64,000 bases of DNA, from assembly GCF_022045235.1 (NCBI RefSeq), contig NW_027266271.1, forward strand, positions 9,176,001-9,240,000, given 5' to 3'. Position 1 is the stretch's first letter, and every line of letters begins with the position of its first letter. Below the pieces are notes generated by a model that searched no databases, was not told the origin of the DNA, and was given only the letters and a program-made list of their open reading frames with translations. Below are positions 1-64,000 of the stretch, in pieces. The position numbers were made by a program, and so were the translations under genes. The stretch comes from Haliotis cracherodii (taxonomy: Eukaryota).

Positions 1-108
1 ACAATCACCTACAAATATGATTGACTTGTCTCAAGCCTTCCAACAACAAAGTTCTGATACAAGTGTGGATTATTTGATGTATAAGCACAAGGGTGGGATT
101 TAATTTAT

Positions 109-380
109 CTATGACTCCAACTTATTGTCACCATCACTGTCCTCTCCAATCTCCTCTCCATGCAGAGCCTCTTGACTTCTGTGAGTGTGGCGAGACAGTC
201 GGGATGCAAGTCCCGAGGCTGGAGTCAGTGTGGTGCTACCCTGCAAGTCCTCCATTTGACCCTGCTCTGGGGGCTCCACAGAGTGCTGGGACGGTTCATG
301 TTTTTCACACTTCACCAGTGTCTGCAAGCTATCTGCACGCTGCACTGGCTCTGCATCTATGGACAAATATAGACGAAAAT
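109..380 (-). CDS. Gene A last coding exon (unknown acidic low-complexity protein, C-terminus ...DGDNKLES*)
   Basis: Acceptor ttttcAG|AT at 382-381 (minus). Open frame (ORF 109..366) to TAG at 109. The phase-1 start matches the phase-1 end of exon 5716-5665. Confidence 0.7.
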
Positions 381-578
381 CTGAAAACTATACTTTTTTA
401 ATGTACACTAAACTAGAGTTATTATGAACTAAAGGGACCCCAAATTTTATTTTGTTATAACCGTAGTTCTTTATAAGCACATGTACAGCAAATATACGCC
501 AAATGACCAAGACCAAAAAACAAGTTTGATATATGTCAGTTTGTTATAAGCATAGTTTATTGTACTCACCAAGAGATT

Positions 579-860
579 GAGTGAGTGAGTGAGTTGGGTT
601 TTACGCCGCTTTTAACAGTATTCCTGTTATATCACGGTGTGTCAGCTTAATGTGGGAGGAAAGCCCAAAGTGATGCAGGTCTCAGACATTTACCACTTCA
701 GTGAAACCCACGAGCACGGGTATGGTGCTGACAAACCTAAAAACATAATTGGGGCGAACCTGGATTCGAACCCACAATCATAGGTTTCTGGCGTGTCCAC
801 GGGACGTAAATCTGCACAGCAAATCGCAGCACCTTAGATGACTGGGCCACCTGTGCCCCC
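579..860 (-). mobile_element. SINE family A (tRNA head, V-domain-like body, (ACTC)n tail)
   Basis: Reverse complement of 29447-29723. Confidence 0.9.
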
Positions 861-1723
861 CCCCCCCCCTCCCCCACGAAGATAGAGAGTGATCAAGACT
901 TAACTCTTCAGAACAATATTTGTGTTCTGCTGGAGAAAGCCCCAAATGCTACATCTACATTTACCACTTTGGTGAAACCCAGGAGCAGGGGACTAGAGAA
1001 ACACACCAAGGAACATAATCTGGGGGAATATGGGAATAAAGCCCTCTATCATTAGATCCTGGGACAACTAAGGGACTCAACTCAACACAGTGAAATGCAG
1101 GCAAAAATGGTAAAACCTTTCCCCAATAGTCGTGATACACCAATGACCTTAACTGTTGAGAATACGGGATCAGATACCTGGATCAACTTATCCTGGTATG
1201 GTCAAGGGACACAACTCTGGACAGCTCTGGAAACTACAGGGACATCTATGCCTGGGTAGACACCATGATTATAATGTGTGCTATCCATCATATCTTTTCA
1301 GGGCAGACATCAGTCCAGTCACACATTGATATTAATAGCCCAACTGGCTAGAGAAAATTGCCTTTGTCTCTAGCTAACCCCAAAACCATTTGGGACAGAG
1401 CATACTCTTGTCGATGATAGAATTTAAAAATGACATCATATGATATATTGAGGTTGTTCCTAATACATGATGCTTACCATCCCAAACATGCTCAAGTGAT
1501 AACTTCTATGTAGCTCATACTCATACAGTTAAATTTCTGTTATTTTCTAAAAGACAAATTATAGTAATCTAAGACTGCTGCAATTTCCTACTTGTTCCAC
1601 TTGTTTCCAAATCCTATAACACAGCACCAAAACACCCCCCAACTGTCACAACTGCACACACTCCGCACCAAACAACTGCCTGTTCCTACTTCTAGTACTT
1701 CGCAAAGCAAGCTGTCAGAAGCT

Positions 1724-1850
1724 GTGAGTGAGTATATGCCGCTTTTAGCAATATTCCAGTAATATCCCGAGCGGAGACACCAGAAATGGGCTTCACACAT
1801 TATACCCATGTCGGGAATTGAACCCGGGTCTTTGACGTGAAGAGCGCCTG
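1724..1850 (-). mobile_element. SINE family B (short tRNA-derived), 5'-truncated
   Basis: gcttttagcaatattccag...gggcttcacacatt...gaacccgggtctt shared with the other copies. Confidence 0.85.
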
Positions 1851-3975
1851 CTTCGCGGACAAGGTAGCCATGGCAGCCAATGCGTTCTGACGACATGACA
1901 CCTCTGGTAAATCTTCAGCCAATGATGGCTACTCTTAAGCAATTGTTGAGTTTGTTGAAAAGACTACTAATGAATTAAAGATTATGAGGCAGGATCAGGT
2001 CTGACTTTTCGATGTTTATCAACCAGCCCAGCTGCTCCAGGAGATGCTGAGAGAACAATATAGGTTGGAGAAGTAGCCATTGAAGTACACTGGCGAGGAG
2101 GATATCTTCGATGAACAAGTGGAACCTTACCCCTCTTTGATGCAGAAACAACAGAATATGGCTGGTGGAGAGAGGAAAACAACTATCAGATATTCCCAGA
2201 CACTCCAGATAGCCTTCGTTGAAGACCTTGAGGTTATGAGAGTGGAATTTTCTTATGGCACCAGGAGTATGTTGGAACTTAAACCCAGAGTCAGATGATT
2301 GGCTGGAGTTTCTTCCACTGCGTTCATTTCTAGTAGAAGAGATACATTTTCCCAGATGAGGTTGGCATGGTCTTCAGAAAAAATATCTTCTCTCTGTACT
2401 TAACAGGGGAGCTGCAACCAGCATAAGTTTGAACTTGTAGGGTTTTCAACCACCAACGGGTCTGATATTAACTGCTGCACATTTCTCATATACGGTTGAA
2501 GTCTACCCCTACCAGTCTGGATGTCACACGGGTAATGGGGGGAGGAAGGTCCCAAGTTCTGACTACAAGGAGGCAGTCACTTTTGGAGAACTGAAAAAAA
2601 GTCCAGAGGTTTCCCTTTCTGAAATTCCTTTGTAAGCAGAAACCCTGACCTGATAGGATTGTTTGTTTGTTTGTTGTTTAACGCTGCACTCAGCAATATT
2701 AGGAAGGCTGAAAGGAACCTTTGCGCAAACAGGACTTTTTCCTTAACGTCTGCCTCAAACACATGTTCTTCATTATGAAGGTCCTGTAGCGAGCCTAAGC
2801 AAGATCTACCCTTTGAACTGACTGCAACGCTGTCACCGTGGCCTCAGTTTGCGCTCCTGCCAGTAAATCTCGGTAAAGGGGTAGATCCAACCGTCGATAA
2901 GTGTAGAAGAAGACCATGGCTGTTGCAGCAACTATGCCTTGACAAGCCGGTCCCAAGATGACTCACAGAGGACCCCCTGCCATCTAATGGCCCCAATCCA
3001 TGCATATCAATACTGCATAATGACGTAAAGTAGTTCCTAAATGTGTGCGCAATGGAGCGGACAAGAGCTTCCCTCTCAGTATGTGGAGGTCCTAGAAAAG
3101 CCATAACAGCAGTAGTAGCAGAAGTTGTCAACGATCCTGTGATAGACAATGAAACAATAGCCAATCTAAAAGTTGTGGAACTTACTGCAGTAACTGGGTC
3201 ACCATCCGACAGGGACAGACCTCTCTCTGGCGACCTACGACCCTCTCTACAAACTAACTAAAGCAGCAACTACCCTGATCACCCTTTCTGTAATCGTACA
3301 TGGAAGACCTCCTGTCACCCACCAATCTGTCACAGTCCCCGCAAGTGGTAGCTCTCGATGGCCGATGTTCAGCAACCTACTAGAACAACATCTGTTACTA
3401 TCAAACAGGTGGCCACTAGCTATTACAGTAGACAATCGACCTTGTTGAGCCTTATTAGATGATCTGCAATGATGGTGGTGATCTGTTAAACGAACCCTGG
3501 CAAGATAAGCAACCCTCAGACAACAAGACATATGGTAATTCAGGAGACACACCAGGGTGGAACCGTTCCAAATGCTGCAAATGATGCCCTGGCTGCTCTT
3601 TGGACTGCAACCTCTTATCAACGGACAACATCCCAGGCTCCCTTGTCTGCAACCGCTCAGCGGGTATCAGGTGAAGTCCGGGTGACAACATCTCTTGATG
3701 TCTGCATGTTAGCGTACTCGCCAAGGGCTGGTAAATCTGCATACAGAGATGAAACCACTTGCTGATGCTGTCTTCGATTGCTATGCCAAATTTATTTCCA
3801 CCAAAGCTGTGCCAAAAGCTGAACTGCCCCGGCACCCCTGCCATAGAAGCAGGGACAGTCTCTCTTGAAGTAGCCAAAATAGTAGATGTGGACATCAAAC
3901 ATTGGTAGCCTCCGGACAGACAACACATGAGAAAGTCTCCAAGTATGTCAGTATCCACTTCAGAGCCAGACACCA

Positions 3976-4084
3976 GGGGCCCGTTTCACAAAGCGATCGT
4001 AGCGCTACGACAACTGTAACTCCTATACTTAAAACATAGACTTCGACCGTCTTAGCGCTACCATCTCTTTGTGAAACGGGTCCC
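3976..4084. mobile_element. 109-bp MITE, PIF/Harbinger-like
   Basis: TIR gggcccgtttcacaaag / ctttgtgaaacgggtccc, plus an internal inverted tagcgcta. Confidence 0.75.
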
Positions 4085-5293
4085 TGAAGGATCACTACAG
4101 TGTCTGCCATTGTGTATCACTGGAGCACACAGACAAAAACATTACACCAAAGAGTCAAGACTTGCATAAATATTAAAAGCCAGATCAGTAAACACACAAA
4201 GAGAAACAAATCCAAAAACAACAATGCAATAACAAAAGCCCATTTCAAAGGCCGGTGAAAGTTGTACAAAGACACAAATACCTGAACAAGCTGCTGATAA
4301 AAAGAGAAAGCACACAAAATACACACCTCAAACACAACTAACTACCAAATGTAAGTGTATGTATACCTCCAAACGAATATTACAGCAAAATAGTAAAGCT
4401 GAAATGAAAATATGTCACACAAAAAGGATTCTGAAGAGCAAACGAAAACCTTGACTGCCCAGTCAGAGCGACAAGTAGCAGGATGAAGCTGCATCGCAGG
4501 AGGGGAGCATGTGCAGCGGTGCCTACCAGTGGGGGACTGTTTTCGGTGCTGTGGTATAGGATTCGGGAACAAGTTGGAAATTGCTGCAGTCTTAACAGGA
4601 CAAGAAATAATAGGATACATTTAAAGTAATTTCAAGATAATGTACTTAAAACATTTGCTTTTAAAATAGATGACACTTCCATGAGTTTGGTCACTTTGGT
4701 GTATACATAAAGGTTTAATTGTAGCAAGAACAAAACATGTTAAGAGTTATGAGAATAAAATCTACAAGTTAATCCTCATGATTAACACAGATACAGCCCT
4801 ATCAAATATGAACTTTGCAGATTATTACAGAGCGAGACAGGAGTAAATTGGAGGTAAGGGAAGTAACTCTGCCAGGAATGCACCAACCAGGGTTTATCTG
4901 CATTCCAAACCAACAAGTGCCCTTGGCAGGCAAGCTAAGGAAAAGACAGTGATTGCTATATTTTTTTATAAAGTCATAAATTTTCATAAATTAGGAGATA
5001 CTTTATCATTGTATTCAACATGTTCACAGCCACAGCTATAGCCATTACAACATGATTTGGGAAATTCCAAATTTGTAATAACAGTGTCTGCAGACTCTTG
5101 GCAAATAGTGGCCTCTGAGCAGGTCTAGACAAACCCTGTAAACATGTTTTGACCATCTGTATTTTTTAAGGAGATAGAACCCAATTGATAAGCCAGGTTA
5201 GTGGGTACTGAACTAGTTCAGAATAAACACTGACAACATTACAAAGAATATTGACATTCACACCAGTTGCAATATGTTTGGGACGGTGAAATG

Positions 5294-5556
5294 AGTGAGT
5301 GAGTTGGGTTTAACACTACTTTTAACAGTATTCCAGTTATATCACGGCGTGTCAGCTTCATGTGGGTGGAAAGCCTGGTGATGCAGGTCTCAGACGTTTA
5401 CCACTTCGATGAAACCCACGAGCAAGGGTATGGTGCTGACAAACCTAGAGATTTGAACCCAAGATCATGGGTTTCTGGCGTGTCCAAGGGACGCAACTCT
5501 CCACAGCGATTCGCGGCGCCTTAGATGACTGTGCCAGCCATGCCCCCTCCCCCCCT
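5294..5556 (-). mobile_element. SINE family A
   Basis: Homologous to 29447-29723. TSD cggtgaaatg at 5284-5293 and 5557-5566. Confidence 0.9.
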
Positions 5557-5664
5557 CGGTGAAATGGAAAACTGAAAGAATTTCATAAACCTTAGAAATG
5601 ATAAACACACCAGACAAATCACAAATTTCAATACATAACAGTTTTAAGTATCGTCTCAAGTTAC

Positions 5665-5716
5665 CTGTGCCTGTATGATAGCCTGATGTCGAAGCAGCTT
5701 GTCTCGGAACTGTTTC
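5665..5716 (-). CDS. Gene A 52-bp coding exon (ETVPRQAASTSGYHTGT)
   Basis: ttgtatttcAG acceptor and CAG|GTAAC donor, phase 0 to 1. The SGYxTGT motif is shared with the equivalent exon of gene B. Confidence 0.75.
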
Positions 5717-6560
5717 CTGAAATACAATAATATAATAGTGTCATCCTAAGAGATTAAGCAGAATGTGGACAATCGCAACTATAAAAAAATCTGTTCTGAT
5801 TAAGATTGACTACATACTGTATTAATGTGTAAGCCATTTCACATACAGTAATTTCTCAAACTTGAGATTGACAAAAGAGACATGAATGTACGAAGTGTTC
5901 ATAACAAGTAAAACATCTGAAACATGTTTAACAATGTTTTTTCAACCAATCAGACTGTGTCAAAGTGATACACTCCCATTTATTCTACAATGTGGTCACA
6001 TATTTGTGCTCTGTGGATTCATGATGACACCTTCCATTGTTTAAGGTACGCCAATCAATGAAGCATGTTGATAGGTAAAACAATAGAAGATTATAGGGAC
6101 CGTCTCCCAGGCAAGTGAGCGAAGTCAACGATGGTGAACTTAGTTCACTCGAGAATTAAGTACAACTGCACTAAACAAGTCACTAGATTCTGTTCCCACA
6201 CATCCTAATGATGACGCCAAGATCTTTGGTAACAATTTCTTGTCCAAAATGAAACAAATGGTGAGAGACAATGCCACACTGGTGTCAAAGATTTTCAGAG
6301 ATGTTAGAGGTAAGTAAATTCCCCTTGTTTAATTTTTGAGATTTAAAGAAGAAAATGTGTCCGAGATGTTTTTATTTTCTTTATCATTGTCATCTCATAG
6401 TTTCTTCATCAAGCCAAAAAAGAAAAATAGAAGAAGGTGTAGCAGATATTTTGATTTCACTCATCCATACAATATACTAATGATTCTCTGTCAACTATTT
6501 CAGAACTTCGTGCTACAAAAGGAGATGAGGAAAAAGATAGGCGACTTGACTTGCGATGCA

Positions 6561-6675
6561 GGCCGCACAGCGCAGACCACACATCTCAGACCGCACAGCG
6601 CAGACCACACAGCGCAGACCGCACAGCACAGACTGCACAGCGCAGACCGCGCAGCGCAGACCACATAGCGCAGAC
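6561..6675. repeat. 14-bp minisatellite (gcacagcgcagacc)n, about 8 copies
   Basis: Direct tandem units. Confidence 0.9.
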
Positions 6676-7278
6676 TCCTGAGTGGCCTAACAACCATCCA
6701 GCAATATCATGACACTGTCAAATAACATTACCATGTAAATGTAATTGTACTTCTTTAGAAAACTAACTGTGAATTTATTGTGTCGTATTCTATATATCAT
6801 TTCATAAATTGTATTGGTTATTTTCCGCGAATGCCATTATGTAAATTGTGGATCTTGACTGATGAGTGTTCAACACAAGGAACTAGTTCAATTCTTATTT
6901 GAAATATCGCTTCGGGACCATTGCTTATGCATCCTTGACACGATCCCCATGCTTGTAACAACAGTGGCATGGTGAAGCTGAGGGCACAGACTAAACCATT
7001 CAGCTATAGACACAAACAGTGTTCTGTCAAATGATCCATTCTCGCCTCAGACTTGATTGTAGCGATTTAAACTTCCATCAACTTGAAAGCCACATCTCAA
7101 AACGCATCATGCTCTAGTGTCTATCCAATAATCCGTTTGAAGATATACTGCATTATTTTTTCACATGACCGAAATACAATATTTTAAGAAACAATTTGAT
7201 TTTTATTTGAAAGGTTACAGTTTAAATTCAGCGATTTATGGGAATGGGAATGGAAATGAAAACAAATTTCAATATATT

Positions 7279-7632
7279 GAACTGCGATCAAAGTGTGGTC
7301 GACGTATAGTTTAGTTACAGAGCAATTTGCCGTAGACAAGGTAACTAAAAATAGCATGGTTAATGCTCTTCGACCCACAACTAATTATCGATTCGACAGG
7401 ACAACTGCACACATCAGTTGAATTGCGATGGAAGTGTGGTCGCGCATAATTTAGTTACAAAACAACTCGCCGTAGACAAGGTAACTAAAAATAGCATGGT
7501 TAATGCTCTTCGACACACAACTAATTATCGATGTGACAGGACAACTGCACACGTCAGTTCAACTGTGATCGAAGTGTGGTCGGCACATAATTTAGATACA
7601 GAGCAACTCGCAGTATACAAGGTAACTAAAAA
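7279..7632. repeat. About 140-bp tandem repeat, about 2.5 copies
   Basis: aa(c/t)tg(c/t)gat..aagtgtggtcg recurs at 7280, 7421 and 7561. Confidence 0.9.
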
Positions 7633-7817
7633 ATATGAGCAGTACTATAAAGTATGGGAAGACGATGCATACACTGAATAACCATAATAAAAAAGCCAAA
7701 GTACTGCACACAACAAAAAACCATAAGAATGCGTACATTCACCAACAGTTTTTATTGTAACCTGTTATCTGGCACGAAGTGTGGAGCAAAAAGTCCAAAG
7801 TGAATAAAGCACAAATT

Positions 7818-8960
7818 CACTGTCTTTTCTGGGAGATCTGTTGTGCCACCACCAGTGGGCCAAACTGTTTGAGTCCTTCAACATCTTCTGTTGAGATATC
7901 TCTGAGATAATGGGAATCAAACACTGAAGTAGATCTCCAAAAGCAGCCCACCATATAATAGCTTGCAGCGAACAATTACTGTGGAGTGCTAATGTTGAAG
8001 CTATGGCTCGAACTTCATGCGGATGAGAGGAGGTGGGAGGTGCGAGTCCTTGCGCTTCGTAAGCTCTGAGAATGACCGCTCAGAGAGAGTATTACGTGTA
8101 ATCTCTTTCTTTGCATTGGTTGAGAGCGGTATGAACAGCCATCGAAAATGTTGTCATCGCTGTTCAGATCGCTGCAGGTAAATACGAAGCGCACGAACTG
8201 GGTACAGGGTGAGATCAGCGTGATCATGAGGGCCCATAATGGCAGACAAGCAAGGAATGTGGAACATTCTCAATTCTTGGCCAGGAAGTTGATTTTTCAC
8301 TAAAAAGTCCCATCTGAGACCAAGGTGGATGTTGGCATTGTTACGCTGATCGAACGTAATCCGACCGACGTCAATGGCCTGTATATCCGTTACTCTCTCT
8401 GCCGTAGCCCGCGAGAGAAGGAAAGCGGTTTTCTGAGACCAAAAGTCGAACGCGACCTGATCTAGAGGCTCGTAAGTCTGACTAGACAGGTTGTGCATAA
8501 CGACATCGAGGTCCCAGGCCGGCGGTCGGAATTTACGTGACTGATCTTCTACCATGAAGGCACCTAGAATCTTCTGCAACTCCGGTACTTTAGTGAAGCC
8601 AAAGCTGCCAGATAAGTCGAGATCGCCGACCCTTTCAGATGCCGAGATGACCGGAGTGAGTGAGTGAGTGAGTGAGTGAGTGAGTGAGTATGGTTTACAA
8701 CGCTTTTAGCAATATTCCAGCAATATCACGTCAGAGGACACCATGGGCTTCACACATTGTACCCATGTTGGGAATCGAACTCGGGTCTTCGGCGTTAGAT
8801 GACCGGAGATAGACTAGGAACTCCGCCCCCCGTGGTGGGGTTGCTACCGCCGGGTTGAAGCCACAAGACCGGTAAAAATGAGAAAGCCGTCCACTTGTCA
8901 TCATACAGCTAACGAGTCGTAACTCAATGTGCAGACGAGACAAGCGCTGCCGCTTTAGCC
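7818..8960 (-). pseudogene. DIRS-b tyrosine recombinase (disrupted by a SINE and frameshifts)
   Basis: PAWDL, KTAFLL..ATAERV.DI, YPVRAL, HEVR and HY catalytic motifs. Confidence 0.88.
8657..8796 (-). mobile_element. SINE family B inserted in the DIRS-b YR
   Basis: (GAGT)n tail. 12-bp TSD agatgaccggag at 8645-8656 and 8797-8808. Confidence 0.92.
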
Positions 8961-8976
8961 GAATACCCTTTCTTCA

Positions 8977-9420
8977 TTAACGAGGTCTTAAGCAAACCCA
9001 GACGTGAAGCTGGAAGTTCTTTATCCCCGGATGCAAGTCGTCGGTGTGAGGATGAAGAAGGAGGTCATCTCGATTTGGCAACAGGAACGGTGGCTGATCG
9101 ATGATCTGAAGAAGTTCCGGGAACCACGTTCTGGTCGGCCAATAAGGCACGACCAAAAGCAGGCGTAGGTTGGCTGTTTGAACTGTCTCCAGTATCGATG
9201 GCATAAGCACTGTTGGCGGAAACGCGTAAGCGTCTAGACCCTCCCATGATATCGCTAGTGCGTCGTGGTTCCATGCCCGTGGGTCTGGAACCGGCGACAC
9301 AAATCGAGGGAGGCGGTTGTTGTACCGGGTTGCGAAGAGATCTACTTGGGGCAACCAGAGTCGATCTGTAAGCAGTTGAAAGACTGTCGAATGGATCATC
9401 CACTCCGTGGGGACAGCCTC
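8977..9420 (-). pseudogene. DIRS-b phage-like (Dam-type) methyltransferase domain
   Basis: EWMIH...VDLFATRYN...DALAISW...YAFPP...LVVPYWPTRTWFP, the MT domain known downstream of RNase H in DIRS1 elements. Confidence 0.85.
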
Positions 9421-9425
9421 GATGG

Positions 9426-10151
9426 TCACGACACGGCGTCGGCTATCACATTCTTGGCCCCCGGGATGTGACGGATGCGTACACCCATGTCCAAGTCGTC
9501 GACGAGAGCGTAGAACCTGAATGTCCAGTCCAGAAGGGCCGCCGACCGAGTCATACCCTGTTGGTTGATGTAGTGGATGACTGTGGAGTTGTCCGACTGT
9601 ATCATCAGCCGTTTCTGACGGAGTCGAAGTTTCCAGAACTCGACTGCCTGAATCACTGCTTCCATCTCGAGGTAGTTGATATGGAAGACCTTTTCTTCTA
9701 TCGACCACCGCCCGGCCGCTTGGTCATCCCCAAAGTGCATTCCCCAGCCTTCCAATGACGCGTCTACGAATAGGGGTAGTATGAACGGAGGCTCGCTCAT
9801 AAAGACGCCTTCGCAAACGTTCGACGGCTGGAGCCACCACTCCAGATGACAACGTAGCTGCGCAGAAAGTGGAACCAGGAGGTTGGGAAACTCCAGGTGG
9901 GGGTACAGCAATCTCTGCAGCAGACGAAGTTGAAGACGACATCGGCGAGTCAAGTTTTGGGCTGATGTCAACAGACCAAGGACTTCCTGCCACGTGTGCA
10001 CAGACGCCGGGGCATGCAGAAGTCTCGTAACGCTGCTGACAATCTTGTCCCAACAGTCTTGTGGTACCTTGACTAGATTGACTCCTGTCTGGAAGCGTAT
10101 CCCGATGTACTGTAGATCCCGAGTTGGTACTTTTGAAGGTTGACGATCCAC
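9426..10151 (-). pseudogene. DIRS-b RT thumb and RNase H
   Basis: FVDASLEGWG, HINYLEMEAV, QSDNSTVIHYINQQG, HIPGAKNVIADAVS. Confidence 0.9.
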
Positions 10152-10253
10152 CCAAGGTACCGTAGTAGACTCGGGGTGGTCGCTAACTCTCCTTGAACTG
10201 CTTCTGTGAACTGGTGAGCTTGGAGCCTCTAGGTAGAAGGCGACCCTGATTGC

Positions 10254-10757
10254 CTACTGATGGAGCCATTCTACGACCGTCTTCATGATCAATGTGAAAA
10301 TGCACGGGGCCGTAGAAAGTCCAAACGGGACGGCCGCCCACTCATATTGAATACCTTGGTATTTGAATCGGAGGTACTTCTGGAACTCGGAAGCTATTGG
10401 TACATGGAGATAGGCGTCCTGAAGGTCTATCGAGACAAGGAAGTCGTTCGGTAATATCATCCAACGCATATATCTGAGGGATATCATGGTGAATGTGTCG
10501 GGTTGTTGGAGGTGTGTTGCGTTGAACTTTTTGAGATTGAAAATAAGCCGCATCTTTGTGGAGTTTTTCTTGGGTACTAGAAAGATGGGCGAGTAGTACC
10601 CCAGCAATGGTGTCGATGTCCCTAGGCGAAGTACGGCCGTCTTTTCCACCAACGAATCGATGGCCTCCATCATCTGATCCGTTGGTGGAGTGTGGAATGT
10701 CGGGGATAATGGCAGTGGTGGCGTCGATCTCAGGCGTGGGGCGTAGCCTGTTGTCAA
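10254..10757 (-). pseudogene. DIRS-b reverse transcriptase (disrupted)
   Basis: YYSPIFLVPKK, RLIFNLKKFN, SIDLQDAYLHVPI, VPFGLSTAP motifs. Confidence 0.9.
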
Positions 10758-10887
10758 AATGTTCTGAATGTAAGGGTCGTTGAGGAAAGCCCACTTGTGG
10801 GCTTAGTGATGAAGTCTAAAGGTAACGACGGTGACAGCGGGGGAAGGGTCCTCACTTCTTTCCCCGCTGGCTCTTTCCCCCCTGGGA

Positions 10888-11127
10888 TTGGACGTTGCCA
10901 TGGTTACGCTGATTGAATGTAATCCGACCAACCTCAATGGCCTGTATTTCCGATACTCTCGCTGCCGTAGCCCGCGAGAGAAGGAAAGCAGTTTTCTGAG
11001 ACCATAAGTAGAACGCGACCTGATCTAGAGGCTCGTAAGTCTGACTAGACAGGTTGCGCAGAACGACCTCGAGGTCCCAGGCCGGCGGTCGGAATTTACG
11101 TGAATGATCTTCAACCATGAAGGCACG
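10888..11127 (-). repeat. Ectopic duplicate of a YR segment (copy of about 8330-8563) inside DIRS-b gag
   Basis: About 230-bp direct match, roughly 93% identical by eye. Confidence 0.9.
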
Positions 11128-11436
11128 TACATTCTCGTTCTGTAACGTCGTCGTGGGGCGTTCGAAACGGTGGCCGTCTGGACAGTTTGTATGAAGCCGA
11201 AATGATGATGTCACACTTGGCTTCCCTGGAGTACTCGTCCAGAACTTCGATGGTACGACCGTCAATCAACTGTTGCGATGACCACTGGGCCCGTTACAGT
11301 GTCCTGCCATGACGATCAGGTAGTTCAGTGCAGTCGATGTAACCATGACGACTTGCCGTAGTAATCTGGCCCGAGGACATCCAAGAGGCTGTCGTCATAA
11401 TCCATCGTCAACATCGATTGTGGAGGCGTAGATGAA

Positions 11437-12276
11437 GGAGCTGGTGTACTGGTTGACGGTCCATGCATCCCCGACACAGTTGAATCCTTCTTGGTCGAGA
11501 CGAGGACCGCCGCCATGATCTGGGCTATAAAAGCCGGTTCGATATGAAAGTGTGCGTCGTTCTGTCATTATCTTCACTACACCTCTGAACTCCCGGAAAC
11601 TCCCTGCGAGAAAGTCGCATGTCCCCATGGGGACGAGGGCTACGATCTCTAACTGTAGAAGTACTACGATCCCCATCGTAGTTATCATCCGAATCGGACT
11701 CCCGACGACCATGAAGGCGATGAACACCCTCGTGTCGTGTACTGTCTCTCGACGAGGCACTCGACCTGTCATCCCGACTTGAACAGGAACGACTTCTGTG
11801 TCCACTGTCGTCCCGTACGACGTCCCTATCGTTGTTGGTAGAATGAGATACGGAGCTGGTGTACTGGTTGACGGTCCATGCACCCCCGACGCAGTTGAAT
11901 CCTTCTTGGTCGAGAAGAGGACCGCCGCCGTAATCTGGGCTATCAAAGCCGGGTCGATATGAAAGTGTGACGAGGGCGTCGTTCTGTCATTATCTTCACT
12001 ACGCCACTGAACTCCCAGAAACTCCCTGCGAGAAAGTCGCACCTCCCCATGGGGACGAGGGCTACGATCTCTAACTGTAGAAGTACTACGATCCCCATCG
12101 TAGTTATCATCCGAATCCGACTCCCGATGACCACGAAGGCGATGAACGCCCTCGTGTCGTTTACTGTCTCTCGAGGAGGCACTCGACCTGTCATCCCGAC
12201 TTGAACGGGAACGACTTCTGTGTCCACTGTCGTCCCGTACAATGTCCCTATCGTTGTTGGTAGAATGAGATACGGA
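11437..12276 (-). repeat. About 415-bp tandem duplication within DIRS-b gag
   Basis: ggagctggtgtactggttgacggtcc recurs at 11437 and 11852, and the downstream sequences are collinear. Confidence 0.9.
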
Positions 12277-13171
12277 CAGACTAGGGACCGTAGTCCCCTC
12301 ATGGTCCTCGTCAGCACCCGGTCCCGTCGTCACTGGGGAGGCTGAGTGACGCTCTCGATCAACCGATTGACGAAGATCAGTCATCAGCAGGCGAACTGTC
12401 AAGTTTCTTGTCGAAAACAGAAGTTGTGAGGCGGGTCTTTATCAACTGATGCCATGGGTGTGGCCGACTAGCCACCCCCAGGGCCTGATGTGGAGGGTTC
12501 AGAGTCCAAGGATCCACCCGATGACCTACTCTGCTTGTAGCGCTGGTCAGCAGTCCGCTTCGCCAACGCACGATGATACAAGTTAAAGTTTATAGAAGAT
12601 AAGTGCTCACATTCTTTACAACGTTTATCCCACGAACACGTTGAATCCCCTCCTTAATGATGCAGGAAGGACAATACTTCTGAGGGTCTACTTTAGACAG
12701 TTTTCTTTGATACGAGGCACCAATGCCTGACATGTTGCCACGTGTATAATCAAGTCAAACGTTGAAACATGTGTTGAACACATACAATGGATTACCAAGG
12801 CTTACATTCCAGGACTCTACAGGGAAGACATATTTATTATTACTTTATTAGAACAAACAACTGTAGACAAGCGATAAGTACTAGCAGAATACAAACTAGC
12901 AGTCTACTGTGAAAGCCTTTCTCGAGCGACCAGCTCAGAGGCGCGCTGAGAGATTTATGACATGTCATAGGGAGGTGCGTGCGCAACCGGACGAAAACAT
13001 GTTTAATGTTTACACTCCAGCTTCTTGCTTCCTTTTAAACCTGCGACTAGACATGAGGGTATGAGAGATACCCATTTGTACGACTGAAAACAGACTAAAA
13101 CAATATGTTTAAATCATAGACCCAAATTTGACAAGGATCATACTCACAATCACAGGTACATTAACACTTAC

Positions 13172-13884
13172 ATTCTGTTCTCCACTTGTTTGAGCAATGG
13201 AAGTCAGCTCAAGTGTAGGTGTATTTACACTGACCACAGACGTCTGCTCAATGTCTGTCTGCTCAATGTCTGTCTGTTCAATGTCCGTCTGCTCGATGTC
13301 CGTCTGCTCGATGTCCGTCTGCTCGATGTGCTCCTCCTCATTCTCTGCCTCCCGTTCCTCAGACACTAGGTAATATACAGACTTTCTACACGTCTGTTCC
13401 AGATGACTGTTGTCATACCTCTGTAGTGGTGTAGGCCCTGTGGCATACAGCCCATCATTCACCTCCAGAAGGGGAATACAGGGAACATGGGAAACACTGT
13501 CATTCAGAGATGATTCAGCAGGGACACCCATGAGGCTTCTATCTCCAAGACTCACTTCCCGAAGATTAGCCATGCCAGAATTATAGCTGCCCTGCAGTGA
13601 CTCGGAGAGATCGCTGTGTCCGAAGTCATCGTTGTCATCAGCATCATTGATGGAATTAATGCTATGGCGTTGCATATAATTCTGGAAGTGTACTTCAGTA
13701 CTTGGTGGCCTTATTGAATGATAGCCACTATTTGCTCTCCCTGAGGGTGGCAGGTGAATGGAGTAGAAAACCCCAGCAGGTGAGTTGGGAAGACGTGAGG
13801 ACAGGTGCGGTCCTCGGAGAAGACTGAAATAGGTTTCTTGCTCTGTCAGATATCCCAAATGATCATCAGATGGTGGGACATCTC
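13172..13884 (-). CDS. Gene A large coding exon (contains FGHSDLSESLQGSYNSG and IEQTD repeats)
   Basis: ORF 13109..13858. Acceptor tatttgcAG at 13886-13885, donor AAT|GTAAGT at 13171 (an alternative in-frame GTGAGT donor lies at 13147). Phase 1 to 0. Confidence 0.8.
13241..13328 (-). repeat. Coding 15-bp minisatellite, about 6 copies (IEQTD)n
   Basis: gtctgctc(a/g)atgtc(t/c) tandem units inside the gene A exon. Confidence 0.95.
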
Positions 13885-14364
13885 CTGCAAATAATACAGA
13901 ATCATAGACTTCATAAATGTTATAAATAGATTTTATGCTTCATCAGCAAATTAGATATTGATTAAACCCAACAAGAACTGAACATGCTGTCAGTTGGACG
14001 ATGCAGTCAGTGCAAGTACCCGTGGAGTGTCAGCTTCATGTGGAAGGAGCGTTGAAGCAGCAGGTCCAGTGTTCCCGCTGGCTTTTGAAACTGTCATTCC
14101 CAGTGGACTGGCAACTATAAAAATTACCAGTCCCACCTAATTTTCCTCAGTCCAAACTTTCAAAAAATGAAAATCATATGAAAATTTTAATTTGTAATTT
14201 TTTCAACATCAATTTCAGTGCAGTGTACTTTCATGGCTGACAAATTCAGTGGTCATTTCTGATGTAACATTCTTTGCCAGAATCATGCTGGTCAAGTACA
14301 AGTACAAACAGGAAAACAGTTGGCAAACTGTCCTTTCAGATATCTTGTCAAGAGGAAGACATAC

Positions 14365-14443
14365 CAGATTCTTCTGTAGGAAATGGAAGACTGTCCTCTC
14401 CTTGCCATGCCTCTTCTTCATTCTGTCTGCTCCCATCACTCAT
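14365..14443 (-). CDS. Gene A first coding exon (MSDGSRQNEEEAWQGEDSLPFPTEES)
   Basis: Exon 14447-14365 with gtttgcAG acceptor and TCTG|GTATGT donor. It ends in phase 1, matching the next exon. ATG at 14443. Confidence 0.7.
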
Positions 14444-14784
14444 CACCCTGCAAACACAGACCACCACTTGAGGCTGCTTCTACTACAGACTTCTGTCAGT
14501 TTGATAGTGCCAGCCAACTGAGATACCATGCCCCAGTTCAACATGGATTCCCCACACAGACACATTATTCCGACTCTAACCGACCAGTACTTGTTTTAGC
14601 CCCTTAATGCTAAGTGCCAGGCAGGTCAACAACCACTACCATCATAATGATAGTTTAGGCACCTTTAATTTTTGCAGACCAAACAACAAACAAAAGATGT
14701 AAGAAGGCATATTTCTTCAATTCATTTGAAAATTTCATCACAGTGCTTCCTTCTTATAAAAAATAACACCTGCAAAAGTAGCTT

Positions 14785-15253
14785 CAGTGTTCCCGCTGGT
14801 GGACTGGCAACTGGCAAAAATTACCAGTCCCTCCTAATTTTTGTCAGTTACAACTTTAAACAAATAAAAAAAAGTATGTAAATTACCTAATTTTAATTTC
14901 AAGATCTCATTTAAGTCATCTCTGAAGTAACCTAGTTAGATCTACACAAAATTCACACAAAGTCTAGTCACAATTTTCTCTTTTGCTTTGAATATTTCGA
15001 CACTTACATCCCTACTATTATATTTATCCTCAAGGCAAAGCGAAATGTTAGATCCTTGCACTAAAAATAGACAGGGGAGAGCCTGATGATAACAGACAAG
15101 CTAACTTTGTTCCAAAAGTATACTTATATGAATATCGCTGATGTTTTGTTCAACAACAAAGATTTATAAGGTATTTTTCTGCTGGTCCACAGGGACTGGC
15201 AGTCACATCAATTACCGGTCCATGCCTAATTTTACCGGTAAACGGGAACACTG
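14785..15253. mobile_element. hAT-like MITE (cagtgttcccg TIR); an extra left end lies at 14067-14200
   Basis: cagtgttcccg at 14067 and 14785, cgggaacactg ending at 15253, shared ggactggca..aattacc.gtcc subterminal motifs. No clean TSD. Confidence 0.6.
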
Positions 15254-16939
15254 ATTTTGCTCATTTTAACAGGGTGCCACAAAACTTTCCAGAAGCAGTT
15301 AAAGTTATTGTTATCCACTCAAAGTAATTTCATGGTGCAAAACTTTCCAGATTTACAGTAGCTGCTGCCTCAGTTTCATGATGTAACCAAACTGATTGTT
15401 TGACTGCAAACCCTGGTATGTGAATTAAGATTTTTATTTAGGATGAACACTGGTCAAGTATATATAGCTGGTTATTTTTGTTTTCTATTCGTAATTGGTT
15501 TTAATTACCAACATAGTCGATGATGAACAACTTTGTTGTTTTATATACAGTTTCATATATATTATGTAACAGCTACGAGATTGTCTGTAATATAGCACCG
15601 GCAGATTAAGTGATTTATATCATTCATGGACTGTTGCAAATTCAGTGTCTTTTTAAAACTCTATTATAGTGAATACAAACAAGTCTGTGACTATATTAAT
15701 ATTGAAAGTTTCATAAATGTAAAATCAACTGATAATTTATAATATTAAATGAGGATAAGAAATACCGGTTTGCACTTTTTTTCACCAGTCAGAAATTCTA
15801 ATCAGACTGTAACCAGTTATCAGAGTAATCATGACAGTAATCAGTAATCTTAATTAAATCACGAAATTCTGTCCATAATTTAAATCTACCAAAATTTGTG
15901 ATAAAAGATGACAAGAGAATTTCTTGATTTTATTTCAGATGATAGGCCTTCACATCCGTACACTACTGTATTAATATCATAACCTTTAGTGTAATAATAA
16001 ATTGCTTCAAATTTGATCATAATTGCAACAAAGGCCTGTGGTGATTATTCGGAATACCGGTTACAGTCTGATTAGATTGTTTACCAATCCCAATCTCCAG
16101 TCGAAATAACAATATGTTGAAGCCATTATGACAGGCCTACCTTTAATGTAAGTGGGCTGAGTGACGGGCAGGTCATGAGAGGTGAGCCTGAGACAGAAGA
16201 CGGCCCGATGGAAGCGGCTTGCTACATGATTATGAGCAGGGGGTTGTTGTTGGTGAGCTATTCTTGCACACATAGGAGATTCTGTAAACAAATGCATACA
16301 AAATTAATTTTTTCTGTTTTTCCCATTAAATAAACTAATTTTTAAAATACACACAAATAGGAAATGGTGATCTTGTAATTGGTATGATTTTTTTGTGAGT
16401 ACATTGATGTTGTTCCAATTGATGTTGTGGAACACTGGAACAACATCAACTCGCCGATACAGTTGTATATTTGCCCTTTCAATAAAGGTAGACACTTGTT
16501 CACTATAAATTTATGAACTTTGCAAAACATACGTAATAGCTATTGGCGATTGCATCTGGGGATTATATATTATAGCTGTGAATTACATATATTGTTACAT
16601 GTAAAGATTGTGGAGTTTATGAAGAACGATAAACTTTGAACATTCAATTGAAAGCTTATTATCGGAAGTAGTAACATGCATAACATTTTTTTAATAATGA
16701 CAACATTAGTGTATAATAATAACTTTATTGATAATTTATAACAATAATGGCTGTAGTCATGGCAACTTCCAAACTTTCGGGAAGTTGTAATCTATCGGAC
16801 CGTCATTCAGGCGATGTTTCTGACAGATCACGATCTGAAAAATACTATCATGAAAGTGTATCCCGTGGATAAGCCGACCCCTTTCTACAGAATCTTTTTT
16901 CTGGTCCTTAAAATTCGGCTTATACGCGGTCATATACGG

Positions 16940-17062
16940 TACAAAACATCATACCAACTTCAAGATCAGGAAACTCCAAGAAGCCGTCCACATCAAATGA
17001 CTCCAACCAGGAATCAAGGATATTACATCCCAACAACCTACCATGAACTCATCACTAAACAA
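16940..17062 (+). mobile_element. Penelope-like element GIY-YIG C-terminal remnant
   Basis: FKIRKLQEAVHIK...NQGYYIPTTYHEL resembles the PLE endonuclease end. A probable 3' pLTR remnant lies at about 22240-22350 on the other side of DIRS-c. Confidence 0.45.
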
Positions 17063-17064
17063 TC

Positions 17065-20000
17065 ATGTATTTTTGGGGGTAAAAATATCACTTATACTTA
17101 CCCTGACTCATACTTACTGCTTATCTCTACTCATTTCCTGACAGGTAGTGGAAACTTCCTGAACTGTGTTCCCGGAGAAAAGATCTCACCCCGACGCACC
17201 CCTGGACTGAGCATGTGCATCCGAAGCACATGACCAAGCCCTATTACTCGTCACTCTCAAATTTCCCGTACTTAATTCATCCAAAACAGAGAAAGAGGGG
17301 ACGGCTAGGTGGGCACTTTAGGGCATGGGTCAGAATAAGCATAAATGATATTTTTAACCTAAATAATACATATTTTATCTTATCAGTCTCATTCCTATTG
17401 CTTGAATCCCATGATTGGTGGTGGGTTCCACCTCTTTGTGGTTCAGATCGAGCTCTGTTCATTAACCCCTGGGAATGGGATATTCTTCGAAATGTATAAT
17501 GTATATCAAATAGGGGTACCACCTTCTTGTGAAAGAGTAAATCTGTTAGGGTTCGTGGATTGTGCTTACTCATTGGATTGTTAGCACTCATGCTCTGAAT
17601 TACATAGTAAAACAGGTGAACATAGACTTTCAGTCATTGGTTATGGAACAGTAACCAGACATCAATACGTCTATGTGAATACTGGGAGTGCGGCCTATCT
17701 TCTGTTAGGCATACCAGGTAGTTAATTGTTGTGCTACCACTTCTGGTCCTAACTGGTTAATTCCAGCCACATCTTGTGTAGAAAAATCTCAAAGGCAATG
17801 GTTAGCGAAAACCAAATCCAATCTCCAGAAACAGCTTTCCATAATGGTCAGGATGGAGCAGTTTCCATGTAACGAAGATGGCTCTCACTTCATGTGGGTT
17901 GGAGGCAGATGGGGGTGCTAGCCCTGCCGCTCTGTAGACTGAGGGTGACTGCTGTCATCCAGAAGGAAATGGTTGTTCTGGATACTTCTGTGGAATTATT
18001 CCTAGAGAACGGAATGAACAACCTTCGTAATCTCTGTCAGCTAGAGCTTGATCTGTGTAGGTAGATGCATAAGGCGCGACCTAGACATAAGGACAAATCC
18101 TCAGTGTCCTTTGATCCTAGGATTCATGAAAGTGGCAGAATATGAAACTGTCTGTCTGGCCAGGTACCTAGTTGATTCTTGGCGATAAATTCCCTTCTCA
18201 TGATGAGATGAGCCAATGCATTCTCGTCACAGAAATCGATTGCATGAATCTAAGACAGAGTAAGATGTTCAAAGTCAGCTTGTTGTAAGGGTTCATAAGC
18301 TTCACTGGTAAGGTGATTAAGTACCACATGCAGATCCCAGGCTGGGGGCTTTGAATTTTTTCTGTTTGATTTTCAAGTCCATACAATCGTAGCAAGGCGA
18401 ATAATAGTTTGGGGAGTTTCATTCCATTACTCATAGTTAGCACAAAACTTGTACTACGTAAGTGGCAAAGGAATTCTGCTTCTAGTGGTAGGGTAGCTTT
18501 GGCTGATGTTAATACTTTATAGGTTGCAAACTGGTCAAAAGTTTTCATTTATGCTTGTACAAATTCCTCTTAGGTCTGCAAAGGCATAGGGAGACTGCCT
18601 TGGCTGCTCTGTCTGAACATGCCCTCCTAGCAAGGTTCAAAGTGATATGTTCCATAAGTGAAGTTTGTGAGCATCTGGTTTTTGATGAACGTCAGTGGGG
18701 TGAGGATGAAGAAGAAGGTTTGGCCAGTTTTGGAGTCTTAATGTTGGTTTCCCTGCTGGTGCAACAAGTCCTGGGAACCAAGTCCTTGCTAACCAGTAAG
18801 GCGCGACCCAAAGCAGTAATTGGTTGTTGGTTCCATCTGATTTTCTGAATAATCAGAGGTAAAAGTCGACAGTCCAAGCTAGTGGGTTCCGAAGTGGTGA
18901 GACGAATGTTGTTAACTGTTGTTGAACCTTGTTGTGAATAGGTCTATTGACGGGCAACCTTTCTCCCTTGTTATCACCTGGAATGTCTCCAGATGGAGCA
19001 TCCACGCTGTTGGTGATGGTTTGGATGGCGTGGATAGAGCTACCCCTAGGACATATATTGCTCCAGGAATATGTCTTGCCTTTGTGTGTGGATTGAGAAT
19101 GTCTCTTAGTGTGAACAGCTGAAATGTTAATCTCAGAAGGGTCACTCATCTTGTCGTTCATTGAAGATTGATATAAAAGGCAACAGTTGAGTTGTCTGTT
19201 CTTATGACCAAGAAACTGTGTTTGAGTTGTGAGACCCTTCGACGGCCCATGGTGAGTCTGTAAAATCTAGTTGCTTATATATCTACCAAGCTATTGGCGT
19301 TAAGATTGCGTTCATCTACAGATCAACCGCCTGGTCCCATGTGGATGTAATAAAGTGCACTCCCCAGCCCATTGTCGAGGTCTCAACATATCAGCCATTG
19401 AAAGTAAGCTGCATCTTGTAGAGTAAGGCCTCATATATAAATGTTCAGTCTGAATGATTATACCAAGTATGAAGATCAAAATCTTGCGGAAGTGCGGCAG
19501 TGTTAACAAAAAATTGTGCCTTCAAGGAGTGCAAAAACGTATGTTGCATCAAAACGATTCCCAATACTCAAAAAAGAGGTATGACTTGTCCCTCTGGATT
19601 GATCATTGCTATGTCGGCGTGTAGTTTTGGTGGAAAGGTGATGGATTCTATCCTCTGTGTGCCGTATAAGCTTTCCCATTCTTATATCACAGTGACAATG
19701 AATGGTGATGCCTCGGTGTGAACTACTCTACATGACGTCATCGGCGATCTCCAGAAGTAAGTGATCCTTTCACAATGATCTTGTGGTTTCAGCTTTATGA
19801 CCAAGTAATCGTGCAAGCCGATCTGCAAAGGGGCACTGCACGTTTCACATTAGGTCAGTTTGACCTATTTCGAGCATAGTCGCATTGTTTGTTTACAGTC
19901 AGTGAATCTTTGACACATGATCATCCTGCGCAGAAAACAGAAACGGCATTCTTGCCAGGGGCGAGACCCAATGCTCCATGCACTGACAATCCGGTGTGAA

Positions 20001-22035
20001 CTGCATGGTAGATAGACAAAGTGATGTGTCAAGTTCTGAAGCATAACGGTATACATGCAGTCCCTGTAGAATCTGTGACATGGCCGGTACAGAAGCATGA
20101 TATTTGATGCATGTAGGTAACTGCAAATTGCCGATATTGGACAAAGCTTTGCCGATCATACTGTGATGTTTCAATGAATAGCCCAGTTAATGTCCAGCTT
20201 GTCTTGATTGTCCATGAATGACTGATCCCCTAGGTACAGATACGCGGAGGTGATAATGTACTGCAATCACCATAGCAGGGTTTGGAATCCTAGGTGAGAA
20301 TCATGAAGGTTATGAATGGTACTTCCAGAATTTGGGTAACCGGTAAACCATGACTATTGTGTAAAATAACAAGGCGGTTGTTAGTGTTTTAATGATCTTT
20401 TCTGTTTAGGCGTGGGTTACCATCACTTCATAAATGTCGCAATTGTGCCAATCCTCATTGTGAGAGTTCAGTGAATTTTCCAGCCAATTTTCCCTGTCTA
20501 ATCAGTGTTGGTTCAATGTTGCTGAACAATTCTACAGTGAGAGCGTAACCTGAAAATCAGACTGGGGTAACCCCGATAATATGAGAGATCCCTCCAGACG
20601 AAAGTATGGAGGGGCCAGGATGTACCACAGGTTGATGCTGCTGCATGTTTAATAGTGCATGTGGCATAAGTATAGCAACCAGGTCAGTGCTGGATGACGA
20701 TGCAGGGATAGCACTCTTTCATAAAGGCAGACTGGTGCTTGAAGGTCAAGTCTGCATGAAGGATGTGTCTGCTTGGAGGCCTACTTCTTTCTCAAAGGAC
20801 GAAGGTTTTAGAATTCGGGGCAGTGGATGAATGGTCAAGTCTGAGAAATAAATTCAGAAATTGCCGTTGAAAAAGGGTAGGCTTGTGTGAAGACTTCTCT
20901 TCATCGCCCATGCTGCTGTATAGCGGGTAGAGAAGGTTGTCAGAATACAGGCTTTTTTTTTAACAAATGGGAGTACATGAAGCCTTGAAGGCTGTGTGCA
21001 GGTCTGCAGCAGCATGCAGTTCTGTGGCTGCGTGAAGTCAGGTGTAGCTGCCTATGTGAAGGTCTGTGGCTATTTAAAGGCCTGTGCAGGAATGTCCATG
21101 CTGCGTGCTGCTGTAGATCAAGTAAAACTTGCTGGGTAACATGAATTCCTAATCTGCATTTGTAAACGAAGCTGGTATTTCATGTTGCAAAAGGTTAAAG
21201 GCAATGTGAAAGCTGGAGGCTGTGCGAACATTGCGGCTTGTAGGAACCCTAGCAACTGCGTGCCGGTAATTTCTGCGTGAACATCTGGGACTGCACGCAG
21301 GCTGGTTGCTGCGCAGATGTTTGGTCCAGCACAGTTTACCTGAAAGGCTGCCAGAACCCTAGAGGATGTTTGGAAGAAGGTAGCTGTGCACAGGTGGGCT
21401 GCCACTGCATTCTGTGAACCCCAGAGGCTGTGTGAACCCCAGATGCTGTGTGAATCCGCAGGCCTGCGTGAAGGTCTGAGGCTACATGAACGTCTGTGCA
21501 TGAGGGTTGAATCCAACATGAGAGGTTGTTTCTGCATTGCTGATGTTGTTCGATGCAGAGTTTTTAGGCTGCAGCTGCAGCAGTCTGCTTCGTGATATTC
21601 ACGTTAGCATAGACGTGTTGACTCTTTGTTGGCTTTGACTGAGGATGTAGCTAGAAGAAGGATTCTTCTTCGCCAGCAATTACAGATTCACGATGAAGGC
21701 AGCTGCCAAAGAAAAATGTTCTTTAGAAAGGATAGTAGAAGGTTAAGAGAATGTAATCGGAGCAAGAAAATTAAAACGTTTAATTTTGATAGGTTGGCTC
21801 GGATTACAAAGCTCAGGATTTTTTTCTCAACCACTCGACTGGCGCGAAAATGAGAGTGACGGGTAATTGCATGGGCTTGGTCACAAGCTTACGGTATGCA
21901 TGTGTAGTCCAGGTGTGCGTTCGGATAAGATTTTTTTTGTGTATTCTCTGGGAACACAGTTCAGGAAGTTTCCACTACCTTTTGGATATGAGTAGAGATA
22001 AGACATAAGTATGAGTCAGGAAAAGATAAAATGTA
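17065..22035 (-). mobile_element. DIRS1-like element (DIRS-c) with both ITRs and ICR, coding region decayed
   Basis: ITRs about 17100-17268 vs 21843-22030. ICR about 17323-17400 is complementary to both termini. YR remnant (NPHEVRA about 17900). RNase H/MT remnant (ARHIPG, SIDLFTTRFN, 18912-19145). Confidence 0.88.
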
Positions 22036-22866
22036 GACCTCATTTCCAATGTCTTTTGTTTACATTTATATTTTATTCTGTCACATCTTAATACTTGCTT
22101 CCAATCAAATGGTCCATATCATGCATTGTTAATCCCATTTATATGTACATCGTTAGGCTTCATACTTCAATCTGTTGTGTAATCATCAATCTATCATCAT
22201 TAACCTAGTATAAACACCAATTACCCACATGTATATAACCTAGCAACTTCACATTTCTGTACATCACTTGCTTGATAAACGGTATCTCAACCGACATGTC
22301 ACATTCATTGTATTTGTAATAAAGAAGTTGTATATCCATAGAACTATCTCCCTTTTTATCACACCAACTTCTAAATGGCCCTGAAAGAAAGTATTATATG
22401 TCTGTTAGCCCATCACCGAGCCTGTGATTTCATCACTTTCAATTGACTAGACTCTAAAAGTATCTTCGAAAATTGATATTCGCAACAAAATCACAATCAC
22501 TTTTTTCGGGTTACTTGCCTTTTATCACTATTTTACATTTACATTTAAAATAACATGTGCACCAAATTTGGAATGACAGAAATATCTCCCAATCTCGTTG
22601 ACAATGATAGGTCTGATGTAGATGATAGATCTATGCAGTGTCAACTCGGCAACTTTGATGACGTTACACCAATCATTATAACGCGACAAACCAGGATTGA
22701 TATGAATGTTCGAAAACAAATGGCTGTCATTGCGTAGTATGCCCCACAGACAAGTACTAAACACATCTATAGTGACATACGACGAACATAGTTGACAATA
22801 CCGCCCCGTCAGTCTGTAAACAGATCATTACCGATTGAAACATGGCATCGCTATTGCAATACTCAC

Positions 22867-23400
22867 CTTACCAGATGCTGCCACACTCCCAAAGTTTTGA
22901 AATAACCAAAGTAAGGACAAACTATTTTGTGAAAATATTCCCTTCTTACAAATTTTCAGTCTTCACAAACGGTCGTCGCTATTTAAAAGTGCGATAGTGG
23001 ATAAAACTAACGCATACACACTGTCTCGAAAAGTGTGTAAAATAGCCACGGCCTTTTAACGAACCAGCGCAGCATAGGACGTCGCTATTTTACGCAGACC
23101 CGCAGCATACCCAGTTGTTCACAAACTGGGCCCCGTCTCTGATATCACTTGCACAAGTTGAGGTCGCGCATAAGGAGCGGGAACCATAACTAAGCTGGTT
23201 CTTGTGATATTGAAGACGGGGCCCAGCTTACCCGCTGGGTGCGTTCGTGCCCAACTCGTGTTATTCCGGGACAAGCCGAATCTTCTTGCAGGTTACGGAA
23301 AAGGGAGAGTGGTGACGAATGATAACATTCATCTACAGTGGGGGGAGACGTCTTCTTGCAGGTTATGGAAAGGGGCGAGTGGTGACGAATGCGGTGTTAA
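22867..23400 (-). promoter_or_regulatory. Putative 5' UTR exon and CpG-richer promoter of gene A
   Basis: Two tandem minus-strand donors (GGTGAGT at 22867-22861, GGTAAG at 22872-22867) next to a CpG-rich non-repetitive stretch. The assignment to gene A is inference. Confidence 0.35.
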
Positions 23401-23548
23401 AGGGGCACTGATCTAACGCAATTCCCCGGACTGGTTGTTGCCTTTGTTATTGTTTTTTTCCCCCGTGAGTACCCGGATGATACGCAACGCAACTGAGCGT
23501 GACCAGAGACTGGGCTACCGTCTGCAAGGACAGCAGAATAAACTTGGA

Positions 23549-26500
23549 TAATCGAAGGTCTGATTCCCGTGGCATGCTTAGTTTTTGGGTGCCATTGTAC
23601 CCATCTTACAAACTAAGTTCACCATGCTTTTTAGCTTGCTTAAACCATTACCTAACATTATTTCTTGGTGTGCTCGTAAAAATTTACTGCGGTCATCCCG
23701 AAATCCATAATGGCGTCCAAGATGGCCGCCCAAGTGGGAAAATTTCTAAAAGCACTCATCAAAACAATAACAAGTCAGCTTTTTCAAAATCAGAAATGCA
23801 TTTATAGGTGCACATATACATTTTTAATGCAAAATAATTCAGAATTCTGCAAAAATAGTACTTTCATAAATAATGAATTTTGTAGAAAAAATGCAACATA
23901 TTTACATATCTGAGATTAGACTCAAACTCAAAGGAAAATTGTTTTAAATCAAAGTCCATTTTCATGATGTCAAAATGTTTCTCACTAACCATTACTGTAT
24001 TTGATTCAGTAAATGATGTTTGAAGAGCTTTAATGAATTCAGATGCATCATTTTCATTGGACAAAGTTGATTCAGATATCACTGTCTGTGTCTGAAGATG
24101 AGTTTGACTCCTTGTCTGAATCATGGATATCGCAGTCAGGTATTTCAACTGAAGAATCTTCCGAAGGAAGTATGTGCACTACAGCACCAGTGTTTCTTGA
24201 CTTGTTCTGGCATCCTGAGACACAAGAACACACTCCTGTACATTTCAGACTGCTCTTCGCCCATCCACCCCTCTTTGATCGGCAAAATCAGTTTTGCAGC
24301 TGCAGCAGGTCATTGCTAGGACTGATGACGGTGCTGGTTGTACATCCATTCATTCAATTTCCAACTTTTTATCTGCCACAAACCATCCATGTCCATTTGG
24401 AGAAGGTGGTTGCTGGTCCTGTTTCAGACAATTACTGGAGAGGGATGCTTGGTAATAAGCACACTGTACTTTCTTTCTCAGAACATTCTGACATGGAGGC
24501 AGTTTCTCTGGATCTGATGTACCTGATCCAAACATGATTGTCCGCAGTGTATTTACACTGTATGACAAAACCGGATTCAGATTTTTGGTTCTGGAATTGA
24601 AGCTGTAGAAGATGCAAGTTGCTGCTTCACACGATTTCAATAGATCATCAGTTACTTCTGAGCTTTTTCCAAGTGAAGCCATTGCATTGCAGAAGATTGC
24701 ATCATTTTGAAGAAGCCAGAGTATGCCCATTTTTCCTCTCCCATGAAGGCACTAGTACTGTCGCAACCAGTGAAAGGATGAGCTCCTATAAGACCTTCAC
24801 ATACATCTTCTCCAAGAGTCCTTCCAATTCTTTAAAGATCCAGATAACGTGATTTGGCTCCAGAACCAGTGAACAAAAGGCACTTCCTTTTGATCCATTC
24901 CAGTCCACACGCAGCTGTTGCTAACACCATGACATCTGTGTCCGTTGAGTGAATGATAACATCAGGTTCGGGAGTTTGATGTGATGCATAGTGTGCATGT
25001 GCTTGCACATGCCGCAAGAGTATCCCAACAGTTTCGAGATACATTGACCAGAACTTTCCATTTGGTCCAAGAGAGTTGATGTATGAGTTGTAGAGTGACA
25101 ACACAAATCTGAAGGTGTCTGAGGTTGTTAGAGTGGCAGGTCTCTCAGGTGACATATCATGACGAATACAATACATTTCAGACTTCAAGATTCCAAGACA
25201 TCTTCCATGATCAAGGTGGTTGACAAACGCTGCAAAACGAAGTCTCTCACAAGCCTCAGCAACAAGCGTGTGGGCATAGAACCCACGCTCCCAGTGCTCT
25301 CTTTGAAGGACCTTGTCAACTGATCCTTCTGCCAAAATTCCTGCCTCTATGAAGACGTCACGCAGTCCAGCACTACCAAAGAGGAAACCAGCACATGCCA
25401 TGAACCGTTTACTGGTATGAATAGCCCCTGATGCAACACAATTCGGTTCATTTCAGGATCAGAATCCCGTTTGCTGAGGATAACTTCTATGACTTTGGTC
25501 CATATTCCCACATCAACTACCACTTGGACAGAACAAGAACCTCTGCCTTCATCATCATCCATTGTTTTGTCAGTGAGCTCGTCAGAAATGTATAGATCAC
25601 ACTATGAGCAGGGGCTTTGTGGATGGTTTGGCAGTATCCAATTCTCTGTGAGGCTCCATTGGTGTAGAGGGCTGGGTGGCGCTGTTAAATCCCTTCTATC
25701 CTGGGACATCTTGCTCTGATGGTTCCAAGTTGAAATCCATTCGTGACAGCTGCCATACCAAATCGACCTCCTTAGCCTTTTTGGCACTTTTTGAATCCAA
25801 GGTAGTCAGCAGTTGAGCAGCATTATTATATCAAGGAGGTTCGGGTCTTTTGCTGATGATGCATGGTAGAAGATTATCCAGTTGTATCATGGACCTGTAT
25901 TGATCCTGAGAAATGACCTCTGTTTTTGTAGTCATTGTTGTCCCAACCAAACAAAGAAAGTACATTTGGAGCCATTCCCTGCGGCATATGGTAGCCAAGA
26001 TCGTTCTGAGATGTCAGAATATCTGCATTTGCAGTATCCATCTCTTGCAGAAGTGATTTAGTTATGCAGTGCTGATGTTTGTTCAACCGAGTCACCAAAG
26101 ACAAGCTTCCTGTTTTTTGTTGGATTGCTTTTGCAAGCAGCACATGCCTTACTGTGAGCACACGACTGTTGGTTGCTGCATGGACAATATCCTGACCGAT
26201 CGAAAGGAATTTTCTATGAAGTTATGGTCGTACTTTATTTGGTTTGCTCATCCAGTGTAGGTCACAGGAGGCATCAACAGAACCAACTTTTCCCTGAGAC
26301 CTGTTTTTGGAAAAGTTGATGACTGGGTTGTATGTTCCGCTTCATGGATATAGTTTTCATTGAAATAATCATCGCCTAGTATCCACGCAAGAGCATTATA
26401 CAAACTATTTGGAAGCTTGATGTTGTCTTCAGTCATGTCTTCTGGACGTGGTGGCCATGGAAGTTGTGGTACAGTTTGGATATCATTGTAAATTATAAGG

Positions 26501-27313
26501 CAAGTAGTGAAGGCAGAGCATAGTTCTTTGGAACTATGACTGGATGCTCTGTCATCAAATTCAGCTTCGTGACTAGTTTCAAGCAATTCCTCATCTAACT
26601 GTACTACTTGCAAGACAACTGTTTATAGTAGTGATTATAAGCATAACCACTTTAAATGTTTTTGTGTTTTATTTTTTAATTTTTTAACTGTTCAATGATG
26701 TTATCCATTGAATATACTGAATGCATGTATTGGTTTACAGTGCATAAGTTATTTTTATGATGCTATGCTTTTTGATTTCTCATCCTTATTGACAGATGAA
26801 TTCCATATTTTTGGTCATTAATTGTAGTTTTATGAAACCTAATATACCTTTAATGAATATTTACTGAGCCAAAAGTGGTTAATTTGTATTATCCTATTCC
26901 AAAATGAAGTTCTGATTGGTTTATCTATACAAAAATACCCCGTTTTCGATTAAAGAATATCATTAATTTGAACTTGGCATCCATTTTGAACTAGTAATTC
27001 CGTTCTAAAATGTTAAATTTTGTGCCCAAACAAAATAGATATATATTACACATCAGCTGTTGATGGTCAGTAGTGATTTATGATTAATATTTGATAAACA
27101 AATAGGATATATAGTGAAGTTAATAGGTTAGGTTGAAAAGTGGCAGCCATATTGGCGGCCATCTTGGATTTCAGGGTGACCGCAGTGAAAAAAATTGAGC
27201 ACACCAAAAAATTATTCTTTCTCATCACATAATCTATCAATCTAAATAGGTGAGCTTAGTTTGTAAAGCGGGTACAATGGGCATGTCAGATATGAGAAAC
27301 AGACCTTCACTTA
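23549..27313 (-). mobile_element. Academ DNA transposon (AcademX-type), internally deleted and decayed
   Basis: About 200-bp imperfect TIRs (taatcgaaggtctg / cagaccttcactta). 3-bp TSD GGA confirmed by the empty site in copy 2 at about 63246. Confidence 0.85.
24030..26613 (-). pseudogene. Academ transposase-XPG/PIN nuclease-Cys8 zinc finger polyprotein remnant
   Basis: FGWDNND...HDTTG and GILAEGSVDKVL transposase segments. VIIHSTDTDV and HPFTGCDSTSAF XPG-like motifs. LPPC...YYQA...HGW followed by a CSCK...CTGVCSC...CQN cluster. Many frameshifts. Confidence 0.82.
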
Positions 27314-29445
27314 GGAGGCTGGAGGCAATATTTGTTTTACGCATTTTTGCATAAACACTGATTGGTTAACTGTGATCTATAAAGATTTCGGCGCATGCTA
27401 ATTAATTTCTTCAGCCTAAACAAACCGACAAAAAGAACGGCCGAGCTCATCGGATGTCGTCATTTGGAAATACCCCAGATGGTTATGGTTTAATACTAAA
27501 AAAAAAGTATCCATGCAGTGAAAGCATTTTCGGATTCCGGCTTGCGTCGATAATACGGAAACTACTCCACGTTTTCTCGTATAACCCTACACTTGTGTAT
27601 TTGTCGTCATTTACTTGATGCTCAGTTAATGAATTTATTACAGGTACAATTAGTGGTAGCACCACATAGATTACCTGACAAAGGTTCCCATTTGGCATTT
27701 ATTGTGTCTGGGGTAATTATTCAATCTAAATCCAGGTTTGAAGTGAGGTGAAATGTGTGTTATGTAATATGCACGTGGCAGCCCAGCAAGACATGAATGA
27801 TCAGTTGATTTACTTTTTATGTAAATCAACGGATCGTTCCTAGTCATCAAAGGATTAACAGAAATTACGTTGATTGATTAATCACTGTTATCTTGCACAG
27901 TGGATATGTCAAGAGTGAGTGTTTACATGTCTAGGTTTACTAAAACAAAGGGAATACACTCATATCATAGCGTGAAGTGCCGATGTAAAAACAACTTACT
28001 TTGTTCAAAGGGTTAACTGATAATACGTTGATTGATTGATCATTGTTATCTATCACTCAATGGATTTTTAGGAACCGTGGACGTTGTCACGTGGGCCTTC
28101 TCAGCAGACCATTGAGACTTGACACCTATGTAAAACACCTGAAACAATCCAAGTGATCAGTTGAGAAACGAACACGGGTTATAATATCCCGAAACGATAT
28201 ACATCTTTTAAAATATTTGATTGTTACAGAGACACGTGACATCGAATAAGTTTCTTTGTACAGCTGCAGACGAGTGGGATATTGTTCCTTTGTGTGGATA
28301 TTCACGGATACATTCCTCTAACAAGGAAGCTGCCTAAAATTTAAACACATAAATTTGGTAGGTTGTAATTATGATATATGCATTTTGTTTTCCTTCATTT
28401 GAACCGATTCGTTCTTGTTTCTCTACGTCTTGGTTGGGAAATTCTTCAATGCGCGATAGACGTTGTTTTCACAGGTCTTTTCCTTTGTAAGCATGTATAT
28501 ATTACCTTCAACCTTTTACCTCTCTCAGGCAATTTATAAAATGTGTAAATATTTCAGTCATTTTGACTTAAAAAGTCTTTCCAGATTGATTAAGAGGATC
28601 AAAAGGGCCTACAAACATCACAACATATTATTATGTAGGATTACAAGCCAAACAACATAGAAATGTACTTTTCAACGTAATATTTCCAGTCTCTTGGTTA
28701 TGACATTAAACATCAAAATGTTTGGAATTCGTTATCATAATAATACAGATGGAAATGTTTTTCAGTCACTTTGTAAAATAACTGAATATTTAGACGTTTA
28801 ATAAATTTGTTACACATTTGACAGTAAAAAAATATACACACTATAAAAAAAGCAATGCTCAAGTGAAATATTTACTTTGTGTTGCAAGTCAAAATAGTGT
28901 AAACGAAAATCGCAAAATTACCAAGCAAGTGACTTATCAAAACTTCGTCACCATTACCGGTGCTACCCACAAAGATACCTACATGTCCTTATCATCTCGA
29001 ACACTGTATTTCATTTTGTTGATCAATGTGACCATATGCCTTTATTGCTACCAATAAAAGTGACTAATGCGCTTACGAATGGCGCAGCAGAGGTCGCGAA
29101 CTAGTCTAGATTTCTGCTATACATCCGGGTACTCACTGGGAAAAAACAATAAGAAAGGCAACAACCAGTCCCGGGGAATTGCGTTAGATCAGTGCCCCTT
29201 TAAAGTCGGGGCGGGCCGGGCAAAGACGTGCCAACGTTATTATTACCTAATCATTAATCCATTATATAGTTATATACATTGTACCTGTGCACATTATGTA
29301 TGCAACGTACACACGACATTAATGAACCCTACTTGTATTGTTTACCAAATCTATCACGTGTTGATGACTTACTGTTTTATCAAATTTACGTATCAAATTA
29401 CGTATCAAATTTAAGTAATACCATGTGCTGCTTCAAAGTAATTTG

Positions 29446-29723
29446 AGGGGCACGGGTGGCCCAGTCGTCTAAGGCGCCGCGATTCGCTGTGCAGAGTTGC
29501 GTCCCTTGGGCACGCCAGAAACCTATGATTGTGGGTTCGAATCCCGGTTCGCCCCGATTATGTTTCTAGGTTTGTCAGCACCATACCCGTGCTCGTGGGT
29601 TTCACCGAAGTGGTAAACGTCAGAGACCTGCATCACTTCGGGCTTTCCTCCCACATTAAGCTTACACGCCGCGATATAACTGGAATACTGTTAAAAGCGG
29701 CGTAAAACCCAACTCACTCACTC
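29446..29723 (+). mobile_element. SINE family A, full length and young (RUDI/V-SINE-like)
   Basis: A box TGGCCCAGTCGTCTAAGG, B box GGTTCGAATCCC, gtgggtttc...tttcctcccaca V-like core. 13-bp TSD tcaaagtaatttg at 29433-29445 and 29722-29734. Confidence 0.92.
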
Positions 29724-29975
29724 AAAGTAATTTGCAACATTAAATGTATAAAATACTGCTATAATTTTTTAAGTCCATAACTTCACAAAGAAAGAAATTA
29801 TATGAATATAATACACTGTTGTCTTTGAATAAAACCATGTTTTCAACATGCACAACATGACAGTTATTCAGACAATATTTTCTTTGTGATGCAAACCCAT
29901 GTAGTGGATGATGAGTGTTACTATTGGAAATATCAACTGAGACTTGCTGAATTGATATTCTTCGATCTCTATAAA

Positions 29976-31010
29976 TAACTGGACAGCAAAAGAAAGTATA
30001 CTCTTAAAAAATGCATTTGACTTAAAAATTACAAACGTTATCAAAAACGTTAAGCGGTTGAAGACAGTCGTCGAAACACTGCAAACGTACGGTCCAAAGT
30101 GAACAGAGGAAACATGTCAGGACTGACGAAAGCACAACGCCATCGGCCGACTGCGAACAGGAGAATCATCTTCAGCTGAAGCCAGGTTTTTCCACGTTGC
30201 ACCAAGCACCATTACACGATTGTGGAACCGTTTCCAGACACACGGGACAACACGCGACCTTCCCACATCCGGTCGACCACTTATCACTACTAAATCAGGA
30301 TAGATTCATACGTCACTTGCATGAAAGAACCGCCACGACCACCTCTACAACTATGGAATTATCAGGATTGGGTAGGATATCGGCCCAGACAGTGAGGAAT
30401 CGTTTACGCGCTGAAGGTCTGAGGTGTCATTTTGACGGACCTGCATCACGGACTGCAACGTCAATGGTGTCAATGTCACAGAATATGGTCACAACTGTGA
30501 TGGAGACAAATTTGGTTTTGTGACGAATCACGTTTTATGATTCAATGTGCGGATGGTAGACGTCGTGTTTACAGGCGTCGCTGGGAAAGCTATGCACGAA
30601 ACTGCATACAGAGAGTGGACAGATTTGGTAGTGTGATGATGTGGCCAGTCATCTCCTGCACTGGTAGAACAGACTTGGTGCAAGTTCTGGGGAATTTAAC
30701 TACACAACCTTACACGGAAGAGATTCTTCGGCCACACGTCTTACCGATCATACAAGAAGCCACAAGAAGACAACGCCCGACCTCACGCGACAAGACTGAC
30801 AAAAACCTTTTTCAGGAATTAGAACATCCAGGTTCTGCCATGGCCCTCCAGGTCTCCACATTTAAACCCAAATCAAACATTTATATAATGCACTGGATCA
30901 ACGACTGAGAGCACGTCAGCAACAAACAGAACCTCTGAGTTGGCATAAACACAGCAGGCAGAGTGGGTGAACATTCAATAGGCCACAAATCGGGATCTGG
31001 TTGCTTCCAT
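29976..31010 (+). mobile_element. Tc1/mariner transposon relic
   Basis: Frameshifted transposase: GRP...QDRFIR, ISAQTVRNRL, DESRF...DGRRRVYRRR, DNARPH-like and WP..SP.LNP segments (ORFs 30197..30523, 30537..30908). Confidence 0.85.
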
Positions 31011-31014
31011 TGGA

Positions 31015-31208
31015 TTTTGTTTGTTTGTTTTCTTTGTTGTTTAACGCCGCACACATCAATATTGTAGCTTTATGACGGCGGTCTGCAAATAATCGAGTCT
31101 GGAACAGACAATCCAGTGATTGACATCATGAGCATAGATACACACAATTGGGATCGATGACGTGCATCAACCAACTCAGTGAGCCTGACCACCCGATCTC
31201 GTTAGTCT
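31015..31208 (-). mobile_element. SINE family D (Nin/Deu-domain-like) fragment
   Basis: Reverse complement of gatcgggtggtcaggctc...atgctcatgatgtcaatcactggattgtctg, with (AAAC)n tail. Confidence 0.8.
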
Positions 31209-31491
31209 GCTTCCTTTGGACGAGGATGCCAGTCAAATGGTGGCCATACAAGATATTGAACAGGTGATCCTCACCTTTACAATCTACTGTTCCATGAGTG
31301 CCATATGCACCTGCATGGGTCAATGACGATGATGTATGCCAATTTTAAACAATCGTTTACCATCTGTTGAATATTTTATATGATACATAAAATATACATC
31401 TAAAATCACTTTTTCGTGGGTTTTGGTTTTGTGTGTGTGTGTGTGTTTTTGCAGGTAATATATTTATCGTTTGTGTTAAACTTTTTTATGG

Positions 31492-31841
31492 TGAGGTGAA
31501 ATGGGGTTTACGATAATTTCGATTATATAGCGACGCGCGCGTGCGTGTGTGAGTGAGTGAGAGAGAGAGAGAGGGAGCGCTTGTCCGGACTATTGCCGAT
31601 TTATAGTGCTAGCCCACAGAAATACCATGCCGCAGTTAAACATGAATACCCCACTCAAACACAGAATACTAACGCCAAGCCGACCAGTCCTTATTTTAGC
31701 CCCTCAATTTAATGCCGAGCGCCAGACAGGGTAAGAACAAGTGCCATCTTTTACCGTCTTTCGGTATGACTCGGCCGGGTATCAAACCCCCGACCTTCAG
31801 CTCTCCGGGCGGACGCTCCACCACTAGACCACGGAGGCGGT
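31492..31841 (-). mobile_element. SINE family C (MetaSINE-like)
   Basis: tRNA head ccgcctccgtggtctagtgg...ggtttgatacc and a Meta-domain-like aaagac...gatggcacttgtt...ctggcgctcggcatt core. Homologous to 33492-33849. Confidence 0.85.
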
Positions 31842-32784
31842 ATTGTGCTTTAAACATTCACTGTAAGAAAATACTACACTGGTAAATTGATTTTTTTTTC
31901 AAAATTGTATTCATTTACAAAACAGAATAAGGTTCCAGACAATAATAACTAACTTTAAAAATCGGATACCCTTATAGAAACGCATATATTTCTTGTCTTT
32001 ACATTGTATAAATAACCTTCGTATATTAATGGTGTTTTGTTGTAAACTGAATTAAAACTCACCACAAAAATAACATTGAACGGTATCAGCACACATTTTC
32101 CTATACTCGCATAGTTCCCTATGGTGCTGTAGTCGTGGCTGTTCGCCTAGAAACAACACCTGGCCTGCCCGTTGCTGCGAGTACCGGTTGACTGGTTCAT
32201 GGTCTGCTATATTCCCAAGATTGCTATATTCCAGGAAGCATATTTCCTGGACGCGTCTCGAGACGTTATGTGCGCCTGCTAAAGGGCAAATGCGGTCATC
32301 GTTTGTAGCATAGTTTGTTGGTAATAAAGGAAATATACCTATGAGAATGTTAAATTGGTTCTTTGTGTTTTGCCATCAAGGGAAATCTTCGTTTGATCAT
32401 ATTGAAGGGACAAAGCTGATTGATGGAAATGGTATTATAGAATTGAATGCTGCAAACTAGCTGAGAACTTGTAAATAACACAAAGGCTGATAATAGTGAG
32501 TTTGCATTATTTCATCGATGAAATGTTACCCCATACTGACAGAATGACTCCTTTCTGACAAAAAGGTGAGGGCAATCGTTTTTCATGTTATTCCCGTTGT
32601 TTCATGGTGTGATTATTATTGTTTTTGTTTCAGACTGAACAACCGTTTCTGTTCTAAACTAACAATGACAACAAAACGTGCTAATTTTCATATATTCAGT
32701 TGTAAACGACCGTGTCTGAATGAAAGTGGGTAAGGGAAACTTTTTTGTTTAGCTTGGCTCCTTCTCTCCAGATTCACATCTTGT

Positions 32785-33001
32785 GGATCCAGGTTAGAGT
32801 AGGTCTTTAGCTTCCCATGCTAGTTGCAAGAGGCGACTATAAGGGGATCGGGTGGTCAGGCTCAGCGACTTAGTTGATGCGTGTCATCATATCCCCATTG
32901 CGTGGATCGATGCTCATGATGTCAATCACTAGATTGTCTGGTCCAGACAGCAGTGATATAGTTGGAATATTGCTGAGTGCTGCCTTTAACAACAAACAAA
33001 C
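32785..33001 (+). mobile_element. SINE family D
   Basis: aagaggcgacta...gatcgggtggtcaggctc...ggaatattgctgagtgc...aacaaac. Confidence 0.85.
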
Positions 33002-33491
33002 ACAAACGTGTGCCCCCGGTGATCACAATATGTGAAGTCAGTGTATCTCCCAGTCATATGTAGTGAAATGAATAGCTAAAGCGGCGTAAAACCATACCCA
33101 CTCACTCATAGACTCAAATATGCTTGGGTCTGTTAAAGCTCATCATGCACAAAGACTGTTACCACAGTTTAACACTACTTGATCATTCAAGTCTTTGAAC
33201 GGCATTTAGAAGTAATATACACACAGACAAAAATTTATGTTCTGGATCTGCTTCATAGCATTTATTCACCTGATAGAGTAAGAATATACTCCAAAACCTT
33301 GTGTTCCTCATAACAAAAAAGTTGACATCCATAACTTCTCGTCCTTACTTCACCCTCAGCAAACTCAATGCATCTTCCTACACGCATTCATCTTGGATGT
33401 ATGACAGAGGCAATCGGGTAGTTCTATGATGCTTCATGTGATTTAGTTTAGCTAATACATGTACACATATGTTAACCCCCTGGGATGTACA

Positions 33492-33849
33492 GTGAGGCGA
33501 GTTGAAATGGGGTTTAACGTCGTGTCCAAAATTATTGCACTTATATAGCGACGTGCATGTACTGTGTGTGTTTGTGTGGCTGCTTGTACTAGTCCGGACT
33601 GATGCCGATTAATAGTGCTAGCTCACTGAGATACCATGCCGCAGTTTAACATGAATACCCCACTCAGGCACAGTATACTGACTCCGACCTGACCAGTCCT
33701 TGTTTTAGCCCCTTAATGCCGATCGCCAGACAGGGTAACAACAAGTACCATCTTTAAATGTCTTTTGGTATGACGCGGCCGGGGATCGAACCCCGGACCT
33801 TCCGCTCTCCGGGCAGACGCTCTACCTCTAGACCACGGAGGCGGTCTGA
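33492..33849 (-). mobile_element. SINE family C (MetaSINE-like), full length
   Basis: B box ggttcgatcccc. TSD ggatgtaca at 33483-33491 and 33850-33858. Degraded relatives at about 14520-14660 and 37205-37350. Confidence 0.88.
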
Positions 33850-34001
33850 GGATGTACATGCTCTTCATTCTCATAAAAACATGAAGAATAATCCGGAGAT
33901 CTTCCATAGATTTGATAAAGTGATCAAGACCTGGCACTTATTTGAAGCAGATTACCCCATTTTGATGGGCTTTTTTCTGCAATGAGTAACAATTTTGACT
34001 G

Positions 34002-34263
34002 CAGGGATGGCCCAGGCGTCTAATTGAGGTTCCTTATTAGCTGTGCAGAGTTGATTCCCATGTAGGTTCGAATCCTGGTTTGACCAAATGATGTTTGTGG
34101 GTTGCTCAGCATTATTCCCATGCTTGGGGGTTTCACCAAAGTAGTAAATGTCCAAGTCCTGCATCAACTTGGGCTTTCCTCCCACATTAAGCTGACAAGC
34201 CATGACATAAATGAATTACTGCTAAAAGCAGAGATAAACCAAACTCACTCACTCACTCACTCA
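34002..34263 (+). mobile_element. SINE family A, diverged
   Basis: ggttcgaatcc B box, gggctttcctcccacattaagc core, (ACTC)n tail. Confidence 0.85.
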
Positions 34264-34530
34264 AAAACATAACTACAAGATACACGTGTAAATATTTTAT
34301 TGATAGGTCTCTTTATGCGAAAATCAGTCAAAACCATTACAATAGGGCAATTACCTAATCTAAAAAATATTATAACAATTCAAATTATTTACAAATGCTA
34401 ACCCCTTCTATATACATTTCTGATCATTCAAATAGGAGCCCTATAAGCTTTCATTGTTTTTCTCATGCTTGTATCAAACAACAGACATTATTTCATTTCA
34501 TTGGGGGGAAAACTCCATAAATCAACTAAA

Positions 34531-35644
34531 AACAAGCGTGTAGTTGACAAAGTCATCTATATCCCCAGCCCATTTCAACACATTATGGTCCCAAACCAGG
34601 TAACTAACCCAACATTTCTTAGCCCATGTCAAAATAGCTGCAATGGAAATTCTAAAATAAACATTTTTAAGACTCCTTAATATCAAATGGCACTAGTTCA
34701 GTATGCGCTTTATATATAGACATAGGAAGTATTGCAAGGAAATATTTAACAGTTTATTTGTTATACTCCTTAAGTAAACCAATCCTATATTAAAACTTAA
34801 ATCCAACTTGTTGTCATGTAAACAAACAATAAAAATTTCTAAAAGTGCTATATATCAAAAGGCACCAGTTCAGTATGTGCCGGTAGACATGCAAAGTTTT
34901 GTAAGAAAGTATTTAACGTTTTTTTAGTTATCCTCTGGAAACGAACACCACCCCTGTAGAACCTAAGTCCAACTTATTGGCATGGAAACGTGAAAAATAA
35001 AAATTTATAGATTCCTAAATAGCAAGAGACACAAGTCCAGTATGTGCCTGGTAAACATGCAAAGTTTTGTAAGAAAGTATTTAACTGTTTTTGTGTTATG
35101 TTCCGGAAACAAACTCTACCCTGTAGAACCTAAGTCCAACTTGTTGCAATGGAAACGTAAAAAATAAAAATTTGTAAAATTCCTAAATAGCAAAAGGCAC
35201 CAGTACAGTATGTGTCTGGTAAACATGCAAAGTTTTTGTTGGAAAGTATTGAATGGGTTTTGAGTTATGTTCCGGAAACAAACTCTACCCTCTATAGAAC
35301 CTAAGTCCAAATTGTTGCCATGTAAACGTAAAAAATAAAAAATTATAAAACTCCTAAAAAGCAAAAGCACCATTTCAGTATGTATCTGGTAAACATACGA
35401 AGATTTGTAAGAAATTATTTAATGGTTTTTGAGTTACGCTCCGGAAACGAACAGCACCCTTATAGAACCTAAGTCCAACTTGTTGCCATGGAAACGTAAA
35501 AAATAAAAAATTATAAAATTCCTGATAGACACAGACATGCAAAGTTTCGTAGAGAAATATTTAACGGTTTCTGAGTTATGCTCCGGAAACGATATTGGGA
35601 TGCACACACGCACACGCACACGCACTTCGTTGGGGCGGGGGATA
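34531..35644 (+). mobile_element. Helentron-associated (HINE/DINE-like) non-autonomous element carrying about five 168-bp tandem repeats
   Basis: 5' aacaag...tatatccccagccc and 3' ggggcgggggata inverted subterminal repeats. Central satellite units recur at about 34793, 34960, 35127, 35298 and 35467. (GCACAC)n near the 3' end, A-run insertion site. Confidence 0.75.
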
Positions 35645-35814
35645 AAAAGATGTGATGTCAAACTTTTATCATTTCCCTCTGGTGAACTGATTTGGAGGGG
35701 GAAGGATTAAAATAAGGCCTTGTGATGGATTTTACAATTCACAGAAAGGACCTTGCTTTCCAAACAACTGAGGAATTCTGCAGATTCACAAAATTTTACA
35801 TCCTGATGCACATG

Positions 35815-36012
35815 GTGATAGTAAGAGGCTACTATCAGGATTGGGTGGTCAGGTCAGGCTCGATAACATAATAATGCATGTCTTTTATCCCAACTGCATA
35901 GATCGATGCGCATCGATGCTCAATCACTGGGTGGTCCACACTTGATTATTTACAGTTCACCTTCATATATCTGCAATATTGCTGAATGCGGTGTTAAAAA
36001 ACAAACAAACAA
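35815..36012 (+). mobile_element. SINE family D, diverged
   Basis: Same core and tail. Further degraded copies at about 61165-61286 (-) and 61665-61903 (+). Confidence 0.75.
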
Positions 36013-36536
36013 CCTGATAATAAAACATGTTCTATAAACTCTGGATACAAATAGATAAATATTACCATAAGCATTAATATAAAAGCAAAATTCATAAAAT
36101 AAATCATCTAAAAATTGTGTAAACTGACAATGGGTCTTTGGTAACTTAAGTTGTGATAGACCCAATCACTTGCTGAGACCGAAACATTAAGAGTATCTGT
36201 GTCCTAATGTGACTTGATGTCCCCGGCACATAATAACTATCAGCATAACTTACAAGTCCTACCCTTTTGTTGATGTGACCTTTTATGAAAATTTAAAGGA
36301 ATAACTCTCATTCAGATTTGGTCTGGAACAATTATTATACATCACAACCCTATTCAAATTACCATATTCACTGTAATAAACACCCTGGGCTCTTAGAAAC
36401 TTGACAAAGGGGTGATTTGTTTATAGACACCGAGCATTAGTGAACATTGATGAAACTAAAATGTCTCCAATAATAGTTAATAGGCAATTATATACACATT
36501 CTGCACTACTGTTTTCTGAAATATACAGAAGTTGGT

Positions 36537-36695
36537 TAGTGAGTATGGTTTTACTCCGCTTTTAGCAATATTCCAGCAATATCACAGTGGGGAATGCCAG
36601 AGATGGGCTTCACACATTGTACCCATGGCAGGAATCGAACCCAGGTCTTCAGCGTAACGAGCGAACGCTTTAACCACTAGGCTACCCGACCGCCC
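36537..36695 (-). mobile_element. SINE family B, full length
   Basis: Head ggggcggtcgggtagcctagtggttaaagcgttcgc on minus. Near-TSD aaatatac.aag. Confidence 0.9.
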
Positions 36696-38066
36696 CAAAA
36701 TATACACAAGGAAATATGAACTTTAACATACATTTTCAGCCCTTATAAGTAGGAGGCTCTTAAAAGGGTACTTATAGATTGGTCTAGAAGTTGGTCAGGG
36801 GTTCTTATTGGAACAGAACATTTAATATAATAGATATGGTACATTAATCACTGGCTATTTGACTCCAGCTGGTATTGCAAACTACAAGTAATTTTTGTTT
36901 AAAATGACTATTGTTCATAGCACAAGATTCCAGATACATTCAGATCAGTAGCGTTCCACTGAACTCAACTCAAGGGGTGAGCACTGGACAGGACTTTCAC
37001 ATGACTTTGGTTCCAATGAGCTGACACGCAGCTGCTTCTAAGGAACTAGATTGTTGGTCATCAGTTCAAAAACCTAGAGACTGAACACATCTGACACTGA
37101 ACTTGATATTGTTTTCCTAAGTTTGTTTTAGAATTACAATAAATCGTACATCGTTGTCTTAGATTGTGGTGAAGTAAAATGGCTTTAACATGGTGTTAAA
37201 GATTAGTTCACTTAAATACTCCACTCAGACATAGTATACCGACTGACCAAAAACAATCGTTGTTTTATACCCTTAATGCCAAACTCCATGCAGGGAAACA
37301 ACAATTACCATATTACAACATCATTGTTATGACACAGCCTGGGGATCGACCCATCAACTGACATGACAGTTGCCTAAGTGTTCTTGTATGATACAAACAC
37401 AATTAGGATGACAACTTTCTCAGATCTGGTGGAAATTATGAAGAAACATAAAATGACCAAATATTCATATTGTAGCTTCCCCTTGTAAAATGTGATTCTA
37501 TATGCAAAAAAAGCAATATAATAGCTGCAAAATGTACCAAAAAGTCGACACCGACAGGCAGCAAATATGAACAGCATATAACAAAAGATGTAGGATTCGT
37601 ACTTTAAAGCATTCCAATAACTTAGTAACAATTATTTCATAATCTTATGAACAAATATACAATATAAGCAAATATATACATATCTTTAACAGTGCAAATC
37701 TCTTATTTGAACCCCAATAAGAGTTCTGGCACACCTAAGGGATAACTCTGCACAGTGAAATGCAGCACCTTAGAAGACTGGGCCATCCATTACTGGACAG
37801 CATATGAAAATATATAGAATATACATAGGAAAATGGCAATCAGTGGCAGAATGCCTCAACCATGGCAGATTTATAAATTCATTGTTTTAAGATGTCATTA
37901 AGTTTATATCAAAACTAAAGCCTTCATAATGTGATGTGGCACAATTACAAAATTTATTAAGTATTGTGGTATTTTTGGTTCAGAGGAGTTATGAAATCGA
38001 CTTAACATCCAAAGGCAAGTCAAGGAAGAAAAGACATCCAATCAATATGGCTTGCACTTAAATCAG

Positions 38067-38194
38067 CTGAGTGAAGAGAGTATTGTTTTACGCCTCTTTT
38101 AGCAATATTCAATCAACATCACAGCGACGGACATCAATGGGGAATCAACCCAGGTCTTCAGCGTAAAGAGCAAACACTTTAACACCATTGCCCC
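38067..38194 (-). mobile_element. SINE family B, degraded
   Basis: ttttagcaatattc...cccaggtcttcagcgta. Confidence 0.7.
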
Positions 38195-40721
38195 TGTAAA
38201 CAAACACTGAGACACAAACAATTTTAACATTTTGCCAGAATGTGACAATATGTCACTGTTTGGACTGCTCATCTGTTTACTGTAGCATGTCCAATTCGTT
38301 TTCTTTGATTCAAAATCAGACTCACTCACAACTCAGATGCATGTGCAATGTCCATCCAACACTAACAGTTTCCATCTGCCCCATATGTGGACACGCACTA
38401 GCAAAGATTCGCAATGTGACAGAAATCTGAGAAATACGCACCAGACATTGAATCGCATCATCATTGATATATCATACAACAACAGACTTCTAAAACTGCC
38501 TTGAAACAATAGTCATAACGGGTTTTGCATTTAGCAAAATTAAATGATAAAACATTGATCCACATCTCACTTGAATAGATAACACACATTAAATAAATAT
38601 AATGAAAAACATATTAAAGTAGATAAAAAATTTCAATGCTTAAAAACATAATGTTTCAGTGTGGTTATAATATTGATCATAATTATTTGAGGAAACTGGA
38701 TCATCTAGGAAATTTCACAATCATCAGATTAACTGGGCCTAAATTTATGAATCACAAATTCACGAAATGAACACGTCCATTTTCAGCCCAATGCCTCTGT
38801 GCACAGATCAAATACTGGTATGTATGCTAATTTGTAGATCTGTGCAAGAGTACTGATAGGGGACTTGAAAATCATCATTGATTATTGGATCACCCCAACT
38901 GACTGATCATTAAGTCAATCAGTAAGTCATTTTGCTGTTTTTCAATGTTAAATTATGTCAAACTAGATCACGCCTAACACCCTTTGTTCTCCAAGTGAAT
39001 AAACTTTATCAGGAAATAAACTTATTCTTATGGAATGTTTGAAATTAAAACGGAAAAACTGGCACACACATTTCCTTTGGCACTTCCTTTGTTCGATTGC
39101 TTGGTCTTTGGACATTATAGAAACCTTTTGATTATAATATCTCACTGAAAAAGCACAAGGAGTGAACCTAACTGCATTTCGGTTATTTTATGTCATATGG
39201 TGACCGAGTCACTTGGCAACAAAATGAATGATGAAAACACTAAACATAGAACTCCAATACTGGAAACCTTGAAGGTTTTGTGCCATGATATTACTGCGAG
39301 TGGATGACAATAACCTTAACTGCGTTTTGCAACATGCTGTTAACATGACCAAATATCGAAGCTACTTTTGCAGGTGTTATATTTGATAAGTAGGAAGCAG
39401 CATGATGAAATGGTAACTCAGTGTCAATCAGTGACTATAGATGCATGCGTTGTAGTTGACAAATGAGGTTGGAGCAGCATGTTTATCTAACAGAAGAGAC
39501 TGGCTGGTGAATGACAGGATTACTTGGTGTTATGTCAAACACTTGATGAGAGTGGCAGTTTCGTGAACTAATTTGACTATTGACATTAAGTGACAATGGT
39601 TCATTAGGGAAACACGGGATGCGAGGGAGTATTTGTATCATAATGTACTGGCTGGTTGGACAACTTGTTGCAGTGAATTCCAGGAATGTGCTTCCTTACT
39701 ACTTTTGTTTGTTGCTGGTCTCCAAAAATAACGGCGCCATGAAACTATTGAAAGTGTGTGTCCCTCGCAGTTTTCACGGTACTTTCCTGCTTGCAAAACT
39801 TCCAGATTTACAGTACCTACCAGGTTTTGAATACACTATGTTCCTTTATGAAGGAATTTAGTGTATACAAAACTCATGAAGTACAGACAATGAAAAACGA
39901 GAGTACCATTTCCTCAAATAGTTTAAGTAAAATACATATAAGAAACCATTAACCACAATGAAACACCAACAAATACTAAGTCAAGGAAGACCTTGCTGGG
40001 CAAACCCAGTAACACTATAATTCTTTGCATCACTCCCTGAGAATGTGAGGGCAGTGTTGATGCAGTCGATGAAGATGTGCAATACTGCATAGATTCAAAA
40101 CAAAACAATGCTGAATACAGTCTCCAACACGTTTCATATAAACAAATTATATATATATATTATACAGCTCATCTTTGGACTTTTTCTAATCTATCCATCT
40201 ATTCTCTGATACAAATGAAATGCGTTCGAGAAGTATTCAGTGTTTTGTTTTACATTTTCAATATATTAGACTGTAAACTCAAATACTTTTCTTAATATAA
40301 TGCATATAAATATATGTATGTATGCATTTAACAATTAAAATATATTTAATGCTCTGCAAGTCGCTCTGTTGCAACTTAAAGTGATAAGTCAAAGTAAATT
40401 AGTTGCAATTCACTACTTTCTGTAAGTCTGATAGCTAATTCTTAAGCATAATTATTAGAAAGATGAGAAACAGCAAGTGTTAACAGCCAACAAAATTTGT
40501 GTGATCTATTCTTTGTACTTGTGGAAATAGAGGACACCGACAAGTTCAGACAGGAAGGTTTGAATCAGATCATGCCACAATTCAGAAGTCAGAGCTGCCA
40601 CAGCCCCAATGGTCTGAAACCCCAGGCAGTAGCATACAGCAGCATCCTACATCTCCAGTGCATAATCATACAATCCTGCATCCTGCATGTACATGGATGG
40701 CTCCAAGATAAAAGAAACATA

Positions 40722-40883
40722 AGTGAGTGAGTATGGTTTTACGCCGCTTTTAGCAATATTCCAGCAATATCACAGCGTGGAACACCAGAAATGGGCTTCA
40801 CACATTGTGCCCATGTCGGGAATCAAACCCGGGTCTTTGGCGTGACGAGTGAACGCTCTAACCACTAGGCTACCCGACCGCCC
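40722..40883 (-). mobile_element. SINE family B, full length
   Basis: TSD aaaagaaacat on both sides. Confidence 0.92.
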
Positions 40884-41183
40884 AAAAGAAACATTAAATT
40901 ACATTAGTAAATATAATATGATTTTAATATCATTTATATTCTATGTCCAATATATATAATAAACTCAGGCCGATACACAATAACATTGCATGGAAACAGT
41001 GAACACCATCAGTCCAATATACTGGTAGTTGGGCTGTTGATGGTGTAAAATGTATACACTGAGCACAATTGATAAAAAAACAAATAAAAAATACATAAAA
41101 AACAAATGTCCTTCTGAACATGCAGAACACCTACCTGCAGTTATATGGATACATTGCAGGTTAAATGTTGTTATGCATGTTTA

Positions 41184-41620
41184 TGGGCGGCCATTCGGTC
41201 AAAAATACAAAGTTGAAAAAAGGACAAAAGTACGCAATTAAGGTCAAATATTACAAATGAAGAACTAAATGTTACTAGTAAAGGTCAAAATACAAAACAA
41301 ACAGACGAGGGTTAAACATACAAAGTTGAAATAAATGTCAAAAGTACGCAATATTAATAGTCAAATGTTACGAAAAGACGCCCTAAGAAATGAAAGAACA
41401 GTGTGTACGAAAGAACGTAAGTGAGCACGAAAGGATGTTTTCTATAAAGAACGTAAGTGAGCACGAAAGGATGTTTTCAATAAAGAACGTCAGTGAGCAC
41501 GAAAGGATGTTTTCAATAAAGAACGTCAGTGAGCACGAAAGGATGTTTTCAATAAAGAACGTCAGTGAGCACGAAAGGACGTTTTTTCAACTTTGTATTT
41601 TTTTACCGAATGGCCACCCA
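41184..41620. mobile_element. TA-flanked MITE with an internal 36-bp tandem repeat (about 5 copies, 41411-41585)
   Basis: TIR tgggcggccattcggtcaaaaatacaaagttgaaaaaa and its reverse complement. TA on both sides. Confidence 0.85.
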
Positions 41621-42548
41621 TACATGTTCTCAACAATACACAATGAAACAAACATATGTATGTGTGATACATTAAAGCAAAGCGGTGCATAAATGTTGTC
41701 ACTTTCATACAAACAATCAGATGATGCATAGGTATTACATGATCTTTCCTCAAGTCTGCTACAAAATTACGTTTTGAGATCAATGAAGAGGTACCAAGTG
41801 TCATATGTGTCAAGTGAAAGCACAACCTCTGTTTGCAAACTTCTGTTGCTCATGTAAAGGTGCCTTAAGGCAATTAATAATGCAGTCAAATGAGAGAAAG
41901 AATTAAGACTTATGAAGTATTTCAACTGATCTTTTCACTGATTTTTTATGTTCTTAAATCCTCTTAAGTTTTTTCTACATCGGGGAATTATCAAATTGAA
42001 TTACTTATCCCAATAATCATGTCATGAAATTATTACCACAATCATGGAAATATCCAATATTACTCCTTGCCTCTAATGTGCTACTCAACTTCAGACCGAG
42101 ATAGTCCTGTTTTCCCATGAAAACACAAACTGATTACTTAATACATGTTAACAGCATGAAATATCTTTGTAATCATATCTAAATTTGAGTGGTACATGTG
42201 CAGAAGCATGTTTTAAACTATCAGGGCAAAAACAAACATATTGCTTTACCTGCAGCCTTTTTCAAGGTCTTTACACAACAAATACAACTGTCTCCTCCAC
42301 AGCTTGGAGATGAATCAACAATGTGATAAACAAGAGTTGATCGATCCCATCATGATGTTGAAGATTTAACGAGCACTTCCAGAGGCCCTGATTACACAAT
42401 CATGTAATTCATCCCATAGCCTGCCGAACTTGTTATAATGTAGCTAACAGACCACAATTCAATAACATATGATGAATTTGGTCATATCTTACTCAACACA
42501 AATTAAATTTTTCAGGCAAGAGACTATTAAATATCTAATACCACAAAC

Positions 42549-42844
42549 TTAATCCGTATAGTCATCATCTACTCTTGACTCTACAGAAGAGACAGCTTCA
42601 TTTTCTTCATCCTGTTCTTCATCCTGTTCTTCATGGCTGTGGTCTCCAGCTGCTACCACTGCAGCCAGTGCAGATGCTGGGGTATGACTGCAGGGCGGGG
42701 CAAGGGACTCACTAGCAGAGGCCCCAGCTGCCTGATGTTCTGTATCTGGGTCCTGCTGCCCAACTGCTCGTTGGTTTTCTTTTCGGTCTGTCTGCAGTGA
42801 CTCCAAAAAGGCTCCTAGTATTGGATGAAACCTGTTCTGTCGAT
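42549..42844 (-). CDS. Gene B last coding exon (acidic C-terminus ...EEQDEEQDEENE...DDDYTD*)
   Basis: ORF 42549..42875. Acceptor tttgtttcAG|AT at 42846-42845, phase-1 start as in the gene A last exon. Shares SLQT with gene A. Confidence 0.75.
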
Positions 42845-43786
42845 CTGAAACAAACATGATTTTAGAAACTACCATTTATTTCTACATATATCATTGAGGT
42901 TGTTGGATTCAATACGTGCTTTCATGAGTGCACTTCAACAATATTACCCTCACAATCATTTCCAAATGCATGTCAATCTTTTTCATGATGTAGTTTCGGT
43001 AATAACTGGTCTTTTTCTTTCCACTTTGAAACTGTTGGCATTATTTTTACAGTGTCATGGCAGAAGTTCTGTCTGATCAACCTCTGTTTTCCCAACTGTT
43101 TCTGTGATCACAAAAATTTGGACATAAGGCTTGCATCAATAGCTCTTATTTTTTAAAGTGGTCAAGATATTATTCATTATATCCTTTCACATGATAGTTG
43201 TGTTCAACTATCCTTCTCAAAAGTCTGGGTTATCATCACCACAGTCTGTGCTAAATATATACTTTTGTGTTCACTAGTCCAAACTGGAGCTCACTGGACC
43301 GATCAGAAGTTAACTGGGCACAGGCTTCGGACAAGTGGCACAAGTGTCAAAGACTGTCACCCATCTTAGAAATGTTACTTTCGTGCCACAACAATGATTA
43401 AGCCGAGCATTTTTTTAACTTGCCTTACAGATTTAGTACCGGAAAATACCTGTCGGTAGGTGGGGAAAAACCAAAAGCAAAAGCAAATCAATTTTTTGTA
43501 GTAGTTCTGCTCCACTACAGGTTGGCTAGAAGAAGAAAATGGTGTAATGTGGGAAACGAGCCTGCACCATGGCCATTGTTCACCTATGTATATCCTATCG
43601 ATTTCAGGAGCAACAACACATCTTATTTTGACAACCATGTTTAATATGGTTAAGTTATCAATAATTTACAGTTTGTGGATCCATAAAGCAAGTAAAATAC
43701 AGAGTGGCCTTACCAGTGAAGGTATTCATAAGGCTAGAATGTAATTTCCAATACATTCATCAACATATCTCATTAAAATCATATCT

Positions 43787-44327
43787 TAGTTCGCCAAACA
43801 AAGATCTGAGGACATCCCATTAGGGTCACGTCAGACCGACCTTTCATCTGACCAATCAGAGCGTTGCTTACCAGATCATGAAAGTGACAGTCGGAATGTG
43901 TTTTCTGATCATGCAACCTCGAAAACATTAACACAGGGTATTCCGAACGACAGTTACGTCCTGTACGACTGATTCTGTCAAAATTATCATCTATCTCTCG
44001 CTTAAACATTTGAACGGAGGAGGCGTTGCACAGTACATGGGAAGCACTGCCATACAATCTCAACCATATATTAGACATTCCGGAATGATCGTTTGTTCAG
44101 TTTTCAAAATTTTAATCGAGAACTGTGTCAACATATTATTCAAGCGTAGTCTGAAATAGCAGTCGGCAGGTTGAAACGAGTGCCGTAAAGCTTAAGAAAG
44201 CTGCTTTCTTATTGGCTGATGTCGACTTCTTGTTAGTCATTTCAGTGACCGGTCAAAGTTTCCGAAAGGTCGTTCTGACATGACCCGTAATGTCCTCAGA
44301 TCTTTGTTTAGCTGCAGCGAGAACTTA
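43787..44327. mobile_element. About 540-bp MITE with about 65-bp imperfect TIRs
   Basis: aaacaaagatctgaggacat...gggtcacgtcagaccgacctttc vs gaaaggtcgttctgacatgacccg...atgtcctcagatctttgttt. Confidence 0.75.
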
Positions 44328-44417
44328 GATCTGAATTTAATGAGATTGTTCATCAACAATCACCACAAACTAATCAATCTCTAAACATGAATTATTAACT
44401 TATCCTTCAACTCTCAC

Positions 44418-44475
44418 CTCTTGTAGTGCCAGCATTGGGTGTTCCGGTCATGTACCCGGAAGAGACAGTTTGGGG
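44418..44475 (-). CDS. Gene B 58-bp coding exon (PQTVSSGYMTGTPNAGTTR)
   Basis: actttcAG acceptor and GAG|GTGAGA donor, phase 0 to 1. Contains the SGYxTGT motif. Confidence 0.75.
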
Positions 44476-44907
44476 CTGAAAGTACTCGCCACAGTTCAGG
44501 TTTGGAGACTGCAATCAAAAGCAAAATGATTGCTACTGTTTTTGTCATAAAGTTGGAAAGAAACATGCGGATTTTATGCATCGTGAAGATTTGGAAATAA
44601 TTATAGAAAAGCACATTCATCATCAATATACAAACAATCAAGTATTTTAATTTATAGAATAAGATTCTTAAAATTGTAAAACATGTTCTGAGGACACAGG
44701 TTAAAATTAAAATAGTAAGAGGACACTAAATTTGGATCAGGAGGCTCAGTTGACTGCATCTCAGTACATCAACAGCCTTGGATGTTGCTCATTCTCTCTA
44801 TCACTGATTTGCCTCGCCAGACTCAATGTATTAAATGCTGCCATGATAGGCCTATAGCTGGATTACTGCTGACTATGACGTAAAACATGAAACCAACACA
44901 AACTAAC

Positions 44908-45449
44908 CTGCTGTTCCTCATGTTCCTCAGCTAAGCGTGATGGGACAGTTGTCTTTAATTCCGTCTGCGCCTCCCGTCCACCTGTCATACAGTACTCTGC
45001 ACCATCTGGCAATTCCAAGGTGCTAGGTCCTTGGTCATATCTTCCGGATGTGCACAACTCTGCACCAGTGCATCCCATCACTCCCTCTCCAGCATCCAGT
45101 TGTGCACAGTTCGGATTGTCATTCAACCTCAATTCATCTGATGACCCACCGTTGTAACTGCCATGTGCCTGGTGAGGTAGGTCACTGAATCCGTAACTAG
45201 GGTCACTGTCAAAGTTGTCATCATCACCACCACCTCTATCATCATCATGATCAGCAGCTGCAGCATTTTCTGGTCTCTGAGATGAATCTTCCCCATCTGG
45301 ATTTCCACATACTGCATGAAGGGCAATAAAGTTGCTTATATTACAAAAAGGTGATGAACTTGGTACCACATCAGAGTTTGCAGGTATGGAGGCCAGTTGA
45401 TGTAGGAACCTTTGGGCCGCTTGCTGTCTAGTTTCTGAAGGTTCTGTGG
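44908..45449 (-). CDS. Gene B large coding exon (contains YGFSDLPHQAHGSYNGG)
   Basis: ORF 44863..45516. Acceptor ttctcttttcAG, donor CAG|GTTAGT, phase 1 to 0. Motifs are collinear with the gene A large exon. Confidence 0.8.
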
Positions 45450-45807
45450 CTGAAAAGAGAATTTTCAACTTGCCTTTAGTGACATATGCATAGTTACCTT
45501 CCCTAGTAATAACCAAAGCGTAGGTTAAGCGAGCAAGTGTTCAAGGGTGAGCAGGCTTACCAAGTCTGTGTGCATGGGTTGCAATAAATATCGTAAACGC
45601 TAAATAAAAATAAGATTTATTCAGATCCATCCAATGTAATTGGTATTGTATCTTTGTTCAGTTTGTTTAAACATTTGTAAAGTAATACCAAATACTAGTA
45701 AAGATTACGGCATTGGGATTTGGAGAAAACAACGTCATATTTTGTTTTGTTACGCTTGCTTCTTATTTTGCAAGAAACAATTTTTAAAATGGCGCTAACC
45801 ACTGTAC

Positions 45808-48382
45808 CAACTTCAACATTTTACATAAAATTGTATATTTATTTACTTATCTTATCTCACACTATGCATTTCTTCCTTATTCTTTTCCTATGTGGAAATG
45901 TGCTTGAACAAAGTTTCCAGCTTTTAAAAACAAATCACCTGAACACATCCCAGCATCACCTTGGTCACCACCAATAAAAATGGGTTATGTACTGTAACCT
46001 GTACTGGTACAGCGACCTACACGACCTGATCACGTGAATACTCCTGCCACATTCTCTTTCCTAGAGCTAACAGGCTAGAGGAGCTGTGATGCAAGGATGG
46101 TCGGAAGGGCATATAGCGTGTGAGATAGGATAAGTATATTTATATACAATTTAATGTAATATTTATAAATTTTGAAACTTAGCCAATGTCACACTGTGCG
46201 TTTATCCCACGCTTGGATGGTGGGGTGCAGATACCCTAACCTGTAGTAGACTACAACCGTGAGATAGACACAAGGAAGCTGGTGCTAAACAGTGAGATAA
46301 GAAATAATCAGTTACACTGCTTAGTGTTGTAAAGACAAGAACTTGTGAGCAGGAAAACACACCATAGCAGGCAATGTGATCCCTATACGTTAGTCGGATG
46401 TAACAACATAAAATCGTGTATAACATGCGTTTCGTGTTTTCACGTATGACATCATTACATGAACGACCGCGTAGCTGAACAGAACAATCGATATAGCATA
46501 TGAGTTGTAATCGATCCAGAAGGGGTCTCCAGCCAATTGACTCTACAAGACAGGTCACACCACTATCTCCAATGGACAATAGGGTGCGTCAGCACGACTT
46601 CTCTTTTAACGCTGTCACATCTATCAATCACGCCCAAGGGATCGATGTATGCTTAGATGAGGAGAGGAACTATCGACAATATGCACAAGAGGATACTTGA
46701 ACCAACACCAGGCAGCACATGCCTAAAGCAGAGGCGAGAAGGTAAGGATTAGGGGCACTTGCAGCAACTTCAACACCATATTTTCTTGAGTATAGTGCAC
46801 ACCCAAGTTATAATGCGCACACCCCTCTAGCAGATTCAGATAATAAAAGACAATAAACACAGGAGTGATAGCTCAAATTTTATTCTGTATATATATGTAG
46901 CGAGAATGAACAGGAACGGGAACATACATCAACAATCTGCACTGATATGCAGTCGACAGCTGCTGTGTGACAGGACCAAGAGACCGAACTGGTAAAGTCC
47001 CTGGACGTCTGAGATGTCACAGAGTTGATGGGAAGCTTTCGGAAACACCCTTCAATTATGGTGGAGAGAATGCAGTTACTGTGCAAGGCCATATGGAAGT
47101 GACGGCTTGAGTCTTATGTGGATTGGGTAGGCAAGCCATCAAAGGTGTAGGCCTGTAGGATGGTTGAATGAAGCCAACGGAGACTGTAGTACGGGAGACT
47201 TCTGCTGTGGCTGCAGTAGAAAGAGGGAAGAAGAGTCTTTTCAGGGAGCGCCGAAGTTGTCTCACAGCCTCAAGCCAGATTCGGAGCGCTCAAACCAGAC
47301 AAAGAGGTATCTTCCAGGTCATCAGAGTTTAAGATGGATGCCAGCTATGGGAAGGTGAACAGCGGATCTTGTTGTCCAAGAAGCTGATTCTTCATTAACT
47401 TGTAGAACCGAATGAGGGACTGTAGCTCGGCAACCATAGAAATCTTTGAGCCAGTTGTATTTGCAATGACAGAGCAGCGAGATAGATAGCCAAAGTGAAA
47501 CTTGTAAGCTTCCAGGTAGATTGTAAATGATAGAGGTAGTCGGCTATCAGTGGTGGAAAAGCAGTGGTGGATGTGGTGATGTCACGAGCTTGACAGTAGG
47601 CCTCAGATGCTTACCATTGATGGTCGAAGATGGTCTTAGTAGAGGAATGGAGTCTCCGTGAGCAACGGGTGGAGCAGTTGGAAGTGAGGCAGGAGGAGGA
47701 GATCGTCCTTTGGTGGAAGAATGGAACCTGTTTTCCTGCAAGTTGTACCAACATTGTGAACCAGCTCTGAGTTGGTCAATAGGGCGCGACCAAAATCAGA
47801 TTCAGGAGGCAGGTGGATGCTGTTTTCTGAAGGACCTGTGGTAGAAAACTGGTCTGTGAAAAGGCATAGGTGTTAAGGCGTTCTCATGATATCCCTCTTC
47901 AAGGAGAGAGACGTTGAAGCTTGTCATAGCGATGGTGATTAATGGGCTGATCCCAATGAGAGTGGTAGTAATAAGCATGGGAGCAAAAGTCAGGATAAGA
48001 GAAAGCATAAGGGTAACCACGCCAGTGAGGATACATGTCTATGTGCAGGGTGGTAGTACGTGGGTGGTCTCCATAATCGCTGTATCGATATGATCCCAAG
48101 CATGAAAGTCCTGTCGATAAGGGCTACAATCGTAGGGGCAAGAACAATCCTGTGGACGATGTCAATCTGTGTAATTTGATGCCTGGGAGCGACACCAAGT
48201 CAAGAAACGGCTCCAGTGCAATGAGTAACAGAATGATGTGGCAGGTGTATTTACATGATCTGGTCATGTAGGTCGCTATGCACAGGGTAACATTGCTTGT
48301 CCCATTGTTTGACTGGTGACCATGGTGATGCTTCGATGTGTTCGAGTGATTTGTTTTTAGAAGCTGGAAACTTTGTTCAAGC
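45808..48382 (-). mobile_element. Internally deleted DIRS-like element (DIRS-d) with ITRs, ICR and YR remnant
   Basis: ITRs 45902-46055 vs 48235-48382. 46102-46180 is complementary to the 45808-45876 terminus. YR C-terminal remnant ALHSNCILSTIIEGCF (about 47090-47040) resembles the DIRS-b YR. Confidence 0.75.
46400..46870 (-). mobile_element. LINE (CR1/L2-like) RT C-terminal scrap inside DIRS-d
   Basis: VTCLVESIGWRPLLDR resembles the L.W..L..R motif after the RT domain. Confidence 0.35.
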
Positions 48383-48527
48383 CCTCTCTGGGCGGGGAGC
48401 ATAAATTGCTACTGATCAACATTTTGACTCTGATCATTGGTGTAAACATGACACAGAAAAGTGACTTTGAAAAATCAATCAGTTTATTTTCCTGTGTTAA
48501 TCAATTTAATTATAAATATTTATAACA

Positions 48528-49560
48528 CATGGTTCCCACTTTTTTTCTTCCGAAAGATTCCCTGACATTTCCCTGATATTTCCAGAGAACTTAGAACTTT
48601 TCCAGACTGCATTACACAGCCTCCATTATAACAACTGGGAGTGGTGTTTTAACTTTATTATATAAACAGCTTTAAAATAGACCAATGGAAACGTCTTTTT
48701 TAGATATGTCTGTACAAAAGTGTGTTATGTTTGGTTTAAGGAAAACTAAGTCACCAAGTAATTATCCTCCACTTAAGGCCATCCATCTGCCACCATTTAA
48801 AGAGTTCAAACTACAAATTAACTCCATCAATCATTGCCTAATCAAAACAAGTATTACAATTTTTGAAAATTGACTTCATGACTAGGATCTCACAACTTTA
48901 GAAGCATGAACATGAACTAATTAGTAACATTATAATAAAGTAAATTCCATCACTACTTTCAGTGCAACATTCATGCACAGCATTTCACAAACTAACCATT
49001 CAAATATACATCTGCACTTTCAAAAGGTCACCAGGGAATAGATAATTATAACCACAACTGAAGTCACCATAAGTTTTTCCAATGATTTATCTAACACTGA
49101 TACACTTTTCATTAACAAGAGCTTTATAGAATCCTAATTGCAATATTTTGTTTGTCCTTGAACAGTAGAACTTTATGAGATTTGAAATTTTACATTCAAA
49201 TTGATTTCTGAAATTCAAATGGTAAACTAATACCAAGGCAATGTAATATTTTACTCAAAATATTTTAAATTTAGAATTTAGTTAGCTCTGGAGGTAAGGG
49301 GCGCAAATCCCTATCAGCCACATTGACCTTGACCTTGATATAGTAAAATTTGACAAATACCTCTTTTTCAAACGAATAAACTCCATTGAGTGGCTGCCAT
49401 AACCATTAAATAATAGAGAGTATGAGTTCCAAGAGCAAAAAATCCCTGATAAATCCCTGATTTTGAAGTTTTTAGTGAATTCCCTGATATTTCCCTGACT
49501 GGAAATTTTTCCAACACATTTCCAGGTTTTCCAGGTTTTCCAGTGGCAGTGGGAACCATG
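48528..49560. mobile_element. Non-autonomous DNA transposon with short TIRs and subterminal ttccctga/ttccagg repeats
   Basis: catggttcccact ... agtgggaaccatg. Confidence 0.65.
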
Positions 49561-50912
49561 TAACATGTTCTCTCTTACACCAAAACAGTGTGTTGAGAAT
49601 TGTATCGTACAGGGCAAAATACTACATCACATTTCACTCATAGTGATTATTTCAGCCTGTCACCAGTAACTTATGTATATGTGAGCAACCATGTGAATAA
49701 GGGATCTTTTGGGTGAAAAATCACATTTTGACTTTTCATTATATTTTCAAACTACAGTATCTTCGGAACACAAAAATACAAGCTTAAATTTTATTACAGA
49801 GATATGTGGCATCAGACATTTGGACTTGGATTTGGACATTTGGACTGGATGTAATAATTACAGTTTTTAGACATAATGTCTGATGAATTGAAAGTAGACA
49901 TGATTGCTGAAAGGTTTCGGAATAATGTTTTTATTACATTACGAATTAACGTGAGAAGGATACGATATTATTGTACAGTCAGCACACATGGCATTCTTCA
50001 CAGAAGTAGGCTGATGTCAAACACAATTGTGTCCTAGCACCTATAAGGTCCCTTTTCTCCTCTTTGGTCACATATGTAGTTTACTCCAACCAAGTCACTT
50101 TTTGAACTGTAGTTAAAGATTATTGCTATCAAAGAGTAACTACTGGTTTTAAGACAACCTTGGGCCACACTGAGATATGTGCATGTTAAACCAGTAGAAG
50201 TAGAGGTCGTAGTAGCAGTAGCCCACACCTGCTAAAAAGCGCTGCACTAATGGGTGTGCATTAGTCGACAGTCGACAGAGACGTGAAAAGCTGCGATAGC
50301 TGTAGAGTACCCCCGGACTGTCGATGCGGCCAGGCCGTCATCTAGTCACGACTGGAGTAACTCAAGCACGGCTACGAGATCTGCAGAAAAGGCATCTGCA
50401 ATCCCTCTATTGACACACCAGCGCGCTTAGCAGGCCCATCTATCCTCGTACTGAAAGTTTGTCTAATCCCCGAAGTCAGTATTGTGCCTGCAACTTGTGC
50501 AGGAATACCGCTCTTCTGAAGGCGATTCCTGACAGTGGCCAAGCCACCCGCTGAATCCTGGGATTCGGGTGGAGGGCCCCGTTCTGGGATAGGAGGTCCA
50601 GTTGTAAAGGTAAGAGAACAGGAGGCTGAGCCAGAAACCTGAGTATTACTGGAAACCAACTCTGCGCCAACCAAAGAGGTGCCAGGAGCACAAGTAGTCG
50701 CACAGGCTGAGTGGCTAGCTGAGACAGGACCTTGGAAATCGGAGGTACTGGGGGGGAATGCCCACAGAACTCTGTCCATCCAGTCTAGCTGGGAGGCAAT
50801 GTGATCGTTCAGAACGCCTCCCCAGCCGGAGAGTGACGCGTCTGTTTCAACTGTGAGAGACGGAACGGGAGTTTCAAGGGGGAACCCGCGGGACAGATTC
50901 CCGACCTCGGTC

Positions 50913-51160
50913 TGTACTGTTATCATACTGCATTATGCCACTAGCGGCTGTGATGGTGTATAACATATTAGAGTAATCTCCCTTGGCGACCTAGCCGTCG
51001 GGACCCCCTGTTTTACCGGATGTACCACCCGTGTATGTATGGCAATAAATACAAGATGGAACACAGAATGTCGTTCTCCATTATTTATTCGTCGGAGGCA
51101 GCAACAGCCTAGGGCTAGTTCAAGTGCTACAAATCATTCCCAAAGCGTGAGAATATTACA
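50913..51160 (+). repeat. 5' LTR (248 bp)
   Basis: TGTA...TACA ends, internal AATAAA, duplicated at 55535. Confidence 0.97.
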
Positions 51161-51173
51161 TGGTGTCAGAGTC

Positions 51174-54100
51174 ATGGATCTTTCCGGAATCCCCACCCCA
51201 TCTATGGACTGGGAAGCATCAAACCTGCCTGATGCGTGGCGGCGTTTTAAACAGCACGTGCAACTGATATTCGACGGACCGTTGGCGGAAAAGTCGGAAG
51301 AATCGAAGTGCTCATACCTCCTACTTTGGGTGGGAGAAAAAGGTAGAGATGTTTACAATACATGGACAGGCATTTCTGATGATGACAAAAAGTTACTTCA
51401 AACTTACTACACTCGCTACGCAGCATACGTCCAGCCAAAGTTGAATCCTGTTTTCGCAAGGTACAAATTCAATAACGAAGTTCAGGGGTCATCTCACTTT
51501 GATCAGTTTGTGACTAGATTAAAGCTGCTAGCTACAGATTGTGCATTTAATACATCTGATGAAATGGTGAGGGACCGCATAGTGTTCGGCACATCATCTA
51601 CTAAACTTCGTGCAAAATTGATAAATGAAGGGGAGAAATTGACACTCGAGAAAGCAATTCAAATGGGACAAAGTTTGGAATACTCTCAGGAACAGTTGAA
51701 AACAATGGCCAACCCTGAGGTACATACAGTTTCAGCCAGTGATAATTCCCATCGACACAAAAAGTATCATTACTCCCGACAGAAATCACAACCTGTAAAA
51801 CCCGACAACACACCAAATAGAAGATCATCAAACAGTGATGACAAAACACATAGTCAGTGTAGAAACTGTGGTAGATCACATTCTAAGCGTGAACCGTGTC
51901 CTGCCAAAGGTAGAAAATGTGACAATTGTGGAAAGTGGAATCATTTCAAGATTGTGTGTCGCTCAGTGAAAGTCAATGAGGTTGTGACAGATGAACACTT
52001 TGATTCAGGGGACTCAGACTTTCTCATAGACTTAATTGATAGCGTGGATACATCTAGTGATGTTGACAGTGTCCACTCCAAAACTGAGGATACTAACCAG
52101 GCTTTTGTTACTGTGAAGGTAGGAATTAAGGGCATACCAGTGGAATTCAAATTAGATACAGGGTCTCAGGTAAATATCATACCAGCTGGATTATTCCCCA
52201 AAATTGGCACTACAACTGTACTCAGTAAACCGCCCAAACAGTTGATGGCGTATGGCGGTACACATCTTCAAACTCACAGTACATGTAGCTTACCTTGTCA
52301 GATTGATGATCGTGAATTCACAGCTGAGTATTACGTTGTAGAGACGGAATCAAACCCTGTACTCAGTCTCAAAACATGCCTTGAATTGGAGCTTATCCAA
52401 CTTACCTGTGCGGTTGATACTTGTGGGTCGAGTGAGAAATCTGGAAAACCTCTTGAGAAGAGCATCATTCTTGCAGAATATGCCGATGTGTTTGAGGGCA
52501 TTGGGCTCTTTCCAGGTGAATGTACGATACACATCGATCCGAGTGCTATCCCTGTAGTTCACCCACCACGAAAAGTTCCAGTCGCACTTCGTGAGAGACT
52601 CAAAGACGAACTTGATCGAATGGAAAAGTCAAACATTATCACAAAGGTTGATGAACCAACTGAATGGGTCAACTCTTTAGTAATCGTTGAAAAGCCACAC
52701 TCAAAGAAACTGCGCATATGCTTGGATCCATTGGACCTGAATCGTGCTATACAGCGTCCACACTACCCAATGAAAACACTTGAAGACATCCTTCCAAGCC
52801 TCTCTAAGGCTCGTTATTTCACTAAACTCGATGCTCGATCTGGATATTGGGCCATCAGACTGGCTGAGGAATCTTCATTTCTTACAACGTTCAACACCCC
52901 GAATGGACGTTACAGATTTCTTAGACTACCCTTTGGGATACGTTCAGCACAAGATGAATTTCAGCGAAGGATTGATGAGTGCTATGAGGGACTAGATGGC
53001 GTTGCAGCCATAGTTGATGACGTTCTGGTGTATGGAAGTACTCCCAAGGAGCATGATCACAACCTGCGGAACATGCTTTCCCGCTCCCGTGACAAAGGTA
53101 TTAAGCTTAACGAAGAGAAGCTTGAAGTTGGTGTCACAGAGATCCAATACTTTGGACACATCTTGAGTGCTGAAGGCCTCAGACCGGACCCAGCTAAGGT
53201 CTCTGCTATATGTTCAATGAATCCACCACATGACCGCTCTGAATTGGAAACAATTCTTGGAATGGTGAATTATTTAGCCAAATTTGCTCCTAATCTGTCC
53301 GAGATCACCAGCCCTCTGCGACAGCTCCTTCCCAAAGACGTTGAGTTTGTGTGGGATCATCCTCAGTCCACAGCGTTTCAGAGAATCAAGGATATCATCA
53401 CACAGACACCTGGGCAAGTTCTTGCCTACTATGACCCAGACAAGGATCTAACACTCCAAGTTGATGCATCCAAGTATGGTCTTGGTGCCGCTCTCTTACA
53501 GGATGGGAAGCCTGTCACTTATGCATCTAAGTCACTGACCACCACGGAGGTCAATTATGCACAGATCGAAAAGGAAATGTTTGCTATCCTGTTCGGCTGT
53601 AAGCGTTTCCACCAGTATGTTTATGGTCGGCATGTGAAAGTCGAGTCCGATCATAAACCTCTCATCTCTATCATGAAGAAGCCTCTTGCTGTCGCCCCTG
53701 CTCGGTTACAGCGTATGATGTTGCAGCTACAAAAGTATGACCTCACAGTTGAACACAGACCTGGGAAGGAAATAGTAGTAGCTGATACACTTTCACGCAA
53801 GTCAGTGCCTGATACCTACCCGCACCTTTCAGAAGGTATGGACGCGCATGTCCATATGATAGTATCAAATGTTCCTGTCAGTGATAAGAGGACGGAGGAT
53901 ATTAGACGAGCCACAGAAGCTGACCCTCAGTTCTCCTTGCTCCAACAAACTATCATAGATGGTTGGCCTGAACATAGGAAGCTATGCCCAGGGACAATAC
54001 TTGAATTCTGGAACTTCAGGGACCAACTTGCCTTCATGGATGGCATCATATTCAAGGGCCAGAAAATTGTAATACCCAAGTCACTGAGGACAAGTATGCT

Positions 54101-55247
54101 TGACAAAATTCACACTGGTCACATGGGAGTTGAAAAGTGTCTCCGACGTGCTCGTGACATTTTGTTTTGGCCCAAAATGTCGAATGATATCACAAGTCTT
54201 GTACTCAACTGTTCTGTGTGCCTAGAGAGAAGAAACTCTAACCCCAAGGAACCCCTCATATCACATGACATTCCCAGTCGTCCTTGGCAGACCGTGGCCA
54301 CAGACCTCTTCTTATGGGACACCCATGATTTTGTGGTCGTTGTCGACTATTATAGCAGGTACTTTGAAGTTTGCAAATTACCCAGCACCAAAAGTACCAC
54401 TGTTATCAATGCTCTCAAAGATGTATTTGCGAGACATGGGATACCGAATGAGGTGATATCTGACAATGGCCCCCAGTACTCCTCACAAGACTTTGCTCAG
54501 TTTGCAGAAAAATGGGACTTTGTGCATGAGACATCGAGCCCTCATTACCCACAGTCAAATGGTCTTGCCGAGAAAACTGTCCAAACAATCAAGCACATTT
54601 TTTCCAAGGCAAAGACAGATGGCAGAGATCCACACATTGGTATTCTAGAGTACCGTACTACCCCAATGGAGGCAAATCTATCACCCTCTCAGCTACTCAT
54701 GGGTCGACGATTACGATCCACATTACCTTGTACCCAACATCAACTTTTGCCTGGATCTGTTGATCATCCTCAGTACCAGAAAGTACTACAAGCAAGTCGG
54801 AGGAAACAAAAGCACTACTACGATACTGCTGCCAAGCCCCTGTTGCCCCTTAAAACAGGAGAAGCAATTCGTATACGACAACACAGTAACTTGTGGACAC
54901 CTGCAGTAGTCACAAAGCAGCACAATTCCAGGTCTTACACTGTTCGCACTGGCGATGGAGCGGAATATCGTCGCAACCGACGTCACCTACTAAAGACACG
55001 TGAAAAGCATGACATACCTGAAATGAACATTGATGTCACAAGTAGTGAGTTACCACGTGTTCCACAGACTGACAGAGCCGTTACCTGTACTCGTGATACA
55101 GCTGAGGTCAAACCCTCTGATGACCCTGTAACATCACAAATCCCATCACGAACACACAGTCCCCAGAAAGTTATTGACAATGCCAACAATCATTATATCA
55201 CTCGTTCGGGTCGGGTTGTCAAACCCAAGGTTATTGCCTCAGTGTAG
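51174..55247 (+). CDS. Gypsy single gag-pol polyprotein (gag CCHC, protease, RT, RNase H, integrase)
   Basis: Uninterrupted ORF. Cx2Cx3Hx5C/Cx2Cx4Hx4C knuckles, FKLDTGS protease, IVDD RT, VDASKYG RNase H, HHCC + DDE integrase (ATDLF, ISDNGPQY, SNGLAEKTV), terminal TRSGR. The frame is also open from ATG 51039 inside the LTR. Confidence 0.95.
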   Translation: MDLSGIPTPSMDWEASNLPDAWRRFKQHVQLIFDGPLAEKSEESKCSYLLLWVGEKGRDVYNTWTGISDDDKKLLQTYYTRYAAYVQPKLNPVFARYKFNNEVQGSSHFDQFVTRLKLLATDCAFNTSDEMVRDRIVFGTSSTKLRAKLINEGEKLTLEKAIQMGQSLEYSQEQLKTMANPEVHTVSASDNSHRHKKYHYSRQKSQPVKPDNTPNRRSSNSDDKTHSQCRNCGRSHSKREPCPAKGRKCDNCGKWNHFKIVCRSVKVNEVVTDEHFDSGDSDFLIDLIDSVDTSSDVDSVHSKTEDTNQAFVTVKVGIKGIPVEFKLDTGSQVNIIPAGLFPKIGTTTVLSKPPKQLMAYGGTHLQTHSTCSLPCQIDDREFTAEYYVVETESNPVLSLKTCLELELIQLTCAVDTCGSSEKSGKPLEKSIILAEYADVFEGIGLFPGECTIHIDPSAIPVVHPPRKVPVALRERLKDELDRMEKSNIITKVDEPTEWVNSLVIVEKPHSKKLRICLDPLDLNRAIQRPHYPMKTLEDILPSLSKARYFTKLDARSGYWAIRLAEESSFLTTFNTPNGRYRFLRLPFGIRSAQDEFQRRIDECYEGLDGVAAIVDDVLVYGSTPKEHDHNLRNMLSRSRDKGIKLNEEKLEVGVTEIQYFGHILSAEGLRPDPAKVSAICSMNPPHDRSELETILGMVNYLAKFAPNLSEITSPLRQLLPKDVEFVWDHPQSTAFQRIKDIITQTPGQVLAYYDPDKDLTLQVDASKYGLGAALLQDGKPVTYASKSLTTTEVNYAQIEKEMFAILFGCKRFHQYVYGRHVKVESDHKPLISIMKKPLAVAPARLQRMMLQLQKYDLTVEHRPGKEIVVADTLSRKSVPDTYPHLSEGMDAHVHMIVSNVPVSDKRTEDIRRATEADPQFSLLQQTIIDGWPEHRKLCPGTILEFWNFRDQLAFMDGIIFKGQKIVIPKSLRTSMLDKIHTGHMGVEKCLRRARDILFWPKMSNDITSLVLNCSVCLERRNSNPKEPLISHDIPSRPWQTVATDLFLWDTHDFVVVVDYYSRYFEVCKLPSTKSTTVINALKDVFARHGIPNEVISDNGPQYSSQDFAQFAEKWDFVHETSSPHYPQSNGLAEKTVQTIKHIFSKAKTDGRDPHIGILEYRTTPMEANLSPSQLLMGRRLRSTLPCTQHQLLPGSVDHPQYQKVLQASRRKQKHYYDTAAKPLLPLKTGEAIRIRQHSNLWTPAVVTKQHNSRSYTVRTGDGAEYRRNRRHLLKTREKHDIPEMNIDVTSSELPRVPQTDRAVTCTRDTAEVKPSDDPVTSQIPSRTHSPQKVIDNANNHYITRSGRVVKPKVIASV

Positions 55248-55534
55248 TTTTTACCAGTTTTAGCTCAAGATGTTTGTAAGACTTTACAACAGTCAAACAC
55301 AGTTAGTTTGTATCAGTGTCATTCTGATAGGCTATGCAGGCCACTTCACAATATTAGTTACAATTTACAGTCAAGAATTGACAAGTTATTAGTTGTAATT
55401 CAAGTTTGCAGTGTTGAGCATCACTGAAGTAATTGAATATTATCAATATCATGTGTCTACTCTTTGTAGTCGTTTTCTGTGCTCTGTAGTTCAGTTACTG
55501 TTACTGTGTCCAATTTTTTTTATAAGAAAAGGGA

Positions 55535-55782
55535 TGTACTGTTATCATACTGCATTATGCCACTAGCGGCTGTGATGGTGTATAACATATTAGAGTAATC
55601 TCCCTTGGCGACCTAGCCGTCGGGACCCCCTGTTTTACCGGATGTACCACCCGTGTATGTATGGCAATAAATACAAGATGGAACACAGAATGTCGTTCTC
55701 CATTATTTATTCGTCGGAGGCAGCAACAGCCTAGGGCTAGTTCAAGTGCTACAAATCATTCCCAAAGCGTGAGAATATTACA
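55535..55782 (+). repeat. 3' LTR (248 bp)
   Basis: Identical to the 5' LTR by eye. Confidence 0.97.
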
Positions 55783-58700
55783 CGGTCCACCACTGAAGGT
55801 GTGTAATGAGCCACTACGGAGTCTCGAGCAGAGTCTCAAGATCTTCCGAGTTTGCTCAAACTCGAGGGAGTGCTTGTTGAATGGGTCTCATTCTCAAGTG
55901 CACCCGCCAAACCACATCCACTGTCGCCGCCATGTTGCCCAGTAACTGGTGCCATGTAGGAGCAGTGTGTCTTGCGGACAGAAGGAACTGGGAAGTAACA
56001 CTTTTGACCTTGGCAATGCGATCTTGTGACAGACATACAAGTCTGCTCACTGTGTTGAAATTCGCCTCTAGGAAGACTAGATTCTGAGTAGGGCTCAGAT
56101 CTGACTTCTTGAGATTGACTATCCACCCTCGAGTGATCAGAATGTCTATCACTTCTTGTGTAGCTATCTGACTGAGGGATTGCGATATAGCTCTTAGTAA
56201 CCAGTCGTTGAGGTACGGACTGCAGAACCAACCTTTCGACCTGGCCACTTGGGCAGGAATCAACATCAGCTTGGTGAACACCCTCGGGGCCGTGGAGATC
56301 CCGAATGGTAGAACCCTGAACTGATAACACCCCCTGTCGAAAGAAAACCTCAGGTATTTCTTGAACTCGGGTGTATGGGTACGTGGAGATAGGCGTCTTT
56401 TAGGTCTATTGACGTTAGCCATTCTCCTGTCTCAACAGCTGAGATAACTGAGTACAGACGATACCTCTATAAGTTTGTTCAGCCTTCTCAGATTGAGAAT
56501 AGGCCTGAACCCTCCGGTTTTTGGTGACTAGGAAGTATGTCGAGGAGAAGCCCTCACTTTCCTGTCCCTTGGGAACTGGTTCGATTGCAGCTTTCATAAG
56601 AAGTGCGTCAACCTCAGCACGGAGGAATTCCGCCTTCTCTCGAGTAGCAGGCACTGTAGTGTGCTTTATCCCAGAGAAGGGGCGCGGATGATGTTTCCAC
56701 CGAGGCAAATGGCCATCCCTTAGAGTGGACAGGGTCCAGGAATTGGATGTAACTTCAGGAATAGAGCCAGTCGGCCGCCTACGGGGACATCTGGCTTGAG
56801 GCAGTGGACCCCGGCTGTCGGCAGTTCGAGAACTTGCAACTGTGGGTCCACCCGGGACTCTCCGGGCGCTAATGGGAACCCGATAGGTTCCCGGCCCTGC
56901 GAAAAGGCTGCTGGCCTCAACCAGCTGCCTTGCCCCAGCCCCTGCCTCTCTTGCTCCTCCCGGTGCCATTACTTGAAGGAAGCGGCTGTGTGGACTTCTG
57001 ACCCGGCGCGTCAGCGTAGGAGGAGTCAAGTGTAGAGGTCCGCTTACACGGCTTAGCGCTGGGTACCTCCAACAAGACCTTAGAGTCCTTGATGGTAGCA
57101 ACTGAGTGGCCTCTCGGACCACCTGCTGAGCCCCAGGGAAGAGGGTGGCACCCATCTTATAAGGCAAAGCAAGGAGGTCCTGGCGTGTGGAAGTCGAGTA
57201 TTTAGATACCGACATCCACAGCCTACGCATACCCATAACAGCACACATCATCTGCAAGGCACAGCTATGAATGGCGTCCCGCACAAGATGACTGAACTTC
57301 CGTTAGTTGCGCGGCCCACTCCGAAGAGTCAGCCGGCCCCTCCCCCGCTAACTCCCTCTGTACAGCCGACAGATAAGCGGAGTGTACGGACACACGGAGC
57401 TGTTGGCATGCATTACGATATTGCTCCTCAAAGCATATGTAAGCAGCCTTCAACTCTGCACCGCACGCGAGAAAGGGGGGCAACCGCCGGCCCTGCTTGA
57501 CCTTATTCAAGTTGGGGGTCAAACGCATTCATCGACCACTGGTACCCCAAAGTCACTATCCTCTGCTAACGGGTACCGCTTAATAAGTTCGGGCAGGTTG
57601 AACTTCCTGCAGGCACCCGACAACAGAGGGTTGATAACTTCATGCACCAGGGAGGATAGAACACCTGGGGCGCCTTGCTAGGAGCAAAAGCATCCCCCGG
57701 AAGGCGGCACTCAGTCGGATCCGACTCGGGCATGGGCACAGCCACCTAAGGCAGTACCTGGACAATTCTGTCTCATACGTGCCTCAACGAGGATCGTCCC
57801 CGAGACCAAGTGGCCTGCCTCGGCCGACACCGGGCATAACATCAGGTCTCGAAGCCGCGTCCGGCGCCGACAACGGGGAAGGTTCAGCCCGTACCTCCTG
57901 CCGGAGCTGAGACTTCACCTCCTCCATCATCAACGCCATCTGCGACTTAAGTAATGCAGAAATGTCTGCCAAAGACGGTGCAGGAGAGGGTGCAGTGCTT
58001 ACAACGGGGACCCTCGAGCCTTCTCCCCCCGGCCCTCGGAGAGGGATCGTAGGAGACAGTCTCTGCATTCCTTACTTTTGTACCTTTTTTAGATGAGGGG
58101 GATGGTCTTAACAGATCTGATATCTACCCCTGCCTTTAAGAGACCTTTAAGACAGCGTTTGTTGTGCCGGTCTTGGGGAGGGATGTTTGCTGAGCAACTC
58201 TGTAAAAAAGACCGTAATTTCTGAGTTGGGCGGGAAGGGAATTGATGTGTATCAGTGCGATATAAAGATCGGAAAGACACATGCAAAATTGTGAAACCAG
58301 AAGCACTGTTTTTTTAAGGCGTAATGTAGAATGCGATTTGTAACGCGATACTAATAGCCAATGTCTTAGTATAATTATAACACCAAAGGGGCGTGTAACA
58401 CGCTAAGGTGTAAAACCTGTAAAAAGAGGTAAGTGTAGTTATAAATTAACACACCACCTTGGGTTTATGTAAAGGAAAAAACTGTAGTCCAATGCTGTAT
58501 GATATAACAAAACCCCAAGCTGTTTCTAATGGCCTTGATGTTACATGTATCAGACTGTGGAACTACAATATGGACACCATTATGGCCAATTGAATTCAAA
58601 TGTACCGTGCACGTGGTGTATAATTACAACTCTATAACTTTACAATGCGAGGTATTATGCCTTTGCAATGCAAGAAATGTACCATACATAGAGTTTGGTC

Positions 58701-59884
58701 AGCCATGGTTCTTGTCGAATGATTAGATTTCTCTTATTTGTCATGTAGAAAAACAGCACGTCTGTCTCATACAGATGACAAGGAAAGAGATTTGAGTTAC
58801 CCCCCCTGGCGTGAGACGCCGTGGAGGGTGAGGCCCCGTGAGGGTGGTCGTATATCATACAAAAACAAAGTTTTTGTGTGGTAACATTTTTTATCAAGGA
58901 AAATGGTTACAACTATGTCATGTAGATTTTCTTGAGCAAGGAAAATGCAATAGGTGCCCCAAGGAGGATTTCATCTGAAAGAGAATCCAGTACCTAGATG
59001 TCAATACAGTTTGACAAACTAAATACTGTACTTATTGCATCTTCAAAAAAACAACACACCTTTTTTTCCCCCACTGAATGAATAACGTATTGATCAATGA
59101 CCTATTAACATTAGAAAGTTTGAATTTCCGCTTGACTAGGACTGCACAGTATTACGCTTTACCAATGACACTGTTGCAATATTCTTTCTGTGTTCTGGTG
59201 TATACGGATAAAAATATATACCGATTACAAGTTTAGTTATTATTTGTATCCGATAACCTAAAATCTGCACAGAAACTAGGGGTGAAACAAAACCAGTGGA
59301 GACCTACAGATAAGCAGCGTATTTGCTTAAAATACCCCCAAATATATTAAAAACCCAATTACTTTCAATTAACTTGCATACAGAAAAGCATGCGTTAAAT
59401 GAAAAACTCAAATGTATAAAATCAGCAAGGGTAAATACCCAATGAAGCTTTTTCAGCATGCGTACAAAGGAGCTAATTTCTGAAACACAATTATCAATGA
59501 TTATGAGCTAATATGAAGCCTATATATTTGGAACTGCTATGTATGTCTTTAACATTATTCCATTTTTTTTTTAAATCTTAAAATGTTCACAAATTTTGTG
59601 AGTGTGAGTGAATAATAGATGAGTAAAAAAATATTGGTTACCCAATGAAAAATGTAATTAAAATCGAAACCCTAGAGTAAAAACTCAATTGCTCAAAAAG
59701 TTATCTGGAGCTCTGTCAGTGCATCGTAAGTTTTCATGTGATGATACGATACACATTTTTTTATGTATTGATGCAAGACGTTACACTTGTTGAAGTTAAC
59801 TCACTACTCATTTAATTATCCCTGGCAATTTTGTCAGTCAGATATAGCAAAATGTGTTGTAATTAGTGTTTCAAGTTCACTATC

Positions 59885-60710
59885 AAAAACAGCCGCTATG
59901 AACATGTGTCTACAGACAGTCGCTTACATGTATTTCAAACACTGAGAATGGTATGTGCCAAGACAACCATTTTTGAAGATTGATTAGTAAGCATGGTATA
60001 GAGACAACATAGCTGGGATCACATAAACAAAATTTCAGCTTTATGATCCTGAATATCACAAATGCAGTAAAACTACTAAAAACAGCCGCTATGATTGCGT
60101 GAGTGAGTATGGTTTTACGTCGCTTTTAGCAATATTCCAACAATATCACAGTGGGGTACACCTGAAATGGGCTTCACACATTGTACCCATGTCAGGAATC
60201 GAACCCAGGTCTTTGGCGTGACGTGCGAATGCTTTAACCACTTGGCTACCCGACCGCTCCAGAGCCGCTATGAACATGTGTCTACAGACAGACGCTTACA
60301 TGTATTTCAAACACTGAGAATGGTATGTGCCAAGACAACCATTTTTGAAGATTGATCAGTAGGCATGGTATAGAGACAACATAGCTGGGATCACATAAAC
60401 AAAATTTCAGCTTTATGATCCTGAATATCAAAAATGCAGTAAAACTACCAAAAACAGCCGCTATGAACATGTGTCTACAGACAGTCGCTTACATGTATTT
60501 CTAACACTGAGAATGGTATGTGCCAAGACAACCATTTTTAAAGATGGATCAGTAGGCATGGTATAGAAACAAAATGTCAGCTTTATGATCCTGAATATCA
60601 AAAGTGCAGGCCAAATGAAGTAGCTGGGTCAATAATAAAAATATACTCCAAACTGTACCATGTGTATATGTTATTCTACATACCACATACAGAAAACCGA
60701 AGGGGATAAT
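59885..60710 (+). repeat. 193-bp tandem array (about 2.8 units), probably HINE-like, ending in ccgaaggggata
   Basis: agccgctatg recurs at 59891, 60084/60263 and 60456 (period 193 after removing the SINE). Confidence 0.85.
60095..60262 (-). mobile_element. SINE family B inserted in the 193-bp array
   Basis: 11-bp TSD agccgctatga at 60084-60094 and 60263-60273. Confidence 0.92.
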
Positions 60711-60957
60711 GATACATGGAGAAATGGCCGGGTATTGGGCAAAAAATGAAACTTATAATATTATTGCCATGGCAACCATGTTGTATCAGAATTATCTGAA
60801 TCCATGTAAATCCATGAACTATATAGAATTTGCTCCTCAAGCAAAAGACACATATTTCCTTCTCCACGTCCCTTCCATAAATTGGAATAATGCTTAATGC
60901 AGCATAAAACCACTGTCACGCCTTACTGGTGGGACTATCAGTGCGTACTAAAATTAC

Positions 60958-60994
60958 CTTCATTTTGAAGATGATGATGATGCCCAGATGCCAT
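60958..60994 (-). CDS. Gene B probable first coding exon (MASGHHHHLQNE)
   Basis: Exon 61051-60958 with ttttatttcAG acceptor and GAAG|GTAATT donor. It ends in phase 1 as the next exon requires. The link across the 15.5-kb intron is inferred. Confidence 0.55.
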
Positions 60995-61989
60995 CAGCTA
61001 TAAATCTCCATTTTGATCACTTTGTTATTCTGATGTGGATAGAGACTGGAGCTGAAATAAAATAAAATTATTTAAAGTGACTTTCAGTTTCCAATGTATT
61101 GTAGACCCAAACAAACCAAAAACATCATGCATCGCTCACAAATTTGTGGTTTTTGAAAACAATTTTGTTTGATGTCATCACACTCAACAATATTCCAGCT
61201 GTAATATGGCAGTCTGTAAATAATCGCGTCTAGACCAGACTGTTAGTCGCCTCTTCGGAAAACAATGGGTTGCTGAAGATCAATTCTAACCCAGATCTTC
61301 ATGGGTCTTGTATTAAATAAATAGAGCCACAAAATCCTATATCTCACCTTATTGTTTTTCTGTTTTATCGTAACCAGCAATCAAATGCAATTATGGTTGT
61401 TATAAGAACCACACAGAGTCCTGTCTTTCATTTTGGTATGTTTCTCTAACAACTTCTTACATAAAACAAGCTCTACATTCAACATTTTCATAAACTTACT
61501 GATAGTCATTATTACAAGACTGGGACTTTTCAAACTATTGATAAATTATATATATTAATTTCATAGCGAAATAGTTTAGTAACCATCTGTGTCCAAACCA
61601 TGCATTAGTGACAGCACATTAATGAGTTTTTGAAAACCCCTGAATAGTTGATATATGTGTCTGTGGGGATTCCGGGTTGGAATTGGTCCCCAGCAACCTA
61701 TGCAGGTTGAAAGTGGTCACTTAATGGAGCGGTGGTCAGGTTTGATGACTTTTTGGGTGGTGTGTCATTGTACCCAAATCATGTGGATTGTTGCTCACAA
61801 TATTACATAACCAAACACTGGATTGTCTTGTCGAAACATATTACTTACAGGCTGACATCATACAGCTTGAATATTGCAGAGTGCAGCATTAAACAACAAA
61901 CAGACACAGTACCAGACTTAGAAAAAAGGAGATTATGATGACCAAGGTATATGTGTAAATAACTCATGCATGTTATTTGTAAGTCTTTG

Positions 61990-62104
61990 GTGTTTAATAT
62001 CACATTCAGCTATATCATGGCGAGGGACACCAGAAATGGGCTTCGAACCTGGGTCTTCTGCATGACCAGCAAACGCTTAAACCACTAGGCTACCCGAGCA
62101 CCCC
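61990..62104 (-). mobile_element. SINE family B, internally deleted
   Basis: gacaccagaaatgggcttc...accactaggctacccg. Confidence 0.75.
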
Positions 62105-62580
62105 TTTAACACTATAAGGTTAAGTAAATGAGTATACAGTGATTGTCGCAAGCTCCGACGTTCAAACAGTTTGACCCTCACTCTATGAAGGTTCATAATC
62201 CAATGAACTCACACAAAGTGAAGGTCAATTCTTAAATAAGCTTTGTGTATTTATGTTTGCACCAACTAAAATCACAATTAACTCATAATATCCATTCCTA
62301 CTTAGTTGATTTAATGAAGAATATGCTTTGTGTATTTGTTTGTTCAACCCCCATGTTATAAGTACTAGTATCTTACCATGCTTTCTTGGATACAAACACT
62401 AGAAAAACTTTGACATAATTGTTTACTGAACCAAAGCATGACTTTTACTGCATGTCATTGCATACACAGTAATAAGCTATAATTGATACACTCAAAACCA
62501 TAATCAAATTATAATTGTCTTATAATTTATTTTGTTTGTTAATATGTCTTTGTATCAAGCATAAATATGCAATAATCACA

Positions 62581-62620
62581 ATATATATATAATTATTTAT
62601 ATATATATTATATTGCATAT

Positions 62621-62658
<38 letters not shown>
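62581..62658. repeat. (TA)n microsatellite, interrupted
   Basis: Direct observation. Confidence 0.95.
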
Positions 62659-62662
<4 letters not shown>

Positions 62663-63100
62663 TACCAATGGAGTGATATTGTATCTAATGTTTTGGATAA
62701 AGTTAGTAAAATTGAGACCTGAAGAATGTGTTTTTCAAACAATAACTATGCTGTCTACATACAACAGCTATAATTCGTAAGTAGTGACTATATATATATA
62801 TATGGACCACACCCATGCAATCATACACCACAATCCAAGAATTAGCCCATGGGTATGTCAGATCATGACATATTACTGTACATTCATATCGAGATTTTGT
62901 TAGCTATATGACTATCCAGTCACTATATAGCCTTAGGTGAGAAGAGCATGTGATTTGTGATTAGGATTATATTCAAATTGAACTCAAGAGCTGAAACCAT
63001 CTATCAACTGTACCAGGGAATCGATTCATCGGAATACCGTTAATTCGGTGCTGACTTTACACTTCAATGCCTCCTTGATTGTTTCTACAATGCATCTTAA

Positions 63101-64000
63101 AGGGGCACTGATCTAACGCCATTCCCCGGACTGGTTGTTGCCTTTGTTATTGTTTTTTCCCCCGTGAGTACCCGGATGATACGCAACGCAACTGAGCGTG
63201 ACCAGAGACTGGGCTACCGTCTGCAAGGACAGCTAAATAAACTTGGAGGCTGGAGGCAATATTTGTTTTACGCATTTTTGCATAAACACTGATTGGTTAA
63301 CTGTGATCTATAAAGATTCGACAAAGGGCGCATGTTAAATAATTTCTTCAGCCTAAACAAACAGACAAAAAGAACGGCGGAGCTCATCGGAAGTCGTCAT
63401 TTGGAAATACCCCAGATGGTTATAGTTTAATACTAAAAAAAGTATCAATGCAGTGAAAGCATTTTCGGATTTCGGATTGTGTAATACAATTACTACTCCC
63501 TTGTTGTCATACACGTTTTCTCGTATAACCCTACACTTGTTTATTTGTCGTCATTCACTTGATGCTCAGTTAATGAATTTATTACAGGTACAATTAGTGG
63601 TAGCACCACTTAGATTACCTGACAAAGGTTCTCATTTGGCATTTATTGTGTCTGGGGTAATTATTCAATCTAAATCCAGGTTTGAAGTGAGGTTATGTAA
63701 TATGCACGTGGCAGCCCAGCAAGAGATGAATGATCAGTTGATTTACTTTTTTTTGTAAATCAACGGATCGTTCCTAGTCATCAAAGGATTAACAGAAAAT
63801 ACGTTGATTGATTAATCACTGTTATCTTGCACAGTGGATATGTCAAAAGTGAGTGTTTACATGTCTAGGTTTACTAAAACAAAGGGAATACACTCATATA
63901 ATGGCGTGAAGTGCCGATGTAAAAACAACATACAATTTGTTCGAAGGGTTAACTGATAATACGTTGATTGGTTGCTCATTGTTATCAAACTCAATGGATT
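63101..64000. mobile_element. Second copy of the Kolobok-like element (runs off the window), lacking the Academ insertion
   Basis: TTAA at 63097-63100, then sequence collinear with 23401-23548 plus 27317-28068. Confidence 0.92.

Follow-up and report, generated by a model that had tools for sequence, protein, structure and literature searches.

Two adjacent, unnamed Haliotis genes encode acidic, predicted disordered proteins with conserved short motifs and a degron-like exon

Introduction

BH3-only proteins of the BimEL type are disordered and carry an SSGY-type degron that is followed by a helix. The motifs through which beta-TrCP is engaged vary in their outer positions: the cyclin F degron reads T/SSGxxS, showing that Thr or Ser works at position 1 (PMC6172692), and the Bora degron reads DSGYNT, showing that Thr works at the end (PMC2287288). 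RASSF1C carries an SSGYxS motif whose binding to beta-TrCP does not involve the WD40 degron pocket, and LMP1 and Vpu are beta-TrCP binders that are not degraded and that have no acceptor lysines (PMC10487276). A degron combining both deviations, a Ser/Thr start and a Thr end, was seen in none of the papers examined. FITZAP/sp6 is the closest described abalone system in composition, being abalone-specific, acidic, disordered, and fast-evolving; FITZAP itself is a small secreted protein (~6 kDa) that has a signal peptide and is encoded by two exons (PMC6952181).

Here we describe two genes of Haliotis cracherodii, A and B, that resemble cyclin F and Bora in a conserved six-residue SG-centred motif, with Ser/Thr residues four apart, in a disordered region. 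Unlike those systems, A and B have no sequence homology to either protein, combine the Ser/Thr start with the Thr end, and are candidates for binding only. The genes and their orthologs correspond to uncharacterized Haliotis entries in RefSeq, and the retrieved records contain no name, domain, or statement of paralogy. Among the papers listed by a broad literature search, none deals with either gene, and none of 11 gene and protein identifiers was found in the main text of any paper; supplementary tables may contain these identifiers together with expression data.

Results

The window, a 64-kb stretch of H. cracherodii DNA, encodes two RefSeq "uncharacterized" proteins letter for letter, namely A, XP_071100720 (P0007; 371/371 residues), and B, P0013 (321/321 residues). 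The features of the two genes, in window coordinates, are as follows.

14365-14443, minus strand: gene A coding exon 1 (79 nt), ATG at 14443
13148-13884, minus strand: gene A exon 2 (737 nt), donor corrected to 13148, matching P0007 and contigs
13574-13624, minus strand: gene A core motif FGHSDL...GSYNSG, downstream of the acidic tract
13382-13396, minus strand: gene A first QTxxK site (QTCRK)
13241-13329, minus strand: gene A 15-nt tandem repeat coding for (IEQTD)x6, an expansion limited to two California species
5665-5716, minus strand: gene A exon 3 (52 nt), with degron-like TSGYHT at 5689-5672
109-356, minus strand: gene A last coding exon, acceptor corrected to 356, stop ending at 109, matching RefSeq and a contig piece
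324-310, minus strand: gene A second QTxxK site, in the last coding exon
60958-60994, minus strand: gene B coding exon 1 (37 nt), with an in-frame stop two codons 5' of the ATG
44908-45449, minus strand: gene B exon 2 (542 nt)
45195-45145, minus strand: gene B core motif YGFSDL...GSYNGG, in exon 2
44967-44953, minus strand: gene B QTELK, in exon 2
44418-44508, minus strand: gene B exon 3 (91 nt), acceptor corrected to 44508
44463-44446, minus strand: gene B degron-like SSGYMT, in exon 3
42549-42844, minus strand: gene B last coding exon, with a predicted helix, QTDRK at 42794-42780, and the acidic tail

The first-pass annotation had presented both genes as hidden, although both are already annotated in RefSeq, and had joined their exons by six junctions that are all GT-AG and yield uninterrupted reading frames 371 and 310 aa long. 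Three of the six agree with RefSeq and three are off. In gene A, a donor at 13172 and an acceptor at 380 had been chosen where RefSeq has 13148 and 356, and since these two 24-nt errors cancel, the length of 371 aa was still obtained. In gene B, the acceptor at 44475 (exon 3 of 58 nt) lies 33 nt from the RefSeq position at 44508 and falls inside sequence that is conserved among gene B orthologs; B is therefore 321 rather than 310 aa long. Orthologs of both genes agree with the RefSeq exon forms, and the displaced sites may represent minor alternative use. The proposed intron phases, 1/0/1, are true of both corrected models. An AG acceptor-like site 4 nt upstream of the gene A ATG suggests a possible 5' UTR intron, and a 5-codon upstream open reading frame (61011-60994, minus strand), whose stop overlaps the gene B start codon, could tune translation.

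Transcript support was sought in assembled contigs from 4 of 23 listed runs, whose RNA status is a guess, over window positions 1-20000, which hold gene A only. Among the matches listed, most of the room was taken up by repeats, and no listed row spans a junction. In three of the four runs (three studies), again among the matches listed, a piece stops at 13883 and continues into 86-341 other letters, as expected of splicing. One listed piece spans 13150-13883, beyond the first-pass donor and in keeping with RefSeq, and another spans 1-356, stopping at the RefSeq acceptor. The exon-2 piece from run X1 shows a 3.8% difference from the window, and seven pieces outside exons differ by 2.9-8.9%, some of these seven being perhaps other repeat copies. 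The exon structure of gene B is supported by the RefSeq models. Taken as genes, A and B are genuine, annotated but unnamed paralogs.

The introns and flanks contain several mobile elements. A young, apparently intact Ty3/Gypsy-type LTR retrotransposon occupies 50913-55782 (plus strand) in gene B intron 1, with identical TG...CA LTRs of ~248 nt, a 5-nt target duplication, and one 1427-codon frame with reverse transcriptase, RNase H, and integrase; it was inserted into an older, broken, reverse transcriptase-bearing element (~50372-57500). Gene A intron 2 holds a broken retroelement (8154-12438, minus strand) with matches to reverse transcriptase and RNase H; some of its frames overlap, and 422 nt within it are tandemly duplicated. 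We take its layout to be DIRS-like, and Pfam gave no confirmation of a recombinase in it. One repeat occurs at 63097-64000, where it is contiguous upstream of B, and at 23397-23548 and 27309-28066, the intergenic copy being split by a ~3.8-kb insert with broken frames and no Pfam match. A promoter-like reading of 63100-63400 (kB-like and CCAAT elements) was dropped because this stretch is part of the recurring repeat. Short interspersed repeats are abundant (575-860, 1718-1883, 5292-5546, 8682-8795, 29447-29724, 34061-34262, 36535-36700, 40723-40888, and 60099-60264) and have very high summed contig depth, and two arrays are satellite-like, at 34794-35523 (168 nt, 4.3 copies) and 7277-7632 (140 nt, 2.5 copies).

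Both genes were found in four Haliotis species, H. cracherodii, H. rufescens, H. rubra, and H. asinina. In the latter three, the A and B orthologs lie next to each other in gene or accession numbering (such as LOC124149851/852 and LOC124276996/998; further entries are LOC124291155, LOC124257385, XP_067686788, and XP_067686796), and these neighbouring identifiers suggest that the tandem A-B pair is conserved. In H. rubra, each gene has two annotated loci (P0005/P0006 and P0009/P0011) that are 86-87% identical in alignment and are either haplotype duplicates of the assembly or real extra copies. A third copy of A or B was not found by tblastn within the window.

The paralogy of A and B is well supported as judged from their gene structure and sequence. 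The two genes lie adjacent, 28 kb apart, each with four coding exons in the phases given above, and their motifs are collinear and fall in matching exons, in line with the first-pass view of two related genes. Whole-protein similarity is marginal (BLASTP 17-29 bits; hhalign probability 16%, E 0.0016). For 13 of the 16 A-B pairs, which are not independent, no more than 2 of 300 shuffles scored as high as the real alignment (no more than 7 of 300 when the shuffling was local), while three pairs were not clearly above shuffles (12-32 of 300). In the tree, the four A and the four B sequences fall into separate clades (100/100 each), so the duplication predates the four species.

All eight proteins (314-371 aa) are acidic, with a net charge of -0.10 to -0.14 per residue, contain only 2-6 lysines each, and are placed among disordered proteins by the charge-hydropathy index (negative, 8/8). 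AlphaFold returned mean pLDDT values of 36.0 and 36.8 with one sizeable, low-confidence helix in each protein; the underlying alignments held only 4-6 sequences, and the low confidence is thus no proof of disorder. Charge-hydropathy, AlphaFold, and ESM Atlas results nevertheless agree with the disorder proposed at first pass, as predictions from shallow alignments. A hydropathy scan of the eight proteins, used in place of SignalP, bears out the absence of a signal peptide or transmembrane helix (highest 19-residue hydropathy 1.09; highest N-terminal 11-residue hydropathy 0.42). A and B are best described as proteins for which both disorder and an intracellular location are predicted. No recognised domain emerged, with no Pfam family in either large exon and none above cut-off in six full proteins; the best hits of a PDB sequence search had E values of 0.46 and 0.93, and ESM Atlas gave no feature-level match and structural TM scores of ~0.3 or less. 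Within the reach of the libraries, neither protein is a piece of some larger known protein: the RefSeq models are complete, and the profile search covered proteins of every length.

Motif conservation was scored on four A and four B orthologs, and this comparison upholds the proposal that conservation is concentrated in short motifs. The order common to both paralogs is an acidic tract, [FY]G[HF]SDL (8/8), SY[ND]xG (8/8), a Tyr before GP, QTxxK, the exon-3 motif [ST]SGYxT (8/8), LQT or LQTxxK (7/8), a [TS]P[AV]Sx[LF]-like motif (7/8), and an acidic tail, kept in A and B orthologs. Invariant columns number 32/39 in motifs against 101/332 elsewhere in A, and 29/39 against 130/282 in B, an enrichment that is partly circular because the motifs were picked by eye. 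From the originally proposed chain, [FY]G[HF]SDL, SY[ND]xG, [ST]SGYxT, LQT, and the acidic tail persist, whereas the SLMGV/GVMGC and YLVSEE/YCMTGG pairs are lost in A orthologs; the FQNY/ISNF pair is aligned in one alignment but not in two others. QTxxK occurs twice in seven of the eight proteins and once in the eighth, with one site on either side of the degron-like motif. These sites hold the only conserved lysines, and lysine is kept in 15/16 QTxxK positions; shuffle p-values for QTxxK are circular because the motif was defined from the same data.

The literature-derived pattern [DEST]SGxx[ST] matches each protein once and no more (8/8), always at the exon-3 site, against 8-22% of shuffled proteins expected by chance, and the A and B sites count once because they are homologous. 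The canonical forms DSGxxS and DSGxx[ST] are absent from all eight proteins. Among the motif classes scanned, the non-canonical beta-TrCP degron is the sole class found at one homologous site in 8/8. The conserved lysines lie 18-90 residues from it.

Several other motifs and families were tried and set aside. B resembles BH3-only proteins in a degron-like motif followed by a predicted helix and a short hydrophobic stretch; unlike BimEL, A and B have no conserved BH3 core and no TQT (0/8) and possess an acidic tail, and the core LxxxGDx-hydrophobic occurs non-conserved in 1/8, with no Pfam match above cut-off. RHIM and TRAF patterns gave RHIM 0/8, TRAF2 3/8 at two different sites, and TRAF6 2/8. 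The QTCRKS of A resembles the H3K9 region of histones, and such mimicry is not a family feature because it is found in 3/4 A and 0/4 B proteins. LIR-like patterns turn up throughout, as often as chance would predict, KEN is found in 3/8 (B only), the LC8 TQT, pLxIS, and basic NLS motifs are each found in 0/8, and caspase DxxD is not conserved among the eight. The published regular expression for cohesin CES-binding F/YxF (PMC10238091) matches 0/8, bare YGF being present in the four B proteins only. Identity with FITZAP/sp6 or secreted shell-matrix proteins was rejected, as A and B have no signal peptide and, at full length, exceed the small FITZAP.

Discussion

Our preferred functional reading, which we hold tentatively and at less than even confidence, is that A and B are short-lived regulators acting through motifs, with an abundance that would be controlled by phosphorylation of the exon-3 site and by ubiquitination of the SCF(beta-TrCP) type. 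Within [ST]SGYxT, the Ser and the last Thr would be phosphorylated, the phosphorylated motif would be bound by beta-TrCP, the two QTxxK lysines would serve as ubiquitin acceptors, and ubiquitination would then clear the proteins; the acidic tract and the [FY]G[HF]SDL...SY[ND]xG block may meanwhile bind a partner. Points against this reading are the missing canonical DSG, the 8-22% rate of chance matches per protein, the distance of the lysines from the motif, and the RASSF1C SSGYxS motif, which does not use the degron pocket.

As for origin, we consider it somewhat more probable than the converse that A and B belong to an older family of disordered regulators, of gastropods or of animals, within which they have diverged rapidly, and that they look like orphans through detection failure, a proposal that is compatible with the degron reading. 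The first-pass label of orphan, lineage-specific genes stands insofar as the named matches are all from Haliotis. A profile built from A and B and searched against 1.84 billion representatives of every length had four matches, three from Haliotis and one protein 80% identical to A; a word-based profile search gave seven proteins among 8000 candidates scored, all from Haliotis; large-exon searches returned abalone proteins only; and none of 589 pattern matches in a metagenome scan was confirmed. Neither these searches nor ESM Atlas thus supplied the match outside Haliotis-like sequences that would favour an older family. Divergence is rapid, however: orthologs of cracherodii and rufescens, species that split 4.3 Ma ago, are 90% identical with a minimum pN of 0.046-0.047, those on either side of the Pacific split, dated to 36.4 Ma, are 51-67% identical (dates from bioRxiv 10.1101/2024.09.16.613283), and "orphan" may therefore reflect detection failure. 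Following the similarity-decay logic outlined in PMC7660931, an exponential fit puts the expected scores at 111 Ma at ~30 bits for A and ~53 for B, falling below 4 bits at 250 Ma, against a threshold near 41; the fit is rough, with four points and mixed calibrations. The 111 Ma refers to the Turbo-Haliotis split (interval 73-152; PMC13575190), and because the predicted scores straddle the threshold over this interval, the lack of matches outside Haliotis says little in favour of novelty. The A-B distance of 3.3 substitutions/site scales to ~170 Ma, older than the Turbo-Haliotis split, although this distance is saturated and the dates mix two calibration methods.

The leading functional competitor of the degron reading, which we regard as unlikely but deserving of weight, sees A and B as stable scaffolds or adaptors on which phospho-Tyr motifs dock SH2-type or other partners, SGY being one such docking site rather than a degron. 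Tyr is indeed well conserved (invariant at 6/11 positions in A and 6/7 in B), and three positions are common to both paralogs. The phospho-Tyr docking sites suggested at first pass nevertheless found no backing, as no YxN, ITIM, TRAF2, or TRAF6 pattern is common to both paralogs and the ITIM-like SxYHSI is limited to A. A Ser/Thr phosphodegron thus appears to be the better lead on present analysis.

It is improbable that the proteins act as lysine-poor decoys that bind the ligase, resist degradation, and buffer substrates such as IkB or beta-catenin. Their scarcity of lysine and the precedent of LMP1 and Vpu would fit such a role, but acidic disordered proteins are commonly low in Lys anyway, and the retention of lysine at QTxxK is better explained if these residues are needed as acceptors or for modification. 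Equally doubtful is a more elaborate proposal, a gastropod family of disordered regulators with lysines only in repeated QTxxK flanking a beta-TrCP-type degron, which would form a switch between degraded protein and ligase decoy and make QTxxK a new linear motif.

We attach similarly little likelihood to acidic polyanion chaperones or gamete proteins evolving fast under reproductive selection, as does abalone FITZAP. Acidity, disorder, variable-length Asp tracts, and the pN values noted above suit this idea, whereas the small size, signal peptide, and two exons of FITZAP do not match A and B, and bulk charge needs no ordered motif conservation. That A and B are unrelated and share their motifs by chance is very improbable, since the few pairs near shuffle level and the low hhalign probability are outweighed by the other 13 pairs and by the agreement in exon number, phases, motif order, and adjacency, evidence that in combination largely refutes it.

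Fast-evolving disordered proteins with fixed short motifs are of a common kind, and A and B are not surprising in this respect because such genes are common in animal genomes. What is added here beyond RefSeq is the paralogy, the degron-like exon, and the repeated QTxxK. With the degron reading, beta-TrCP binding becomes one directly testable motif prediction of the pair, and the pair is usable in molluscs as a synteny test of orphan status against detection failure. More broadly, an old duplication carried by four species forms a natural experiment that isolates five to six candidate motifs.
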